A stretch of DNA of 47,675 nucleotides, from contig PFMH01000047.1 in NCBI GenBank assembly GCA_002785325.1, forward strand, positions 1 to 47,675. The letters run 5' to 3'. Made by a program: the position numbers and the translations under genes. Within the stretch, counting starts at the first letter, position 1. The number at the start of each line of letters is the position of its first letter. Below are positions 1-47,675 of this stretch, in pieces. Source of the stretch: a bacterium (Candidatus Howlettbacteria) CG_4_10_14_0_8_um_filter_40_9. GTDB lineage: Bacteria > Patescibacteriota > CPR2 > UBA1875 > GCA-2785325. A model generated the notes under the pieces. The model saw only the letters and a program-made list of their open reading frames with translations. It was not told the DNA's origin and ran no database searches.

Positions 1-402
1 GAAATGTTCAAAAAACAGCTTGATCAAGGTCAGGCAGGAGATAATGCAGGTATCTTACTTCGAGGAATCGAAAAGACAGATATCGAAAGAGGACAAGTTA
101 TCGCAAAGCCGGGTTCGATAACACCTCACACAGAGTTTGATGCTGAAGTCTACATCCTTACAAAAGAAGAAGGCGGACGACACACACCATTTACCAAAGG
201 ATACAAACCTCAGTTCTACATCCGAACTACAGACGTTACAGGTGAAGTAGAGTTCGAAGGCGAGATGGTAATGCCTGGCGATACTTCAAACCTTAAAGTA
301 AAACTCATTTCTCCGATCGCTCTAGAAGAAGGTATGAGATTCGCGATAAGAGAAGGCGGACGAACTGTTGGAGCAGGAGTTGTAACAAAGATTGTGAAAT
401 AG
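1..402 (+). CDS. tuf: Elongation factor Tu, C-terminal part (5' end lies outside the window)
   Basis: The frame is open from base 1. The translation ([10 protein letters not shown]...GRHTPF...[12 protein letters not shown]...[12 protein letters not shown]) matches EF-Tu domains II/III, and rpsJ follows. Confidence 0.95.
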
Positions 403-506
403 TTACTAAGTTGATAAGTTGCTAGAGTTGATAAGGATTAATAAATAATAAACAATAAATCAAGTCCAGATTTCCAAATGAGATTGGGGCGGGTAAAGAA
501 CTTAAA

Positions 507-839
507 ATGGCAGAAAAAAACGAGACTAGCGACAAACCGAGGATAAGGATACGGCTCAGGGCTTATGATAATAAGATCATAGACCAATCTTCAAAACAGA
601 TTATCGAAACTGTTGAAAGGACTGGAGCCATAACAGCCGGACCTATCCCTCTACCGACCGAGAGAAAGCCGATAACCGTCTTAAAGGCTTCAAACATCGA
701 TAAAAATGCTAGAGAGCAGTTTGAGATGAGAGTTCATAAACGCCTTATAGACATTCTCGAGCCGACTCCGAAGACGGTCGACAGTCTCACTAACATTTCT
801 TTGCCAGCCGGTGTAGACATCGAAGTAAAGATGGGGTAA
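507..839 (+). CDS. rpsJ: 30S ribosomal protein S10
   Basis: 110 aa with [10 protein letters not shown]...HKRLIDIL, typical of S10. It sits just downstream of tuf. Confidence 0.96.
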
Positions 840-856
840 ACGATTCTTCGAAATAT

Positions 857-890
857 AAAAAGAACTGTTCTTAACGAGCAGTTCTTTTTG
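857..890 (+). terminator. Rho-independent terminator after rpsJ
   Basis: AAAAAGAACTGTTC / GAGCAGTTCTTTTT stem with a 5-nt loop, followed by a T-run. Confidence 0.7.
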
Positions 891-990
891 ATTTGTGAAT
901 CACAGATCGTGAATTGAATAATCCTTTTGTCATTCTGGCTTGCCTGCCCGTTCCGAAGCCTTTTGCGAAGGAGGGTCCAGAATCAAAATC

Positions 991-1133
991 TTTTTTCCAC
1001 TTTTTGGCAGCAAAAACTGGAGGAAAAACTGCCGACTTTACAGATTCTCAAAATGTCACAATCTTCATTCACTCATGTATGAAAAATGACAACAAGCCGA
1101 TTCCGGAAGTCATCTTTTCATACGTTCACTCAT
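991..1133 (+). repeat. 143-bp dispersed repeat, copy A
   Basis: Aligns without gaps to 19456-19598 with about 10 mismatches by eye. It starts CCACTTTTTGGCAGCAAAAACTGGAGGAAAAACTGCC. A partial third copy lies at 21698-21769. Confidence 0.85.
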
Positions 1134-1195
1134 CTTCATCCTCTCTTTGCTCACCGATAGTCGGGATTCAAGAACAGACAAAGGTAAAAATATTG

Positions 1196-1224
1196 TTGTA
1201 TTTTGGAGTATATTGTGCTAAGAT
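1196..1224 (+). promoter_or_regulatory. Sigma70-type promoter with extended -10
   Basis: TTGTAT, 17-nt spacer, TAAGAT, preceded by TGTGC (TGTGCTAAGAT). Lies upstream of the Zn-ribbon gene. Confidence 0.5.
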
Positions 1225-1342
1225 ATAGACATAAAAGGCCAGGGGTAAGGTACTATTTGAGTTATAAAGATCCACTTTATACCATAAGCGTCGAAACCTA
1301 TTCCTTTAGCCCAAAGTATTATTAATATAGGAAGAAGTCAAG

Positions 1343-1645
1343 ATGCAAGACAAAACACTAGTATGTTCTGACTGTGGGCAGGAATTTGCCTTCACAGTTA
1401 GAGAGCAAGAGTTTTATCAGGAAAAAGGTTTCGAGAACGAGCCAAAGAGATGTCCTGACTGCCGAAGAGCAAAGAAACAGGCAGGAAGACAACAGTTCGA
1501 GATTACCTGCGCTGATTGTGGTGAAAAAGCCACTGTTCCTTTCGAACCGAAAGGCGACGGACCGCTTTACTGCAGAGAGTGCTTCTCAAAGCACAGAGAC
1601 GATGAAAAAGGCGGCTCTGAGGTTGCGGAGAAAGAAGCGGCTTAA
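1343..1645 (+). CDS. Small double zinc-ribbon protein (two CxxC...CxxC pairs)
   Basis: 100 aa with CSDC...CPDC and CADC...CREC. Has its own promoter and a strong terminator. Resembles the widespread small CxxC zinc-ribbon family; the exact family is not verified. Confidence 0.75.
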   Translation: MQDKTLVCSDCGQEFAFTVREQEFYQEKGFENEPKRCPDCRRAKKQAGRQQFEITCADCGEKATVPFEPKGDGPLYCRECFSKHRDDEKGGSEVAEKEAA

Positions 1646-1660
1646 TAAAGCTAAAGTAAT

Positions 1661-1698
1661 AAAAGAACGCCCTGAGAAATCAGGGCGTTCTTTTTTTA
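1661..1698 (+). terminator. Rho-independent terminator
   Basis: GAACGCCCTGA, GAAA loop, TCAGGGCGTTC: a perfect 11-bp stem flanked by an A-run and a T7 run. Confidence 0.9.
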
Positions 1699-1713
1699 AC
1701 TGATATAAAACTC

Positions 1714-1742
1714 TAGACATTGGGGATAAAATTTGCTAAAAT
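1714..1742 (+). promoter_or_regulatory. Promoter for the rplC operon
   Basis: TAGACA, 17-nt spacer, TAAAAT, with TGC immediately upstream of the -10. About 270 nt of hairpin-rich leader follows before the rplC ATG. Confidence 0.5.
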
Positions 1743-2013
1743 TTACTAGTAATTTAGTTATTACAAAGAAATAAGGCAGATTCACGGTTAGATGTGAATA
1801 AGAACTGAGAAATTATTAAGTCTTACGGATCCTTTCACAAGGTCAGGACAAGTAAGATACTGATTGTTTGTCAGATAATATTTTGCTTAAAATTTGCAAG
1901 CAAATTGATCCCGAATGAAATCACGAATTTATTCACAAATTATCTCGAAAAGTATTCGGGAAAATTAGGATGATATTCGTAAGTAATTAGGGAGTAATTC
2001 CAAAGGAATTTTT

Positions 2014-2655
2014 ATGAAAGCCATACTAGGGAAAAAAGTTGGAATGACGCACATCTTTGATGACAAAGGGAATATGATCCCTGTTACTGTCGTCGAGGCT
2101 GGGCCTTGTGTTGTGACTCAAGTAAAGACAGACGAGCATGAAGGTTACAATGCAGTTCAGATAGGATTTGGCGAAGCAAAGAATCTTAAAAAATCAATCC
2201 TCGGTCATTTGAAAAAGGCTGATACAAAGTCAAGCTTTTTAAGAGAACTTCGAACAGAAGAAACGTTGAAGGTCGGAGATAAGATAAAGGCAGATGTTTT
2301 CAGCGAAGGGGATAAGATCCAGGTTGAGGGAACTTCGAAAGGTAAAGGTTTTGCCGGAGTTATAAAAAGACACGGTTTTCACAGAGGGCCGACAAGCCAC
2401 GGTTCGCATCACCACAGAGCGCCGGGGTCTATCGGATCGATGTTTCCGCAGCACGTTGTTAAAGGGACAAAACTTCCGGGTCGGATGGGGAATGACAAAG
2501 TAACGACTAGAGGATTAAGCATAGCGAGCGTCGATGCTGACAAAAACCTTTTGGCTATAAAAGGAGCGATCCCTGGACCAAAACGAGGCATAGTATTGAT
2601 TAGGAGTTTAGATAAAAACAGTGAATTAAGCGAAATAAGGAGCGATGAGGAGTGA
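2014..2655 (+). CDS. rplC: 50S ribosomal protein L3
   Basis: KKVGMTHIFD...GKGFAGVIKRHGF. Conserved operon position. Confidence 0.96.
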   Translation: MKAILGKKVGMTHIFDDKGNMIPVTVVEAGPCVVTQVKTDEHEGYNAVQIGFGEAKNLKKSILGHLKKADTKSSFLRELRTEETLKVGDKIKADVFSEGDKIQVEGTSKGKGFAGVIKRHGFHRGPTSHGSHHHRAPGSIGSMFPQHVVKGTKLPGRMGNDKVTTRGLSIASVDADKNLLAIKGAIPGPKRGIVLIRSLDKNSELSEIRSDEE

Positions 2656-2772
2656 ATTTAAAATTAAAATCTCAAAGTTAAAAATGACAATGCAAAATTT
2701 TAAACTGTAATTTTTATTTTTTAAATTTAAACTTTAAATTAAATTAGGTATAAAAAGGAATTTAATAAACAA

Positions 2773-3468
2773 ATGAAAGTAAGTGTATACGACAAACAAG
2801 GGAAGAAGGTTAAAGACTTAGATATAAAGTCGGCTGTTTTGGATACGGAACCGAAACCTTTAGTTTTGAGAGAGGTTGTACTTTCTTTTTTAGCCGGGCA
2901 AAGAAATGCTCATGCAAAAACAAAGAAGAGAGGCGAAGTGTCTGGCGGAGGCAAAAAGCCTTGGAGACAAAAAGGAACAGGACGAGCTAGGACAGGATCC
3001 ATCAGAAATCCGATCTGGATCGGCGGAGGAAATATCTTTGGACCGACTGGGATAGAAAATTTCAATAAGAAAGTAAATGTAAAAGTTAAGAAGCAGTCAC
3101 TTTTTATGGCTCTTTCGAGTAAAAAAAGCGTAAACGGGATTATCGTTTTAGATAAGATTGATCTTAAGGCGCCAAAGACAAAAGAAGTCGCAAATATTTT
3201 TAAAAAATTACCGGTTGAAGGAAAAAAACTTGTTGTTTTACCTGAAAATTCAGAAATTCTAAGTAAATCTTTAAAGAACTTAGAAGACACAAAAGCCATT
3301 TCATTTAAAAGCTTGAATACATACGAAGTGCTGCGAGCAAGACAAGTTGTTTTTATAGGAGATGCATTGGAAAAAACTGTTGAATATTTTGGAAGCAAAG
3401 AAAAGAAGAAGGCAGAACCGAAACAGAAAGAGACAAAGCCGTCTACATCACCTAAAGCTAAGGAGTAA
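2773..3468 (+). CDS. rplD: 50S ribosomal protein L4
   Basis: GGGKKPWRQKGTGRAR signature. Lys-rich C-terminal tail. Confidence 0.95.
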   Translation: MKVSVYDKQGKKVKDLDIKSAVLDTEPKPLVLREVVLSFLAGQRNAHAKTKKRGEVSGGGKKPWRQKGTGRARTGSIRNPIWIGGGNIFGPTGIENFNKKVNVKVKKQSLFMALSSKKSVNGIIVLDKIDLKAPKTKEVANIFKKLPVEGKKLVVLPENSEILSKSLKNLEDTKAISFKSLNTYEVLRARQVVFIGDALEKTVEYFGSKEKKKAEPKQKETKPSTSPKAKE

Positions 3469-3470
3469 AC

Positions 3471-3755
3471 ATGATTTACGATATTTTGAGACAACCGGTT
3501 ATATCAGAAAAGAGCTTTGCTAAGGCAGAGGAAGGCAAGTATGTCTTTTGGGTTTCGACTGATGCCAACAAGATAACCGTAAAAGAGGCAGTAGAAAAAG
3601 CTTTTAAAGTGGATGTCAGAAACGTAAATATCCTAAATCTAAAAGGAAAAGTAAAAAGTTTTGGGAGAAAAAGCGTTGGCAAGAGAAAAGACAGAAAGAA
3701 AGCTATAGTTACATTGAAAAAGGGACAAGAGATAAAGGAATTGAAAATAAGTTAG
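3471..3755 (+). CDS. rplW: 50S ribosomal protein L23
   Basis: 94 aa, ISEKSF...KITVKEAVEKAFKVDV. Position between L4 and L2. Confidence 0.93.
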   Translation: MIYDILRQPVISEKSFAKAEEGKYVFWVSTDANKITVKEAVEKAFKVDVRNVNILNLKGKVKSFGRKSVGKRKDRKKAIVTLKKGQEIKELKIS

Positions 3756-3855
3756 GGAAAAATATCCAATTAACAATATCCAATTTCCAATGAGGATTAT
3801 AAGAAGATAGATTTAATAACCAAATAGCGAACAGCTAATAGCTAACAGCAAGATT

Positions 3856-4689
3856 ATGGCAATCAAAGTTTACAAACCGACAACACCAGGAAGAAGAGGA
3901 ATGACCTCGGATGCTTTTACTGATATCACAAAGAAAAAGCCCGAGAAAGCTTTGACTGTGACTTTGAAAAAAAAGGCTGGTAGAAATGCGCAAGGTAAGA
4001 TAACGGTAAGGCATAGAGGCGGCGGTGCAAAAAGAAAATACAGGATTATAGAATTTGGCAGTATTGAAAATAAGAAAGCTATAGTGGAAGCTATCGAGTA
4101 TGATCCAAACAGATCAGCAAGGATAGCCCTCATCAAGTTTGAAGATGGCAAAAAGGCATATATCATTGCACCGCAAGGGATGACTGTAGGGAAAAAGCTC
4201 GAGTTTGGGGCTGAAGCCGATGTAAAAACGGGGAACAGAATGCCACTTTCTAAGATACCGGTTGGTACTACTATCTACAATGTTGAGATTATACTAGGCA
4301 AAGGTGCCCAGCTCGCAAGGTCTGCGGGGACATCTGCCCAGCTAGTTGCACGCGAAGGCGCCTATGGACACGTAAAGCTTCCTTCAGGTGAAATAAGGTT
4401 GGTGGATGTTAGATGTTATGCTTCTGTAGGGGCTGTTTCAAATCCGGATCATTCCAACATCAAGATCGGAAAAGCCGGGAGAAAGAGACACATGGGTATA
4501 CGACCTACCGTCACCGGTAAATCTATGAACCCGGTAGATCACCCGCATGGAGGAGGAGAAGGCCATCAGCCGATCGGAATGAAACATCCAAAAACTCCTT
4601 GGGGAGCAGCTGCTTTGGGACTTGTTACTCGAAAGAGAAACAAGCCTTCAAATAAATATATAGTAAGAAAGAGAAAGAAGAAGAGATAA
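3856..4689 (+). CDS. rplB: 50S ribosomal protein L2
   Basis: [12 protein letters not shown] and HPHGGGEG motifs. Confidence 0.97.
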
Positions 4690-4828
4690 AGGGTAATGTC
4701 TAATATCAAATTACTAATATCTAATGAAATCCCAAATGTCAATTCAAAGATAATTAGACATTTGACATTAAATAATTTGAAAATTGATTAGAAATTAGAA
4801 ATTGTTAATTAGAAATTAAGGAAAAATT
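4690..4828 (+). repeat. AT-rich self-complementary intergenic spacer (rplB/rpsS)
   Basis: 5' half TAATGTCTAAT...TACTAATATCTAAT. 3' half ATTAGACATT...GATTAGAAATTAGAAATTGTTAATTAGAAATTA. Confidence 0.6.
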
Positions 4829-5107
4829 ATGTCTAGATCATCAAAAAAAGGCCCATATGTAAATGAAAGACTTCTAAGCAAGATTATAAATCTTGCTGCG
4901 GGCGAAAAGAAAGTTATAAAGACTTGGGCTAGGAATTCGGATATTTCCCCGGAAATGGTCGGACATACTTTGGGCGTTCATAACGGCAAAGATTTTATTC
5001 AAGTTTTTATATCAGAAGAGATGGTCGGACATAAACTAGGAGAATTTTCTCCCACAAGGAAGTTCAGAGGACATGGTGGAAAGCTTGCAAAAGCACAAAA
5101 GAAATAA
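4829..5107 (+). CDS. rpsS: 30S ribosomal protein S19
   Basis: SKKGPYV...HNGKDF...[16 protein letters not shown]. Confidence 0.96.
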
Positions 5108-5132
5108 CCCAATTAATAAAAGGTAAGTAAAC

Positions 5133-5780
5133 ATGGAAGTTAGAGCACAAATCAAATATATAAAGATATCTCCTCTAAAAGCCAGAACGGCTGTTGGAGT
5201 GATAAAAGGCAAAAATGCGATGTCAGCATATCAAATGCTAAAGCATATGCCGCAAAAGAGTGCGGGAGTTTTGGCTAAGGTACTTACCAGCGCCATGGCA
5301 AATGCTGAGAATAATCATAACCTTGATAGAGAAGCTTTGACTGTAAAAGAAGCCTATGTAGATAACGGACCGAGTTTTAAAAGGATTCAACCGAGGGCTC
5401 GAGGTTTAGCTTTTGGAATACTCCGAAAGACAAGTCACATAACGATCGTAGTTTCCGGTGAAAAAGAGTCTCGAAAGATAAAGAAAGCAGTACCGGTTGA
5501 GGAAGAAAAGAAGATAGAAACTCCGGTAGAGCAAAAAGCGCAAAAAGTTGAGACTCAGAAGGTAGCGGAAGTAAAGGAGAAAGAAGTTGTTACGGAAAAG
5601 GCAGAAACAGCAAAAGTAGAAGAAAAGAAAACATTGAAAGATTTGGCGAAAGATAGAGTAAAGAAAGAAACCGGAGAAAAGAAAACAGTCAAAGAAGAAG
5701 GATTCAAGGGAGATAAGAAGAGCTCCGATCATGAAAAAGGCGGATTCTGGAATAAATACTTCAGACGTAAAACAGGATAA
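5133..5780 (+). CDS. rplV: 50S ribosomal protein L22 with ~100-aa K/E-rich C-terminal extension
   Basis: The N-terminal ~110 aa are L22-like (ISPLKARTAVGVIKGKNA...HITIVV). The remainder is a low-complexity K/E/V tail. Confidence 0.92.
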   Translation: MEVRAQIKYIKISPLKARTAVGVIKGKNAMSAYQMLKHMPQKSAGVLAKVLTSAMANAENNHNLDREALTVKEAYVDNGPSFKRIQPRARGLAFGILRKTSHITIVVSGEKESRKIKKAVPVEEEKKIETPVEQKAQKVETQKVAEVKEKEVVTEKAETAKVEEKKTLKDLAKDRVKKETGEKKTVKEEGFKGDKKSSDHEKGGFWNKYFRRKTG

Positions 5781-5862
5781 ATAAAAATTTCCAATTAACA
5801 ATATCCAATAAAAATTATAAAAAATCTTATTTACTAATCACTAATCACTAACAACTAATATT

Positions 5863-6552
5863 ATGGGACAAAAAGTAAATCCAATCAGTTTTAGACTTCA
5901 GTACAGTAAGAAATGGAAATCAATGTGGTTTGCAGGCAAGGAAGACTATGCCCGATTTCTTCATGAAGACCTGAAGTTAAGGGAAGCGGTCTTTAGTATC
6001 CTTGGACCAAAAGGAGGCATTGCTGACGTTCGTATAGAAAGAAGCGCAAATGAGATAAATATCTTCCTATCTACCTCTCGACCAGGAGTGATCATCGGCA
6101 GAGGCGGAACAGGAGCGGTAGACCTTAAGAAAAAGCTTCAAAAGTTTGCGACTGATAAGATCAAAGATATAAGTATTACTGAAGTAAAAAATCCTGAATT
6201 GAATGCTAGACTTATCGGCGACAATATCGTAGGTCAGTTAGAGAAAAGAATAGCTTTTAAGAGGGCGATGAGACAGTCAGTTGAAAGAGCTTTAAAAGCT
6301 GGGGCAAAAGGGATAAAGATCATGATTGCCGGCAGACTAAACGGAGCCGAGATCGCACGAAGAGAGTTTGTCTCAAGAGGAAAAATCCCTTTGCAGACGA
6401 TAAAAGCAGACGTTGATTATGCTTATCTTAGAGCAAAAACAACTTACGGAATTTTGGGAGTTAAGGTTTGGGTATATAAAGGCCAGGATATAGATAGAAC
6501 GGTAGAAGTAAAAAAGGCAGAAGATGATAGCATCGTTGGGGGAAAGAGGTAA
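5863..6552 (+). CDS. rpsC: 30S ribosomal protein S3
   Basis: MGQKVNPISFRL...GRLNGAEIAR. Confidence 0.96.
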   Translation: MGQKVNPISFRLQYSKKWKSMWFAGKEDYARFLHEDLKLREAVFSILGPKGGIADVRIERSANEINIFLSTSRPGVIIGRGGTGAVDLKKKLQKFATDKIKDISITEVKNPELNARLIGDNIVGQLEKRIAFKRAMRQSVERALKAGAKGIKIMIAGRLNGAEIARREFVSRGKIPLQTIKADVDYAYLRAKTTYGILGVKVWVYKGQDIDRTVEVKKAEDDSIVGGKR

Positions 6553-6679
6553 ACAATTTCCAATTAACAATATCCAATAACCAATTAGATAATTAGCCAA
6601 AACAGTCAGGGATTAGACATTTATACATTAGGATTTGATTAGAAATTAGTAATTAGATATTAGAAATTAAAACAAATAT
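6553..6679 (+). repeat. AT-rich intergenic spacer (rpsC/rplP)
   Basis: Starts with the TCCAATTAACAATATCCAAT box and ends with ATTAGACATT...GATTAGAAATTAGTAATTAGATATTAGAAATTA. Confidence 0.6.
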
Positions 6680-7114
6680 ATGTTAATGCCAAAAAAGACA
6701 AAACATAGAAAGCAGATGAAAAACCCTCAGTATGGAAATGATACTAGGGGGACCGATATTGCTTTTGGCAAATATGCGATAAAGTCTTTGGAAGCGTCAT
6801 GGATAACTTCGAGGCAGATAGAAGCGGCCAGAAGAACTATGACCAGACACATAAAAAGAGGCGGTAAGATATGGATCAGGATATTCCCCGACAAGCCGAT
6901 TACAAAAAAGCCGAACGAGCTCGGTATGGGTAAAGGAAAAGGACCGCTTGACCATTATGTCGCCGTTATAAAGCCAGGCAGAATAATTTTTGAAATGGAT
7001 GGAGTAGCAAAAGAAGTAGCTATGGAAGCATTGAAACTGGCTTGTTATAAACTTCCGGTGAAAACAAAGATAATAGAAAGAGAAACAGCAGGAGAAAAAC
7101 ATGAAGATAAATGA
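6680..7114 (+). CDS. rplP: 50S ribosomal protein L16
   Basis: [12 protein letters not shown]...[20 protein letters not shown]. Confidence 0.96.
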
Positions 7115-7361
7115 TATTGTTTCAAAAAAAGAAGATGTTTTGAGAAATGACCTTACCGAGCTTAGAAAAAAGCTCGAAGAGGCAAGATTTCAGATATCTA
7201 CAAGAGAAGAGAAAAATCTGAAAAAAATTCACAGCATCAAAAAAGATATTGCGAGAATCATGACGATTCTTAGAGAAAAAGAGATTATCGAAAGTGAAAA
7301 ATCTGCGTTGGCTGAAGATAAGCCTTCACTAAAGAGTATTAAAAACGGAAAGCGAAAGTAA
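7101..7361 (+). CDS. rpmC: 50S ribosomal protein L29
   Basis: 86-aa helical K/E protein. Overlaps rplP by 14 nt. Canonical position between L16 and S17. Confidence 0.85.
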
Positions 7362-7363
7362 AT

Positions 7364-7633
7364 ATGAAAAGAAGATTAATAGGAAAGGTTGTTTCAAATA
7401 AGATGGATAAGACGATTGTTATCTCGGTTGAGAGAGTCAAGGAGCACCCTATCTATAAAAAGAAATACAAGGTTTCAAAAAGATTTAAAGCCCACGCAGA
7501 AAACGCAAAAGAAGTTGTCATGGGTTCGGTTGTTACGATAGAAGAGTCAAGGCCGATGAGCAAAGAGAAGAGATGGACCATCGTCACCGAAGAAAAGGTT
7601 GAGAAAAAAGAAACAGTTAAGAAAGAAAAATAA
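7364..7633 (+). CDS. rpsQ: 30S ribosomal protein S17
   Basis: GKVVSNKMDKTIVISVER...HPIYKK. Confidence 0.94.
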   Translation: MKRRLIGKVVSNKMDKTIVISVERVKEHPIYKKKYKVSKRFKAHAENAKEVVMGSVVTIEESRPMSKEKRWTIVTEEKVEKKETVKKEK

Positions 7634-7659
7634 TTTAAAATTATTCGAAAGACAAACAT

Positions 7660-8028
7660 ATGATTCAAATGCAGACAAGACTTAAAGTAGCAGACAACAC
7701 AGGCGCAAAAGACGTTATGTGTATCAAGGTGCTTGGCGGATCTAGGAGAAGATATGCCAGGTTGGGCGACATCATTGTCGTTTCTGTTAAGAAAGCGATC
7801 CCAAACGCCAATGCAAAAAAGAAAGAAGTCGCCCGAGCCGTTGTTGTGAGACAAGTTCAGGAATTCAGTCGAAAAGACGGTTCAAAGATTCGTTTCGATG
7901 AGAACGCCTGTGTCCTTATTACCAAAGACGGACTGCCAAGAGGAACGAGAATATTTGGGCCGGTTGCGAGAGAGCTTCGAGAAAAAGGTTATATGAAGAT
8001 AGTATCATTAGCAAAGGAAGTATTATAA
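7660..8028 (+). CDS. rplN: 50S ribosomal protein L14
   Basis: [17 protein letters not shown]. Confidence 0.97.
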
Positions 8029-8088
8029 CAATTAACAATTACCAATATCCAATTAACAATAAGATATTGATTAAATATTAAGGTTAAA

Positions 8089-8460
8089 ATGAAAATCAAA
8101 AAAGGCGACAAAGTAATAGTTCAACTAGGGAAAGACAGAGGAAAAGTTTCTACTGTGGAAAGGGTTTTGCCCAACACGGGAAAGCTTCTAGCTGATAAGG
8201 TAAATGTGGTAAAGAAACACAAAAAACCGACTCAAAATGAGAAAAGAGGCGGAATCATCGAAATGGAAAAACCGCTAAATGTTTCAAATGTTATGGTAGT
8301 TTGCCCAAATTGCAACAAACCAACAAGAGTTTCATATAGCATCAATAATAAGAGTAAAGAGAGAGTTTGTAAAAAATGCAAAGGTTCGCTGGATAAGACC
8401 CTTAGTCAAACTTATGGTAAAAACCTCTCGACTAAGCTCGGGGTAAAGGAGAGGAAATAA
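8089..8460 (+). CDS. rplX: 50S ribosomal protein L24 (four-Cys variant)
   Basis: KOW motif KIKKGDKVIVQLGKDRGK. The C-terminal half carries CPNC...CKKC. Confidence 0.93.
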   Translation: MKIKKGDKVIVQLGKDRGKVSTVERVLPNTGKLLADKVNVVKKHKKPTQNEKRGGIIEMEKPLNVSNVMVVCPNCNKPTRVSYSINNKSKERVCKKCKGSLDKTLSQTYGKNLSTKLGVKERK

Positions 8461-9002
8461 TGTCAAGCTTAAAAGATTTATATAAAAAAGAGATCGTACC
8501 GAAACTTAAGGAAGAGATCGGTTGCAAAAATGTCATGGAAGTTCCAAAGATTTCCAAAGTAGTTTTGAATGTTGGCGCCGGAAGATCGATCACGGATGCG
8601 AAGATCCTTGAGCAGGTTATAGAAGGGCTTTCTCGGGTAACTGGACAACTTCCGAAAAAGACAAAGGCGAAAAAGTCTATCGCCGGATTCAAGCTGAGAG
8701 AGGGGATGGAGATCGGAGCGATGGTTACTTTGAGAGGTGATCGAATGTTTGAATTTTTAGAAAGACTTATCGGTTCGGCTTTACCGCGAGTTAGAGATTT
8801 CAGAGGAATACCAGCGACATCTTTCGACGGTAGGGGGAATTACAGTTTTGGTATGAAGGAAATGTCTGTTTTTCCAGAAGTTTCTCCCGAAGATATCTTT
8901 GCCGGATACGGATTAGAGATAAGTATTATAACAACGGCAAAAAAAGATGAAGAAGCAAAGGCGCTGCTTACCCATCTGGGATTCCCGTTTAAAAAAATAT
9001 AA
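8460..9002 (+). CDS. rplE: 50S ribosomal protein L5
   Basis: LPRVRDFRGI...GNYSFGMKE. TAATG overlap with rplX. Confidence 0.96.
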   Translation: MSSLKDLYKKEIVPKLKEEIGCKNVMEVPKISKVVLNVGAGRSITDAKILEQVIEGLSRVTGQLPKKTKAKKSIAGFKLREGMEIGAMVTLRGDRMFEFLERLIGSALPRVRDFRGIPATSFDGRGNYSFGMKEMSVFPEVSPEDIFAGYGLEISIITTAKKDEEAKALLTHLGFPFKKI

Positions 9003-9035
9003 AAAATATTAACAGCAAACAACTAAGATAAAATT

Positions 9036-9221
9036 ATGGCAAGAAAAGCATTAGAAGCAAAAGCAAAAAGAAAACCGAAATTTTCTTCAAGGAAATTAAA
9101 CAGATGTAAAATCTGCGGCAGAAAACACGGCTATATGAGAGATTTTGCTATGTGCCGGATTTGCTTTCGTGAAAGGGCATCCAGGGGAGAGATTCCCGGT
9201 GTCGTTAAGTCTAGTTGGTAG
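9036..9221 (+). CDS. rpsN: 30S ribosomal protein S14, short zinc-binding (type Z) form
   Basis: 61 aa, [23 protein letters not shown]. Confidence 0.95.
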
Positions 9222-9334
9222 ATCAAAAGGCCACGGATTGACACAGATTTTGAATAGCCACTGATAAACACCGAAAAGATATTTGTAAAATTTGTAGATT
9301 AGTAATTAATTTGTAATTAGTAAGAGGAAAAAAT

Positions 9335-9727
9335 ATGATAACCGATCCAATAGCAGACATGTTAGCAAGAATAAGAAATGCGATCCTCGCCAAGAAAGAG
9401 GAAGTGTCTTTTCCTAGTGCAAAACTTAAACTAAGCGTTTTAAATGTTTTGAAGGAAGAGGGGTATATCGAAGATTTTGTTGAAGCTGCAGACGGCCTTT
9501 TCAAAAATGTAACGGTTAAGCTTCGATATGATAACAAAAAACCCGCTATATCTGTTATCGAGAGAATAAGCCGACCGGGGAGGAGAGTTTATTCGAAGAA
9601 AACCGAGATTCCGGCAGTGTTATCCGGTCACGGCATAGTTATCATATCAACGCCAAAAGGGGTTATGACAGGTAAGAAAGCAAAAACTCAAAGTCTTGGC
9701 GGAGAATTACTTTGCAAAGTTTATTAA
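9335..9727 (+). CDS. rpsH: 30S ribosomal protein S8
   Basis: MITDPIADMLARIRNA. Confidence 0.96.
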   Translation: MITDPIADMLARIRNAILAKKEEVSFPSAKLKLSVLNVLKEEGYIEDFVEAADGLFKNVTVKLRYDNKKPAISVIERISRPGRRVYSKKTEIPAVLSGHGIVIISTPKGVMTGKKAKTQSLGGELLCKVY

Positions 9728-9745
9728 ATATAATTAGGAGAAACC

Positions 9746-10282
9746 ATGTCTAGGATAGGTAAATTACCGATAAATATAAAGAAAAGCGTAGAGGTTGTGA
9801 TAAACGGCCGAAATGTGCATGTAAAAGGTCCGAAGGGAGAACTTTCGTATGATCTTCAAAATGACATATCGGTGATCAAAGAAGACTCTATCTTGAAAGT
9901 TGGGATCGTAAGTGAAACAAAAGAATCGAGAGAGCTCTGGGGGCTTACTAGAACGCTTATAGATAATATGGTTTACGGAGTGAGTGAAGGATTTGAGAAA
10001 CAGCTTTCTATACACGGAGTAGGATATAGAGCGGTTTTAGAAGGAAACACTTTGGTTTTAAGCGTTGGTTTTTCTCATCTGGTTAAGATGCCGTTACCGG
10101 AAGGAATAACTGCGAAAATAGAGAAAAATGTTATAACGGTAAGCGGATTTGATAAAGTAAAAGTCGGACAGTATGCTTCAGACGTCAGAGCCGTAAAGAA
10201 GCCGGAACCGTATAAAGGCAAAGGTATAAGATACGTCGGCGAGCATGTCAGAAGAAAAGCTGGTAAAACAGCAAAAACATAG
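9746..10282 (+). CDS. rplF: 50S ribosomal protein L6
   Basis: MSRIGKLPI...PEPYKGKGIRY. Confidence 0.96.
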   Translation: MSRIGKLPINIKKSVEVVINGRNVHVKGPKGELSYDLQNDISVIKEDSILKVGIVSETKESRELWGLTRTLIDNMVYGVSEGFEKQLSIHGVGYRAVLEGNTLVLSVGFSHLVKMPLPEGITAKIEKNVITVSGFDKVKVGQYASDVRAVKKPEPYKGKGIRYVGEHVRRKAGKTAKT

Positions 10283-10404
10283 GTCATAGGTCTAACTACG
10301 AATTACGAATTTAGTACAAATGTACAAATATCGAATTAGTAGTTTTAAGGTATTAGTAGATTCGTAAAAATTAGTAATTAGTAGTAAATTTTTAAGGAAA
10401 AATT
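10283..10404 (+). repeat. AT-rich self-complementary spacer (rplF/rplR), TACGAAT/TAGTAG word variant
   Basis: CTACGAATTACGAATTTAGTA... opposite ...ATTAGTAGATTCGTAAAAATTAGTAATTAGTAG. Confidence 0.6.
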
Positions 10405-10743
10405 ATGGCAGACAGAGAAATAAGAAGGAGAAGAATAAGATCAAAGATACAGGGAACGAAAGAAATCCCAAGACTTAACGTCCGTATCTCAAACAGCCAT
10501 GTGTATGGTCAGATCATTGACGACGCGACCGGAGTGACTATCGTGTCTTGTTCGGACATGCAAAAAGACTCTAAGATAAAAGGTAAAAAGATCGAGATTG
10601 CGAAAGAGCTAGGATCTGTTTTGGCAAAAAAAGCAAAAGAAAAAAAGATTGAAAAAGTAGTTTTTGATAGAGGTTTTAGGATTTATCACGGGAGAGTCGC
10701 CGCTTTTGCTGAAGGGGCGAGAGAGGGCGGACTATTATTCTAA
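10405..10743 (+). CDS. rplR: 50S ribosomal protein L18
   Basis: PRLNVRISNSHVYGQIIDD...YHGRVAAFAEGAREGGL. Confidence 0.95.
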   Translation: MADREIRRRRIRSKIQGTKEIPRLNVRISNSHVYGQIIDDATGVTIVSCSDMQKDSKIKGKKIEIAKELGSVLAKKAKEKKIEKVVFDRGFRIYHGRVAAFAEGAREGGLLF

Positions 10744-10826
10744 TTTCTAAATCCGAATTTCCAATTTCTAAACAAATCCGAATGACAGAAACTAGAAATA
10801 TTAAATTTTTAAAATAAATAAAAATT

Positions 10827-11486
10827 ATGACTAAAGAAGAAGAGAAAAAAAATACAGAAGAAACAAAAGAACCCGCCTCGACTGACACGAGTCAAGTCGG
10901 GGAAACTCCAAAGGCGGAGGTAGTTGCTCCTATTGAAAAGAAGGAAGTTTTGCCAAACCAGAGAGAAGTCAGAAAAACCGGTTTTGGAGGTGGAAAAGGC
11001 GGGTATAGAAAAGGTTCGAATGACGATGGCGGTGATGGACTGGAAGAAAAAGTTGTCGAGATCGACAGAATTACTAGAGTTGTAAAAGGCGGAAGAAGGA
11101 TGAGGTTTAGAGCAACAGTAGTAGTAGGGGATAAGAACGGCAAAGTAGGCGTAGCTGTAGCAAAAGGGACGGAAGTTTTGACCGCGATCACCAAGGCGAC
11201 ATCTAAAGCAAAGAAAGAACTTTCACCTATAAATCTCAAAGGAACGACTATCCCGCATGAAGTATATGTAGAATATTCAGGCGCAAAAGTGCTCCTAAAG
11301 CCGGCTTCCCCAGGTACCGGTATTATAGCGGGCGGACCAGTAAGAGCCGTTGTTGAAGCGGCGGGAGTCAAAGACGTCTTGTCAAAGGCGATGGGTTCAA
11401 ATAGCAGGTTAAATAATGTTTATGCTACTTTTTTGGCCCTAAAACAGCTGAGGAAATTTGAAAAGAAAACCAAAGGAGATAAATAA
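10827..11486 (+). CDS. rpsE: 30S ribosomal protein S5 with ~60-aa N-terminal extension
   Basis: [21 protein letters not shown] core, preceded by a K/E/T-rich extension. Confidence 0.94.
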
Positions 11487-11938
11487 TGAAGTTAAGTGAA
11501 ATTCCTAAAAATTCAGACAGAACCAGTCGAAGAGTAGGCAGGGGAACCGGTTCGGGGCACGGAAAAACTTCCGGTCGGGGACACAACGGGCAAAACTCTC
11601 GTTCTGGCGGCGGAACAAGGCCGGGGTTTGAAGGCGGACAGATGCCTTTGGTCCAGCGACTTCCAAAACAGAGAGGTTTTAAGTCTAGAACGAAAAAAGA
11701 GACTGTAAATATCAAATCTCTTCCTTCTGTCTTTGAAGAAGGCGCCGTGATCACAAAGGATATACTTTTTGAAAAAGGCATCATAAAAAGCAAAAAATCT
11801 TTTATAAAGATAGTTGGTAAACCGGAAGGGAAAAAATATAAGATCGATCTTCCTGTTTCTTCCTCTCTAAAAGAAATGGCCGTTGAAAATAAAATTTCAA
11901 AACCAGAAGCAAAAAATAGTCCTAAAAAGGAGGGATAG
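11486..11938 (+). CDS. rplO: 50S ribosomal protein L15
   Basis: [19 protein letters not shown]. Starts in a TAATG overlap with rpsE, so no L30 gene lies between them. Confidence 0.94.
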
Positions 11939-13252
11939 TTGGAATATATAAAACAAGTATTTTTTAACAAAGATCTAAGGAAAAGAGTCTTGTTTGTTCT
12001 TTTTTTACTCTTTATATTCAGACTTGTTTCTCATATCCCGATACCGGTGTCGGATCCGGCAACACTTAAATATTTTTTAGGGAATCTTTTTGCTCAAAAT
12101 TCATTTTTATCATTTTTAGATATTTTTAGCGGCGGAGGGATCAGTCGATTTTCTATAGCGATGATGGGCGTCGGTCCATATATTACGGCCTCTATCATGA
12201 TCCAGCTTTTGACTATGGTAATTCCGAAGTTTGAAGTCATGAGCAAAGAGGGGGAGCAGGGCAGTCATAAACTAAATCAATATTCGAGGATTATTGCCGT
12301 CCCGTTAGCCTTTTTTGAAGGGTACGGTATGATAAGATTTATCCAAAATGTATCCGCAAAATCAGGGGCAGACGTCATCGGAACACCATCTCTCGCTCAA
12401 TGGCTGATCATGCTGTTATCTCTGACGGCCGGAACCATCTTCCTTATGTGGATAGGGGAGATAATCACCGAGAAAGGTTTGGGAAACGGTATTTCCCTCA
12501 TCATCTTCGCCGGGATCTTGTCCAGGGCGCCCCAGACTATCTATCAGAGCGTTTCAAAAGTATTTTTGGGGCAGTTTGACCCGCAACAGCTGATCAGGCT
12601 TATTTCGTTTACCGCGCTTGGAATTTTCGTAGTTTTCTTGGTAGTTCTTATTACCGAAGGACAAAGGGAAATCCCGGTATCTTACGCCAAAAAGATGAGA
12701 GGAATAAAGACATATGGGGGGATAGATACCCATCTGCCACTTAAACTAAATACGGCAGGGGTGATACCGATCATCTTCGCCGGCGCATTTATGAATGTCC
12801 CCGCCGTCATCGGTTTCTTTACAAATGCAAAAAATGTGACGCTTAGCAAATATGCCGCGTTGATCCAGAAAACTTTTGCTCCGGACCAGATAGCATATGC
12901 TGTACTTTTCTTCATACTTGTATTTGCCTTTACTTTTTTCTCAACATTTTTATACTTCAAACCGAAAGAAGTGGCTGAAAACATCCAAAAACAGGGTGGT
13001 TTCGTTCCAGGTATAAGACCCGGCAAAGAGACAGAAAATTACCTAAATTACCTAATATCAAGGATAACCTTTTGGGGAGCGGTATTTTTGGGCGCCATCG
13101 CAGTTATGCCTTTTGTCTTGCAGCTTTTTATGAAGACAACCAATCTTAGTCTAGGCGGAACCAGCTTGCTGATCGCCGTGTCGGTGGCTTTAGAGATAAG
13201 GAAAGAAATAAGCGCGCAGATCGTGACGAGAAAATACGAGGCGTTGGGTTAA
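11939..13252 (+). CDS. secY: Preprotein translocase subunit SecY
   Basis: 437-aa polytopic membrane protein in the canonical position. TTG start 5 nt after AAGGAGGG. Confidence 0.95.
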   Translation: MEYIKQVFFNKDLRKRVLFVLFLLFIFRLVSHIPIPVSDPATLKYFLGNLFAQNSFLSFLDIFSGGGISRFSIAMMGVGPYITASIMIQLLTMVIPKFEVMSKEGEQGSHKLNQYSRIIAVPLAFFEGYGMIRFIQNVSAKSGADVIGTPSLAQWLIMLLSLTAGTIFLMWIGEIITEKGLGNGISLIIFAGILSRAPQTIYQSVSKVFLGQFDPQQLIRLISFTALGIFVVFLVVLITEGQREIPVSYAKKMRGIKTYGGIDTHLPLKLNTAGVIPIIFAGAFMNVPAVIGFFTNAKNVTLSKYAALIQKTFAPDQIAYAVLFFILVFAFTFFSTFLYFKPKEVAENIQKQGGFVPGIRPGKETENYLNYLISRITFWGAVFLGAIAVMPFVLQLFMKTTNLSLGGTSLLIAVSVALEIRKEISAQIVTRKYEALG

Positions 13253-13380
13253 CAAAATTCTAAGCTCTAAACACTAAATTCTAAACAATATCAAATAACA
13301 AAAATATAAAAGTTTTAAACATTAGAAAATTTGAATTTTGGATTTGTTTCGGATTTAGATATTAGAGTTTAGGGTTTACT
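13253..13380 (+). repeat. AT-rich self-complementary spacer (secY/infA)
   Basis: AAATTCTAAGCTCTAAACACTAAATTCTAAACAA opposite TTGTTTCGGATTTAGATATTAGAGTTTAGGGTTT. Confidence 0.6.
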
Positions 13381-13391
13381 ATTAAAAACCC

Positions 13392-13420
13392 TTGTAAAGT
13401 TTTTAAAAACAATATATAAT
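13392..13420 (+). promoter_or_regulatory. Sigma70-type promoter upstream of infA
   Basis: TTGTAA, 17-nt spacer, TATAAT. Confidence 0.55.
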
Positions 13421-13436
13421 TTACAAAGTTAAAGTT

Positions 13437-13658
13437 ATGAGTGATACAAAGGAAGTAATCGAGATGCAAGGAACCGTCCTTGAGACACTCCCTAACGCAA
13501 TGTTTAGAGTGGAGCTCGAGAACGGTCACGTTATTTTAGCTCATATATCCGGAAGGATGCGAAAGCATTATATAAAGATACTTCAGGGAGATAAAGTAAC
13601 CGTAGAAATGACTCCTTACGATTTGACGAAGGGGAGAATAACATATAGACATAAGTAG
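13437..13658 (+). CDS. infA: Translation initiation factor IF-1
   Basis: 73 aa, [20 protein letters not shown]...[14 protein letters not shown]. Confidence 0.96.
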
Positions 13659-13747
13659 TTCACGGCTTATGTCTGATAGTTCATAGAACAGGAGTATCGG
13701 ATTTATTTTACCAATGAACAAAGAGCAGTGAACTAGGAGCAAAAATT

Positions 13748-13861
13748 ATGAAAGTCAGGGCATCAGTAAAAAAAATGTGTAAAGATTGCAAAGTGATACG
13801 CCGAGAAGGAGTTATCAGAGTTATTTGTATACATCCAAAACATAAACAGAGACAAGGATAG
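13748..13861 (+). CDS. rpmJ: 50S ribosomal protein L36 (not in the supplied ORF track)
   Basis: Hand translation gives [37 protein letters not shown] then stop. AGGAG lies 8 nt upstream. Canonical position between infA and rpsM. Confidence 0.93.
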
Positions 13862-13968
13862 GATAAAATTTCCAATTAACAATTTCTAATATCCAATGAA
13901 GTTTCAAAAGTTTAAAAATTTAGAATTTGTTTAGCATTTAGTGATTAGAATTTAGGATTTAAGATATT
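13862..13968 (+). repeat. AT-rich self-complementary spacer (rpmJ/rpsM)
   Basis: AAAATTTCCAATTAACAATTTCTAATATCCAAT opposite TTTAGAATTTGTTTAGCATTTAGTGATTAGAATTTAGGATTT. Confidence 0.6.
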
Positions 13969-14355
13969 ATGGCAAGAATAGCAGGAATAAATATACCAAA
14001 TGAAAAAAGAGTCGAAGTATCCCTTACATATATAAAAGGGGTAGGGCTTACGTCCAGCCAGAAGATTTTGGCTGAGGCTGGTATTGATCCAAACTTAAGA
14101 ACAAAGGACCTTACAGAAGCTGATATAACGAAGATAAGAGGGATTTTAGATAAAAAACATCTTATAGAAGGAGATCTGGTCCGAGAAGTAACCACAAATA
14201 TCAAAAGGTTAAAGGACACAGGTTCATATAGAGGCTTAAGGCACAAAGCCGGGTTACCGACTAGGGGGCAGAGAACAAAAACAAATGCAAGAACGAAAAA
14301 AGGCAAGAAAGTTACGGTAGGAAGCGGAAGAAAGAAAGCGGTAGCAAAGACATAA
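13969..14355 (+). CDS. rpsM: 30S ribosomal protein S13
   Basis: [10 protein letters not shown]...[23 protein letters not shown]. Confidence 0.96.
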
Positions 14356-14476
14356 CAGTAAAATTTCTAATATCGAATTTCTAATTTCTAAATAAATCCC
14401 AATTTCAAAAATTTAAAATATTAGAATTTAGAATTTGTTTAGGATTTAGAGATTAGAATTTAGGATTTAAAACATT
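14356..14476 (+). repeat. AT-rich self-complementary spacer (rpsM/rpsK), type example
   Basis: 5' arm 14360-14403 (AAAATTTCTAATATCGAATTTCTAATTTCTAAATAAATCCCAAT). 3' arm 14420-14470 (ATTAGAATTTAGAATTTGTTTAGGATTTAGAGATTAGAATTTAGGATTTAA). Confidence 0.65.
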
Positions 14477-14872
14477 ATGGCAAAAGAAAAAATAGTTAAA
14501 AAGAAGAAGAAATCAAAAAAGACAGTAGCTGTCGGTAGGTTATATGTTTACGCTACTTTTAATAATACAATAGTTACTTGTACCGATGAAAACGGCAATG
14601 TGCTTGCGTGGGAAACTGCGGGCAAGGCCGGATTCAAAGGTTCGAGAAAAGCAACGCCTTATGCGGCTCAAGTAGCAGCAGGCAAAGTGGCGGACACCGT
14701 AAAGACAAATCACGGTCTTGAAAAAGTAGACGTTTTTATAAAAGGTATAGGTTCAGGGAGAGAATCAGCTGTCAGGGCTTTTCAGAATTCAGGAATATAT
14801 GTGAGTTCGATCAAAGATATTACACCAACTCCCCACAATGGAGTGAGGCCAAAAAAACCGAGGAGAGTATAA
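14477..14872 (+). CDS. rpsK: 30S ribosomal protein S11
   Basis: [15 protein letters not shown]...TPTPHNG.RPKK.RR. Confidence 0.96.
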
Positions 14873-15004
14873 TTAAAATTTCTAATTCCTAATATATAAT
14901 TTCTAAATAAATACCAATAGATCAAATCAAAAAATTTAAAACATTAAAAATTTAAAAAATTGTTTAGAATTTAGAGTTTAGAGTTTAGGATTTAAAAAAA
15001 TGAT
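14873..15004 (+). repeat. AT-rich self-complementary spacer (rpsK/rpsD)
   Basis: AAAATTTCTAATTCCTAATATATAATTTCTAAATAAATACCAAT opposite TTGTTTAGAATTTAGAGTTTAGAGTTTAGGATTT. Confidence 0.6.
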
Positions 15005-15628
15005 ATGGCAAAGATAACAAACGAAACATGTAAATTATGCAGGAGAGAGCGAGTAAAGCTTTTTCTAAAAGGAGAAAGATGTCTTTCCCCGAAATGCGCC
15101 GTGGCTAAAAGGCCTTATCCGCCTGGAGCTCACGGGCAGTCTAGGAGATCGAAGCTTTCTGACTATGCTGTTTCTTTGCGCGAAAAGCAGAAGGTTAAAA
15201 GGATTTATGGCGTTTTAGAAAAGCAGTTCAGGAATTATTTTGAAAAAGCCGACAAAAAAGAAGGCGTTACCGGTGAGATATTGCTTCAGTATTTAGAAAT
15301 GAGATTTGACACAATTGTAAAAAATATGAACTTTGCCGATTCCCAGAGACAAGCCAGACAGATTATCGGGCACGGACATTTTTTGATAAATGGTAAAAAG
15401 GTAAATATCTCTTCTTATCAGATGAAGCCGGGTGACAAAGTAGAGGTTTCTGAAAAAAGCAAAAAAGAAATGTATTTTAAAGAATTACAAAGTTTAAAAA
15501 AAGATGCGGTTAGTTGGGTTAGTTCCGACCTTGCGCATCTTAAAGGCGAGGTTTTAGGCGTTCCTAAGAGAGCAGACCTTGATCCTGAGATACAAGAACA
15601 GCTTATAGTCGAGCTTTATAGCAAATAA
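15005..15628 (+). CDS. rpsD: 30S ribosomal protein S4
   Basis: CKLCRRERVKLFLKGERC...; S4 domain GHGHFLINGKKVNISSY. Confidence 0.96.
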   Translation: MAKITNETCKLCRRERVKLFLKGERCLSPKCAVAKRPYPPGAHGQSRRSKLSDYAVSLREKQKVKRIYGVLEKQFRNYFEKADKKEGVTGEILLQYLEMRFDTIVKNMNFADSQRQARQIIGHGHFLINGKKVNISSYQMKPGDKVEVSEKSKKEMYFKELQSLKKDAVSWVSSDLAHLKGEVLGVPKRADLDPEIQEQLIVELYSK

Positions 15629-15662
15629 TTAATCCTGGTTTCCAGGGAGTTAAGGAGATATC

Positions 15663-16628
15663 ATGCTTTACAACATCCATCTTCCAGAAGTAAAAGAAGT
15701 AAAAAGTGAAAAAAATATTGGAGTGTTCTCTATAGAACCGCTTTACCCGGGCTATGGAATGACTTTGGGCAATTCGCTTCGAAGAGTCGTACTGTCCAGT
15801 CTAGAAGGTTCTGCCGTTACAGCCGTAAAGATAGATGGAGTTTCACATGAGTATACAACGATGCCAAATGTAAAAGAAGATGTTATAGATATTATCCTGA
15901 ACCTAAAACAACTGCGTGTTAAAAGTATGTCATCTGAGCCTGTATATCTTACTCTTTCTGCTTCGGGTGAAGGAGAGGTAAAAGCAAAAGATATAAAGCC
16001 AAATGCTGACGTAGAAGTTATAAACGGCGATCTCTCTATAGCACACTTGTCTTCAAAGACTTCAAAGTTAAACATGGAGATAAAGATCGAAAATGGCAGA
16101 GGATATGTTCCAGTAGAAAAGAGAGAGGGAGAGAAACTCGAAGTCGGGATGATAGCGATCGACGCCCTATATACACCGGTGAAAAGGGTAAGGTACAATG
16201 TCGAAAGCACTCGTGTCGGACAGATGACAAACTTGGACAAGCTTGTTTTTGAAGTTGAAACCGACGGATCCATAACACCTAGGGAGACGATAGAAAAAGC
16301 TGCTGAGATATTGGTAGAACACTTTTTGGTAATCAGCGGAAAAGAAGCGGTAACCGTAGGCGTGGCTAAGAAAGAAGGAGTTGTCGGAGATGATGGAGAA
16401 TCCTCAAAGATACTTCTAGAAGAGATAAACCTTTCTCCTCGAACGACAAATGCGCTTCTAAACAATGATTTAAAAACTGTAGACGATATCTTAAAAATCG
16501 GGAGCAAAGAGCTCAAAGGTCTAAAAGGATTTGGTTCAAAAGCTTTTGATGAAGTAGTAGACAAGATAAAAGATCTTGGATTTGATTTTGCAGATTCAGA
16601 TAGCGAAGAACCAGTCGTAGAAGAATAG
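15663..16628 (+). CDS. rpoA: DNA-directed RNA polymerase subunit alpha
   Basis: 321 aa, GMTLGNSLRRVVLSSLEG...; C-terminal domain LSPRTTNALLNNDLKTV. Confidence 0.96.
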   Translation: MLYNIHLPEVKEVKSEKNIGVFSIEPLYPGYGMTLGNSLRRVVLSSLEGSAVTAVKIDGVSHEYTTMPNVKEDVIDIILNLKQLRVKSMSSEPVYLTLSASGEGEVKAKDIKPNADVEVINGDLSIAHLSSKTSKLNMEIKIENGRGYVPVEKREGEKLEVGMIAIDALYTPVKRVRYNVESTRVGQMTNLDKLVFEVETDGSITPRETIEKAAEILVEHFLVISGKEAVTVGVAKKEGVVGDDGESSKILLEEINLSPRTTNALLNNDLKTVDDILKIGSKELKGLKGFGSKAFDEVVDKIKDLGFDFADSDSEEPVVEE

Positions 16629-16678
16629 TCATTTAGTTGATAAGTTGTTAAGTTAATAAGTAACTAAGTTTATTCAAG

Positions 16679-17182
16679 ATGCATAGAAGAAGTTATAGCG
16701 GTAGAAAATTTAGCAGGGAAGCGGGACCAAGGAGAGCATTGATGAGATCTCTGGCTACTTCTATTATTCTCTATGAAAAGGTAGAAACCACCAAACCAAA
16801 AGCCAAAGAAGCCCAGAGAATAGTTGAAAAGCTCATAACTTGCGGTAAAAAGGGCTCACTGGCGTCTCTAAGGAAGATAGACAGCTACCTTTTGGATAAA
16901 AATGCTTCTAAAAAAATAATTCTAGAACTGTCAAAGCTGTACAAAGATAGGAATGGCGGTTATGCTCGAGTTTTAAACATAGGGTTTAGAACGGGTGACA
17001 GCGCTTCTATGGCTAGGATAGAACTTTTAGACACGGAGAAGCTTTTGAAAACTGAAAAACCAAGTAAAAAAACCGAAGTGAAAAAAGAGACAAAGACTGA
17101 AAAGAAACCTGTTGCCAAGAAAGCAGATAAAAGCGAAGTAAAAACAAAAAAAGAACCGTCTAAGAAAAAGGATTCAAAGTAG
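16679..17182 (+). CDS. rplQ: 50S ribosomal protein L17 with K-rich C-terminal tail
   Basis: MHRRSYSGRKFSREAGPRRALMRSL. Confidence 0.95.
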   Translation: MHRRSYSGRKFSREAGPRRALMRSLATSIILYEKVETTKPKAKEAQRIVEKLITCGKKGSLASLRKIDSYLLDKNASKKIILELSKLYKDRNGGYARVLNIGFRTGDSASMARIELLDTEKLLKTEKPSKKTEVKKETKTEKKPVAKKADKSEVKTKKEPSKKKDSK

Positions 17183-17233
17183 AGGTATTTGTAATATTTG
17201 TATGATTTGTATTAAATTTGTAAATTAGTGGCC

Positions 17234-17671
17234 ATGAAGACTTCAGTAACAAAAAAATCAGATATAGAGCGAAAATGGTATATCATAGATGCCGAGGGCG
17301 TTATATTGGGCAAAGTGGCCGTTAGGGCTGCAGATCTTTTGCGTGGGAAAAACAAAGTAAATTTCTCACCTTCAGTCGACTGCGGGGATCATGTGATTAT
17401 CATAAACGCTTCCAAGATAGCTGTTACCGGCGGCAAAGAAGAGAAAAAGAAATATTATCGGCACAGCTGGTATCCCGGTGGACTTAAGACCTTTACGCTA
17501 AACCAGATGATGGCGAAAGATTCTAGAAAAGTGATCGAGCTTGCGGTAAAAGGAATGCTTCCAAAGAATAAGCTGGCCGATGAGATGATCAAAAAGATGA
17601 AAGTTTTTAAAGATGAAAAACATGATCACGAAGCTCAACAGCCGGAAGTTATAAAATTTTCTAATTCTTAA
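17234..17671 (+). CDS. rplM: 50S ribosomal protein L13
   Basis: MKTSVTKKSDIERKWYIIDA aligns with L13 N-termini. The ORF track begins 6 nt earlier at a GTG (17228). Confidence 0.93.
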   Translation: MKTSVTKKSDIERKWYIIDAEGVILGKVAVRAADLLRGKNKVNFSPSVDCGDHVIIINASKIAVTGGKEEKKKYYRHSWYPGGLKTFTLNQMMAKDSRKVIELAVKGMLPKNKLADEMIKKMKVFKDEKHDHEAQQPEVIKFSNS

Positions 17672-17768
17672 TGTTTAATTTTTAAATAAATCTTAATGAT
17701 CAAATTTTGAAACATTAAAACATTATTTACAAAATTTAAAAATTACAAAATTAAAAAAATTGACTATC

Positions 17769-18230
17769 ATGACAGATACAAAAGAAACAACTGAAGAAAA
17801 GGCACTAGAGGATCAAGAAGCCAAAGATCAAGGTTTTAGCGGTAAATATTCTTATGGCAGAGGAAGAAGAAAAGAAGCTTCTGCTAGGGTTCGTTTGTAC
17901 AAAGGAAACGGTAAAGTAGTTATAAACGGCAAAGAAGGACTTGAGTATTTTAACGGATTTCAAGCTATATATGATGGGATCTTCGCACCGCTGAAGTTAG
18001 CCGGTTACGTGGATCAGTATGACATCTCCGTGAAGATAGAAGGCGGAGGGAAAGCGGGACAGGCGGGAGCGATAAAACTCGGCGTAGCCAGAGCACTTCT
18101 CGAGATAAATGCTGAACTGCGTCCTACGCTTCGTAAAGGCGGATTTTTAACTCGTGACTCCAGAGAAAAAGAAAGAAAGAAACCAGGTCTAAAAAGAGCC
18201 AGAAAAGCTCCACAGTTCTCAAAGAGATAA
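17769..18230 (+). CDS. rpsI: 30S ribosomal protein S9 with N-terminal extension
   Basis: GRGRRKEASARVRL...KAPQFSKR. An alternative TTG start lies at 17760. Confidence 0.93.
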   Translation: MTDTKETTEEKALEDQEAKDQGFSGKYSYGRGRRKEASARVRLYKGNGKVVINGKEGLEYFNGFQAIYDGIFAPLKLAGYVDQYDISVKIEGGGKAGQAGAIKLGVARALLEINAELRPTLRKGGFLTRDSREKERKKPGLKRARKAPQFSKR

Positions 18231-18246
18231 TTTTCTCCCCCTCTCC

Positions 18247-18352
18247 TGTCATTCCCGAGTAGCACGTTTTACATCGCGGAGGCGGGAATCCAGTCTCTTA
18301 TTTGTCATTCTGACCCAGTTTACCCTGAGCAAAGTCGAAGGGGAGGAATCCC
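18247..18352. repeat. Two tandem GC-rich palindromic elements (TGTCATTC...GGAATCC type)
   Basis: 18247-18293: ATTCCCG pairs with CGGGAAT. 18303-18352: TGTCATTCTGAC...GAGGAATCCC. Related copies at 932-985, 19415-19442 and, inverted, 21870-21897. Confidence 0.75.
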
Positions 18353-18379
18353 TTTCCTAAATCATATCTCAAATTATCC

Positions 18380-18407
18380 AAAAACGGCTTCATCTGAAGC
18401 CGTTTTT
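18380..18407 (+). terminator. Rho-independent terminator closing the ribosomal cluster
   Basis: AAAAACGGCTTC / GAAGCCGTTTTT, a perfect stem with a 4-nt loop and a T-run. TGTGTTAAGAT (extended -10) follows directly. Confidence 0.85.
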
Positions 18408-18448
18408 GTGTTAAGATTGCGATAGATTTTTTCGGTGATTGTGCGCAG

Positions 18449-19033
18449 TTGAATAAAAAAGATATGGAAGTAAGAAAAAAAATATTTATAAATAAATTAC
18501 ACTTATTTGGTCCAACTATTCGTAGTCTGAATGAGGCAGAGATAGACTGGATGTTAGCAGGAAGCGGTTGCCTTTATCTTTTGGGGAACGATAGGATTCC
18601 TGACGATGCTGATATTTTCTTAAAAGACAATATTCATGATGCGGCTGACGAACTTTTCAAAATTAAATCTTTCATATATAAGTCCGATGTTGAGTCGGTA
18701 AGGAATTCAAATCCAGAAGGTAGTCACGATATGCAGCTCACAAGCCATTTAAAGATTAATGTTGGAGGCAAAGAGTACGGTCTCAGTATCACTGATGAGA
18801 TGATGAAGAAAAGAATAAAGACAGAAATCGATGGCGAGCCAGTTTGGCTACTTGCGCCAGAAGATGTACTGATCGTAAAGGCACTTTTGCAAAGGGGATC
18901 AGAGGTTGGAAAGAGCGATCTTGAGGACATCCAAAATTTTATGAAAATCTATCCAAATATAGACAAAGATTATATCAGGTCTAGAATTACCAGTTTAGGA
19001 GCTAATCAAAGAATCGGCGAGATATTCTTTTAA
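18449..19033 (+). CDS. Putative nucleotidyltransferase (Pol-beta fold superfamily)
   Basis: AGSGCLYLLGNDRIPDDADIF fits the G[SG]-x(n)-D-x-D minimal nucleotidyltransferase motif. TTG start; an alternative ATG is at 18464. Confidence 0.55.
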   Translation: MNKKDMEVRKKIFINKLHLFGPTIRSLNEAEIDWMLAGSGCLYLLGNDRIPDDADIFLKDNIHDAADELFKIKSFIYKSDVESVRNSNPEGSHDMQLTSHLKINVGGKEYGLSITDEMMKKRIKTEIDGEPVWLLAPEDVLIVKALLQRGSEVGKSDLEDIQNFMKIYPNIDKDYIRSRITSLGANQRIGEIFF

Positions 19034-19123
19034 GATTAGATTATTGCGTCTTCAAGCGAAGCCGTTTTTGTGTTAGAATTTTGAAAGGCAGTAGCTTAAG
19101 TATTAAATATCTAAGGAGAAAAA

Positions 19124-19408
19124 ATGAATCAACAACCACAACAAATACAGATCAAAGCAGATGATGCTACGGCAAATGGCGTATATGCCAATATGATGCA
19201 GATAGCGCATACAAAGGAAGAATTCGCGCTAGACTTCATGAACATCATGCCACCCCAAGGAGCTTTGGTATCTCGTATATTCACGAGCCCTGGGCATGCG
19301 AAGAGAATATTAAAAGCTTTAGAAGAAAATATCAAAAATTATGAAAAGCAATTCGGAAACATCGAGGAAGCCGAAGAACCAAAAGGGGGGATAGGGTTTC
19401 AGGGGTAA
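19124..19408 (+). CDS. DUF3467-family protein
   Basis: 94 aa. GVYANMMQIAHTKEEFALDF...SPGHAKRILKALEENIKNYEKQFG resembles the DUF3467 consensus as I recall it. AAGGAG SD upstream. Confidence 0.7.
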   Translation: MNQQPQQIQIKADDATANGVYANMMQIAHTKEEFALDFMNIMPPQGALVSRIFTSPGHAKRILKALEENIKNYEKQFGNIEEAEEPKGGIGFQG

Positions 19409-19455
19409 TATCTCTGTCATTCTCGCCACAGCGGAAATCCAGTCCTTATAACTCT

Positions 19456-19598
19456 TCTTTTCCACTTTTTGGCAGCAAAAACTGGAGGAAAAACTGCCGA
19501 CTAGGCAGATTCTCAAAATGTCACAATCTTCATTCACTCATGTATGGAAAATGACAACAAGCCGATCCCGGAAGTCATCTTTTCAAACTCTCGCTCAT
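19456..19598 (+). repeat. 143-bp dispersed repeat, copy B
   Basis: Gap-free alignment with 991-1133. Like copy A it is followed about 95 nt later by a TGTGCTAAGAT promoter element (19693-19703). Confidence 0.85.
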
Positions 19599-19760
19599 TT
19601 GATTGTTCTTTTTTCGAACTGATAGTCGAGCGGAAACTTAGAAGGAATATTCTGATCTGATATAAATTTTAGAATTTTGTTCTTATTGTTTTTGTGCTAA
19701 GATTTACTTAATCATCTCAATAAAATTATTTAACTTTATTTAACTTTATATCGGAGGGTT

Positions 19761-20783
19761 ATGGACTCATATGGTGAGAAAAATTTAAAAGTTATATTTG
19801 CACTGTTCTTTTTCTTGGTATTTTCAGGAACAGTCGGTTTTGTCTACCTTAGAGATTTAAGCCCTTGGGTAGCTTTTTATGAGACTCTCCATCTGATGCT
19901 CTCTCATTTTTATGATACAGCTGGTGAAAAAGAGGAGTTTTTGCTCCAACTTACTAACTTGATGCTTATCTCCGGAAGCCTTATAATAGTGGTATACGTT
20001 TTCAAATGGTTCGGTGATTATTTTTTCGGTGGACAGTTAAAAGAAAATTTAAAAAGAAAAAAGATGGATATGAACATATCAAAACTGGAAGACCACTTCA
20101 TAGTCTGCGGATACGGAAGGGTCGGGAGACAGATAGCCGAAGAGCTTCATAATGAGGGAGTTTCTTTTGTAGTTTTGGACAGGAGTAAACCGGATATACA
20201 AGAAGCGGAGAAGAAGGGTTACCTCTGGATAGAAGGGGACTCGACAGATGAAGATGTACTTATAAAAGCTAATATAAAAAAAGCACAGGGTTTGGTAGCC
20301 GCTCTGGGGACTGACTCTGATAATCTTTTTGTTACTTTGGCAGCCAGAAGCGACAATGAAGATCTTTTTATAGTAGCGAGAGCATCGAGGGAAGAGAATG
20401 TTTCAAAGCTTGAAAAGGCGGGAGCGGACAGAGTGGCGCTTCCTTATCAGATAGGCGGATATCATATGGCGACTATGGTGATGAAGCCGGCGGTAGTCGA
20501 TTTCCTTGACGTTTTGGTTGATGGAAAACATGATGAACTTCAGGTGGAGGAAATCGTAGTACCTGTAGATAGCCAACTATGCGGAAAATCTTTAGGGAAT
20601 GCATTATCCAGAAAAAAAACCGGTTCGACTATCCTTGCTATCAATAAAGCAAATGGTGGCTCGAAGGTCAATCCTTCGGGCGAGGAGATATTGCAAGCGA
20701 ATGATAAACTGATAATATTGGGTACCAAAGACAAGCTAGAAAAAATATCTGACGCCGTCATTTGCGAAACAGAAAAAGTATGA
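19761..20783 (+). CDS. RCK (TrkA-N/TrkA-C) domain channel-like membrane protein
   Basis: FIVCGYGRVGRQIAEEL Rossmann-type RCK motif after two N-terminal TM helices. GGAGGG SD upstream. No canonical TVGYG filter. Confidence 0.8.
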   Translation: MDSYGEKNLKVIFALFFFLVFSGTVGFVYLRDLSPWVAFYETLHLMLSHFYDTAGEKEEFLLQLTNLMLISGSLIIVVYVFKWFGDYFFGGQLKENLKRKKMDMNISKLEDHFIVCGYGRVGRQIAEELHNEGVSFVVLDRSKPDIQEAEKKGYLWIEGDSTDEDVLIKANIKKAQGLVAALGTDSDNLFVTLAARSDNEDLFIVARASREENVSKLEKAGADRVALPYQIGGYHMATMVMKPAVVDFLDVLVDGKHDELQVEEIVVPVDSQLCGKSLGNALSRKKTGSTILAINKANGGSKVNPSGEEILQANDKLIILGTKDKLEKISDAVICETEKV

Positions 20784-21688
20784 GGTTTATAGTTTCAAAG
20801 GGGAAAGTTAGGATTGATAAATTCTTAAGTTCTAAAATATTGGATAAATCCAGATCGTTCCTTCAAAAGATTATTCGCGAAGGAAAGGTTCATGTTGGCG
20901 GATTGGTAGTCGGTCAGGGCTATGTGGTGAAGTCAAAAGACGTTATAAGTATCGATCTAAAAGATGAAGGAGCCTCGATACTTAAAAAAGAAAATCTAAA
21001 ACTCCGAATAATTTTTGAAGACAAGGACATCATAGTTTTAGAAAAGCCATTGGGGATAGCGGTCCATCCTGCAGAAGGAAAAAACTCAGGTACTCTGGTG
21101 AATGCTCTTTTAGATAAGCTAGACATCGAGATAAAAAATAAAAGACCTGGGATAGTCCATAGGTTAGACAAGGACACGACAGGTCTTTTAGTGATCGCGA
21201 AAAATGAAAAGTCTTTGGTGAATCTGCAAAAACAATTTCAGGATAGAGAAGTTGAAAAGAGATATCTCGTACTGGTTTACGGACATGTTTATCCGAAACA
21301 CGGCGAGATCAATATCCCGATCGGAAAAGGACAGGATAAAACGAAAAGAAAACCAGCTGAAGAAGGAAAAGGATCAGTTACAAAGTTTGAGGTCATAGAA
21401 TATATCAAACATGACGGAGCAGAGTATACCTTAGCGGAAGCGTCGCTCATAACCGGCAGAACGCATCAGATAAGGGTACATTTTAAGTCGATAGGGTTTC
21501 CGGTAGTGGGGGATAAAGACTATTCTTTGAAAAAATACATGGCGTTGGATGAAAAACTCGGTCTGGATAGGCAGTTTTTGCACGCTTATAAGCTCGGTTT
21601 TCATCATCCAAAAACAGGTAAATGGGTCGGTTTTGTAAGTGATCTTCCTCAAGATCTAAATGATGTTCTAAAATATCTTAAGAGTTAA
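20780..21688 (+). CDS. rluD: RluA-family 23S rRNA pseudouridine synthase (RluD-like, N-terminal S4 domain)
   Basis: HRLDKDTTGLLVIAK catalytic motif and TGRTHQIRVH. The ATG forms an ATGA overlap with the upstream stop. The ORF track begins 18 nt earlier at a TTG. Confidence 0.88.
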   Translation: MRFIVSKGKVRIDKFLSSKILDKSRSFLQKIIREGKVHVGGLVVGQGYVVKSKDVISIDLKDEGASILKKENLKLRIIFEDKDIIVLEKPLGIAVHPAEGKNSGTLVNALLDKLDIEIKNKRPGIVHRLDKDTTGLLVIAKNEKSLVNLQKQFQDREVEKRYLVLVYGHVYPKHGEINIPIGKGQDKTKRKPAEEGKGSVTKFEVIEYIKHDGAEYTLAEASLITGRTHQIRVHFKSIGFPVVGDKDYSLKKYMALDEKLGLDRQFLHAYKLGFHHPKTGKWVGFVSDLPQDLNDVLKYLKS

Positions 21689-21697
21689 ATCTATTTA

Positions 21698-21897
21698 TTC
21701 CACTTTTTGGCAGCCCTTCTACGCTCACCGAGCTACACAGGGTAGACGCCAACTGGAGGAAAAACTGCCCCTTCGACTACGCTCAGGGCAAGCTACGCTA
21801 CAATTTTATAGTTTACCCCGCAGAGCAATCAGAATAGAATCCCAATATTTTAGTAATAAGCAATACTTTCTGGATTCCCGCTGATGCGAGAATGACA
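21698..21897. repeat. Mosaic of nested repeats
   Basis: A partial copy of the 143-bp repeat, split by a 36-nt GC-rich insert (21715-21750). It is followed by CCTTCGACTACGCTCAGGGCAAG, GTTTACCCCGCAGAGCAA...GAATCC, and an inverted TGTCATTCTCGC...GGGAATCCAG element. Confidence 0.75.
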
Positions 21898-21971
21898 GGC
21901 GGAGCGGGGCTATTGTCGGTACTATGGAAGATAATCTTCATTTCAGATCATTTTTCTGTTATAATTCAGGC

Positions 21972-22907
21972 ATGTTTACGGGAATAGTGGGGCACAAAAG
22001 GGCTGTCGGGCTTTTAGAAAATGATTTGAAAAGCGGATCTATATCCCACGCTTATATATTTTCAGGGCCGTCGAATGTGGGAAAATCTACTGTGGCTTTG
22101 AGATTTGCGCGAAATGCTATCTGCGGTTGCGGAGATTGCAACGAATGTACTCTTGCAGAAAAAGGATCTCAACCGGATATTTTGATATTTGGCGGAAGTG
22201 AAAGTCTAAAGATCGAAGAATCAAAGGAGATACAAAAGTTTTTAGGTCTAAAACCGCATCAAGCAAAGAGAAAGATCGTTATCATTTCTGACGTGGAAAG
22301 GATGACGAGGGAAGCGGCAAATAGTCTTTTAAAGATTCTTGAAGAGCCGAGCGGAAATTCTGTCATTATTCTCACCGCCAAAAACAAGCAAAATATCCTC
22401 GAAACTATCGTTTCCAGATGCAGGGCAGTGAACTTTACTTTAGTTTCTGACAGCGACATATTGGAGTGGTCCAAATCTAAAGATATCGATTTTTCAGCCA
22501 ATGATTGTTTTTTCTTTGGCAAACCGGGTCTTTTTATGGGTAATACTAGCAAGGAAGAACCAGAGGAATCAAGACAGGAGATTATAGATATGTTGCCGAC
22601 TTTTTTTAAGAAAGGGAACTATAAAAAGAAGTTTGATTTGGCAAAGGGGATAGCAGATTCGCCAAACATCATTTTTATGCTTGAGATCTTCTCATTTATT
22701 TTTAGGGACATGATGCTCTTTAACAGTGGATTTAAGAGTGCAGGCAATATAAAATATATGGATGCGGAGAAGTATAGTCGTTTCTATACGGTTAAAAAAT
22801 TAGAAGAAATACTAGTGATGATAGAAAAGATAAAGGAAAGTATAACAAAGGGTATAAACACAAAAGTTTTTTTGGAAGTGCTCATTTTAAAAATGGAAGG
22901 AATATAA
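21972..22907 (+). CDS. holB: DNA polymerase III subunit delta'
   Basis: MFTGIVGHKRAVGLLENDL...HAYIFSGPSNVGKST, a Cys cluster, and SRC motif (VSRCRAV). The ORF track offers an upstream ATG at 21924. Confidence 0.82.
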   Translation: MFTGIVGHKRAVGLLENDLKSGSISHAYIFSGPSNVGKSTVALRFARNAICGCGDCNECTLAEKGSQPDILIFGGSESLKIEESKEIQKFLGLKPHQAKRKIVIISDVERMTREAANSLLKILEEPSGNSVIILTAKNKQNILETIVSRCRAVNFTLVSDSDILEWSKSKDIDFSANDCFFFGKPGLFMGNTSKEEPEESRQEIIDMLPTFFKKGNYKKKFDLAKGIADSPNIIFMLEIFSFIFRDMMLFNSGFKSAGNIKYMDAEKYSRFYTVKKLEEILVMIEKIKESITKGINTKVFLEVLILKMEGI

Positions 22908-23555
22908 ATGGTAAAAGTAGCAGGAGTACAATTCATCTCGGGTCTTAAGGTTTACGATTTTAAGATGTTGGATGACGTGAAGATAAGGGATTATGTTCTT
23001 GTGGAAACCGTTCAGGGGGAGGAGATCGGTAAAGTTGTTTATATCAACAAAGAGTTTGAGGAAAAAGATCTCAGATCTCCACTGAAAGAGATAAAAAAGA
23101 TTTTGACCGAAGAGGATAGGCATAATCTAAAGGAATATAGGAAAAAGGGACAAGAAATTATGCCTCAATTTGTCGAGAAGATAGAGAAGTACGGTTTGAA
23201 GATGAGTCCAGTTATGCTCGACTACAGTTTGGATGGAGAAACTATCATCCTTTATTTTACAGCTGACGGTAGAGTGGATTTTCGAAGCTTAGTAAGAGAT
23301 CTGGCTAGAACTTTTAGAAAACAGGTAAAGCTCCGACAAGTCGGTTCACGTGATGAGGCGAAAATATACGGCGGTTTTGGGATGTGCGGGAGGCCGATCT
23401 GTTGCAGATCATTTATCGTCAGCACTGAATCTATAACAATGGATATGGCAAGAGGACAATACAAGTCTGGCATAAGCGCAAATAAAGTTTCTGGGCTTTG
23501 CGGCAGACTTATGTGCTGTTTGTCATTTGAACCGGGAAATAAGAAAAAGAAATGA
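22908..23555 (+). CDS. ricT: PSP1 domain protein (RicT/YaaT-like)
   Basis: C-terminal CGRPICCRSF...CGRLMCCLSFE is typical of PSP1/YaaT. It follows holB, as in Bacillus. Confidence 0.8.
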   Translation: MVKVAGVQFISGLKVYDFKMLDDVKIRDYVLVETVQGEEIGKVVYINKEFEEKDLRSPLKEIKKILTEEDRHNLKEYRKKGQEIMPQFVEKIEKYGLKMSPVMLDYSLDGETIILYFTADGRVDFRSLVRDLARTFRKQVKLRQVGSRDEAKIYGGFGMCGRPICCRSFIVSTESITMDMARGQYKSGISANKVSGLCGRLMCCLSFEPGNKKKK

Positions 23556-24241
23556 TAGAAATAATTTTGATTTTCGGTTTGGCAGCAGTGCTTTATAAAC
23601 TCCTAGGAAGCACAAAAAAAACAGAGGAAAAACTGTCTGATATAGTTGTGGAAGATGAAAATGACAAGACAGAAAACGAGAAGGAAAAAGTAGGTAGTTT
23701 TGACGGTTATCTCGGGAAGGCAAACCGACTTTTCGGTGCCGGCGCATACAGAAACGCTGAAAAGATGTTTATAGAGGCGATAAAGATAAATCATGGAGAC
23801 TTTAGAGCATATAAAGGATTATCAAAAATATATCTAAAACAAGAAAATGATGAAGACGCCATAGCTTCTTTGGAAAAAGTATGCCAGCTAAATCCGGACG
23901 ATGATGTTTCTCATAACAATCTTGGACTTTTGTATTTCAAACAGAAAGATTTCTATAAGGCAAAAGGCGCTTATGAAAAGGCAATAGCTTTGGATAAAAC
24001 CAAATACACCAGGCATATAAACCTAGCTCTTACGCTAAAAGAGATGGGGGATTTGGAAAAAGCCACTAGTGTTTTAGAGGGTTGTCAAAAGATAGAAATG
24101 AAGAAAGATGCTTTACTGATGCTTATAGAAATTTCGTCAAAACTAGGTGATGAAAAAAGAAAGTTGGAAACCTATAAGAAGCTTCTTTCGATAGATCCTG
24201 ATAATAAAGAGGCGAAAAGGGAATTGGCGAGGGCAGAGTAA
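23552..24241 (+). CDS. Membrane-anchored TPR repeat protein
   Basis: N-terminal TM helix, then TPR-like repeats (AYKGLSKIYLKQENDEDAIASLEKVCQLNPDD...). Confidence 0.75.
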   Translation: MIEIILIFGLAAVLYKLLGSTKKTEEKLSDIVVEDENDKTENEKEKVGSFDGYLGKANRLFGAGAYRNAEKMFIEAIKINHGDFRAYKGLSKIYLKQENDEDAIASLEKVCQLNPDDDVSHNNLGLLYFKQKDFYKAKGAYEKAIALDKTKYTRHINLALTLKEMGDLEKATSVLEGCQKIEMKKDALLMLIEISSKLGDEKRKLETYKKLLSIDPDNKEAKRELARAE

Positions 24242-24277
24242 TTATCTAAGAGCTAATAGCGAATAGTTACGCGTGGA

Positions 24278-24306
24278 TTGACTGTAGATAAGATTTTAAG
24301 TATAAT
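24278..24306 (+). promoter_or_regulatory. Strong sigma70-type promoter of the tRNA cluster
   Basis: TTGACT, 17-nt spacer, TATAAT. Confidence 0.7.
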
Positions 24307-24364
24307 GTTATCGTCCCGTGAAGGCGGGATTGGTTTTGTTTAGAGCCTGATTTTCCGAAAATTT

Positions 24365-24439
24365 GCCACCTTAGCTCAGCGGTAGAGCAACTGTTTTGTA
24401 AACAGTAGGTCGTCGGTTCGAATCCGACAGGTGGCTCCA
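24365..24439 (+). tRNA. tRNA-Thr (anticodon UGU), CCA encoded
   Basis: Hand-folded cloverleaf. Acceptor GCCACCT/AGGTGGC, anticodon arm ACTGT-TTTGTAA-ACAGT, T arm GTCGG-TTCGAAT-CCGAC. Confidence 0.93.
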
Positions 24440-24450
24440 GAGAAAAGCAC

Positions 24451-24537
24451 GGATGGGTACCGAAGCGGCCAAACGGGGCAGACTGTAAATCTGCTGGCTT
24501 TATGCCTTCGGGGGTTCGAATCCCTCCCCATCCACCA
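24451..24537 (+). tRNA. tRNA-Tyr (anticodon GUA), long variable arm, CCA encoded
   Basis: Acceptor GGATGGG/CCCATCC, anticodon arm GCAGA-CTGTAAA-TCTGC, long variable arm, T loop TTCGAAT. Confidence 0.92.
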
Positions 24538-24710
24538 AAGCTAGGTTCTGATCTTCTGGATCAGGTTCTGGCTTTGGGAGAGTGGAGGGTAAGAACCCCC
24601 GACTCCCGTTACGCCTTCGGGCAACGCGGTGAGAATCTTTACCCGCCTGTAGCGAAGCAAAGGAGGGCCTCCCCATCCATAAAATTGAAAAAGATGGTCG
24701 AAAAGGATGT
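24538..24710 (+). ncRNA. GC-rich structured segment of unknown identity between tRNA-Tyr and tRNA-Thr
   Basis: Local GC is well above the surrounding sequence. Hairpins: CTGATC-ttctg-GATCAG (24548-24564); CGTT(ac)GCC-TTCG-GGCAACG (24607-24626); GCGGTGAG-aatc-TTTA(c)CCGC (24626-24646). The 11 nt CTCCCCATCCA are identical to the tRNA-Tyr 3' acceptor. Confidence 0.3.
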
Positions 24711-24786
24711 GCCGACATAGCTCAGCTGGCAGAGCGCATCCATGGTAAGGATGAGGTCCGCGGTTCGAATCCGCGTGTCGGCTCCA
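24711..24786 (+). tRNA. tRNA-Thr (anticodon GGU), CCA encoded
   Basis: Acceptor GCCGACA/TGTCGGC, anticodon arm CATCC-ATGGTAA-GGATG, T arm CGCGG-TTCGAAT-CCGCG. Confidence 0.92.
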
Positions 24787-24829
24787 GAAAAGTATTAAAT
24801 TTATAAGTATAATCGGAAAGGATTAGATC

Positions 24830-24994
24830 ATGGCAAAAAAAGGAGCAAGACAACTGATTACTCTAGCATGTACAAAATGCAAAGAGAGAAATTACACGAC
24901 TACAAAAAATGTAAAGAACACTACAGACAAGGTGGAACTGAAAAAGTTTTGTAAAAGAGACAGAGCGGTAGTTGCACACAAAGAAACAAAATAG
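24830..24994 (+). CDS. rpmG: 50S ribosomal protein L33 (not in the supplied ORF track)
   Basis: Hand translation gives [54 protein letters not shown] then stop. GGAAAGGA SD upstream. Confidence 0.92.
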
Positions 24995-25029
24995 TCGACT
25001 AGCTAACCGGACACCCGATTAGCTAACCT

Positions 25030-25210
25030 AGGGGTGTAGTTAAATGGTATAACGAGGGTCTCCCCGCCTGACTGAATAGGGGTATAGTTCAATGGTAGAA
25101 CGACGGTCTCCAAAACCGTTAATCCGGGTTCAAATCCTGGTACCCCTGCCAAAAGTCATATCGGGCAGGCAAAACCTTACTTAAGGGTTCGATCCCTGCC
25201 ACCCCTGCCA
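25030..25210 (+). pseudogene. tRNA-Trp(CCA)-like gene interrupted in its anticodon loop by a 107-nt insert that contains an intact tRNA-Trp
   Basis: 5' part 25030-25063: AGGGGTG TA GTTA AATGGTA TAAC G AGGGT CTCC. 3' part 25171-25210: AAA ACCTT ACTT AAGGG TTCGATC CCTGC CACCCCT G CCA. Joined they give a 74-nt cloverleaf with a perfect 7-bp acceptor and a CTCCAAA loop. The T stem has only 3 pairs. Confidence 0.5.
25078..25151 (+). tRNA. tRNA-Trp (anticodon CCA), CCA encoded
   Basis: Acceptor AGGGGTA/TACCCCT, anticodon arm ACGGT-CTCCAAA-ACCGT, T arm CCGGG-TTCAAAT-CCTGG. Confidence 0.93.
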
Positions 25211-25289
25211 GATTGAGTGCCAGTGCACACCACTGGTGATCGAGGTGCCTACGACAGTTCGGAATATATACAGATATAATGAACAAGTT

Positions 25290-25997
25290 ATGAAGAGTGA
25301 ACAAATACTAAAGTTTTTGGTTGAAATAGTAAAAGAAGCAAGTGCTTTAGTTACTGATAAATTTGAGGTAAGTCAAAAAGGAGATGCATTTGATTTAATA
25401 ACGAATCTAGATGTTGAAATAGAAGAGTTCTTAATAAAAAAGATAAATGCACAATATCCAGATTTTAGAATAGTGAGTGAAGAAAAAAACTCCAATCATA
25501 GTGTTACAGAAAATTGTTTTATTATAGATCCGATAGACGGCACTATAAATTTTACTAACAACTTGCCGCTTTGGGGGATACAAATTGCATGTGTAATTAA
25601 TTCAGAGGCAGCAGTTATTTATCTTCCAAAGATGAATGAATTATATTATGCCGATAAAAGCGGCGCTTATTTAAACGGTATAAAGATAGCTACAAATGTA
25701 GTACCGATAAAGAATACTTTATATTCTATAGATGGTACCAATAACTTACCCATAATGGAAAAGATGCGCCCTTATTCATCTGGAAGAAGGAATTTAGGTG
25801 CTGTTTGTGTAAGTATGGCTTTTGTATCTTGCGGAAGATTGCATGGTGCACTTTTTAGGAGCGATAAACCGTGGGACTATCTGCCAGGATTATGTATTGC
25901 CAAAATGGCGGGTGCTACTATCTGTGACGAACCAGGATTTCATGGTGCAGCTATGAACGAAGAATTTTTAAATATTTTAAAAGAAGCAAACAAATAA
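25290..25997 (+). CDS. Inositol monophosphatase family protein (SuhB/CysQ-like)
   Basis: IIDPIDGTINF and WDYLPG motifs. The ATG lies 11 nt after a TATAAT (25274-25279). The ORF track starts at an upstream GTG (25236) that overlaps a hairpin. Confidence 0.82.
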   Translation: MKSEQILKFLVEIVKEASALVTDKFEVSQKGDAFDLITNLDVEIEEFLIKKINAQYPDFRIVSEEKNSNHSVTENCFIIDPIDGTINFTNNLPLWGIQIACVINSEAAVIYLPKMNELYYADKSGAYLNGIKIATNVVPIKNTLYSIDGTNNLPIMEKMRPYSSGRRNLGAVCVSMAFVSCGRLHGALFRSDKPWDYLPGLCIAKMAGATICDEPGFHGAAMNEEFLNILKEANK

Positions 25998-26032
25998 TTG
26001 AAACATAAAAACTAACGTTCCTTATATCAAAA

Positions 26033-26137
26033 ATGGCTCAAAAAAGCCATAATATTCTGGCAGTCCTTGTCCTTATCGTTTGGGGGATTGTAACGTGGAA
26101 GTACTTTGTTATTGACTTTAAAAAACGTTTCCTGTAA
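26033..26137 (+). CDS. Candidate 34-aa single-TM peptide (speculative)
   Basis: MAQKSHNILAVLVLIVWGIVTWKYFVIDFKKRFL. No clear SD. Followed by a small AGCC-GAGA-GGCT plus T-run hairpin (26149-26169). Confidence 0.2.
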   Translation: MAQKSHNILAVLVLIVWGIVTWKYFVIDFKKRFL

Positions 26138-26246
26138 TATTTATACATAAGAGCCGAGAGGCTTTTTTTAAATCCAAGAAAATATGTTTTTCTCACGGAT
26201 CACCACAGATTTGATTCGGATTACCACGGATTATTTAAATGAAAAT

Positions 26247-26453
26247 ATGGCGGCTAAAAAAAGCATACTGTCTAAACCATTCAAATACTTTTCAGAATCT
26301 ATAACGGAACTGAAGAAAGTATCATGGCCAACATCAAAAGAGGCGATAAATCTAACGATAACGGTAGTCGCTATATCTGTCGTGGTAGGTCTTTTTTTGG
26401 GATTTTTCGATCTTATATTTGGACGAGCATTAATCTTTTTACTAAAGAAATAA
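26247..26453 (+). CDS. secE: Preprotein translocase subunit SecE
   Basis: 68 aa, ELKKVSWPTSKEAINLTITVVAISVVVGLFLG. Canonical position before nusG. The ORF track begins at an upstream ATG (26184). Confidence 0.88.
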   Translation: MAAKKSILSKPFKYFSESITELKKVSWPTSKEAINLTITVVAISVVVGLFLGFFDLIFGRALIFLLKK

Positions 26454-26472
26454 TCTTATTAGAGGAGAAAAT

Positions 26473-27012
26473 ATGTCTAGACAATCAGGAGAAAGAAATT
26501 ATTATGTACTTCACACTTACTCCGGTTATGAGGAAAAAGTTGCCGACAACTTGAGGCAAAGGATCGAGAGTATGAATATTCAGGATAAGGTTTTTGATAT
26601 CATCGTGCCAAAAGAGAAAGCAATCGAGATAAAAAACGGTAAACGAAAAACCGTAGAAAAGAAGATATTTCCGGGATATGTTATTGTTGATATGATACTA
26701 AACGACGACTCTTGGTATGTTGTGAGAAATACTCCGCAAGTTACAGGTTTTATCGGAGCGGGATCAGTACCGGTACCAGTAGATGAATTTGAGATAGGGA
26801 TTATAAAAAAGAGGATGGGCGCTGATGAGCCGAAATACAAGATAGATCTTTTGAAGGGCGACTTGGTAAACATCACAGACGGACCATTTAAGGGGTTTGA
26901 CGGAAGCGTTGATGAAGTTGATGAGATAAAGGGGAAGATAAAAGTTTTGGTGTCAATGTTCGGCAGGGAAACTCCAGTAGAATTGGACTCACTTCAGGTG
27001 AAAAAGGTATAA
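26473..27012 (+). CDS. nusG: Transcription termination/antitermination factor NusG
   Basis: YVLHTYSGYEEKV...IFPGYV; KOW motif GDLVNITDGPFKGFDG. Confidence 0.95.
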   Translation: MSRQSGERNYYVLHTYSGYEEKVADNLRQRIESMNIQDKVFDIIVPKEKAIEIKNGKRKTVEKKIFPGYVIVDMILNDDSWYVVRNTPQVTGFIGAGSVPVPVDEFEIGIIKKRMGADEPKYKIDLLKGDLVNITDGPFKGFDGSVDEVDEIKGKIKVLVSMFGRETPVELDSLQVKKV

Positions 27013-27141
27013 CATTAAAATTTCTAATTTCTAATATCTAATTTCTAAACAAATCCAAATATCAAAATTCAAAGGATTAAAATATTATAATTTACAAATT
27101 GTTTAGGATTTAGTATTTAGATATTATGATTTAGGAGATAT
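27013..27141 (+). repeat. AT-rich self-complementary spacer (nusG/rplK)
   Basis: 5' arm 27017-27060 and 3' arm 27098-27137, ending in AGGAG 5 nt before the rplK ATG. Confidence 0.65.
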
Positions 27142-27570
27142 ATGGCAAAAAAGATTAAAACAAAACTAAAATTGCAAGTAAGGGCGGGACAAGCAAACCC
27201 AGCTCCACCGGTAGGACCGGCACTCGGGCAACACGGTCTAAATATCATGGACTTTTGTAACTCATTTAACGAACAGACAAAAGAAAAACAGGGAGCCGTT
27301 TTACCAGTCGTTATCACCGTTTACGAGGATCGAACTTTTGATTTCATTATAAAAACTTCCCCAGCAGCAGAGCTTATCAAAAAGGCGCTTGGGGCAAGCA
27401 AAGGTTCCGGTGTCCCAAACAAGGAAAAGCTTCCAAAGAAACTCTCAAAAGCTCAGCTTCGAGAAATCGCTGAGACAAAGATGGCCGATCTAAATGCTAA
27501 CGATATCGGACAGGCAGAAAAGATGATAGCGGGAACCGCAAGAAGCATGGGAGTCGAGATCGAAAAATAG
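27142..27570 (+). CDS. rplK: 50S ribosomal protein L11
   Basis: [29 protein letters not shown]. Confidence 0.96.
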
Positions 27571-27695
27571 TATTCGATTCGCGAATTGATTTAAATATAA
27601 AATACTTAAAAGTAGTGGGACTCCGATGGTCATCGGAGGCTATTACCACGACCCTCCTACGCTAAGAAGCTTCAGAAGGGTAAAAAGGAGAAAAA

Positions 27696-28571
27696 ATGAC
27701 AGATACAAAGAAAGAAAAAAACGAGATAAAAGAAACAGAGGAAGAGCCGAAAACTCTCACAGGAAAGAAATCTGTAAAAGCTAGCGAGAAGAAAGAGACG
27801 CCTAAGAAGAAACCGGTTGCGAAAGAAAAAAAGGATTCTGGAAAGCCAAAAAAAGCTTCTACACGCACTAAACCGAAGCTAAAGAAAAGCGAACGCAAGC
27901 ATTCAAAAAAATATAGAGAAGTTGTTATTCTTATCGAAAAAGATAAAGAATATGAATCTGGCGAGGCTTTAGAATTGGTAAAAAAGACCTCAGTTACTAA
28001 GTTTGATTCTTCTGTCGAGATTCATATAAAACTTGGTATAGACGTCAAAAAGACAGACCAACAGATAAGGGGCGTTGTTATTTTGCCAAACGGAACAGGG
28101 AAATCTAAAAATGTTTGTGTTATCTGTGATGCTAAACTCGAAAAGGAAGCAAAGGAGGCTGGCGCCGACACAGTGGGAGGAGCTGACGTTATTCAAAAGA
28201 TAGAAAAAGGATGGCTGGATTTTGATGTTTTGGTTGCTTCTCCGGATATGATGGGTGTTTTAGGAAAAGCGGCAAAGATCTTAGGACCAAAAGGACTTAT
28301 GCCAAATCCAAAAACAGAGACCGTAACTCAAGAAGTAGGGAAGGCCGTAAAAAATATCAAAAAAGGGCAAGTTGAATTTAAAAACGACCAAGCAGGTGTC
28401 ATCCACACCGTATTGGGAAAAGTTTCTTTTGAACCGGCTAAATTATCTGAAAATCTAGAGGCATTGATGGATGCTATAAAGAAAGCTCGACCTGACGCTT
28501 CAAAAGGTCTGTTTCTAAAAAGTATGTTAGTATCATCCACTATGGGACCGGGAATCAGAGTAAAGATTTAA
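27696..28571 (+). CDS. rplA: 50S ribosomal protein L1 with ~70-aa K/E-rich N-terminal extension
   Basis: Core FDSSVEIHIKLGIDVKK.DQQIRG...LPNGTGK...LGPKGLMPNPK. The N-terminal region is low-complexity K/E/T. Confidence 0.93.
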   Translation: MTDTKKEKNEIKETEEEPKTLTGKKSVKASEKKETPKKKPVAKEKKDSGKPKKASTRTKPKLKKSERKHSKKYREVVILIEKDKEYESGEALELVKKTSVTKFDSSVEIHIKLGIDVKKTDQQIRGVVILPNGTGKSKNVCVICDAKLEKEAKEAGADTVGGADVIQKIEKGWLDFDVLVASPDMMGVLGKAAKILGPKGLMPNPKTETVTQEVGKAVKNIKKGQVEFKNDQAGVIHTVLGKVSFEPAKLSENLEALMDAIKKARPDASKGLFLKSMLVSSTMGPGIRVKI

Positions 28572-28584
28572 ACTAAGCAGAACT

Positions 28585-28621
28585 AAAAAAAGAACCCAAG
28601 AATTTCAAGGGTTCTTTTTTA
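28585..28621 (+). terminator. Rho-independent terminator after rplA
   Basis: AAAAAAGAACCC...GGGTTCTTTTTT. Confidence 0.8.
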
Positions 28622-28753
28622 TTATATGAAAAAAGACCAAAGACACCAGAATTGAGATAGTGCTTATTCTCGTCTCTGTGGATAAAATACTTATTCATTT
28701 GAGGACTATAACGAAAATAGCTATGTACAAGTAAAAAATAAAGACAGATGCAA

Positions 28754-28830
28754 GTGGAGATAATATGAATAAAAGTATTGCAAAATGGATAAAAAGTGGA
28801 GTATAATGGATTGCAGTGGGGGAAAGTGGG
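28754..28830 (+). promoter_or_regulatory. mraZ promoter region with GTGGA/GTGGG direct repeats (candidate MraZ boxes)
   Basis: GTGGA at 28754 and 28796, TATAAT at 28802-28807, GTGGG at 28816 and 28826 (10-nt spacing). Confidence 0.5.
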
Positions 28831-28929
28831 GATAACTCACAGACAGTACGGCTGGAAGGAGGTGTCTCAAAACCTGGAAACAAGAAGTCTGGTTTTGAGA
28901 AAAAGAGTTTTATCAACTAATTTCTTTCT

Positions 28930-29361
28930 ATGTTTATCGGAGAATATCAGCACAATCTAGATGAAAAGGGGAGACTTGCGGTACCTGCAAAGTTTAGGGC
29001 AAAACTGCAAAGGGGGGCAGTGGTCACAAAAGGTTTGGACAATTGTCTATTTTTATACCCGAGGAAAGAATGGGAAGATATTGCGAAGAAACTCTCGGCT
29101 CTTCCGATAAGTCAAAAAGGAGCGAGAGCTTTTGCGAGAATGATGCTGGGAGGAGCTTTTGAGTTGGATATCGACAAGCAGGGGAGGATAACATTACCTC
29201 AACCGCTTAGAGATTTTGCAAAGATAAAAGGAAAGACTATCGTGGCCGGCCTATACTCTAGGCTTGAGATATGGGACAGGTCGAGTTGGGATGAGTATAG
29301 GAAAAAGACCGAAAAAGACAGCAGTGATATAGCTGAACAGCTCGGTGATTTGGGAGTGTAA
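28930..29361 (+). CDS. mraZ: Transcriptional regulator MraZ
   Basis: MFIGEYQHNLDEKGRLAVPAKFR and a second DKQGRITLP SpoVT-AbrB repeat. Confidence 0.95.
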   Translation: MFIGEYQHNLDEKGRLAVPAKFRAKLQRGAVVTKGLDNCLFLYPRKEWEDIAKKLSALPISQKGARAFARMMLGGAFELDIDKQGRITLPQPLRDFAKIKGKTIVAGLYSRLEIWDRSSWDEYRKKTEKDSSDIAEQLGDLGV

Positions 29362-29477
29362 GGGTTCGGAATTCAGAGTTCAGAAATCGGAAATCTGATA
29401 ACATCGTGAAATAGAGATAAATTGAGAAAATAAAAGATAGTATCTTGAAAAATAATAATTAGTAATACAACTAATCG

Positions 29478-29598
29478 GCAGTTAGCTAGTAGCCAGTAAG
29501 CACCTTTTAAAACATCCACCTCAAAAACTTAAAAATATAAGCCCAAAAATAAAACAAAAACAAATGTCTTGATCTAAGCTGACTACTAGCTATTTGCC
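29478..29598 (+). repeat. Long-range inverted repeat in the mraZ/rsmH spacer
   Basis: GGCAGTTAGCTAGTAGCCAG (29478-) against CTGACTACTAGCTATTTGCC (-29598). 10-bp perfect core TAGCTAGTAG. About 73 nt between the arms. Confidence 0.6.
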
Positions 29599-29635
29599 GA
29601 GAGACTTAAAACTAAGAAAGCAAAAACGAATAACG

Positions 29636-30577
29636 ATGAAAGAATCTAAACATATATCGGTACTTTTAAAAGAAACGATAAGCTTTCTCCGACCAAAAGA
29701 GGGAGATGTATTTGTGGATGGGACATTGGGGTTGGGCGGACACGCGGAAGCAATACTCGAACTTATCGGCAAAAAAGGAAAGTATATCGCGTTAGACAGA
29801 GATCCGCAGGCGATCAAAATAGCGAAGGATAGACTGAAAAAATACAAAAACATGACAGTTTATCAGGCAAACTTTGATCAGCTGAAAGACGTTACAGCCA
29901 AAGAAGGGTTAGGAAAAGTAGACGGTATACTCATAGATTTGGGAGTTTCGTCTTTGCAGATAGACTCGGAAGAAAGAGGGTTCTCTTTCAAAAAAAGCGG
30001 ACCGCTTGATATGAGGATGGGGGACAGCGATATCACGGCAGCAGACATCGTAAATGAGTATTCGGCAGAAGAATTGACGGGCATATTTAGGGATTTCGGC
30101 GAAGAAAAGTTTGCAAAGCAGATAGCGAAGAAAATAGTTGAAAAGAGAAAAGAGCGTAGGATAGAAAACACACTGGAGTTTCGAGATATTGTCTTAAGCG
30201 CTTTACCAGAAAAGTATAAGAGCATCTTAAAAAAGGATCCAGCAACAAAAGTTTTTCAGGCCTTAAGGGTTGAGGTAAATGAGGAGCTCGAAGCCCTCGG
30301 AGGGTTTTTACCTCAAGCCTTAAGTATCTTGAAAAAAGGGGGGAGACTGGCAGTTATATCATTTCACTCGTTGGAAGATAGGATTGTCAAAGACTTTATC
30401 AGAAGTCAGTCAAGGGGATGTTTATGTCCCAGGGATTTTCCTGTTTGTAGGTGCGGTAACAAACCGAAAATAAAAGTTATTGCTAGTAAGCCGGTCGTGC
30501 CGAGTGAGGAAGAAAAAAAGGAGAACCCAAGGTCCAGAAGCGCAAAGATGCGAGTGATGGAGAAGATTGCAGACTAA
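29636..30577 (+). CDS. rsmH: 16S rRNA (cytosine1402-N4)-methyltransferase RsmH
   Basis: HISVLLKE...DGTLGLGGH...DLGVSS.Q.D...RGFSF. The ORF track starts at an upstream TTG (29594). Confidence 0.94.
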   Translation: MKESKHISVLLKETISFLRPKEGDVFVDGTLGLGGHAEAILELIGKKGKYIALDRDPQAIKIAKDRLKKYKNMTVYQANFDQLKDVTAKEGLGKVDGILIDLGVSSLQIDSEERGFSFKKSGPLDMRMGDSDITAADIVNEYSAEELTGIFRDFGEEKFAKQIAKKIVEKRKERRIENTLEFRDIVLSALPEKYKSILKKDPATKVFQALRVEVNEELEALGGFLPQALSILKKGGRLAVISFHSLEDRIVKDFIRSQSRGCLCPRDFPVCRCGNKPKIKVIASKPVVPSEEEKKENPRSRSAKMRVMEKIAD

Positions 30578-30693
30578 ATTAACAATTAATATCTAAAGAT
30601 TTAACCTCACAACGAATTTTATCAAACAACTACATTTAAGAGTATTTAGGATTTAGGAATTAGATATTGGATTTAACTAAAAGGAGGATAAAA

Positions 30694-31032
30694 GTGGGAC
30701 GCAGTAAACCGGTAAGAAGGAAGTTTTCAAGAAATTATAAAAGAACTTTTAGGGTGGGAAAGGTCTCGTTGGGATTTGTTACATTAACATTATTTTTTGT
30801 AGCGACACTTCTTTTTCTTTCGCAGTCAAACAAGATAGCCGTCAGGGGATATGAGATATCTGATCTCGAAAATAGAATAAATGAACTAGGTGAAAAAAAT
30901 GACAAACTGAAGCTGGAAGCGACAAAACTTCAGTCTGTTAGTTCTACACAAATAAATATAAACAAAGATGGCATGGTTCCCGTAAATCAGATAAACTATG
31001 TTAGCGAGAAGACAGATGTTGCGATGAGATAA
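30694..31032 (+). CDS. ftsL: FtsL-like cell division protein (TM helix plus coiled coil)
   Basis: GTG start 6 nt after AGGAGG. Basic N-terminus, one TM helix, then a coiled-coil segment. Position between rsmH and ftsI. Confidence 0.65.
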   Translation: MGRSKPVRRKFSRNYKRTFRVGKVSLGFVTLTLFFVATLLFLSQSNKIAVRGYEISDLENRINELGEKNDKLKLEATKLQSVSSTQININKDGMVPVNQINYVSEKTDVAMR

Positions 31033-31078
31033 AGTCCCTCATCAAACATTAATCTTTAAGAAACTTTTTACTGATTTT

Positions 31079-32818
31079 ATGCAGAAAAATTTTGGATTAG
31101 ATTATGAACAGAAAAGAAGAATTGGGTTCTTCAGGTTTATAATTCCTTTTATCGTTATTGCTCTTTTGGGTCGACTTTTCACTCTGCAGGTGATAAATCA
31201 CAAATATTACTTGAAGATAGCAGGAAGCCAACAATGGTCCAAGGATATGATACCGGCAAAAAGAGGGGAGATCTATGTTGAAGACGGTTTTTCAAAAGCA
31301 CTATATCCGCTTGCGACCAATGAGACCAAGGATATGGTTTATGTTGTCCCAGAAGAACTTGAAAATAAAGACGAAACGATCGGTAAGCTCTCGGATGTTT
31401 TGAAGATCGAAAAGGAAAAAACATTAGTGTCTCTTGAAAATTCGAGGCTGTATGTTCCATTGAAGAAAAAATTGAGCGATGACGAAGTAAAGGCCTTAAC
31501 AGATTTGAATCTCAAAGGGGTTTATCTTTCAAAAGAACAGTGGAGATACTACCCTGAGGATTCTTTAGCCAGCCAGATTTTAGGATATGTAAATAACGAA
31601 GGAAACGGACAATACGGTTTGGAGGAGCAATACAATGATATCTTGCAGGGGGTAAACGGTCTCTATAAAGCTGAAAGCGATTCTCAAGGGAGGCGTATTG
31701 CATTTGGAAAAGATGTTTCGAGACCGGCAGAAGATGGCGACGGCATCGTTCTTACGATAAATAGAGATATCCAATCAGAGGTAGAGAAAACCCTCGAAAG
31801 CTATGTAAAAAAATTCGGAGCGGAATGCGGAAACGCCATAGTCATGGACCCTCAAACTGGAGAAATCATAGCAATGGCGAATGCTCCGACATTCAATCCC
31901 AATACATACACCGAGGTTAAAGATTTTAGCGCATTTAAAAACAAGGCCGTTACAGACGAGTACGAGCCAGGATCTATATTTAAGGCGATAACGATGGCTG
32001 CAGGTTTAGACGACGGTAAAGTCGAGCCCGATAGCAAATATACTGATACCGGAAGCGTGGTCCTAAACGGCAATAAGATCATGAACTCCGATAAAAAAGC
32101 GAACGGTGAACAGACGATGACGCAGGTTTTAGAAAAATCTTTAAATACGGGGGTATCTTATGTACTGAATCTTATCGGAAAAAAGACATTTTATGATTAT
32201 ATAAAAAAGTTTGGTTTTGGCGACAAGACAGGGATAGAAACCGGTGCGGAAGCGATGGGGTCAGTACTTCCGCCGACAGAAAAGGACCACACTTATGCCA
32301 CCATGTCATTCGGTCAAAGTATCTCGACTACGCCTATCCAGATGGTAACCAGCTTTGCAGCGATTGCGAACGACGGTAGGCTTATGAAACCGCATCTTAT
32401 CAAGAAAATTGTAAAGGCTGATGGTACTACGGAAGAGATCAAACCGGAAGAAGTAAGAAAGGTTATCTCAGACAAATCTGCCGCTTCTCTTACAGCGATG
32501 CTGGTTAGTGTCGTAGAAAAAGGTCACGGGGGCCAAGCAAAAGTTAAAGGGTATAAAGTTGCAGGGAAAACTGGTACTGCCCAGGTACCTCTTAAGAACG
32601 GCAGGGGTTATGATACTAGCCGTAACATAGGTTCATTTATCGGTTTTGCTCCGGCCTTGGAACCGCGATTCGTCGTGATGGCGAAGATCGACGCTCCAAA
32701 AGGTGTGCAATGGGCGGAAAGTACAGCCGCGCCCGTAGTTGGGGCAATATTGGACAAGCTTTTGAAGTATTATCAGGTTCCGCCGACGGAGATGGATCAA
32801 TTGAAAGTAAAGCCATAG
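31079..32818 (+). CDS. ftsI: Class B penicillin-binding protein (FtsI/PBP2-type transpeptidase)
   Basis: GSIFK (SxxK) and KTGTAQ motifs, N-terminal TM helix, dcw position. Confidence 0.92.
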   Translation: MQKNFGLDYEQKRRIGFFRFIIPFIVIALLGRLFTLQVINHKYYLKIAGSQQWSKDMIPAKRGEIYVEDGFSKALYPLATNETKDMVYVVPEELENKDETIGKLSDVLKIEKEKTLVSLENSRLYVPLKKKLSDDEVKALTDLNLKGVYLSKEQWRYYPEDSLASQILGYVNNEGNGQYGLEEQYNDILQGVNGLYKAESDSQGRRIAFGKDVSRPAEDGDGIVLTINRDIQSEVEKTLESYVKKFGAECGNAIVMDPQTGEIIAMANAPTFNPNTYTEVKDFSAFKNKAVTDEYEPGSIFKAITMAAGLDDGKVEPDSKYTDTGSVVLNGNKIMNSDKKANGEQTMTQVLEKSLNTGVSYVLNLIGKKTFYDYIKKFGFGDKTGIETGAEAMGSVLPPTEKDHTYATMSFGQSISTTPIQMVTSFAAIANDGRLMKPHLIKKIVKADGTTEEIKPEEVRKVISDKSAASLTAMLVSVVEKGHGGQAKVKGYKVAGKTGTAQVPLKNGRGYDTSRNIGSFIGFAPALEPRFVVMAKIDAPKGVQWAESTAAPVVGAILDKLLKYYQVPPTEMDQLKVKP

Positions 32819-32853
32819 AAAGAAAAGAATATTTAATGTAAAATGGAGTTACT

Positions 32854-33894
32854 ATGACACCACAAGAAGTGAAACTTATACCAGAGATTACAAAAGTTAT
32901 TACTTTTGCTGCAACGTCTTTTATTTTTTCGATGGCAGTAACACCTATCTATACTTATTTTGCTTATAAGTTTAAATGGTGGAAACAGATAAGCGATACT
33001 TCTTCCTTGAGCGGGGGAAAAGAGAAAACGCCCGTTTTTTATAAGCTTCACAAAGACAAGCACAAAAGGCATATTCCGACAATGGCGGGTATCATCATTT
33101 GGGGCGTTGTAGGTATTATTACCTTGGCGTTCAATCTGGATAGAGCACAGACATATCTCTTGCTTTTTACTTTGGTTTCGGTCGGTCTTTTAGGGCTTAT
33201 AGACGATTATCTAAATATAAGATCTACTGGCGGTATAGCGGGGGTAAAGTCTAAGTTCAAATTTGCGTGGACACTTGCCATCGCTGGGGTTGGGTCATGG
33301 TGGTTTTATGCCAAACTAGGCTGGAGTGTGATTCATATCCCGGCATACGGAGACTTAAATATCGGTTGGCTATATATTCCGCTTTTTATACTGGTCATCG
33401 TGGCAACGGCAAATGCGGTCAATATCACCGACGGACTGGATGGTCTCTCCGGCGGTCTCTTGATGGGCGCTTTTGGAGCATTTGCTTTGATAGCTTTTTT
33501 TCAAGGAAATGTAGGTATTGCCATCTTCTGCGCTACCGTGGTCGGAGCTATGCTTTCCTATACTTGGTTCAACATATTTCCAGCTAGGTTCTTTATGGGA
33601 GATACCGGAGCTGTTGCGCTTGGGGCTACCTTAGGCGTTATCGCGCTGCTTACGAACTCCGTCATTGTTCTGCCTATCATAGGGTTTGTTTTTATGGCTG
33701 AAACATTGTCGGTCATAGTTCAGGTCTTTTCAAAAAAAATATTTAAGAAGAAAATATTTTTATCTACGCCGATCCATCACCATTTTGAAGCAAAGGGCTG
33801 GCCGGAGACTAAAGTAACTATGAGATTCTGGATTATTGGAGGTGTTATGGCTACTATCGGCACCATAATCGGTCTTCTGGGAAGAGGTATTTAA
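32854..33894 (+). CDS. mraY: Phospho-N-acetylmuramoyl-pentapeptide transferase
   Basis: Polytopic. NAVNITDGLDGL and MGDTGA motifs. Confidence 0.95.
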   Translation: MTPQEVKLIPEITKVITFAATSFIFSMAVTPIYTYFAYKFKWWKQISDTSSLSGGKEKTPVFYKLHKDKHKRHIPTMAGIIIWGVVGIITLAFNLDRAQTYLLLFTLVSVGLLGLIDDYLNIRSTGGIAGVKSKFKFAWTLAIAGVGSWWFYAKLGWSVIHIPAYGDLNIGWLYIPLFILVIVATANAVNITDGLDGLSGGLLMGAFGAFALIAFFQGNVGIAIFCATVVGAMLSYTWFNIFPARFFMGDTGAVALGATLGVIALLTNSVIVLPIIGFVFMAETLSVIVQVFSKKIFKKKIFLSTPIHHHFEAKGWPETKVTMRFWIIGGVMATIGTIIGLLGRGI

Positions 33895-33898
33895 GAGT

Positions 33899-35029
33899 AT
33901 GGTGAATATTGCTGCAAAGAGAGAAAGAAGATTTAAGCCGGACTATACGCTGGCTTTTTTGGTATATCTATTGGTCTTGATCGGTGCTGTGATGGTTTTT
34001 TCGGCTTCCGTAGTTATAAGCTACCAAGTATCCGGCGGTTCAACATTTTATTTTACAAGACAGCTTCTAAGCATCGGGATCGGCACTATTATTTTCCTTA
34101 TTGCTTCACGCGTAAATTATAATTTTTGGAGGAAAATCGCTCCTTACCTTTTTGCTTTAAATATTTTACTTCTGATTATGGTCTTTGTCCCAGGTATTGG
34201 CTTAGGACATGGCGGGGCAAACAGATGGATAAATCTGGGGATATTTACCTTCCAGCCAACCGAAACACTGAAGCTTTCGACAACAATATTTTTGGCTTAT
34301 TTTTTTGAAAAGATTGGGAAGGATATCAAGGGATTATTAACCGGGCTTGCACCGTTTTTAGTAATTCTTGGCATTATTTCATTTTTGGTGATGAAACAGC
34401 CGGACATGGGGACTTTTATAGTTACTGCGATGATAGCTGTCGGAATGTTCTTTGTTGCCGGAGCAAATATGGCTCATGTTTCTTCTCTTGGTCTTTTAGG
34501 TCTAGGAGGACTTGGGTTGCTCATAAAATCTGCTTCCTACAGGATGGCCCGTTTCATGGTATTTCTAAATCCTGGCGCTGACGCTGGAGGTTCTGGGTAT
34601 CATATAAACCAAGCGCTTCTTGCCATCGGAACCGGCGGTCTTTTTGGTCTTGGTTTTGGCCAATCAAGACAGAAATATCAGTATCTGCCTGAAGCGGCCA
34701 CTGACTCGATATTTGCCGTTATGACCGAGGAACTTGGCTTTATATTCTCTAGTATCGTCGTTTTGGTATTTGTTGGTTTGAGTTATAGAGTTTTTAAACT
34801 GGCTAGATCTGCTCCTGACACTTTTAGCCGCCTTTTAGCTACCGGAGTGGGAATTTGGGTGCTAGCTCAAACATTTCTAAACATTGCCGCTATGATGTCG
34901 CTTGTTCCTCTAACGGGGGTTCCGTTGCCATTTATTAGTTATGGCGGATCGTCTATAATGTTCTTGCTTTTAGCATTTGGTATTCTTATAAATATTTCAA
35001 GATATAGCGTAGTAAAGGAGAGAAGATGA
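33899..35029 (+). CDS. ftsW: SEDS-family peptidoglycan polymerase FtsW
   Basis: FQPTETLKL...YLPEAATDSIFAV...PLPFISYGGSS. Confidence 0.93.
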   Translation: MVNIAAKRERRFKPDYTLAFLVYLLVLIGAVMVFSASVVISYQVSGGSTFYFTRQLLSIGIGTIIFLIASRVNYNFWRKIAPYLFALNILLLIMVFVPGIGLGHGGANRWINLGIFTFQPTETLKLSTTIFLAYFFEKIGKDIKGLLTGLAPFLVILGIISFLVMKQPDMGTFIVTAMIAVGMFFVAGANMAHVSSLGLLGLGGLGLLIKSASYRMARFMVFLNPGADAGGSGYHINQALLAIGTGGLFGLGFGQSRQKYQYLPEAATDSIFAVMTEELGFIFSSIVVLVFVGLSYRVFKLARSAPDTFSRLLATGVGIWVLAQTFLNIAAMMSLVPLTGVPLPFISYGGSSIMFLLLAFGILINISRYSVVKERR

Positions 35030-36237
35030 AGATACTTGTAGCGGGGGGAGGTACAGGCGGGCATATAGCGCCTATAATCGCCGTTTTAGAAAAACTTAAG
35101 GCAAAGGACAAGGAGGCAAAGATACTCTATGTCGGATCGAAAAAGGGATTGGAAAGCAAGATAATCCCAAAGATGGATATTGATTTCGTATCTATAGATA
35201 CGGGCAAGTTCAGAAGATATCATAAAAACAAACTGATAAATATTGTAAATCCGAAAACCGTCACTCTGAATGCCAGAGATCTGCTGGGGGCGGTGAGAGG
35301 AGTAAGAGATTCGTTATCTATCCTAAAGAAATTTAAGCCGGAAAGTATTTTTATAAAAGGCGGATATGTGAGTTTGCCAGTAGGAATAGCGGCTAAGATC
35401 CTCGGTTATCCTTTTTGCATCCACGAGTCAGACACGGTTCCCGGGTTATCAAATAGAATACTTTCCAGATGGGCCAAGGTGATCCTAGTTTCTTATCCAA
35501 AGGATTTTTACGAAGAGTATTTTGATATGGAAAAAGTTTTTTATACGGGGACGCCAGTTCGAAAAGACCTTCTTTCGGGCGATAAAGGAAGAGGCTTGGA
35601 GACTTTTTCATTTGACAAAGACATCCCGACGATACTCGTTTTGGGGGGGAGTCAAGGGAGTAAAGCCATAAATAGTGTGGTAAAGGGTTCTCTGGAAGAT
35701 CTTTTGTATAAATATCAAGTAATTCATGTCACCGGAGAGCTTGATTTTGATAATATAGAATACTTAAGGTCTAAACTGCCGAAGGAAATGCAAAAAAGGT
35801 ATAAAGTATATGACTTTCTATCCGCCGAGTTGAAAGATGCTTATGCAGCTTGTGACTTGGTAATTGCGAGAGCCGGAAACAATGTCCTTACTGAGATGGC
35901 GGCTCTAAAAAAGCCGAGTATTCTCGTGCCTTTGCCATCATCAACGGGCGGTCACCAGTTTAAAAACGCGCAGATTTTTTCGAGAGAGGGAGCGGCTTAT
36001 CTTATGGAAGAGAGCAAGTTTGACAGAAGAACGCTCCTAAATCAAGTCGATTATCTTTTTGAGCACAAGGAAGAGCTCAAGTACATGTCTGAAAAGGTAA
36101 ATAAGTTCTATAAGGACGACTCGACTGATCTGATTGTAAAAAAAATAATAGAAATAAAAATTGACAGGGAGAAAGATGCTAGGAAGAAGAAGCCAAAAAA
36201 AGACGCTTTATCGGGACAGGGCAAGATCAAGGAATAA
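35026..36237 (+). CDS. murG: UDP-N-acetylglucosamine:lipid I transferase MurG with K-rich C-terminal tail
   Basis: GGGTGGHI.P N-terminal motif and a GT28 C-terminal domain. Confidence 0.93.
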   Translation: MKILVAGGGTGGHIAPIIAVLEKLKAKDKEAKILYVGSKKGLESKIIPKMDIDFVSIDTGKFRRYHKNKLINIVNPKTVTLNARDLLGAVRGVRDSLSILKKFKPESIFIKGGYVSLPVGIAAKILGYPFCIHESDTVPGLSNRILSRWAKVILVSYPKDFYEEYFDMEKVFYTGTPVRKDLLSGDKGRGLETFSFDKDIPTILVLGGSQGSKAINSVVKGSLEDLLYKYQVIHVTGELDFDNIEYLRSKLPKEMQKRYKVYDFLSAELKDAYAACDLVIARAGNNVLTEMAALKKPSILVPLPSSTGGHQFKNAQIFSREGAAYLMEESKFDRRTLLNQVDYLFEHKEELKYMSEKVNKFYKDDSTDLIVKKIIEIKIDREKDARKKKPKKDALSGQGKIKE

Positions 36238-37006
36238 AGTTCCGCAGATATACTCAAGGACGCAAGCGATAGTTCCTGAAAGGAACTTTTCTAAATTGTA
36301 TTTGGTCGGCTTCGTCTTTGTTTTATTGCTCTTTACCTATATTGCTCTTTTCTCACAGGTTTTTGCGATAAAAGATATCATAGTAACCGGAGATTTCGGG
36401 AACAGTCAAATAAAAGATGGTATCGCGAAAGAAGCAAATAAAAATATTTTTTCAAAAAATATGTTATTTTTTCAAAGCGCAAAAACCATAGAAATGATTA
36501 AAAAAGATCTTAAAGTGCAGGACTTAACGATAAAGAAGAAACTACCCAATAAACTCCTTATTACGGCTCACGAGAGGGAAGCGAGCTTTATCTGGGAAGA
36601 AAACGAAAAGAAATTTTTGATTGATAAAAATGGACTGGCATTTTTAGATGTCAGTGGGGAAGAGGGGAGTAGCCGAGACGTACTTCCAAAAATTAAAAAT
36701 AATCTAATATCCCTGAACAATCTGGGAGACACTGTCGCCACAAAAGAGTTTATGGATTTTATTAGTTTTTTATCTGAAAATTTTAATTTTGAGACTTTGG
36801 ATAAAATCGAACTTTTTGAAATAAACGGAACGAATACCGAGATCACAGTTTTAACCGATAAAAACTATAAAGTTTTTTTTGATGCCACGAGGGGCGCAGC
36901 CAGCCAGCTTAAAAGCCTGGCGAGGGTGAAAGAGGAGGCAGTAAAGAGCAAGAAAAAGCTGGAATATATAGATCTAAGGATAGAAACACGAGTATTTTAC
37001 AAGTAA
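36176..37006 (+). CDS. ftsQ: FtsQ/DivIB-like cell division protein (POTRA)
   Basis: ATG after GGGAGAAAG. TM helix, then IKDIIVTGD... POTRA-like region. Overlaps the murG tail by about 60 nt. Confidence 0.7.
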   Translation: MLGRRSQKKTLYRDRARSRNKVPQIYSRTQAIVPERNFSKLYLVGFVFVLLLFTYIALFSQVFAIKDIIVTGDFGNSQIKDGIAKEANKNIFSKNMLFFQSAKTIEMIKKDLKVQDLTIKKKLPNKLLITAHEREASFIWEENEKKFLIDKNGLAFLDVSGEEGSSRDVLPKIKNNLISLNNLGDTVATKEFMDFISFLSENFNFETLDKIELFEINGTNTEITVLTDKNYKVFFDATRGAASQLKSLARVKEEAVKSKKKLEYIDLRIETRVFYK

Positions 37007-37279
37007 CTTGTGTATATGGCCCAAGTGTGTACAGGGTCGCATAAGATACATTGTGCGACGTTATGTCGCAGAGTGTTGTTCTATATAGAAATTAACTTAT
37101 CGATTTTTTTTATGCATCGTAAAGTTTCTAAAATTTTAAGGAGGGGATGAAGGGTGAGGACCTTCTCGCTTTTTTAAAAGCAACTTAACATCTTTCTTTT
37201 TATATTTTATTGAACAAAAAAGAAATACCCTTTTAGTCCGAGAAAAAAAATAAAAATATTTTTATTATTTTAATCCTGT

Positions 37280-40200
37280 TTAAGCTCCGTTTTTATCAGT
37301 CTTGCTAGTATCTTTTTTAAATACAATAGTTTCGCCTGGTTGTATCTGATTGTTTGAGGACTCATTATGGTGTTCTCTAACTTCTATCCTTTGGTGTGGA
37401 TGGATCTCTTTCAGGTCTTTAAAGCTATCTGGTGTTACCACTTTTATCTCTTTATGGCTATTTCTGCCCGAAACGTCTATATGATGCCTGTTATGACTCT
37501 GTATGTTTTGTTTATGTTGAACCTTTGGCCTCTCGATATATTTGGATATATTGAGGTCTTTAGAAGACACTTCTTTTTTGGAATTGTCTCCCCTATCTGA
37601 TTGGGGTTTGTTTGTTGTATCAATTTTTTTATTTTTTATTTCTTGTTTTTCCGAAATATTCTCAGACGGTTCATCGCTTTTTACCGCTTTTCGAATAATA
37701 TCTTTAAGCGTTTCTTTATCTATCTCCTTTCTTTCTCTTTTTGGAGCGTCTTTCTGCTTGTATTCGTTATTATTTGCCACATGAGGACGGTTATAGGTAG
37801 GTTTATCGGGCGTGGTTTTCTTTTCTTGAATATTTATCTGTGGTTTTGAGACCGGTTTTGTTTGTGCGGGAGGAATTTCTTTTTTTATAACAGGCTGCGG
37901 TTTTTGAGCGAGGTTCTTTACAATAGGCGCGGAAAAATTATTTTCTTTGGTGTTTACTGTTTTTTGAACGGGAGAAGTTTCTTTTACATCAGATGTGCTC
38001 CCTTCTGTCACTATGTCTTCCATCCCGGACCATTTGTTTATCTTCTCTTCAACTTCCCTCCTTGGCCTCCCGTATCTTTCTCTCGAGTTATTTATGATGG
38101 TCTGCGTGTTTCCTCTATCAATCTCGGGGATAGTCAGCGTCTTAGCAGAAAACGGGTTGCTCGTTTGTCCGTTCATCGTCATTTTTAAGTATACTTGCTG
38201 TCTATCTAGATTTATGATGTCCCCTACTTCAAAAGGAGGATTTAGTTCTTTTTCCAAAAAGCCTGCGTCTTGAGCGCCAACTCTAAAAGTTATCATGGTT
38301 CCGACGTTTCCGAATACTGCCTCTCTAACTTCGTCTGCCATCTGTGCGATGTATTGATTGGCTATAGTGAGATTTAGGCGGTATTTCCTCGCCTCAGATA
38401 GGATGGTTGCAAAGGCGCCGGTAGCGAAATGCTGGAACTCATCTACATACAAGAAGAAGTCTTTTCGATCTTCCGGATTGGTGTCTGCTCTCGACATAGC
38501 GGAGAGCTGAAGTTTTGTTATGATCATTCCCCCCAAAAGTCCGCTGTTTACTTCCCCTATTCTTCCGGTAGAAAGGTTTATCAGTATTATCTTTTTATTG
38601 TCCATTGCTTCTCTCATGTTGAAGGTACTTTTTGTTTGGCCGATCATATTTCTTATAAGCGAACTTGCAGTAAATTGCCCTACTTTATTTAAGATCGGAG
38701 CGACGGCTTCAGATGCAAATTTATCGTTATATGTCGCAAACTCCGTAGTCCAGAACTTTTTGACCACAGGATCCTTTATTTCATCGACAACCTTCTTTCT
38801 AAAATTTTTATCGGTAAGCATTCTCACTATCCCTAAAACGGTACTGTTTGGGTAGTCCAGAAGCGCTAGGATAGTATAGTTTAAGATATACTCCAGTCTT
38901 GGACCCCATGAATGGCCAAATAATTTTTCCAATGTTCCAACGAATCCCTGGGCTACGAAATGCTTTAGAGCCGGATCATCGACTTCTAGCGGGTTGAATC
39001 CTACTGGAAACTCCTGATCAGCCGGATCCAAGAGTATCACATCGTTTATCCTATGGGTCGGTATCTTTTTTAGAGTGTCGTGGATAAGATCTCCGTTCGG
39101 GTCGATTACGGCCAAACCATTGCCTCTCTGGATATCTTCCTCGATAAAGTTTTCTAAAAGTTTGCTTTTCCCCATACCGCTTTTTCCGATGATATAGGTA
39201 TGCCTTCTTCTGTCATCTGTCTTGATGCCAAACTTTGTCCTGTTGTGTCGAAAGTTTGTTTCGGCAAATGGAGTAAGCTCTTCGCTGGGTGTATTCAGCT
39301 CTGTGGGTAGTTCTGTCGGCGGCTCCCCCGTTTTTGAGGATGTCCACTTAATGTTTGGCGTTTCCACGGAAGTATGCGGCAGATGGTATAGACTTGCTAG
39401 TTCTTCAATGTTAAGTATGAAGCCCTTATCCATAAAAAGACGGGTTCTATAGTCTTCTAAAAAGTTTTTGCCGTAGTAGACCTTTGTTGATTTGAAACCG
39501 TTTAAGTTTGTTGAATTATATTGCTTAAATGTTCCAACTATAGCTTGCAGTCTCTGGCTTGCCAAAAGTTTGCTTTTAGACAGATATAAAGCACGTATCT
39601 TAACCTGATAACCAAGTTTCGTGATCTTCTCCTCAATAGCGGATATTCTCGCTGTTTCGTCCGGAGAAAGTTCCTTGCCGCTTTTTTTATCTGACTCAGC
39701 GGGCGATGAAACTGTTCGTACAAGTTCTCCGATGAATCTAAAAAAGCCTGCAAAGACAAATTTCGCAATATTTTGGGTATCCATATTTACTCCGCCGTTT
39801 TTCTTCGAGTGGATATAGCTAAGTCCCCTGTTCTTCCAAGCGTCCGGTATAGGGCGAGCCAGAACCTGTATCCAGATTTGTTCATCGCTTTTTTCCAGTT
39901 TACTTAAAACTCCGGTAATTCCAGCGAGAGGATCTACTTTAAAGTTTTGAAATGTTTTTATCGGTAAAATGTCGTTTCTAATGAGATCTATCTCTGTACC
40001 TGCTACACAGTCATCTGCCCCATCGTCATCCATATCTATATCTAGAGAATAGTCTTCAACAATCTTGAGTTCTGCCGACGGGTATTGCGCATAAACTTGC
40101 CCTTCGACAAAGTCTTTCAGGTGCGAAGGAACCCAAACATAAAACTGGATAGCGTCTATAGTAGCCACTATCTCAAAGCTTATATGTTCTTGATATGATC

Positions 40201-40456
40201 CTTCTTTTACTAGTGACTTTTTTGGTCTAAGTATTCCGTGAAGCGTAGCAAACATCATTTCTGCGGCCGTAGGATCTTTTTCATTGCTTCGCGGGACTTT
40301 GATTGATAATATTACGGCTTCCTGTTTTGACGCCCATGTTGCTTTTCTAAAATTTTGCCAAGAAAATATCCCTATAACGGGGACCAAAAGCCACCATGTC
40401 TTTAAAAGGATAGTAAATATTCCTTGGACTATAGATGTAAATAAATCAACAATCAT
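37280..40456 (-). CDS. VirD4/TraD-like (type IV coupling protein type) P-loop ATPase
   Basis: N-terminal TM helix. Walker A IIGKSGMGKS. Walker B FFLYVDEFQHF. The ~250-aa C-terminus is low complexity (K/E/N/Q/P). No other T4SS genes in the window. Confidence 0.75.
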   Translation of the reverse strand: MIVDLFTSIVQGIFTILLKTWWLLVPVIGIFSWQNFRKATWASKQEAVILSIKVPRSNEKDPTAAEMMFATLHGILRPKKSLVKEGSYQEHISFEIVATIDAIQFYVWVPSHLKDFVEGQVYAQYPSAELKIVEDYSLDIDMDDDGADDCVAGTEIDLIRNDILPIKTFQNFKVDPLAGITGVLSKLEKSDEQIWIQVLARPIPDAWKNRGLSYIHSKKNGGVNMDTQNIAKFVFAGFFRFIGELVRTVSSPAESDKKSGKELSPDETARISAIEEKITKLGYQVKIRALYLSKSKLLASQRLQAIVGTFKQYNSTNLNGFKSTKVYYGKNFLEDYRTRLFMDKGFILNIEELASLYHLPHTSVETPNIKWTSSKTGEPPTELPTELNTPSEELTPFAETNFRHNRTKFGIKTDDRRRHTYIIGKSGMGKSKLLENFIEEDIQRGNGLAVIDPNGDLIHDTLKKIPTHRINDVILLDPADQEFPVGFNPLEVDDPALKHFVAQGFVGTLEKLFGHSWGPRLEYILNYTILALLDYPNSTVLGIVRMLTDKNFRKKVVDEIKDPVVKKFWTTEFATYNDKFASEAVAPILNKVGQFTASSLIRNMIGQTKSTFNMREAMDNKKIILINLSTGRIGEVNSGLLGGMIITKLQLSAMSRADTNPEDRKDFFLYVDEFQHFATGAFATILSEARKYRLNLTIANQYIAQMADEVREAVFGNVGTMITFRVGAQDAGFLEKELNPPFEVGDIINLDRQQVYLKMTMNGQTSNPFSAKTLTIPEIDRGNTQTIINNSRERYGRPRREVEEKINKWSGMEDIVTEGSTSDVKETSPVQKTVNTKENNFSAPIVKNLAQKPQPVIKKEIPPAQTKPVSKPQINIQEKKTTPDKPTYNRPHVANNNEYKQKDAPKRERKEIDKETLKDIIRKAVKSDEPSENISEKQEIKNKKIDTTNKPQSDRGDNSKKEVSSKDLNISKYIERPKVQHKQNIQSHNRHHIDVSGRNSHKEIKVVTPDSFKDLKEIHPHQRIEVREHHNESSNNQIQPGETIVFKKDTSKTDKNGA

Positions 40457-40642
40457 TTTTTTTAACTATTCTTATTGCTGTTCTCATTTTAGTCACTTTA
40501 TAGAAATCCAAAGATCTGCGTTGGCCGTATGTGGCAGAACCTTAGAATAAAAAGCTATGTCAAACAGGTTTGCAGCAATAATTACTTAATTTTTATTTTA
40601 AGGGTCGTCTTTTACCCCCACGATGCAAAGCCTATGCCGATA

Positions 40643-41719
40643 TTATTTGTTCAGCGCGTAAGTGGCTTTGCTCACTCTTTTGAAGCGATCTTTTTGAAGA
40701 TTTAGGATGATAGTTGCTTCCTTAACGATCCTTTTTTCAAGAACGCTTTCTACGATCTTATCCTTGTGAAGAGGCCCGTTCGCTTCTCTTAGAACTTCTG
40801 CTATGACTTCTTCTACTACTCCTTTTTTGTAACCCCATTCAGAGAGAGCGTATATCCCTCTTCCTATCAAGACAAACCTCTCATCTTTTATGAGTTCGTT
40901 GTGAACGGCTTGTCGTGTTACTTTTTTCGCCTGTTCCTCGGAGTTTATCTTATCTGCGATATCATTGAAATACATTGGAGTTGTGGCCCTTTTTAGGATG
41001 ATATATATCTTATCTTTTATACTCCTCGGATTCACTTCTCTCCAAAGATTGAGTCCCCAACGGCTCTCATCCTTAACTTTAGCGATATTTTTAGAAGATT
41101 CAAGCATATTTAGAATAACGATATCTTTAAGTATCTGATGTTTGAGATTCTCTAAAAGCTCGCCTTCTTCTACCGTTTCTCCTCTTTGTTTCAAGTATTC
41201 TTGCGCTTTTTTTATGATCTCTTTGGCATGTCTGCCATATTCATTTTCCAAAACCCAAACATTCACATGATAATCGTTCTCTTTTATAAGTTCGATCTTG
41301 TTGCATAGTTCAAGTAAAAACATAACATTATTTTTTTGGTCTTCCGATCTTTTCGTAAAATGCGAAATAATCTTTTTTTCAGTGGCATATCCGCCGTTTT
41401 TGCTTAAGAATCTAAGTATTTGTTTATTAAATTCTTTACCATGATCTTTCCCGCATCGCGGTTTTGCAAGCTTTTTTTTCGCGGTGCTTTCGATCTGTCG
41501 GACTCTTTCTCTGGTGATCCCCATATCTTTCCCTATGGCGTCCAGAGTCATTTTTGTATGTCCTAAAAGACCGTACCTTTTCTTAAGTACTTCTTTATAC
41601 CTGTCTTTTTTCAGGCAATTGCAATCAAAAATATCTACTACTTCACTTTCTATGTCAGTAGAGACTATACTTTTATTCTTTTTTTCCAGATCTTCGAATA
41701 ACGATATTTTGCTTTCCAT
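40643..41719 (-). CDS. Sigma-70 region 4 HTH protein with repeated HARE-HTH-like winged-helix domains
   Basis: MTLDAIGKDMGITRERVRQIESTAKKKL is region 4.2-like. DESRWGLNLW, DERFVLIGRGIYALSEWG and DRFKRVSKATYAL resemble HARE-HTH (RpoE N-terminal) motifs. The start is taken at the first ATG downstream of the mapped promoter; the ORF track extends to 41920, across promoter and hairpins. Confidence 0.7.
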   Translation of the reverse strand: MESKISLFEDLEKKNKSIVSTDIESEVVDIFDCNCLKKDRYKEVLKKRYGLLGHTKMTLDAIGKDMGITRERVRQIESTAKKKLAKPRCGKDHGKEFNKQILRFLSKNGGYATEKKIISHFTKRSEDQKNNVMFLLELCNKIELIKENDYHVNVWVLENEYGRHAKEIIKKAQEYLKQRGETVEEGELLENLKHQILKDIVILNMLESSKNIAKVKDESRWGLNLWREVNPRSIKDKIYIILKRATTPMYFNDIADKINSEEQAKKVTRQAVHNELIKDERFVLIGRGIYALSEWGYKKGVVEEVIAEVLREANGPLHKDKIVESVLEKRIVKEATIILNLQKDRFKRVSKATYALNK

Positions 41720-41809
41720 AAAGTAAAATCCCAATCTCTTTATATCTATAGAGAATCTTTCAGAAATCCTTTTTTTAACTTTTAGTTGCTTTTTTCTTTT
41801 AACTCCTAA

Positions 41810-41879
41810 ATTATAGCACAGATGACATTCGTTGTCAATATCGTGAATATTTGCGAAAAACGGGAGATATTCACGATAT
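41810..41879 (-). promoter_or_regulatory. Canonical promoter plus 13-bp perfect inverted repeat (candidate operator)
   Basis: On the - strand: TTGACA (41838-41833), 17-nt spacer, TATAAT within TGTGCTATAAT (41820-41810). Inverted repeat ATATCGTGAATAT (41838-41850) / ATATTCACGATAT (41867-41879) abuts the -35. Confidence 0.65.
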
Positions 41880-42145
41880 CTCCTATCTATCCTAGAGGCG
41901 AACCGTTGCGAAACTTGCAACGGTTACTGTAGCTTTATTTTAAATCATCAAAAAAATTAAATCTAGTAGACAAAAAGCAACGAATGTACGAATGAAAACC
42001 GAATCTACGAATATACGAATAATCACTACTAATTACAGATCAATACTAATGTACGAATTACGAATGATTTGAGAGTTGATTAGGGTCAGACCCGTGCTCT
42101 TGGATGACTCACAAGGGACTGATCCTTTTGGGGGCACGTAATAGT

Positions 42146-42448
42146 TTATCTGGCTGAAACCGCAAAGTGATAAAAGTACTTGTTTAATGCATTTAAATCT
42201 TCTGCATCGTTTGAATCAATCGCTTCCAGATAACTTTCTCTAGCTCTCGCGATCTCTTTTCTTTTCGGCCCCGCCCATCTATCATCAGAGATAGTAAGGT
42301 CAAGAAGCTCCAACGCTCTTTCTTTTGCTGATTCCTTACTTCTCCCGGAGATCGATCTCCCTACTTCACTGCCGATATTACCCAGCTGTTCGTTAAGAGT
42401 GAGTTTTCGCCATTTATCGTTGATCTCGGCTGAGTGAATTTGTGTCAT
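42146..42448 (-). CDS. Conserved hypothetical 100-aa helical protein (downstream gene of an overlapping pair)
   Basis: LNEQLGNIGSEVGR...ERALELLDLTISD. ATGA overlap with the upstream gene. Confidence 0.65.
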   Translation of the reverse strand: MTQIHSAEINDKWRKLTLNEQLGNIGSEVGRSISGRSKESAKERALELLDLTISDDRWAGPKRKEIARARESYLEAIDSNDAEDLNALNKYFYHFAVSAR

Positions 42449-42786
42449 CTTATAACTAGTTTATTTACTATTTCTCTTATTTTTTCCTGAATTTCCTTGC
42501 TTTCTACTCCCCTGCTTCTGCTTCCCTGAGACGGTCGGATATTTATCATGGAGTCAAATTCTATAATATCAGCGCCTTCAAAGTAAATATTTATACCCCA
42601 AAGGTTTTCTTGTTTCGAACCGTTATCCAATAGTAAAGCCTCTTCATCGGCGTGAAGATCTCCTCCCACTGTCATGATACTTCTTTCAGTATCGACAACC
42701 GCCTTTATCATCTCGATAAATTGGCTTTCGGCCATTTTCTTGAGCTTTTCGAGACTGATCTTGTCTTTGATAATCTTTATTTCCAT
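42445..42786 (-). CDS. Conserved hypothetical 113-aa protein (upstream gene of an overlapping pair)
   Basis: Clean ORF with typical codon usage. Possibly the DUF5674 family, from memory and unverified. Confidence 0.6.
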   Translation of the reverse strand: MEIKIIKDKISLEKLKKMAESQFIEMIKAVVDTERSIMTVGGDLHADEEALLLDNGSKQENLWGINIYFEGADIIEFDSMINIRPSQGSRSRGVESKEIQEKIREIVNKLVIR

Positions 42787-42849
42787 AGGCTGATTATAGC
42801 ATAAAAAAGACGCTAGCTAAAAACGATAACCATTAGCAGTTTAGATAAA

Positions 42850-43248
42850 CTATTCCGTAGTTGAGCCGTCGAACTCCGGGCTGTCGGCCTCGGCTTCTGC
42901 TTTTGTGGCGCGAACAACGCCGTCTTGGTGATGCGCCGGTGAGTAAATGGTGTAGAGTTTGAGATCATCTGTGTCTGAAGTATTTATGATGTTGTGCTTC
43001 GCGTCAGCCGGTACGACTATGACGCTACCATTCCCTATCTCGTACTCATTTCCGTCGATGATCGCCTTCCCCTCCCCTTTTTCAAATCGGAAAAACTGAT
43101 CGTTTTCTTCGTGCACTTCCATCCCGATATCTTCGTTTGGTTTCAATCTCATCAGCACTAGCTGGCTGTGCTTTCCTGTATATAAAACTTTGCGGAAATT
43201 AGTATTCTCCAATGTTTCCTTTTCGATGTTTGCGTTAAATCCCTTCAT
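42850..43248 (-). CDS. Cupin domain protein
   Basis: G.EVHEENDQFF.F..G.G......NEYEI..GSVIVVPA...HN fits the two cupin motifs. AAGGAG SD and a TGTATTATAAT promoter element upstream. Confidence 0.8.
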   Translation of the reverse strand: MKGFNANIEKETLENTNFRKVLYTGKHSQLVLMRLKPNEDIGMEVHEENDQFFRFEKGEGKAIIDGNEYEIGNGSVIVVPADAKHNIINTSDTDDLKLYTIYSPAHHQDGVVRATKAEAEADSPEFDGSTTE

Positions 43249-43498
43249 TTTTTTCTCCTTTTTAATTTAATAATTGTGCTATTAATTATAATACATAAAT
43301 CATGGATATGACATATTCAAAAAGACAAAATTTTGCTAAGAGCTAAGGGTTGGATCCTTAGCAGGTTATCTCTCGAATTCTTTCATCAAAAGTAAAGACG
43401 CGATATATTATCCCGATTGAGATCCTCTGGTCGCTTCGAGATAGGAGAACATATCCTTTTCTCCTAGTAGGTTCACATGTCCTCGTTAAAATAAATGT

Positions 43499-44611
43499 TT
43501 ATCTTTCCCACACCTCTGCTTTTGACTCTGGAAATGCGCTGGGGCAGGAGCCGTCGCCGGTGGCCGTGGAGAGCTGGGTTTCTGATACTAGCTTTAGGAA
43601 TGCCCATTTATTTGTCCCCTGTCGGTCGAAGTAGCAAATGCTTTGGCCGACTTTTATAGTTTCTGGCAATGTTTTTGTATCCCAGTCCGAAAAAGATATC
43701 GTTTTGTTTGCATCTTGTATGATGCTGAGCTGCGGGATGCCAACATAACTGCTGACATTTAGATTTTTACCTTTCATATCAGTGCTGTCGCCCTGAAACC
43801 AGCCGCCGGCTATGGTCCCTGCTACATCCTTTGAGGGGGAGCCGCATCCTTCTGCTTTTGTAAATGGATATTTGCCTCCTCCGGTTCCGAGTAGTTTGTA
43901 ATGCTGGGCTTTTAAATCTGCTGGATAAAGGTCATAAGGACAAACGGCTGTATTGGCTTGGTCCCAGTCCCAGCGTTCGGGATTTATAAATTTTGGCGGA
44001 TTTACTTCATTTAGAACAAAAAGGTCCCAAGTTTTTGCTATCGGAGTACCGTCGGAGTAGCCGAGAAGCGTCCCTGCTTTTATTTCGACATTTGGATAAG
44101 TACCACCATTAGACTTTAGCTCTGGTTCTTTCGGTGCCATCTTTTGGATATCCTCTGTTACCCTATCGATATGGTCTAGCATAAATGTTACTTCACAGCT
44201 AACCCTAAACTGAAGGCCGTATTCACCAGGAGTGTTTTCTCCGCCCCTTCTGGCATAGACCAGCCTTTCTAGAGTAGCGTCAGCCGGCATATAGACAGGG
44301 ACTTCCTTTGTAATAGTATCATTTATCGTTATATAGCTTCTGCCAGGGGAACCGCCGGTAAGTGTCCCCAAAGGCCCAATCGAACTTATTTTCGTTAGAT
44401 CTGTAAAAGCGTGCGTAAATACTGGGTTTGGGTCGGATTTGCAGTCTTTTTGAGGTTTGGTCTCTGAAGTCTGAGAGATATTTGGCTGATTGTTCCCGCG
44501 CTCTCCTTTCGGGATCCTTTTCAAGACATTTCCGACAATAAAAAGAGTAGCCAAAAGGGATATGACTGTTAAAATTATTTTTTTGTAATGGGTTTTAAGA
44601 AATGTTTTCAT
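43499..44611 (-). CDS. Secreted or membrane-anchored hypothetical protein
   Basis: N-terminal signal/anchor helix (IILTVISLLATLFIVG). Several conserved-looking Cys. No family recognised. Confidence 0.6.
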   Translation of the reverse strand: MKTFLKTHYKKIILTVISLLATLFIVGNVLKRIPKGERGNNQPNISQTSETKPQKDCKSDPNPVFTHAFTDLTKISSIGPLGTLTGGSPGRSYITINDTITKEVPVYMPADATLERLVYARRGGENTPGEYGLQFRVSCEVTFMLDHIDRVTEDIQKMAPKEPELKSNGGTYPNVEIKAGTLLGYSDGTPIAKTWDLFVLNEVNPPKFINPERWDWDQANTAVCPYDLYPADLKAQHYKLLGTGGGKYPFTKAEGCGSPSKDVAGTIAGGWFQGDSTDMKGKNLNVSSYVGIPQLSIIQDANKTISFSDWDTKTLPETIKVGQSICYFDRQGTNKWAFLKLVSETQLSTATGDGSCPSAFPESKAEVWER

Positions 44612-44618
44612 TAGTTAT

Positions 44619-45167
44619 CTATAGTAAGTTTTTGCTGATTGGAACATCTTGGTCACTACCTTTTATTAATCTCTTAAGATATATAATACCTGACACGATA
44701 AAGATTGACAAAAAGTATGCTTGATCAACGAAGGAAGCAAAAAAACTTTTTATTAATACTCCAAATAAAAGATAAACTACGAGCAAGCCTAAAAGTAGCT
44801 TCTCTATCTTTTGATGTTTTTTATATTTTTCAACAAGATAAAAGGGAATGACTGTTGCCATGAGCCCCCAAGCGAGTATCTGGAGCAGTATTGCGAGTGG
44901 GTTTATGCCTAAAACAAGGGGTTGGGAAGCAAATAAGCTTTTTGTCACAGACCCTTCGATCAGAAGTCCTACAACGGCGCCTAGGATAAATAGATTTTTG
45001 TAGTTTAATCTAAATCTTTTCTTTGTAAAATATAAAAAAGAGATAAATATTAAATAAAAAAATATAAGTTCCGGTTTTTGAAAGATACTAAGCCCATGCG
45101 CTAGGTATTCACCATTTAAAAGAAGCGACAAGATGGCGATTAGAATTATTTGAAGTAACTTTTTCAT
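44619..45167 (-). CDS. Polytopic membrane protein of unknown function
   Basis: 182 aa with about 5 hydrophobic helices. 7 nt upstream of the secreted-protein gene. Confidence 0.6.
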   Translation of the reverse strand: MKKLLQIILIAILSLLLNGEYLAHGLSIFQKPELIFFYLIFISFLYFTKKRFRLNYKNLFILGAVVGLLIEGSVTKSLFASQPLVLGINPLAILLQILAWGLMATVIPFYLVEKYKKHQKIEKLLLGLLVVYLLFGVLIKSFFASFVDQAYFLSIFIVSGIIYLKRLIKGSDQDVPISKNLL

Positions 45168-45241
45168 TAATTAAATTATATCCAAAAAAGGTTAAGTCTG
45201 CCAATTTTGGGAAAACTATTACAATGCTTCACATAACAAAT

Positions 45242-45267
45242 AACTGCCGCCTAAAAAGGCGGCAGTT
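45242..45267 (-). terminator. Hairpin overlapping the PBP1A stop codon
   Basis: AACTGCCGCC-taaaaa-GGCGGCAGTT, a perfect 10-bp stem. On the - strand it is followed by ATTTGTTAT. Confidence 0.6.
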
Positions 45268-47497
45268 AGGTAGCTGTAGGCGGACTTCCTCCTGTAGCGG
45301 GAGGGATACCTGTTGTGGGAGGACTTCCCGTCACTGGTGGCGGACTTCCTGTCGGAGGAGGAGTAGGTTCTGGCACCGGCTTTACTTTCGGAGGAGCAAC
45401 TGGCGCAGGTGCCGGTGCCTGTGGAGTAGGAGCTGGAGTTGGTGTGGGAGCTTCTTCCTTTGGTGGAGGAGTAATTTTCTTTTCCTCTTTCGGTGCTTCC
45501 ATAACCGGTCCTTTTGGTTCCGTCCCGGATACATAATATTCTCTGGTAGCTCCCTTTACACTTGCACTGGCGAGTCTGCCGCTTCCCAATATCCATTTCT
45601 CAACTACATTGTTTGGTTTTTGGAATTCCTCTTTTGGCATATCCTTTAGCGCCGATTCCATATAGTCGTGCCAAACGTATCCGGCTCCCAGAGCGCCGGG
45701 AAGTTCTTTCATCGGGGTGTTGTCGTTGTTCCCTATCCAAACTCCTGTTACCAGATTTGGAGTGTACCCCATCGTCCACCCGTCGGTATAGTTGTTTGTT
45801 GTCCCAGTTTTTGCGGCCGCAGGTCTCGTGAGCTTCAGCGGGCTGTTTGGACCGAAGGTCTCAGCTCTAGCGCCGTTATCCGAGAGTATATCGGTTATTA
45901 TGAATGTATAGGCGGCATCTATGACTTTTTTTCCTCCCTCGGATTTTCTCTCCGTTATATCTTTTCCTCTTTTGTCATATACTCTTGATACCGACTTTGC
46001 GTTTTTATAAATGCCTTGATCCGCAAATGCTCCGTAAGCCCCTGTCATCTCTAGAAGGGTTACGTCTCCTCCTCCAAGCACAAGGCTCAGGCCGTATCTC
46101 CCGTTTTTATCCAGCGTTTCAACACCGGCATCGTTTGCAAAAGCTATCGTTTCATCAACCCCAACATATTGCAAAGCTTTGACTGCCGGTATATTTAACG
46201 AATTTGCCAATGATTTTCTCAAAGTGACATCGCCGTGAAACTTTCCGTCATAGTTTTTAGGAGTATAAGGCGGATTCCCAGGAAAAGTCACCGGAGCGTC
46301 TTTTATTTTTGTCGTTGTTGTCCAGCCTTTTTTGAGAGCCATAGCGTAGATGAAAGGTTTGAATGAAGACCCCGGTTGCTGTTCTGTTAAGGAAACATTC
46401 ACATTCCCCCATTTTTTATCGCTCCAGTCATTACTGCCTACCATCGCAAGTATCTCTCCGGTTTTTGGATCCATGGAAACCAAAGAACCGTTGGATGCGT
46501 TTTGATTTTTTAGTTTTGCCATATTTTTATTGAGAGATTCTTCAGCCATCTTTTGTTTCTGCATATCTAGGGTTGTGTACACCCGAAGTCCTCCCTTCTC
46601 CAACATATCTTCGCCATAAGCGCCTCTCAGTTGATCAAGTACGTACATTGTAAAATGGGGTGCTTTTAGCTCAGTTTTTTGACCGTATAACGCTAGCTTT
46701 TGGATTTGCGCTTCTTCCGACGCTTCTTTTGTAATAAACCCCTGATTTACCATGGACTCCAGTACGAACTTTTGTCTTTTTTTTGCTTCTTCAGGGTTTG
46801 TTATCGGTGAATAAGTGGAAGGAGACTTTGGCATCCCCGCAAGCATCGAAACTTCCGAAAGAGTGAGTTCTTTTGCTTCTTTATTGAAATAAACCTTCGA
46901 AGCGTCCTGTATTCCCCATGCGCCTTCGCCGTAATATATCTCGTTTAAGTACATTTTGAGTATTCCCTCTTTCTCATACTTCCTTTCTATCTCTAGAGCC
47001 AGCACTATCTCTTGGTATTTGCGCACGTAGCTTTTTTTTGGACTGAGAAGGGCGTTTTTTACCAGCTGTTGGGTGATGCTGGAACCGCCTTCTTTTATCT
47101 CGTTTGCCTGTATATTTACATATAGCGCTCTTGCCATTCCTTTGGTGCTTATCCCTTTGTGTTTGTAAAAATCCTTGTCTTCCGTAGCGATAACAGCTTC
47201 TTTCATATTGTCCGGAAACTGATCGGACTCGAGAAGTTTTCTGTATTTCGCTCCAAATGTTTCATATAAAATTGCCCCGTCTTTAGAGTAGATGACTGTT
47301 CCCGTGTTGTTCCTGTTTATGAGATAACTCGGATCAGATATGTCCTTGGCGAAGTAAACATAAGTTGCTCCTGCAGTCAAAAGAAAGACGAGAGAGGCCC
47401 CGAGAAAAAGCACGAAAGAGACCGTGAGCAGATATATGCCTTTTTTACTTTTTTTTATAAAACCTACCGAGAAGATATCCTTGTTGTAAAAGCTCAA
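45266..47497 (-). CDS. Class A penicillin-binding protein (PBP1A-type glycosyltransferase/transpeptidase) with Pro-rich C-terminal tail
   Basis: GT51 motifs EDKDFYKHKGIS and GGSSITQQLVKN. Transpeptidase motifs SSFKP and KTGTTN. TTG start, and the frame stays open upstream to 47638. Confidence 0.9.
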   Translation of the reverse strand: MSFYNKDIFSVGFIKKSKKGIYLLTVSFVLFLGASLVFLLTAGATYVYFAKDISDPSYLINRNNTGTVIYSKDGAILYETFGAKYRKLLESDQFPDNMKEAVIATEDKDFYKHKGISTKGMARALYVNIQANEIKEGGSSITQQLVKNALLSPKKSYVRKYQEIVLALEIERKYEKEGILKMYLNEIYYGEGAWGIQDASKVYFNKEAKELTLSEVSMLAGMPKSPSTYSPITNPEEAKKRQKFVLESMVNQGFITKEASEEAQIQKLALYGQKTELKAPHFTMYVLDQLRGAYGEDMLEKGGLRVYTTLDMQKQKMAEESLNKNMAKLKNQNASNGSLVSMDPKTGEILAMVGSNDWSDKKWGNVNVSLTEQQPGSSFKPFIYAMALKKGWTTTTKIKDAPVTFPGNPPYTPKNYDGKFHGDVTLRKSLANSLNIPAVKALQYVGVDETIAFANDAGVETLDKNGRYGLSLVLGGGDVTLLEMTGAYGAFADQGIYKNAKSVSRVYDKRGKDITERKSEGGKKVIDAAYTFIITDILSDNGARAETFGPNSPLKLTRPAAAKTGTTNNYTDGWTMGYTPNLVTGVWIGNNDNTPMKELPGALGAGYVWHDYMESALKDMPKEEFQKPNNVVEKWILGSGRLASASVKGATREYYVSGTEPKGPVMEAPKEEKKITPPPKEEAPTPTPAPTPQAPAPAPVAPPKVKPVPEPTPPPTGSPPPVTGSPPTTGIPPATGGSPPTAT

Positions 47498-47675
47498 AAC
47501 ATCCTCAGTTATGAGATTTTCTGCTGCGTTGTTATCTTTTATGGCCTCAATATCTTTTGAGAGAATTCTTTCCGTTCTTTTCCTCTTCGCTATTTTAGTT
47601 CTTTTTGACTTTAGGGGTTCGGTTTTTTCATATTTTTTCTTATTATTCTCGTACTCTGACGCCAGATTTCCAAAT

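Follow-up and report, generated by a model that had tools for sequence, protein, structure and literature searches.

The window, i.e. the whole 47,675-nucleotide stretch analysed here, comes from an ultra-small bacterium of the Patescibacteria (CPR) and carries the S10-spc-alpha cluster of ribosomal-protein genes. According to ORF coordinates and spacer composition, 14 junctions from rplC through rpsI hold spacers of 60–184 nt with 10–29% GC, and repeat arrays are likewise present at rpoA/rplQ (50 nt) and rplQ/rplM (45 nt). Other junctions are tight: rplD/rplW (2 nt), rpsS/rplV (25), rplP/rpmC (-14), rpmC/rpsQ (2), rpsQ/rplN (26), rplX/rplE (-1), rplE/rpsN (33), rpsH/rplF (18), rpsE/rplO (-1), rplO/secY (0) and rpsD/rpoA (34). 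The gene order and the division into tight and long junctions given in the initial annotation agree with the ORF coordinates and gene identities. The closest relatives (secY 54–69% identical) mostly show, at the matching junctions, the 0–30 nt gaps that it called normal. Like spacer designs lie beyond the cluster at tuf/rpsJ (403–506) and at a minus-strand junction (41921–42145); the recurrence described elsewhere is clear at nusG/rplK and weak at rsmH/ftsL. The other contigs in which the sequence of the window is present all match it (nearly) perfectly, three being 100% and one 99.995% identical.

The short words from which the spacers were said to be assembled are real and correspond to a 7-nt periodicity. 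Lag-7 identity in the window spacers is 0.512, where base composition would give 0.35, and the signal repeats at lags 14 and 21; coding DNA is flat. TRF finds period-7 arrays in nearly all spacers. C is skewed to the 5' halves and G to the 3' halves, and several spacers are one-armed. An AGGA-type motif lies 4–15 nt upstream of the start in about 11 of 17 spacers, which bears out the described AGGA/AGGAG for these and not for the remainder. Some copies expose the SD, others mask it and several lack one; in predicted structures the terminal AGGA is base-paired in three copies.

Alignments and an nhmmer search identified seven window spacers as homologous copies of one palindromic element of about 105–140 bp and 13–25% GC, hereafter family A. 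These copies and an adjacent promoter are:

4692..4823, + strand: full copy in the rplB/rpsS spacer, seed sequence of the profile; nhmmer 66.9 bits (+ strand) and 31.9 (- strand); RNA fold -22 kcal/mol, z -2.1.
6554..6674, + strand: copy in the rpsC/rplP spacer with a TCCAAT/TAACAAT variant of the left arm; nhmmer 69.3 bits; sense RNA fold no better than shuffles (z -0.35); arm mismatches 5 A-C, 0 G-U.
13254..13380, + strand: best-preserved copy, 3' of secY and 5' of the infA promoter; nhmmer 71.5 bits; RNA fold -31.8 kcal/mol, z -7.0.
13392..13420, + strand: sigma-70-like infA promoter (TTGTAA-17-TATAAT), outside the element; 10/12 matches in a promoter scan.
13865..13966, + strand: copy in the rpmJ/rpsM spacer with a degraded hairpin; nhmmer 61.3 bits; fold z +0.98.
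14359..14474, + strand: copy in the rpsM/rpsK spacer; nhmmer 75.9 bits; RNA fold -24 kcal/mol, z -3.4; AGGA in the last heptamer, 11 nt from ATG.
14875..14997, + strand: copy in the rpsK/rpsD spacer; nhmmer 68.5 bits; fold z -0.7.
27017..27139, + strand: copy in the nusG/rplK spacer, outside the region delimited by the initial annotation; nhmmer 76.8 bits; fold z -2.2.

The left arm of family A consists of three to four heptamers with a near-invariant CTAA, and the right arm of three to four heptamers with a near-invariant TTAG. Between them lies a non-repetitive centre (AAACAAAT ... variable loop ... ATTTGTTT). The ends are sharp (AAWTYCTAA ... TTAGRWTTT), the composition of the flanks turning random exactly at this point. 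In the cores, C, A and A are 98–100% conserved and the intervening 2–3 nt vary freely; a 21-base pattern ascertained the metagenome copies, which inflates the apparent conservation at those positions. Polarity relative to transcription is identical in all seven window copies, as determined with nhmmer. Selection could account for this, as could duplication or gene conversion spreading the element locally. In L001 a homologous element at rpsM/rpsK matches the window copy, and the rpsK/rpsD junction of that locus is only 4 nt. A -35/-10 pair similar to that of the window precedes infA in L001, L005, L008, L010 and L012.

The window also holds partial copies, a second palindromic family (family B) and other arrays:

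2655..2740, + strand: A/T-only palindrome in the rplC/rplD spacer; 43-nt arms, 77% complementary; hairpin alignment z 5.8; unmatched by both family profiles, RNA fold not significant.
3760..3801, + strand: solo left-arm array (TCCAAT/TAACAAT) in the rplW/rplB spacer; nhmmer E 0.028; TRF period 7.
5781..5862, + strand: rplV/rpsC spacer with two C-type heptamer arrays, TTTCCAATTAACAATATCCAAT and ACTAATC x4 (sequence, TRF); zero G, no hairpin or SD, MFE 0 kcal/mol.
8029..8088, + strand: solo left-arm-type array (TAACAAT x5) in the rplN/rplX spacer; TRF period 7, 5 copies.
9281..9319, + strand: one-armed G-type array (ATTTGTA/ATTAGTA) directly 5' of rpsH (TRF, sequence).
10296..10385, + strand: family-B palindromic element (TACGAAT...ATTCGTA/ATTAGTA) in the rplF/rplR spacer; 48.7 bits with a second nhmmer profile; fold z -2.9.
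10740..10809, + strand: partial family-A copy (left arm and centre) in the rplR/rpsE spacer; nhmmer 24.9 bits, E 2e-5, profile positions 3–72.
16635..16661, + strand: octamer array (AGTTGATA type) in the rpoA/rplQ spacer; TRF period 8.
17665..17756, + strand: A/T-only imperfect palindrome in the rplM/rpsI spacer; inverted repeats detected, RNA fold not significant.
30643..30676, + strand: right-arm-type array (ATTTAGG) at rsmH/ftsL, possibly a remnant; weak (nhmmer E 0.64), TRF period 7.
41980..42070, - strand: one-armed ATTCGTA/ATTAGTA array in sense orientation upstream of the minus-strand gene 40643–41920 (sequence, TRF).

The 3' part of the rplW/rplB spacer consists of an unrelated AGCTAAC array, and this spacer has no significant fold (z -1.5). 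The octamer word type of rpoA/rplQ recurs at tuf/rpsJ (407–435), and similar TAAGTT arrays are found in L009 and L011. Family B shares its architecture with family A, as seen with the second nhmmer profile. Outside the window it occurs at junctions other than rplF/rplR, with two full copies in L009, one full and one partial in L008, one full in L065 and one partial in L007.

A pattern scan of metagenomes yielded at least 119 further loci carrying family A, in 99 of which nhmmer gave 296 matches (best 67 bits), many contigs being multi-copy. The hosts comprise the CPR2-like lineage of the window and at least one Microgenomates/Shapirobacteria-like host (L115). Copies of about 120 nt align over their full length at unrelated loci and across different classes of Patescibacteria, and the junctions occupied differ among related genomes. 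Of the 143 near-full metagenome copies, 88 lie between co-directional, 12 between divergent and 10 between convergent genes; the median gap is 7 nt to the preceding stop and 8 nt to the following start, and orientation relative to flanking genes is 53 versus 35. The co-directional share is 0.76 with an element and 0.69 at element-free junctions. Ribosomal-cluster genes are present in only 6 of the 119 element loci, among the matches listed. In about one tenth of the loci listed, the element is found within 23S rRNA genes, at helix tips. The sites used include the classic RNase III intervening-sequence (IVS) sites in helices 9, 25 and 45, and insertions recur over 11–12 loci at ~131–178, ~540–617, ~1143–1223, ~1700–1770, ~2127–2161 and ~2200–2224 (E. 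coli numbering). One 23S rRNA gene (L136) contains five copies, one of them in the helix-25 loop; two identical copies occupy two different helices of this gene. Short (<200 bp) unclassified insertions at IVS sites of CPR 23S rRNA genes have been termed 'probably IVS' (Tsurumaki et al., PMC11270868). Since the elements occur in several kinds of intergenic DNA and in 23S rRNA genes, they do not constitute a regulatory RNA peculiar to these operons.

At least two element families seem to have settled in short intergenic gaps of Patescibacteria genomes. These ~120-bp palindromic repeats are apparently undescribed so far: they match no curated family (Rfam: none), consistent with the earlier remark that no such element was known. 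We favour, though with reserve, the explanation that dispersed, non-coding palindromic repeats of a MITE/IVS-like kind make up the spacers, in the form of copies, variants and fragments that are co-transcribed and tolerated between cistrons. They would have spread by a copying or transposition mechanism. Mobility is deduced only from their distribution, since neither a transposase nor a target-site duplication nor an empty-site polymorphism came to light; direct repeats across the ends average 1.95 nt versus 1.68 ± 0.12 in controls. Tolerance between cistrons may have two reasons: the palindrome would fold back on itself in the transcript, and either orientation would start with TAA-containing and finish with AGGA-containing heptamers. 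The window copies would be carried passively in the polycistronic mRNA and not maintained as a regulatory structure. Cleavage by RNase III is plausible: by analogy with rRNA intervening sequences and the Correia/nemis repeats of Neisseria, intact copies are probably substrates, and may therefore cause segments of the operon transcript to be cut or stabilised as a side effect. The presence of the element at helix tips of 23S rRNA genes, the classic IVS sites among them, lends the RNase III idea of the initial annotation indirect support. Against the favoured explanation stand the common polarity of the window copies and the retention, by streamlined genomes, of 1.7 kb of such DNA in the operons they express most, which may mean that it is of some use.

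The initial annotation pointed instead to dedicated cis-acting mRNA hairpins. On this reading each spacer would be selected to fold in the sense transcript and would tune individual ribosomal-protein cistrons as an RNase III processing site, translational insulator or SD-masking element. Intact members are indeed predicted to form such long hairpins in the polycistronic transcript. Among ten spacers folded as sense RNA, five are far better than dinucleotide shuffles (z -3.4, -7.0, -2.2, -2.1 and -2.9), but the other half are not (z -0.7, -0.35, +0.98, +0.47 and -1.5). Hairpins in Patescibacteria ribosomal operons cover the whole spacer, from 0–10 nt past the stop to 5–15 nt before the start, which would suit a dedicated structure, as would the common polarity of the window copies and the paired AGGA of three of them. 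However, arm polarity is opposite in most other lineages, the occupied junctions are not conserved, the family is genome-wide in either orientation and the state of the SD is inconsistent. The word sets had been described as self-complementary within each spacer, yet a 5' arm pairs equally well with the 3' arms of other spacers: 76.9% of cells pair in the window-family alignment versus 78.3 ± 1.4% with partners swapped. Compensatory changes, a check set beforehand, were absent among the seven window copies and 131 unique copies, and within-copy Watson-Crick pairing in the latter was 0.708 versus 0.722 ± 0.005 with arms swapped. The excess of T opposite G put forward for a sense transcript was likewise not seen, with 14 G-U versus 17 A-C mismatches in the window family, 13 versus 14 in all significant window hairpins pooled, 244 versus 244 in intercistronic copies and 144 versus 149 in 65 operon hairpins from many lineages. 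Only the 23S rRNA copies, relatives embedded at RNase III IVS sites, have a sense-strand wobble bias (125 versus 78; by copy 19 versus 5), a point in favour of selected hairpins. We thus consider dedicated mRNA hairpins unlikely. The original observation is real, although its description holds only partly: the family and its hairpin-capable intact members stand, whereas the arguments for a selected mRNA structure and the tie to ribosomal-protein operons do not.

The repeats could also have arisen in place, by polymerase slippage on 7-nt units (LSSR/STRR type) and quasi-palindrome templating, with neither movement nor function. According to the summary of Mrazek 2007 in PMC4679880, the long SSRs of bacteria at large are most often heptamers. 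Period 7 is also the dominant tandem class in 80 Patescibacteria loci (164 arrays versus 55–61 for periods 6, 8 and 9), the repeat words are very diverse and one-armed arrays are common. Such an origin is nevertheless quite unlikely, because the non-repetitive centre and the sharp ends are conserved, ~120-nt copies can be aligned full-length across loci and classes, identical copies sit in two rRNA helices of one gene, and one element is common to rRNA and protein-gene spacers.

A further explanation, which we regard as very unlikely, is that the phased CTAA/TTAG tetramers form an array bound, in DNA or RNA, by a multimeric protein, binding being what is selected. The partner might be an enzyme that mobilises the element, a protein of the nucleoid, or a ring-forming RNA-binding protein like HutP or TRAP; the target of HutP is a set of UAG triplets spaced 4 nt apart. 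The constant cores with free spacing nucleotides would fit this idea, and the variable positions between cores pair below chance (0.378 versus 0.459 ± 0.013), a combination not expected if a master copy simply decayed neutrally. Words of a similar kind (ATTAGAA, ATTCGTA) are met again in distant lineages, and MacGregor suggested that TAACTGA heptamers lying upstream of genes, ribosomal-protein genes included, are bound post-transcriptionally (PMC4679880). However, many other heptamer words are used in other lineages and no candidate protein was identified. The element is used in either orientation and also in rRNA, which leaves no unique binding site at transcript level.

The preferred explanation, dispersed palindromic repeats, has parallels in known systems. 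The 23S rRNA IVSs of Salmonella, Yersinia, Leptospira, Campylobacter and Rhizobiales are cut out by RNase III, and the rRNA is not rejoined (PMC11270868). They resemble our elements as ~100–150 nt AT-rich extended stem-loops that replace the tips of helices 9, 25 or 45, sites at which members of the window's family are found in Patescibacteria 23S genes, and in a sporadic distribution suggesting horizontal spread. In contrast, protein-coding genes flank the window copies, the family occupies a much wider set of rRNA sites (H63, H78, H79, others and the 23S leader), and the element is made of phased heptamers, any excision of it being putative. We found no literature report of classical IVSs also populating intergenic DNA.

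The Correia/nemis elements of Neisseria and the ERIC/IRU elements of enterobacteria are MITE-like, co-transcribed, non-coding sequences of ~100–155 bp with inverted-repeat ends and hundreds of intergenic copies, often within operons. They form long hairpins in transcripts of neighbouring genes and affect mRNA processing or stability; nemis hairpins, studied by De Gregorio, Di Nocera and colleagues, are reportedly cut by RNase III. Our repeats are alike in size, inverted-repeat ends, intergenic and operon-internal location and long hairpins. Correia elements duplicate a TA target, are bounded by defined 26-bp TIRs and carry an IHF site as well as promoter-like ends; they are not known to show heptamer phasing or to occur in rRNA. 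The window element differs from them in having no visible target duplication, in its heptamer phasing, in its presence in rRNA and in belonging to a different phylum.

Intergenic heptamer repeats, i.e. the TAACTGA type of Beggiatoaceae, Cyanobacteria and Bacteroidetes (PMC4679880), cyanobacterial STRR and Mrazek's long simple sequence repeats, share with our arrays a 7-nt unit with stop codons, a position directly before starts, even inside ribosomal-protein operons, an often missing canonical SD and a patchy phylogenetic distribution. Those consist of a single unit repeated directly, in open-ended copy number, whereas in the window inverted pairs of arrays enclose a conserved unique centre, the ends are fixed and each copy contains several variants of the unit. 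REP/BIME elements, associated with RAYT transposases, are likewise extragenic palindromes, frequent between co-transcribed genes and without target duplication; a stabilising effect on upstream mRNA has been ascribed to them. REPs are GC-rich and 20–40 nt long, in contrast to the AT-rich elements of 105–140 nt found in the window.

The long AT-rich spacers of the S10-spc-alpha cluster belong to dispersed palindromic element families. One of these, family A, has a wide distribution and is found in intergenic regions of every kind as well as at the tips of rRNA helices. The division of the cluster into tight and loose junctions is exactly as the initial annotation had listed it: 14 junctions between rplC and rpsI carry 60–184 nt of DNA with 10–29% GC, and two more carry arrays of 45–50 nt. 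The eleven closest relatives mostly have 0–30 nt at the junctions expanded in the window, and some relatives (L009, L005, L011 and L003) carry their long spacers elsewhere in the cluster. The short words from which the spacers had been said to be assembled are genuine and correspond to a 7-nt periodicity, absent from coding DNA, with an identity at lag 7 of 0.512 versus 0.35 expected and echoes at lags 14 and 21. TRF detected period-7 arrays in nearly every spacer of the window. On both counts the spacers resemble the intergenic tandem 7-nt direct repeats of the STRR, LSSR and TAACTGA type. Their base composition is skewed, C being found mainly in the 5' halves and G mainly in the 3' halves.

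Self-complementarity, which had been proposed for every spacer, was found for part of them. When folded as sense RNA and compared with dinucleotide shuffles, five spacers stood out (z of -3.4, -7.0, -2.2, -2.1 and -2.9) and five did not (z of -0.7, -0.35, about +1.0, +0.5 and -1.5). Several spacers carry one arm type only, and that at 5781–5862, with zero G, gives no fold at all. The proposed matching of arms specific to each spacer was not borne out: in a cross-complementarity matrix a 5' arm matched 3' arms from other spacers as well as the one in its own spacer, and 76.9% of the cells in the alignment of the seven full window copies of family A are paired versus 78.3 +/- 1.4% with shuffled partners. 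The excess of T opposite G, taken earlier as a sign of sense-strand wobble, disappeared upon counting, with 14 G-U-compatible versus 17 A-C mismatches in the seven window copies and 144 versus 149 in 65 significant hairpins from the same operon of many Patescibacteria. Most other lineages show the opposite of the C-left/G-right polarity found in the window. Covariation tests for compensatory changes were negative both for the seven window copies and for 131 unique copies, in which Watson-Crick pairing reached 0.708 within copies versus 0.722 +/- 0.005 with swapped arms. The RNAalifold consensus of the seven copies was weak (12 pairs, -3.3 kcal/mol), since the heptamers permit several registers, and ungapped inverted-repeat detection with 8-nt seeds missed the main hairpins because their helices are short and interrupted. 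Dedicated regulatory hairpins are one rival explanation. The hairpins are real, as the initial annotation had supposed, but no evidence was obtained for a regulatory device specific to ribosomal operons, and the family is not confined to them.

It is also worth mentioning that rpsC, rplB, rpsE and rpsI have no recognisable SD and lie downstream of unstructured CA/UA-rich arrays that are poor in G and ACAAUUAC-like (5781–5862, 3756–3855, 10744–10826 and 17672–17759), which resemble S1-dependent or omega-type translational enhancers. SDs have been reported to be rare behind heptamer repeats (MacGregor, PMC4679880).

Other types of element were considered for the spacers. At the gathering score, Rfam returned only four tRNAs, with no leader or cis-regulatory RNA, and a permissive Rfam search of positions 1–18500 gave zero hits in the spacers. 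Intrinsic terminators, which are GC-rich stems with a U tract behind them, were rejected, as the 18 terminator-like sites compare with 15.1 +/- 4.2 in shuffles and none lies in a spacer. The promoter and terminator scan showed no enrichment, a conserved infA promoter being the only credible signal. A main constraint for stop codons in all frames (7 = 1 mod 3) was discarded because T is the least conserved base of CTAA and CGAA variants lack a stop. TIGR arrays, suggested by a literature match, do not fit in unit size or genomic context.

Seven spacers can be aligned end to end, loop included: rplB/rpsS, rpsC/rplP, secY/infA, rpmJ/rpsM, rpsM/rpsK, rpsK/rpsD and nusG/rplK. A profile built from these seven copies recovered partial copies at rplR/rpsE, rplW/rplB and rsmH/ftsL in the window, and further copies at other junctions in five other Patescibacteria loci (L001, L005, L009, L010 and L065). 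Metagenome contigs scanned with a 21-base two-part pattern drawn from both arms yielded at least 119 loci. The profile then matched these at least 296 times in at least 99 loci, with scores up to 67 bits, and many contigs are multi-copy. The element measures 105–140 bp, with seven full copies in 47.7 kb and at least 156 instances in at least 99 metagenome loci. In the consensus of 131 unique copies, where the pattern used to find the metagenome copies itself accounts for part of the conservation at its 21 bases, the left arm consists of heptamers with a near-invariant C-(T)-A-A, the centre reads AAACAAAT, a variable loop and ATTTGTTT, and the right arm consists of heptamers with T-T-(A)-G. Terminal inverted repeats are present (AAWTYCTAA...TTAGRWTTT), the consensus arms being complementary at 36 of 42 positions. 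Conservation stops exactly at these ends and the flanks show none. Purely local slippage is a rival explanation that the period-7 arrays could call to mind; beside it stand the end-to-end alignment and the dispersal of copies. An open-ended array of a single heptamer unit, as in STRR, LSSR or TAACTGA repeats, was rejected on account of the conserved centre, the inverted arm pair and the sharp ends.

Family A shares with MITEs that it is small (below about 500 bp), non-coding and dispersed in many copies, with terminal inverted repeats. REP/BIME elements, which are RAYT-associated imperfect palindromes, GC-rich and of 20–40 nt, differ in size and composition. As to target-site duplications, direct repeats spanning the ends of family A have a maximum length of 1.95 nt on average versus 1.68 +/- 0.12 for swapped partners, are inconsistent in length and sequence and give no clear duplication. 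Pfam detected no transposase in the ten ORFs of the window to which it was applied. Filled and empty orthologous sites were sought among the loci; these comparisons reach only ~70% nucleotide identity, too distant to define insertion boundaries. The variable bases between the CTAA and TTAG cores (profile positions 13–15, 20–22 and 27–29) are complementary less often than column composition predicts (0.378 versus 0.459 +/- 0.013 in the 131 unique copies from the window and the metagenome loci L085–L203), which gives the impression that long perfect palindromes are avoided. A protein-binding array, the third rival explanation, would accord with such phased cores.

Among 143 near-full copies, the flanking ORFs are co-directional in 88 cases, divergent in 12 and convergent in 10; the co-directional share is 0.76 with family A, not far from the 0.69 of the background. 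The orientation of the element relative to the genes is 53 versus 35. Family A fills the gap, the median distances being 7 nt to the preceding stop codon and 8 nt to the following start codon. Genes of the ribosomal cluster were found on only 6 of 119 pattern-found loci (at least 119 in all). Given these mixed contexts, the association with ribosomal operons is what the window happens to contain. One host is Shapirobacteria-like, thus from another class than the window organism.

The multi-copy contigs include a set of Patescibacteria 23S rRNA genes with up to five family A copies of ~130 nt at helix tips:
L136, 1061–4419: 23S rRNA gene with five family A copies
L108, L120, L148, L150, L202 and L194: further 23S rRNA genes with family A
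L136 matched the bacterial LSU model with 1335 bits and uses 3359 nt for model positions 1–2092. Two of its copies, in different helices, are identical in sequence, and one of the five lies in the apical loop of the helix aligned to E. coli helix 25. When 12 loci were compared with E. coli rrlH, copies were located near 131–178, 268–290, 540–617, 651–663, 1143–1223, 1355, 1700–1770, 1854–1897, 2127–2161 and 2200–2224, as well as in the 23S leader. On the E. coli map these sites include helices 9, 25 and 45, where intervening sequences (IVSs) excised by RNase III are classically found, and also the variable helices 63, 78 and 79. IVSs sit at the tips of H9, H25 and H45, whereas the window copies lie between protein genes; the copies in the helix-25 loop of L136 and near 131–178, 540–617 and 1143–1223 share the IVS location. 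Like IVSs, the rRNA copies also prolong the host helix into one continuous, extended stem-loop: they are hairpins themselves and their flanks are the complementary strands of rRNA helices. In these copies the sense wobble is in excess, with 125 G-U versus 78 A-C and, by copy, 19 versus 5 (nominal p 0.007), counts that are not fully independent since some sites are orthologous. The intercistronic copies show 244 G-U versus 244 A-C. RNA-level selection on the hairpin is thus detectable in rRNA and not between cistrons.

Few known genomes are as streamlined as those of CPR/Patescibacteria, which are also famed for unexplained rRNA insertions. Tsurumaki et al. found insertions in 82% of CPR 23S genes, regarded short insertions that lack an ORF (<200 bp) and occupy two known IVS sites as 'probably' IVSs, left this class 'uncharacterised' and drew no connection to intergenic repeats (PMC11270868). 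Our data tie these insertions to a defined family that also fills intergenic gaps, which makes a dispersed palindrome their origin and RNase III excision a fate that can be tested. Each kind of element is known by itself: dispersed palindromes, IVSs of rRNA, and heptamer repeats between genes (PMC4679880). A heptamer-built palindrome common to rRNA IVS sites and intercistronic gaps of Patescibacteria is apparently new, as no earlier description came up when open-access text was searched for the sequence words and for intergenic repeats of CPR bacteria.

The elements have probably spread between loci. Their tolerance between genes would be due to the folding of each copy on itself and, whichever way it is oriented, to heptamers that bear TAA at its start and AGGA at its end. 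Neisseria nemis repeats are cleaved by RNase III. By analogy with these and with IVSs, intact family A copies are probably cut by RNase III, and the operon transcript would be processed incidentally. A tblastn search with an approximate E. coli RNase III query gave no match in the available fragments, a sample far too small to be informative. It is conceivable, if rather unlikely, that one mobile palindrome plays the part of an 'intervening sequence' in rRNA and mRNA of Patescibacteria alike, with putative RNase III excision from 23S rRNA, fragmented at up to about ten helix tips, and from polycistronic mRNAs, ribosomal-protein operons being processed into monocistronic pieces. A putative mobilising or RNA-binding protein would then recognise the CTAA/TTAG code by its 7-nt phasing, the positions between the cores being left unpaired on purpose. 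For annotation, long 'spacers' in CPR operons should be regarded as repeats, not as regulatory leaders. The sequence model can be used for a genome-wide census and strain typing, and with this family nature has set up an experiment on how rRNA and the operons of highest expression tolerate a selfish hairpin.

The window runs from tuf' and rpsJ through a terminator, two small genes and a 368-nt leader to rplC–rpsI, followed further along by secE/nusG/rplK and the dcw cluster. Between rpsJ (507–839) and rplC, at 840–2013, a second terminator follows the small genes:
857–890: strong terminator-like hairpin after rpsJ
914–1228: small unrelated gene, no Pfam match
1343–1645: small unrelated gene, treble-clef zinc finger
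The terminators, the two unrelated genes and the leader indicate that the S10 operon is split here. The gene rpmD (L30), whose absence is a CPR trait, is missing between rpsE and rplO, which overlap at 11486; L22 (5133–5780, 215 aa) and S5 (10827–11486, 219 aa) are unusually long. The infA promoter is near-consensus (13392–13420; TTGTAA/TTGCAA, 17 nt, TATAAT), is kept in the secY/infA spacers of the CPR2-like relatives L001, L005, L008, L010 and L012, and marks an operon boundary after secY. On the minus strand at the end of the window, 37280–40456 encodes a 1058-aa TrwB/VirD4-like coupling-protein homologue, and the adjoining 40643–41920 a 425-aa protein with sigma-70 region 4 and a HARE-HTH domain. 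Four other public contigs with an identical S11 were compared for strain variation; three are 100% and one 99.995% (one mismatch) identical to the window and thus hold no informative polymorphisms. The window belongs to a Patescibacteria (CPR) bacterium. Among species-representative genomes, its secY was closest to that of one Patescibacteria MAG (69%), followed by a group of MAGs in which candidate division CPR2 is represented (54–62%). Many public MAGs (L013, L016, L017, L020 and others) are titled 'uncultured Gammaproteobacteria bacterium' despite a clearly Patescibacteria-like secY, which is 47–51% identical to that of the window and groups with Parcubacteria-type loci; these titles are probably wrong.

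Period-7 arrays, often in inverted pairs and with lineage-specific words, are the dominant tandem-repeat class in 80 Patescibacteria loci, and several other lineages have 10–14 expanded junctions in the same operon. A second palindromic family, family B (TACGAAT ... ATTCGT ... ATTAGTAATTAGTAG), forms the rplF/rplR spacer and is also present in L007, L008, L009 and L065. Two further hairpin types were noticed, a distinct GC-rich intergenic repeat 3' of rpsI, REP-like in look (CTGTCATTCCCG...GGCGGGAATCCAG and variants), and, in relatives, an intercistronic one, C-rich then G-rich (CCCTCTCCCTT...AAGAGGGAG, then AGAGGAAG):
18246–18296, 18302–18352, 19414–19442 and 21869–21898 (inverted) of the window: GC-rich REP-like repeat, intergenic
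L010, 15257–15348: GC-rich REP-like repeat at rplM/rpsI
L005, 7078–7155 and 8649–8723, and L010, 7709–7784: C-rich/G-rich hairpins at rplE/rpsN, rplR/rpsE and rpsH/rplF

Follow-up and report, generated by a model that had tools for sequence, protein, structure and literature searches.

Group I introns are known from the anticodon loops of bacterial tRNA genes, as in cyanobacterial tRNA-Leu(UAA) and in tRNA-fMet. They are recognised by a ribozyme core (P3-P9) and are usually over 200 nt in length; the exon ends in U, which forms a U.G pair in P1, and the intron ends in G. To our knowledge, all interrupted bacterial tRNA genes so far are of this kind. Split, permuted and multi-intron tRNA genes are thought to be confined to archaea and a few algae. 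The bulge-helix-bulge motif is defined by two 3-nt bulges on opposite strands, with a 4-bp helix between them, at the exon-intron boundaries, and introns of that type go with a genome that encodes the splicing endonuclease EndA and an RtcB-type ligase.

Group I introns have also been reported in the tRNA genes of Patescibacteria, according to a 2025 preprint by Nakagawa et al. as cited in PMC12641178. For archaea, reviews are available on bulge-helix-bulge introns and on tRNA genes that are split or permuted (PMC4033280, PMC4390854) and, in the Thermoproteales, introns are described as transposing among tRNA genes (Fujishima 2010, as cited in PMC10714607). Finally, regions containing tRNA genes may harbour free-standing homing-endonuclease cassettes, for example that of phage T4 SegB (PMC2988022, PMC13096335).

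The locus described here has a different character: a bacterial tRNA gene is interrupted by a complete tRNA gene of the same specificity, and this is seen repeatedly, at one exact position and to as many as three levels. A literature search for nested tRNA genes or tRNA introns in Patescibacteria retrieved no description of such loci. The sequence analysed, hereafter the window, is a single stretch of 47,675 nt (47.7 kb); the loci compared with it carry L numbers.

Structure of the nested locus

The element lies in a conserved gene order anchored by rpmG, tRNA(Thr-Tyr-Thr)-rpmG-tRNA-Trp-secE-nusG, and has as neighbours rpmG, a gene of the inositol-monophosphatase family, secE and nusG. The rpmG open reading frame (24830-24994; all features are on the + strand) matches the Pfam family Ribosomal_L33, and its product, ribosomal protein L33, is 100% identical to an L33 protein named 'Candidatus Howlettbacteria'. 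A gap of 35 nt separates it from the 5' half of the outer tRNA-Trp (25030-25063, AGGGGTGTAGTTAAATGGTATAACGAGGGTCTCC), which comprises the 5' strand of the acceptor stem, the D arm, the 5' strand of the anticodon stem and the loop bases CTCC. The corresponding 3' half (25171-25210, AAAACCTTACTTAAGGGTTCGATCCCTGCCACCCCTGCCA) supplies the loop bases AAA, the 3' strand of the anticodon stem, the variable region, the T arm, the 3' acceptor strand, G73 and CCA. We call this interrupted gene, the resident one, O-type. Between its halves is an insert, or cassette, of 107 nt (25064-25170) made up of a 14-nt left flank (25064-25077, CCGCCTGACTGAAT) forming the 5' leader of the inner tRNA, an intact 'I-type' tRNA-Trp(CCA) with encoded CCA (25078-25151; found by ARAGORN, and by the Rfam tRNA model at 71.7 bits) and a 19-nt right flank (25152-25170, AAAGTCATATCGGGCAGGC). 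The outer gene is broken inside its anticodon, either between C34 and C35 or between C35 and A36, the register of the junction being ambiguous by one base (CTCC/...C/AAA or CTC/C.../CAAA).

In the native sequence, the inner gene is the sole tRNA called by ARAGORN and Rfam. Since standard tRNA finders report the inner gene only, nests and relics of this sort are invisible in annotation. When the outer halves are joined, which in RNA would give the exon-exon junction ...GGUCUCC-AAAACCUU, ARAGORN accepts a 74-nt tRNA-Trp(CCA) cloverleaf. The acceptor, D and anticodon stems are paired at 7/7, 4/4 and 5/5 positions, respectively, with one G-U in the anticodon stem, while the T stem has only 3/5 pairs, its mismatches being A49.C65 and A50.G64; the TTCGATC and GG motifs are present. 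The first-pass annotation had set out just this structure, namely a cloverleaf from the joined halves, a 7-bp acceptor stem, a T stem of three pairs and the restoration of an exact 7-nt CUCCAAA anticodon loop on removal of the insert. All of these were recovered, and its coordinates and sequences for the halves and the insert are correct to the base. Scored against a profile built from 83 distinct tRNA-Trp sequences, the joined outer tRNA reaches 71.6 bits and the inner 62.3 bits. Half-profiles match the outer 5' half with E = 6.9e-10 and the 3' half with E = 1.7e-05. The minimum free energy fold of the 181 nt is a nested double cloverleaf (-61.9 kcal/mol, z = -2.0).

The inner tRNA-Trp has all 21 of its 21 stem pairs and is presumed to be the working gene. 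The ends of the cassette form a terminal helix, in which 25063-25071 pairs with 25161-25169 at eight of nine positions (one C.A mismatch, one G-U). In the register CTC/.../CAAA this helix is flush with both junctions, and a flush terminal helix is seen in 8/9 cassettes examined. It is this terminal helix that is conserved; the TGACT/AGTCA stalk described at first pass is not conserved in a diverged relative, L083.

Chance was assessed by a deletion test in which each of the 336 tRNAs in the loci compared was removed together with 0-35 nt per side. The test gave tRNAs spanning the deletion junction only around tRNA-Trp genes, with none at the 198 non-Trp tRNAs, so that a chance origin is excluded. 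A further concern is assembly: the source is a metagenome, in which tRNA genes recur as conserved repeats from strain to strain, and two strain variants of tRNA-Trp might have been joined into a chimera. However, five contigs, each assembled separately and from different runs, have the structure. The four beyond the window are independent assemblies (different ENA and Logan assemblies): L081, L082 and L084 are identical over 301 bases (100%), and L085 differs at a single position, which is not in the element. The structure is shared by L083, which is 94% identical and has substitutions and indels of its own, and analogous loci occur in unrelated metagenomes. It is therefore scarcely credible that the arrangement is an assembly chimera.

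Recurrence, empty sites and origin

Besides the window group, nested or relic loci are found in L083, L094, L211, L184, L143/144/153, L122, L120, L195 and L175, the last being a triple nest. All of them have the tRNA-Trp gene interrupted at the same anticodon-loop position, and the cassette inserts are of 100-180 nt, most of which is tRNA. The window locus is one member of a recurrent cassette family in Patescibacteria, not a one-off.

The un-nested state, which the first-pass annotation proposed to seek in related genomes, is seen in L001 and L002. Both have the same gene order and a single tRNA-Trp of the outer type, which matches the outer halves at 69/74 and 65/74 positions, respectively, and the inner gene at 59/74 and 58/74. 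In the case of L001, the identity is 97% for the 5' half and 85% for the 3' half. Conversely, L086, of another related lineage but again with the same gene order, has one un-nested tRNA-Trp of the inner type, matching the inner gene of the window at 71/74 positions. Inner and outer tRNA-Trp are themselves identical at 61/74 positions. The outer copy resembles the functional tRNA of L001 more than the inner gene does; outer and inner copies are therefore, judged by sequence, different types and not recent duplicates of one gene. The comparative data support the original idea that a tRNA gene was inserted into another tRNA-Trp gene, which is now degenerating, although the inner gene is not a close paralogue of the outer.

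These data also bear on whether the locus could have resulted from the decay of three tandem tRNA-Trp copies or from two partial tandem duplications, the clean junction then being a coincidence. Degenerate extra copies and partial repeats do exist near tRNA-Trp genes, for example the first copy in L116/L125 and the 54-nt repeats of L187. Yet outer and inner copies belong to different types, the outer being the nearer to the functional gene of L001, and complete tandem copies were found in no relative. Furthermore, the insert lies at one and the same position in independent combinations, and there are exact empty sites, so that we regard this origin as highly improbable. Tandem decay had been discounted at first pass too, and the relatives, having a single tRNA-Trp that matches the outer halves and no decaying tandem set, support that judgement. 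The first copy in L116/L125 contains a CCCCGCC...GGCGGGG hairpin which was considered as an empty cassette stalk; alignment with a normal gene revealed a mutated full-length pseudogene.

Empty sites are also available in a second lineage, where the tRNA-Trp that follows rpmG is intact in L213, L225/226 and L227; we call it 'X-type'. The X-type gene of L184 and L144 is interrupted at ...GTCTC(C)/.../(C)AAAACTGC, the cassette there having an O-type tRNA-Trp as its cargo, and the downstream flank of L144 is homologous to that of L225/226. No target duplication is evident when the empty (L213, L225) and filled (L184, L144) sites are compared, and insertion was accompanied by neither duplication nor deletion of the target.

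We consider that these loci probably result from recurrent site-specific insertion of a tRNA-carrying cassette, by which the resident gene was replaced and its outer halves left as a slowly decaying relic. In the window, a 107-bp cassette consisting of a leader, a tRNA-Trp of the other type and a trailer entered the O-type gene downstream of rpmG. The locus would be transcribed by read-through from rpmG, and the inner tRNA would be freed by RNase P and 3' trimming to become the cell's working tRNA-Trp. The outer halves, as the remains of the old gene, would have no role beyond that of a folded leader and trailer and would decay slowly. The presence of the same gene-in-gene arrangement in distant relatives suggests that tRNA genes can be replaced by a site-specific route not described so far. 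The replacement implied for Patescibacteria fits none of the recombinase, transposon or intron classes tested, and would make a case for horizontal exchange of an essential single-copy RNA gene in which the incomer destroys and replaces the resident in one step.

State of the interrupted copy

Most outer copies are defective, while the inner copies are intact except for a single acceptor mismatch, G6.A67, in L184. T-stem mismatches are present in the outer copies of the window and L083, extra hairpin inserts in the outer D arm of L083, L144 and L175, and extra inserts in the outer T loop of L094 and L122. When the extra inserts are removed, defects are still apparent: the anticodon stem is broken in L122, the T loop is degenerate in L094 and one strand of the D stem is missing in L144. 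The outer 3' half is truncated in L175 and not seen in L195 and L204. In the triple nest of L175, decay increases outwards. The outer copy of L184 is perfect, with 21/21 pairs.

Comparison of the window with L083 indicates how fast the outer copy changes. The outer halves differ by four substitutions and one indel in 74 nt, the 5' half being identical at 33/34 positions and the 3' half having three of the substitutions and the indel. Three of the four substitutions fall at T-stem positions which were already unpaired and one improves an anticodon-stem pair. In contrast, rpmG has 13 changes at its 54 third codon positions, and the outer halves have therefore changed much less than the synonymous sites of the adjacent gene. 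The left flank (14/14) and the inner tRNA (74/74) are identical, and the outer 5' half and left flank together have one change in 48 nt, while sequence outside the element is unalignable. Since the changes are few compared with rpmG and lie mostly at unpaired positions, the outer fold, or at least its 5' half with the left flank, looks to be either constrained or recently exchanged. Both the slow change of the outer halves relative to rpmG and the pairing of a perfect outer with a mismatched inner copy in L184 are observations that sit uneasily with an insertion relic.

They would be more readily accommodated if the cassette were a true bacterial tRNA intron, cut at the base of the terminal helix with ligation of the outer halves, so that each locus produced two tRNA-Trp. 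The restoration of a 7-nt CUCCAAA loop and an ARAGORN-accepted cloverleaf would be expected, the exon ends would be kept close to each other by the helix that abuts both junctions, and the phylum is rich in rRNA-gene introns, with group I introns reported in its tRNA genes. Nevertheless, the searches yielded no ribozyme and no known intron family, bulge-helix-bulge geometry is absent, C stands before the junction where a group I intron would have U and, even leaving aside the extra inserts, most outer copies are defective (L122, L094, L175, L144 and the window), with progressive outward decay in the triple nest; nor is there a known bacterial enzyme for cutting and religating such junctions. 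Splicing of the outer copy is, in our view, unlikely. It is similarly doubtful that the cassettes are a new class of mobile bacterial tRNA intron, protein-free, hairpin-ended, homing to position 34/35 of tRNA-Trp and spliced. If true, one locus would yield two tRNA-Trp species through a new and undescribed bacterial tRNA splicing pathway.

A group I intron, set aside at first pass on grounds of size, is excluded by the lack of a ribozyme core in Rfam searches as well as by the insert length of 107 nt, 74 of them tRNA. Only tRNA matches were obtained with Rfam at E-values up to 10 for 24990-25260, and likewise, with no intron or ribozyme, at E-values up to 0.1 for eight nested loci. In either register the exon before the junction ends in C; an intron would end in C or G in the window, and in A or C in L184 and L144. 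The cassettes share with group I tRNA introns precise insertion into the anticodon loop, lack of target duplication and a phylum rich in interrupted RNA genes; they differ in being 100-180 nt long and mostly tRNA, without a ribozyme core, in having C in place of U before the junction and in that most interrupted copies look dead. A hammerhead core was also considered, but by eye the left flank has CUGACUGA and not CUGANGA.

The likeness to archaeal introns is in some respects closer, including as it does short protein-free inserts, several inserts per gene (here the additional D-arm and T-loop hairpins), related inserts at one site in different tRNA genes and flanks that pair. However, bulge-helix-bulge geometry is absent from the 181-nt fold and from the nine cassettes inspected. 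The terminal helix abuts both junctions with no 3-nt offset, and the unpaired bases lie at one and the same end of it, 5' as CUC (or CUCCCC) and 3' as CAAA (or AAA). The bacterial host, the whole-tRNA cargo and the position, 34/35 or 35/36, are further differences.

There remains a tentative possibility, compatible with an origin by insertion, that the outer halves, for which some function was also suggested at first pass, are kept for a role other than decoding. A tRNA-like leader and trailer might direct the RNase P/Z cuts that separate the tRNA from the rpmG message. Another candidate role is that of an extended -10 promoter for the inner gene, which might be formed in the D arm by TGGTATAAC (25046-25054), 24 nt ahead of that gene. 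The single change in 48 nt mentioned above would fit such a role, as would the outer acceptor stem, paired at 7/7 positions in the window, L083, L094, L122 and L184, but the low divergence could equally be due to recent recombination of the whole unit. In this group, a TATAAT-like box usually precedes tRNA-Trp genes that are not nested, at a distance of 8-12 nt; a consensus promoter scan, however, calls no promoter at TGGTATAAC, and nothing convincing emerged at the element from the scan for promoters and terminators. Moreover, the inner gene persists in L144 and L175, whose outer 5' half has been disrupted or replaced, and in L195 and L204, which have lost the 3' half.

Mobile elements and possible exchange of cassettes

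Returning to insertion of a cassette as the preferred origin, the locus resembles the integrative elements (phages and islands) that keep a tRNA gene whole by bringing a copy of the part they displace, in that the target is a tRNA gene, often hit in the anticodon or T loop, in that the element compensates for the disruption and in that partial tRNA copies remain. It departs from them in its size of about 107 bp, in bringing a complete tRNA instead of restoring the interrupted one and in having no integrase and no direct-repeat core. The element, at 107 bp, contains no recombinase gene, and its left (GGTCTCC/CCGCC) and right (GGCAGGC/AAAACC) junctions share one C only. By eye, neither the core repeat of a tyrosine recombinase nor the 2-bp core of a serine recombinase fits the junctions. 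Small size, terminal inverted repeats (8/9 pairs) and lack of transposase coding capacity are shared with miniature inverted-repeat transposable elements (MITEs), which are non-autonomous and form hairpins. Unlike MITEs, the cassette has no target-site duplication, a single specific target, a functional cargo and no other copy in the window.

Relatives offer a parallel to SegB-type cassettes, in that GIY-YIG or HNH-like genes lie directly beside tRNA-Trp. GIY-YIG genes adjoin tRNA-Trp in L213, L225/226 and L116/L125, and genes of GIY-YIG or HNH type extend the list to L144 and L204. In L204 an O-type 5' half is followed by a weakly matching HNH-like open reading frame and a replacement tRNA-Trp. 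By contrast, the window cassette lacks a nuclease gene, and the open reading frames of the 47.7 kb include no relative of the GIY-YIG or HNH families. Cassettes might move between genomes by recombination, the conserved halves of tRNA-Trp serving as homology arms. Their spread could possibly be helped by nucleases that cut tRNA-Trp genes, a proposal made because small GIY-YIG/HNH-like genes adjoin tRNA-Trp genes in relatives.

Neither the 47.7-kb window nor viral contigs yielded a mobilising enzyme, a donor copy or a free cassette. The window has no second copy of the flanks, and an exact 22-mer covering the left flank and the start of the inner gene had no match in metagenome contigs. Viral contigs contained no inner-type tRNA, no nested signature and no D-arm hairpin insert, and the O-type pattern retrieved from them only ordinary un-nested tRNA-Trp genes of phage type. 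A 15-mer from the right flank gave 83 matches in viral contigs, which we attribute to chance since none adjoins a tRNA-like T arm.

The tRNA-Trp types are swapped between L094 and L211: the outer 5' half of L094 is 94% identical to the inner gene of L211, and the inner gene of L094 is 87% identical to the outer copy of L211. The CCGCC start of the left flank is common to the cassettes of L094, L211, L184 and L120, and the terminal CGGGCAGGC of the right flank is kept in L083, L094 and L211. Across loci, like cassette ends accompany different cargo tRNAs. The cargo tRNA may be converted by the copy that surrounds it, and this would account for the types having been swapped between inner and outer positions. 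Different cargo on like ends does require gene conversion as an extra assumption if the outer halves are insertion relics. As for the ends, CCGCC and GGCAG can be read as duplicated anticodon-stem strands, in the manner of att-like hybrid sites, in L211, L120 and L195, but not in the window or L184. In the triple nest of L175, compensatory changes distinguish one stalk from the other (TCCAGCAC/GTGCTGGA versus TCCCGCAC/GTGCGGGA).

A tRNA-Trp gene within a second tRNA-Trp gene

The arrangement described in the first-pass annotation, a complete tRNA-Trp gene within the anticodon loop of a second, tRNA-Trp-like gene, is exact to the position in the window sequence. On the forward strand, the 5' half of the outer tRNA (25030-25063) is separated from its matching 3' half (25171-25210) by a 107-nt insert (25064-25170) made up of 14 nt, the complete inner tRNA-Trp(CCA) (25078-25151) and 19 nt. 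The inner gene alone is detected by ARAGORN and Rfam in the native sequence. When the halves are joined in silico, a check that the annotation had proposed, ARAGORN accepts a 74-nt tRNA-Trp(CCA) in which the acceptor (7/7), D (4/4) and anticodon (5/5) stems are fully paired and the T stem, as previously read, has three of its five pairs, the mismatches being A49.C65 and A50.G64. Against a profile of 83 distinct tRNA-Trp sequences the joined outer tRNA scores 71.6 bits and the inner gene 62.3, and the minimum-free-energy fold of the 181 nt is a nested double cloverleaf.

Chance was controlled for by deleting each of 336 tRNAs in the compared sequences, along with 0-35 nt per side, and asking ARAGORN for a tRNA spanning the junction. 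Such tRNAs appeared only around tRNA-Trp genes, with none for the 198 non-Trp tRNAs; within this sample, insertion of a tRNA-carrying cassette is specific to tRNA-Trp. Nor is the nested structure an assembly artefact, since the 301 bases of the locus recur in four more contigs, taken from separate ENA and Logan assemblies, and a diverged relative, L083 (L numbers denote comparison loci from relatives and metagenome assemblies), has the same architecture with its own substitutions.

The NusG and L33 proteins of the window lead to Patescibacteria, L33 being identical to a 'Candidatus Howlettbacteria' protein at NCBI. The gene order is tRNA-Thr, tRNA-Tyr, tRNA-Thr, rpmG, nested tRNA-Trp, an inositol-monophosphatase-family gene (25290-25997, between tRNA-Trp and secE), secE, nusG, rplK and rplA. 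Downstream of its nest L083 is unrelated to the window, and the relatives L001 and L002 differ there too, so that a rearrangement breakpoint falls right at the outer tRNA's 3' end. Between tRNA-Tyr and tRNA-Thr the window has a 173-nt G+C-rich spacer (24538-24710) with a stable fold (-61.8 kcal/mol, z = -2.0); L086, a relative, has only 88 nt there. The window spacer has at its end CCTCCCCATCCA (24668-24679), which directly repeats 12 nt of the tRNA-Tyr 3' end (24523-24534). The layout is the same in L126 and L135, where tRNA-Trp is followed, after about 100-130 nt, by a 19-21-nt repeat of the tRNA 3' end. Such repeats resemble what integration at the T loop or 3' end would leave behind.

Sequence types and the family of nests

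Three lineages with the window's gene order are about equally distant from each other, their NusG proteins being 72-77% identical. Single, un-nested tRNA-Trp genes, which the annotation had suggested looking for in relatives, are present in L001 and L002 and in L086-L090. Those of L001 and L002 match the outer halves at 69/74 and 65/74 positions and the inner gene at fewer, 59/74 and 58/74, while those of L086-L090 match the inner gene at 71/74 and the outer at only 61/74. By sequence comparison the nested genes are of two types, O (outer) and I (inner), since each matches the single tRNA-Trp gene of a different sister lineage. The outer and inner genes are not recent duplicates of one gene, and tandem duplication followed by decay, already doubted on first reading, is therefore ruled out.

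Metagenome contigs were scanned for the O-type 5' half, giving at least 119 loci, with 113 ordinary genes among the matches listed; the remaining loci, along with matches added by half-tRNA profiles, are further nests. L094 has an O-type outer gene, with an extra two-hairpin insert in its T loop, around an inner gene of a distinct X type, and L211 has an X-type outer and an O-type inner gene. The roles are swapped here: identity is 94% between the L094 outer 5' half and the inner gene of L211, and 87% between the inner gene of L094 and the outer 5' half of L211. L184 also places an O-type gene within an X-type outer copy, here flawless with 21/21 pairs; L143/144/153 have the same arrangement plus 45 nt inserted in the D loop of the outer copy. 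L122 has an outer gene of a fourth type, whose T loop holds a 34-nt hairpin insert. In L120 and L195 an X-type 5' part is followed by an O-type gene, within which the L120 sequence stops. L175 is a triple nest, an O-type gene in an I-type gene in a further tRNA-like relic; its innermost gene, called functional, is identical to that of L002, and compensatory changes distinguish its two stalks, TCCAGCAC/GTGCTGGA and TCCCGCAC/GTGCGGGA. The hosts belong to other classes of the phylum, the relatives of their L33 proteins being named Gottesmanbacteria, Woesebacteria and Levyibacteria. Cassette insertion has recurred, then, in several lineages and combinations.

Precise insertion of a cassette

Each cassette, 100-180 nt in length, comprises a leader, a tRNA-Trp and a trailer. 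Inserts start with CCGCC in the window, L083, L094, L211 and L184, with CCGCC at the equivalent position in L120, and end with GGGCAGGC in the window, L083, L094 and L211. In L144, L122 and L175 they start with TCCCAG, CCCAG and TCCAGCAC and end with CTGGGA, CTGGGG and GTGCTGGA, respectively. The junction position is ambiguous by one C but, in the register that leaves CTC before the insert and CAAA after it (as written for L175), the insert ends pair flush with both junctions in eight of nine cassettes. The terminal helix of the window joins 25063-25071 with 25161-25169, eight of nine positions being paired. The TGACT/AGTCA stalk proposed earlier exists in the window; L083 has lost it. L184 has a left end of one kind and a right end of the other, suggesting that cassettes may recombine with one another.

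Empty sites are found in L213, L225/226 and L227, relatives retrieved via L33, which have an intact X-type tRNA-Trp gene after rpmG. Joining the outer halves of L184 gives a sequence one base different from the L213 gene, and L144 and L225/226 have a downstream flank in common. At the empty site the sequence is ...GCAGTCTCCAAAACTGC... and at the filled site ...GCAGTCTC(C), cassette, (C)AAAACTGC...; insertion was therefore precise, with no target bases duplicated or lost. Judged by these sequences the outer gene is the resident tRNA-Trp gene, and a cassette carrying a tRNA was inserted into its anticodon, precisely and at a specific site.

Known classes of element fit poorly. Rfam finds no ribozyme or known intron family at the nested loci, bulge-helix-bulge geometry is absent, and the base 5' of the junction is C, whereas group I introns have U there, in line with their earlier exclusion. 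Tyrosine and serine recombinases leave a core repeat, but none is common to the two junctions, and neither the window junctions nor the empty and filled sites reveal a target-site duplication. Neither the element nor the 47.7-kb window contains a recombinase or nuclease gene, the cassette flanks have no second copy within the window, and no related sequence was found in viral contigs. We class the nested locus among mobile insertions in tRNA genes. A 2025 preprint reportedly describes group I introns within Patescibacteria tRNA genes; it lay outside the reach of our literature searches, which returned no description of a tRNA gene nested within another. Published work does describe group I introns in bacterial tRNA genes, introns in Patescibacteria rRNA genes and, from archaea and algae, tRNA genes that are split, permuted or interrupted by several introns.

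The outer copy and its surroundings

Outer copies display a range of damage. Two T-stem mismatches are present in both the window and L083, between different bases in each; hairpins are inserted in the D arm in L083, L144 (where part of the D stem is replaced) and L175, and in the T loop in L094 and L122. L122 has a broken anticodon stem, L094 and L211 have mismatches in theirs, and the 3' half is truncated in L175 and was not found in L204 or downstream of the inner gene in L195. Damage in the triple nest increases towards the outside. Inner genes are intact, the sole exception being one G.A mismatch in L184. Such widespread damage, and the want of any known machinery or motif, make it unlikely that the insert is a true intron from which the outer tRNA is spliced, even though its removal restores the loop exactly, its helix is flush with the junctions and the L184 outer copy is flawless. 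Were splicing shown, this would be a new kind of intron.

Outer tRNAs of two sequence types, those of L083 and L175, have at one shared D-arm position, after GTT, an insert of about 30 nt (385-414 in L083, 1117-1146 in L175) comprising two adjacent 6-bp hairpins. The first hairpins, TCAGCCCAAGGCTGA and TCAGCCAAAGGCTGA, are homologous; the insert is absent from the window and the viral contigs searched. Other hairpin-rich inserts of 34-47 nt lie in the T or D loops of the outer tRNA copies of L094 (reverse strand 887-933), L122 (reverse strand about 7701-7734) and L144 (reverse strand 3565-3609). Interrupted tRNA copies seem to gather small structured insertions.

Compared with the window, L083 has changes at 13 of 54 rpmG third codon positions, all 14 differences in the gene being synonymous, and the sequence just outside the element is unalignable. 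The inner gene (0/74) and left flank (0/14) are unchanged, the outer 5' half differs at 1/34 positions, and the outer 3' half by three substitutions and one indel. Of the four substitutions in the outer halves, three lie at T-stem positions that are unpaired and the other improves an anticodon-stem pair. This one pair of sequences fits two readings: the outer halves may be held to their fold, or the unit as a whole may have been exchanged recently. A non-decoding role for the halves, as processing scaffold or promoter, would account for their conservation and is compatible with an origin by insertion.

Following cassette insertion, the inner gene would be the working tRNA, set free when RNase P and 3' trimming act on a read-through transcript, and the outer halves what is left of the replaced gene. 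Conserved tRNA halves may offer cassettes a recombination route between genomes. The cargo tRNA may also be convertible by the surrounding copy, since the outer copy of L175 is a mosaic that shares an identical 3' end with the inner gene.

Small GIY-YIG genes (77-119 aa; Pfam E = 1e-14 to 3e-17) directly adjoin tRNA-Trp in L213 (1636-1995), L225 and L226 (1626-1880), L144 (reverse strand from about 3934) and, between two tRNA-Trp copies, L116 and L125. The flanks of L184 are as in these loci but lack the gene, which thus varies in presence among close relatives as a mobile nuclease gene does. At L204 (9631-10224, minus strand) the order is an O-type 5' half that extends through CTCCAAAA, a 145-aa ORF whose HNH match is weak, just under the Pfam cut-off (20.4 bits), and then a complete tRNA-Trp of another type, circumstantially a replacement. 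Given these GIY-YIG and HNH-like neighbours, nuclease attack on tRNA-Trp genes could drive turnover, although the case is circumstantial.

Partial and degenerate copies are also seen near tRNA-Trp. L187 (2045-2175, minus strand) contains three tandem 54-nt repeats, each starting with nt 1-23 of the following tRNA-Trp gene, and L164 (171-191) one similar partial copy; in these units the D-arm sequence can pair with a downstream complement. L116 and L125 each have, some 300 nt upstream of the real gene, a first tRNA-Trp-like copy that is full-length and degenerate: a change of AA to CC, gains of a T and a C, and loss of TT from the T loop yield a perfect 7-bp hairpin, CCCCGCC/GGCGGGG. The acceptor stem of the L125 copy differs from that of the neighbouring functional gene by one compensatory pair.
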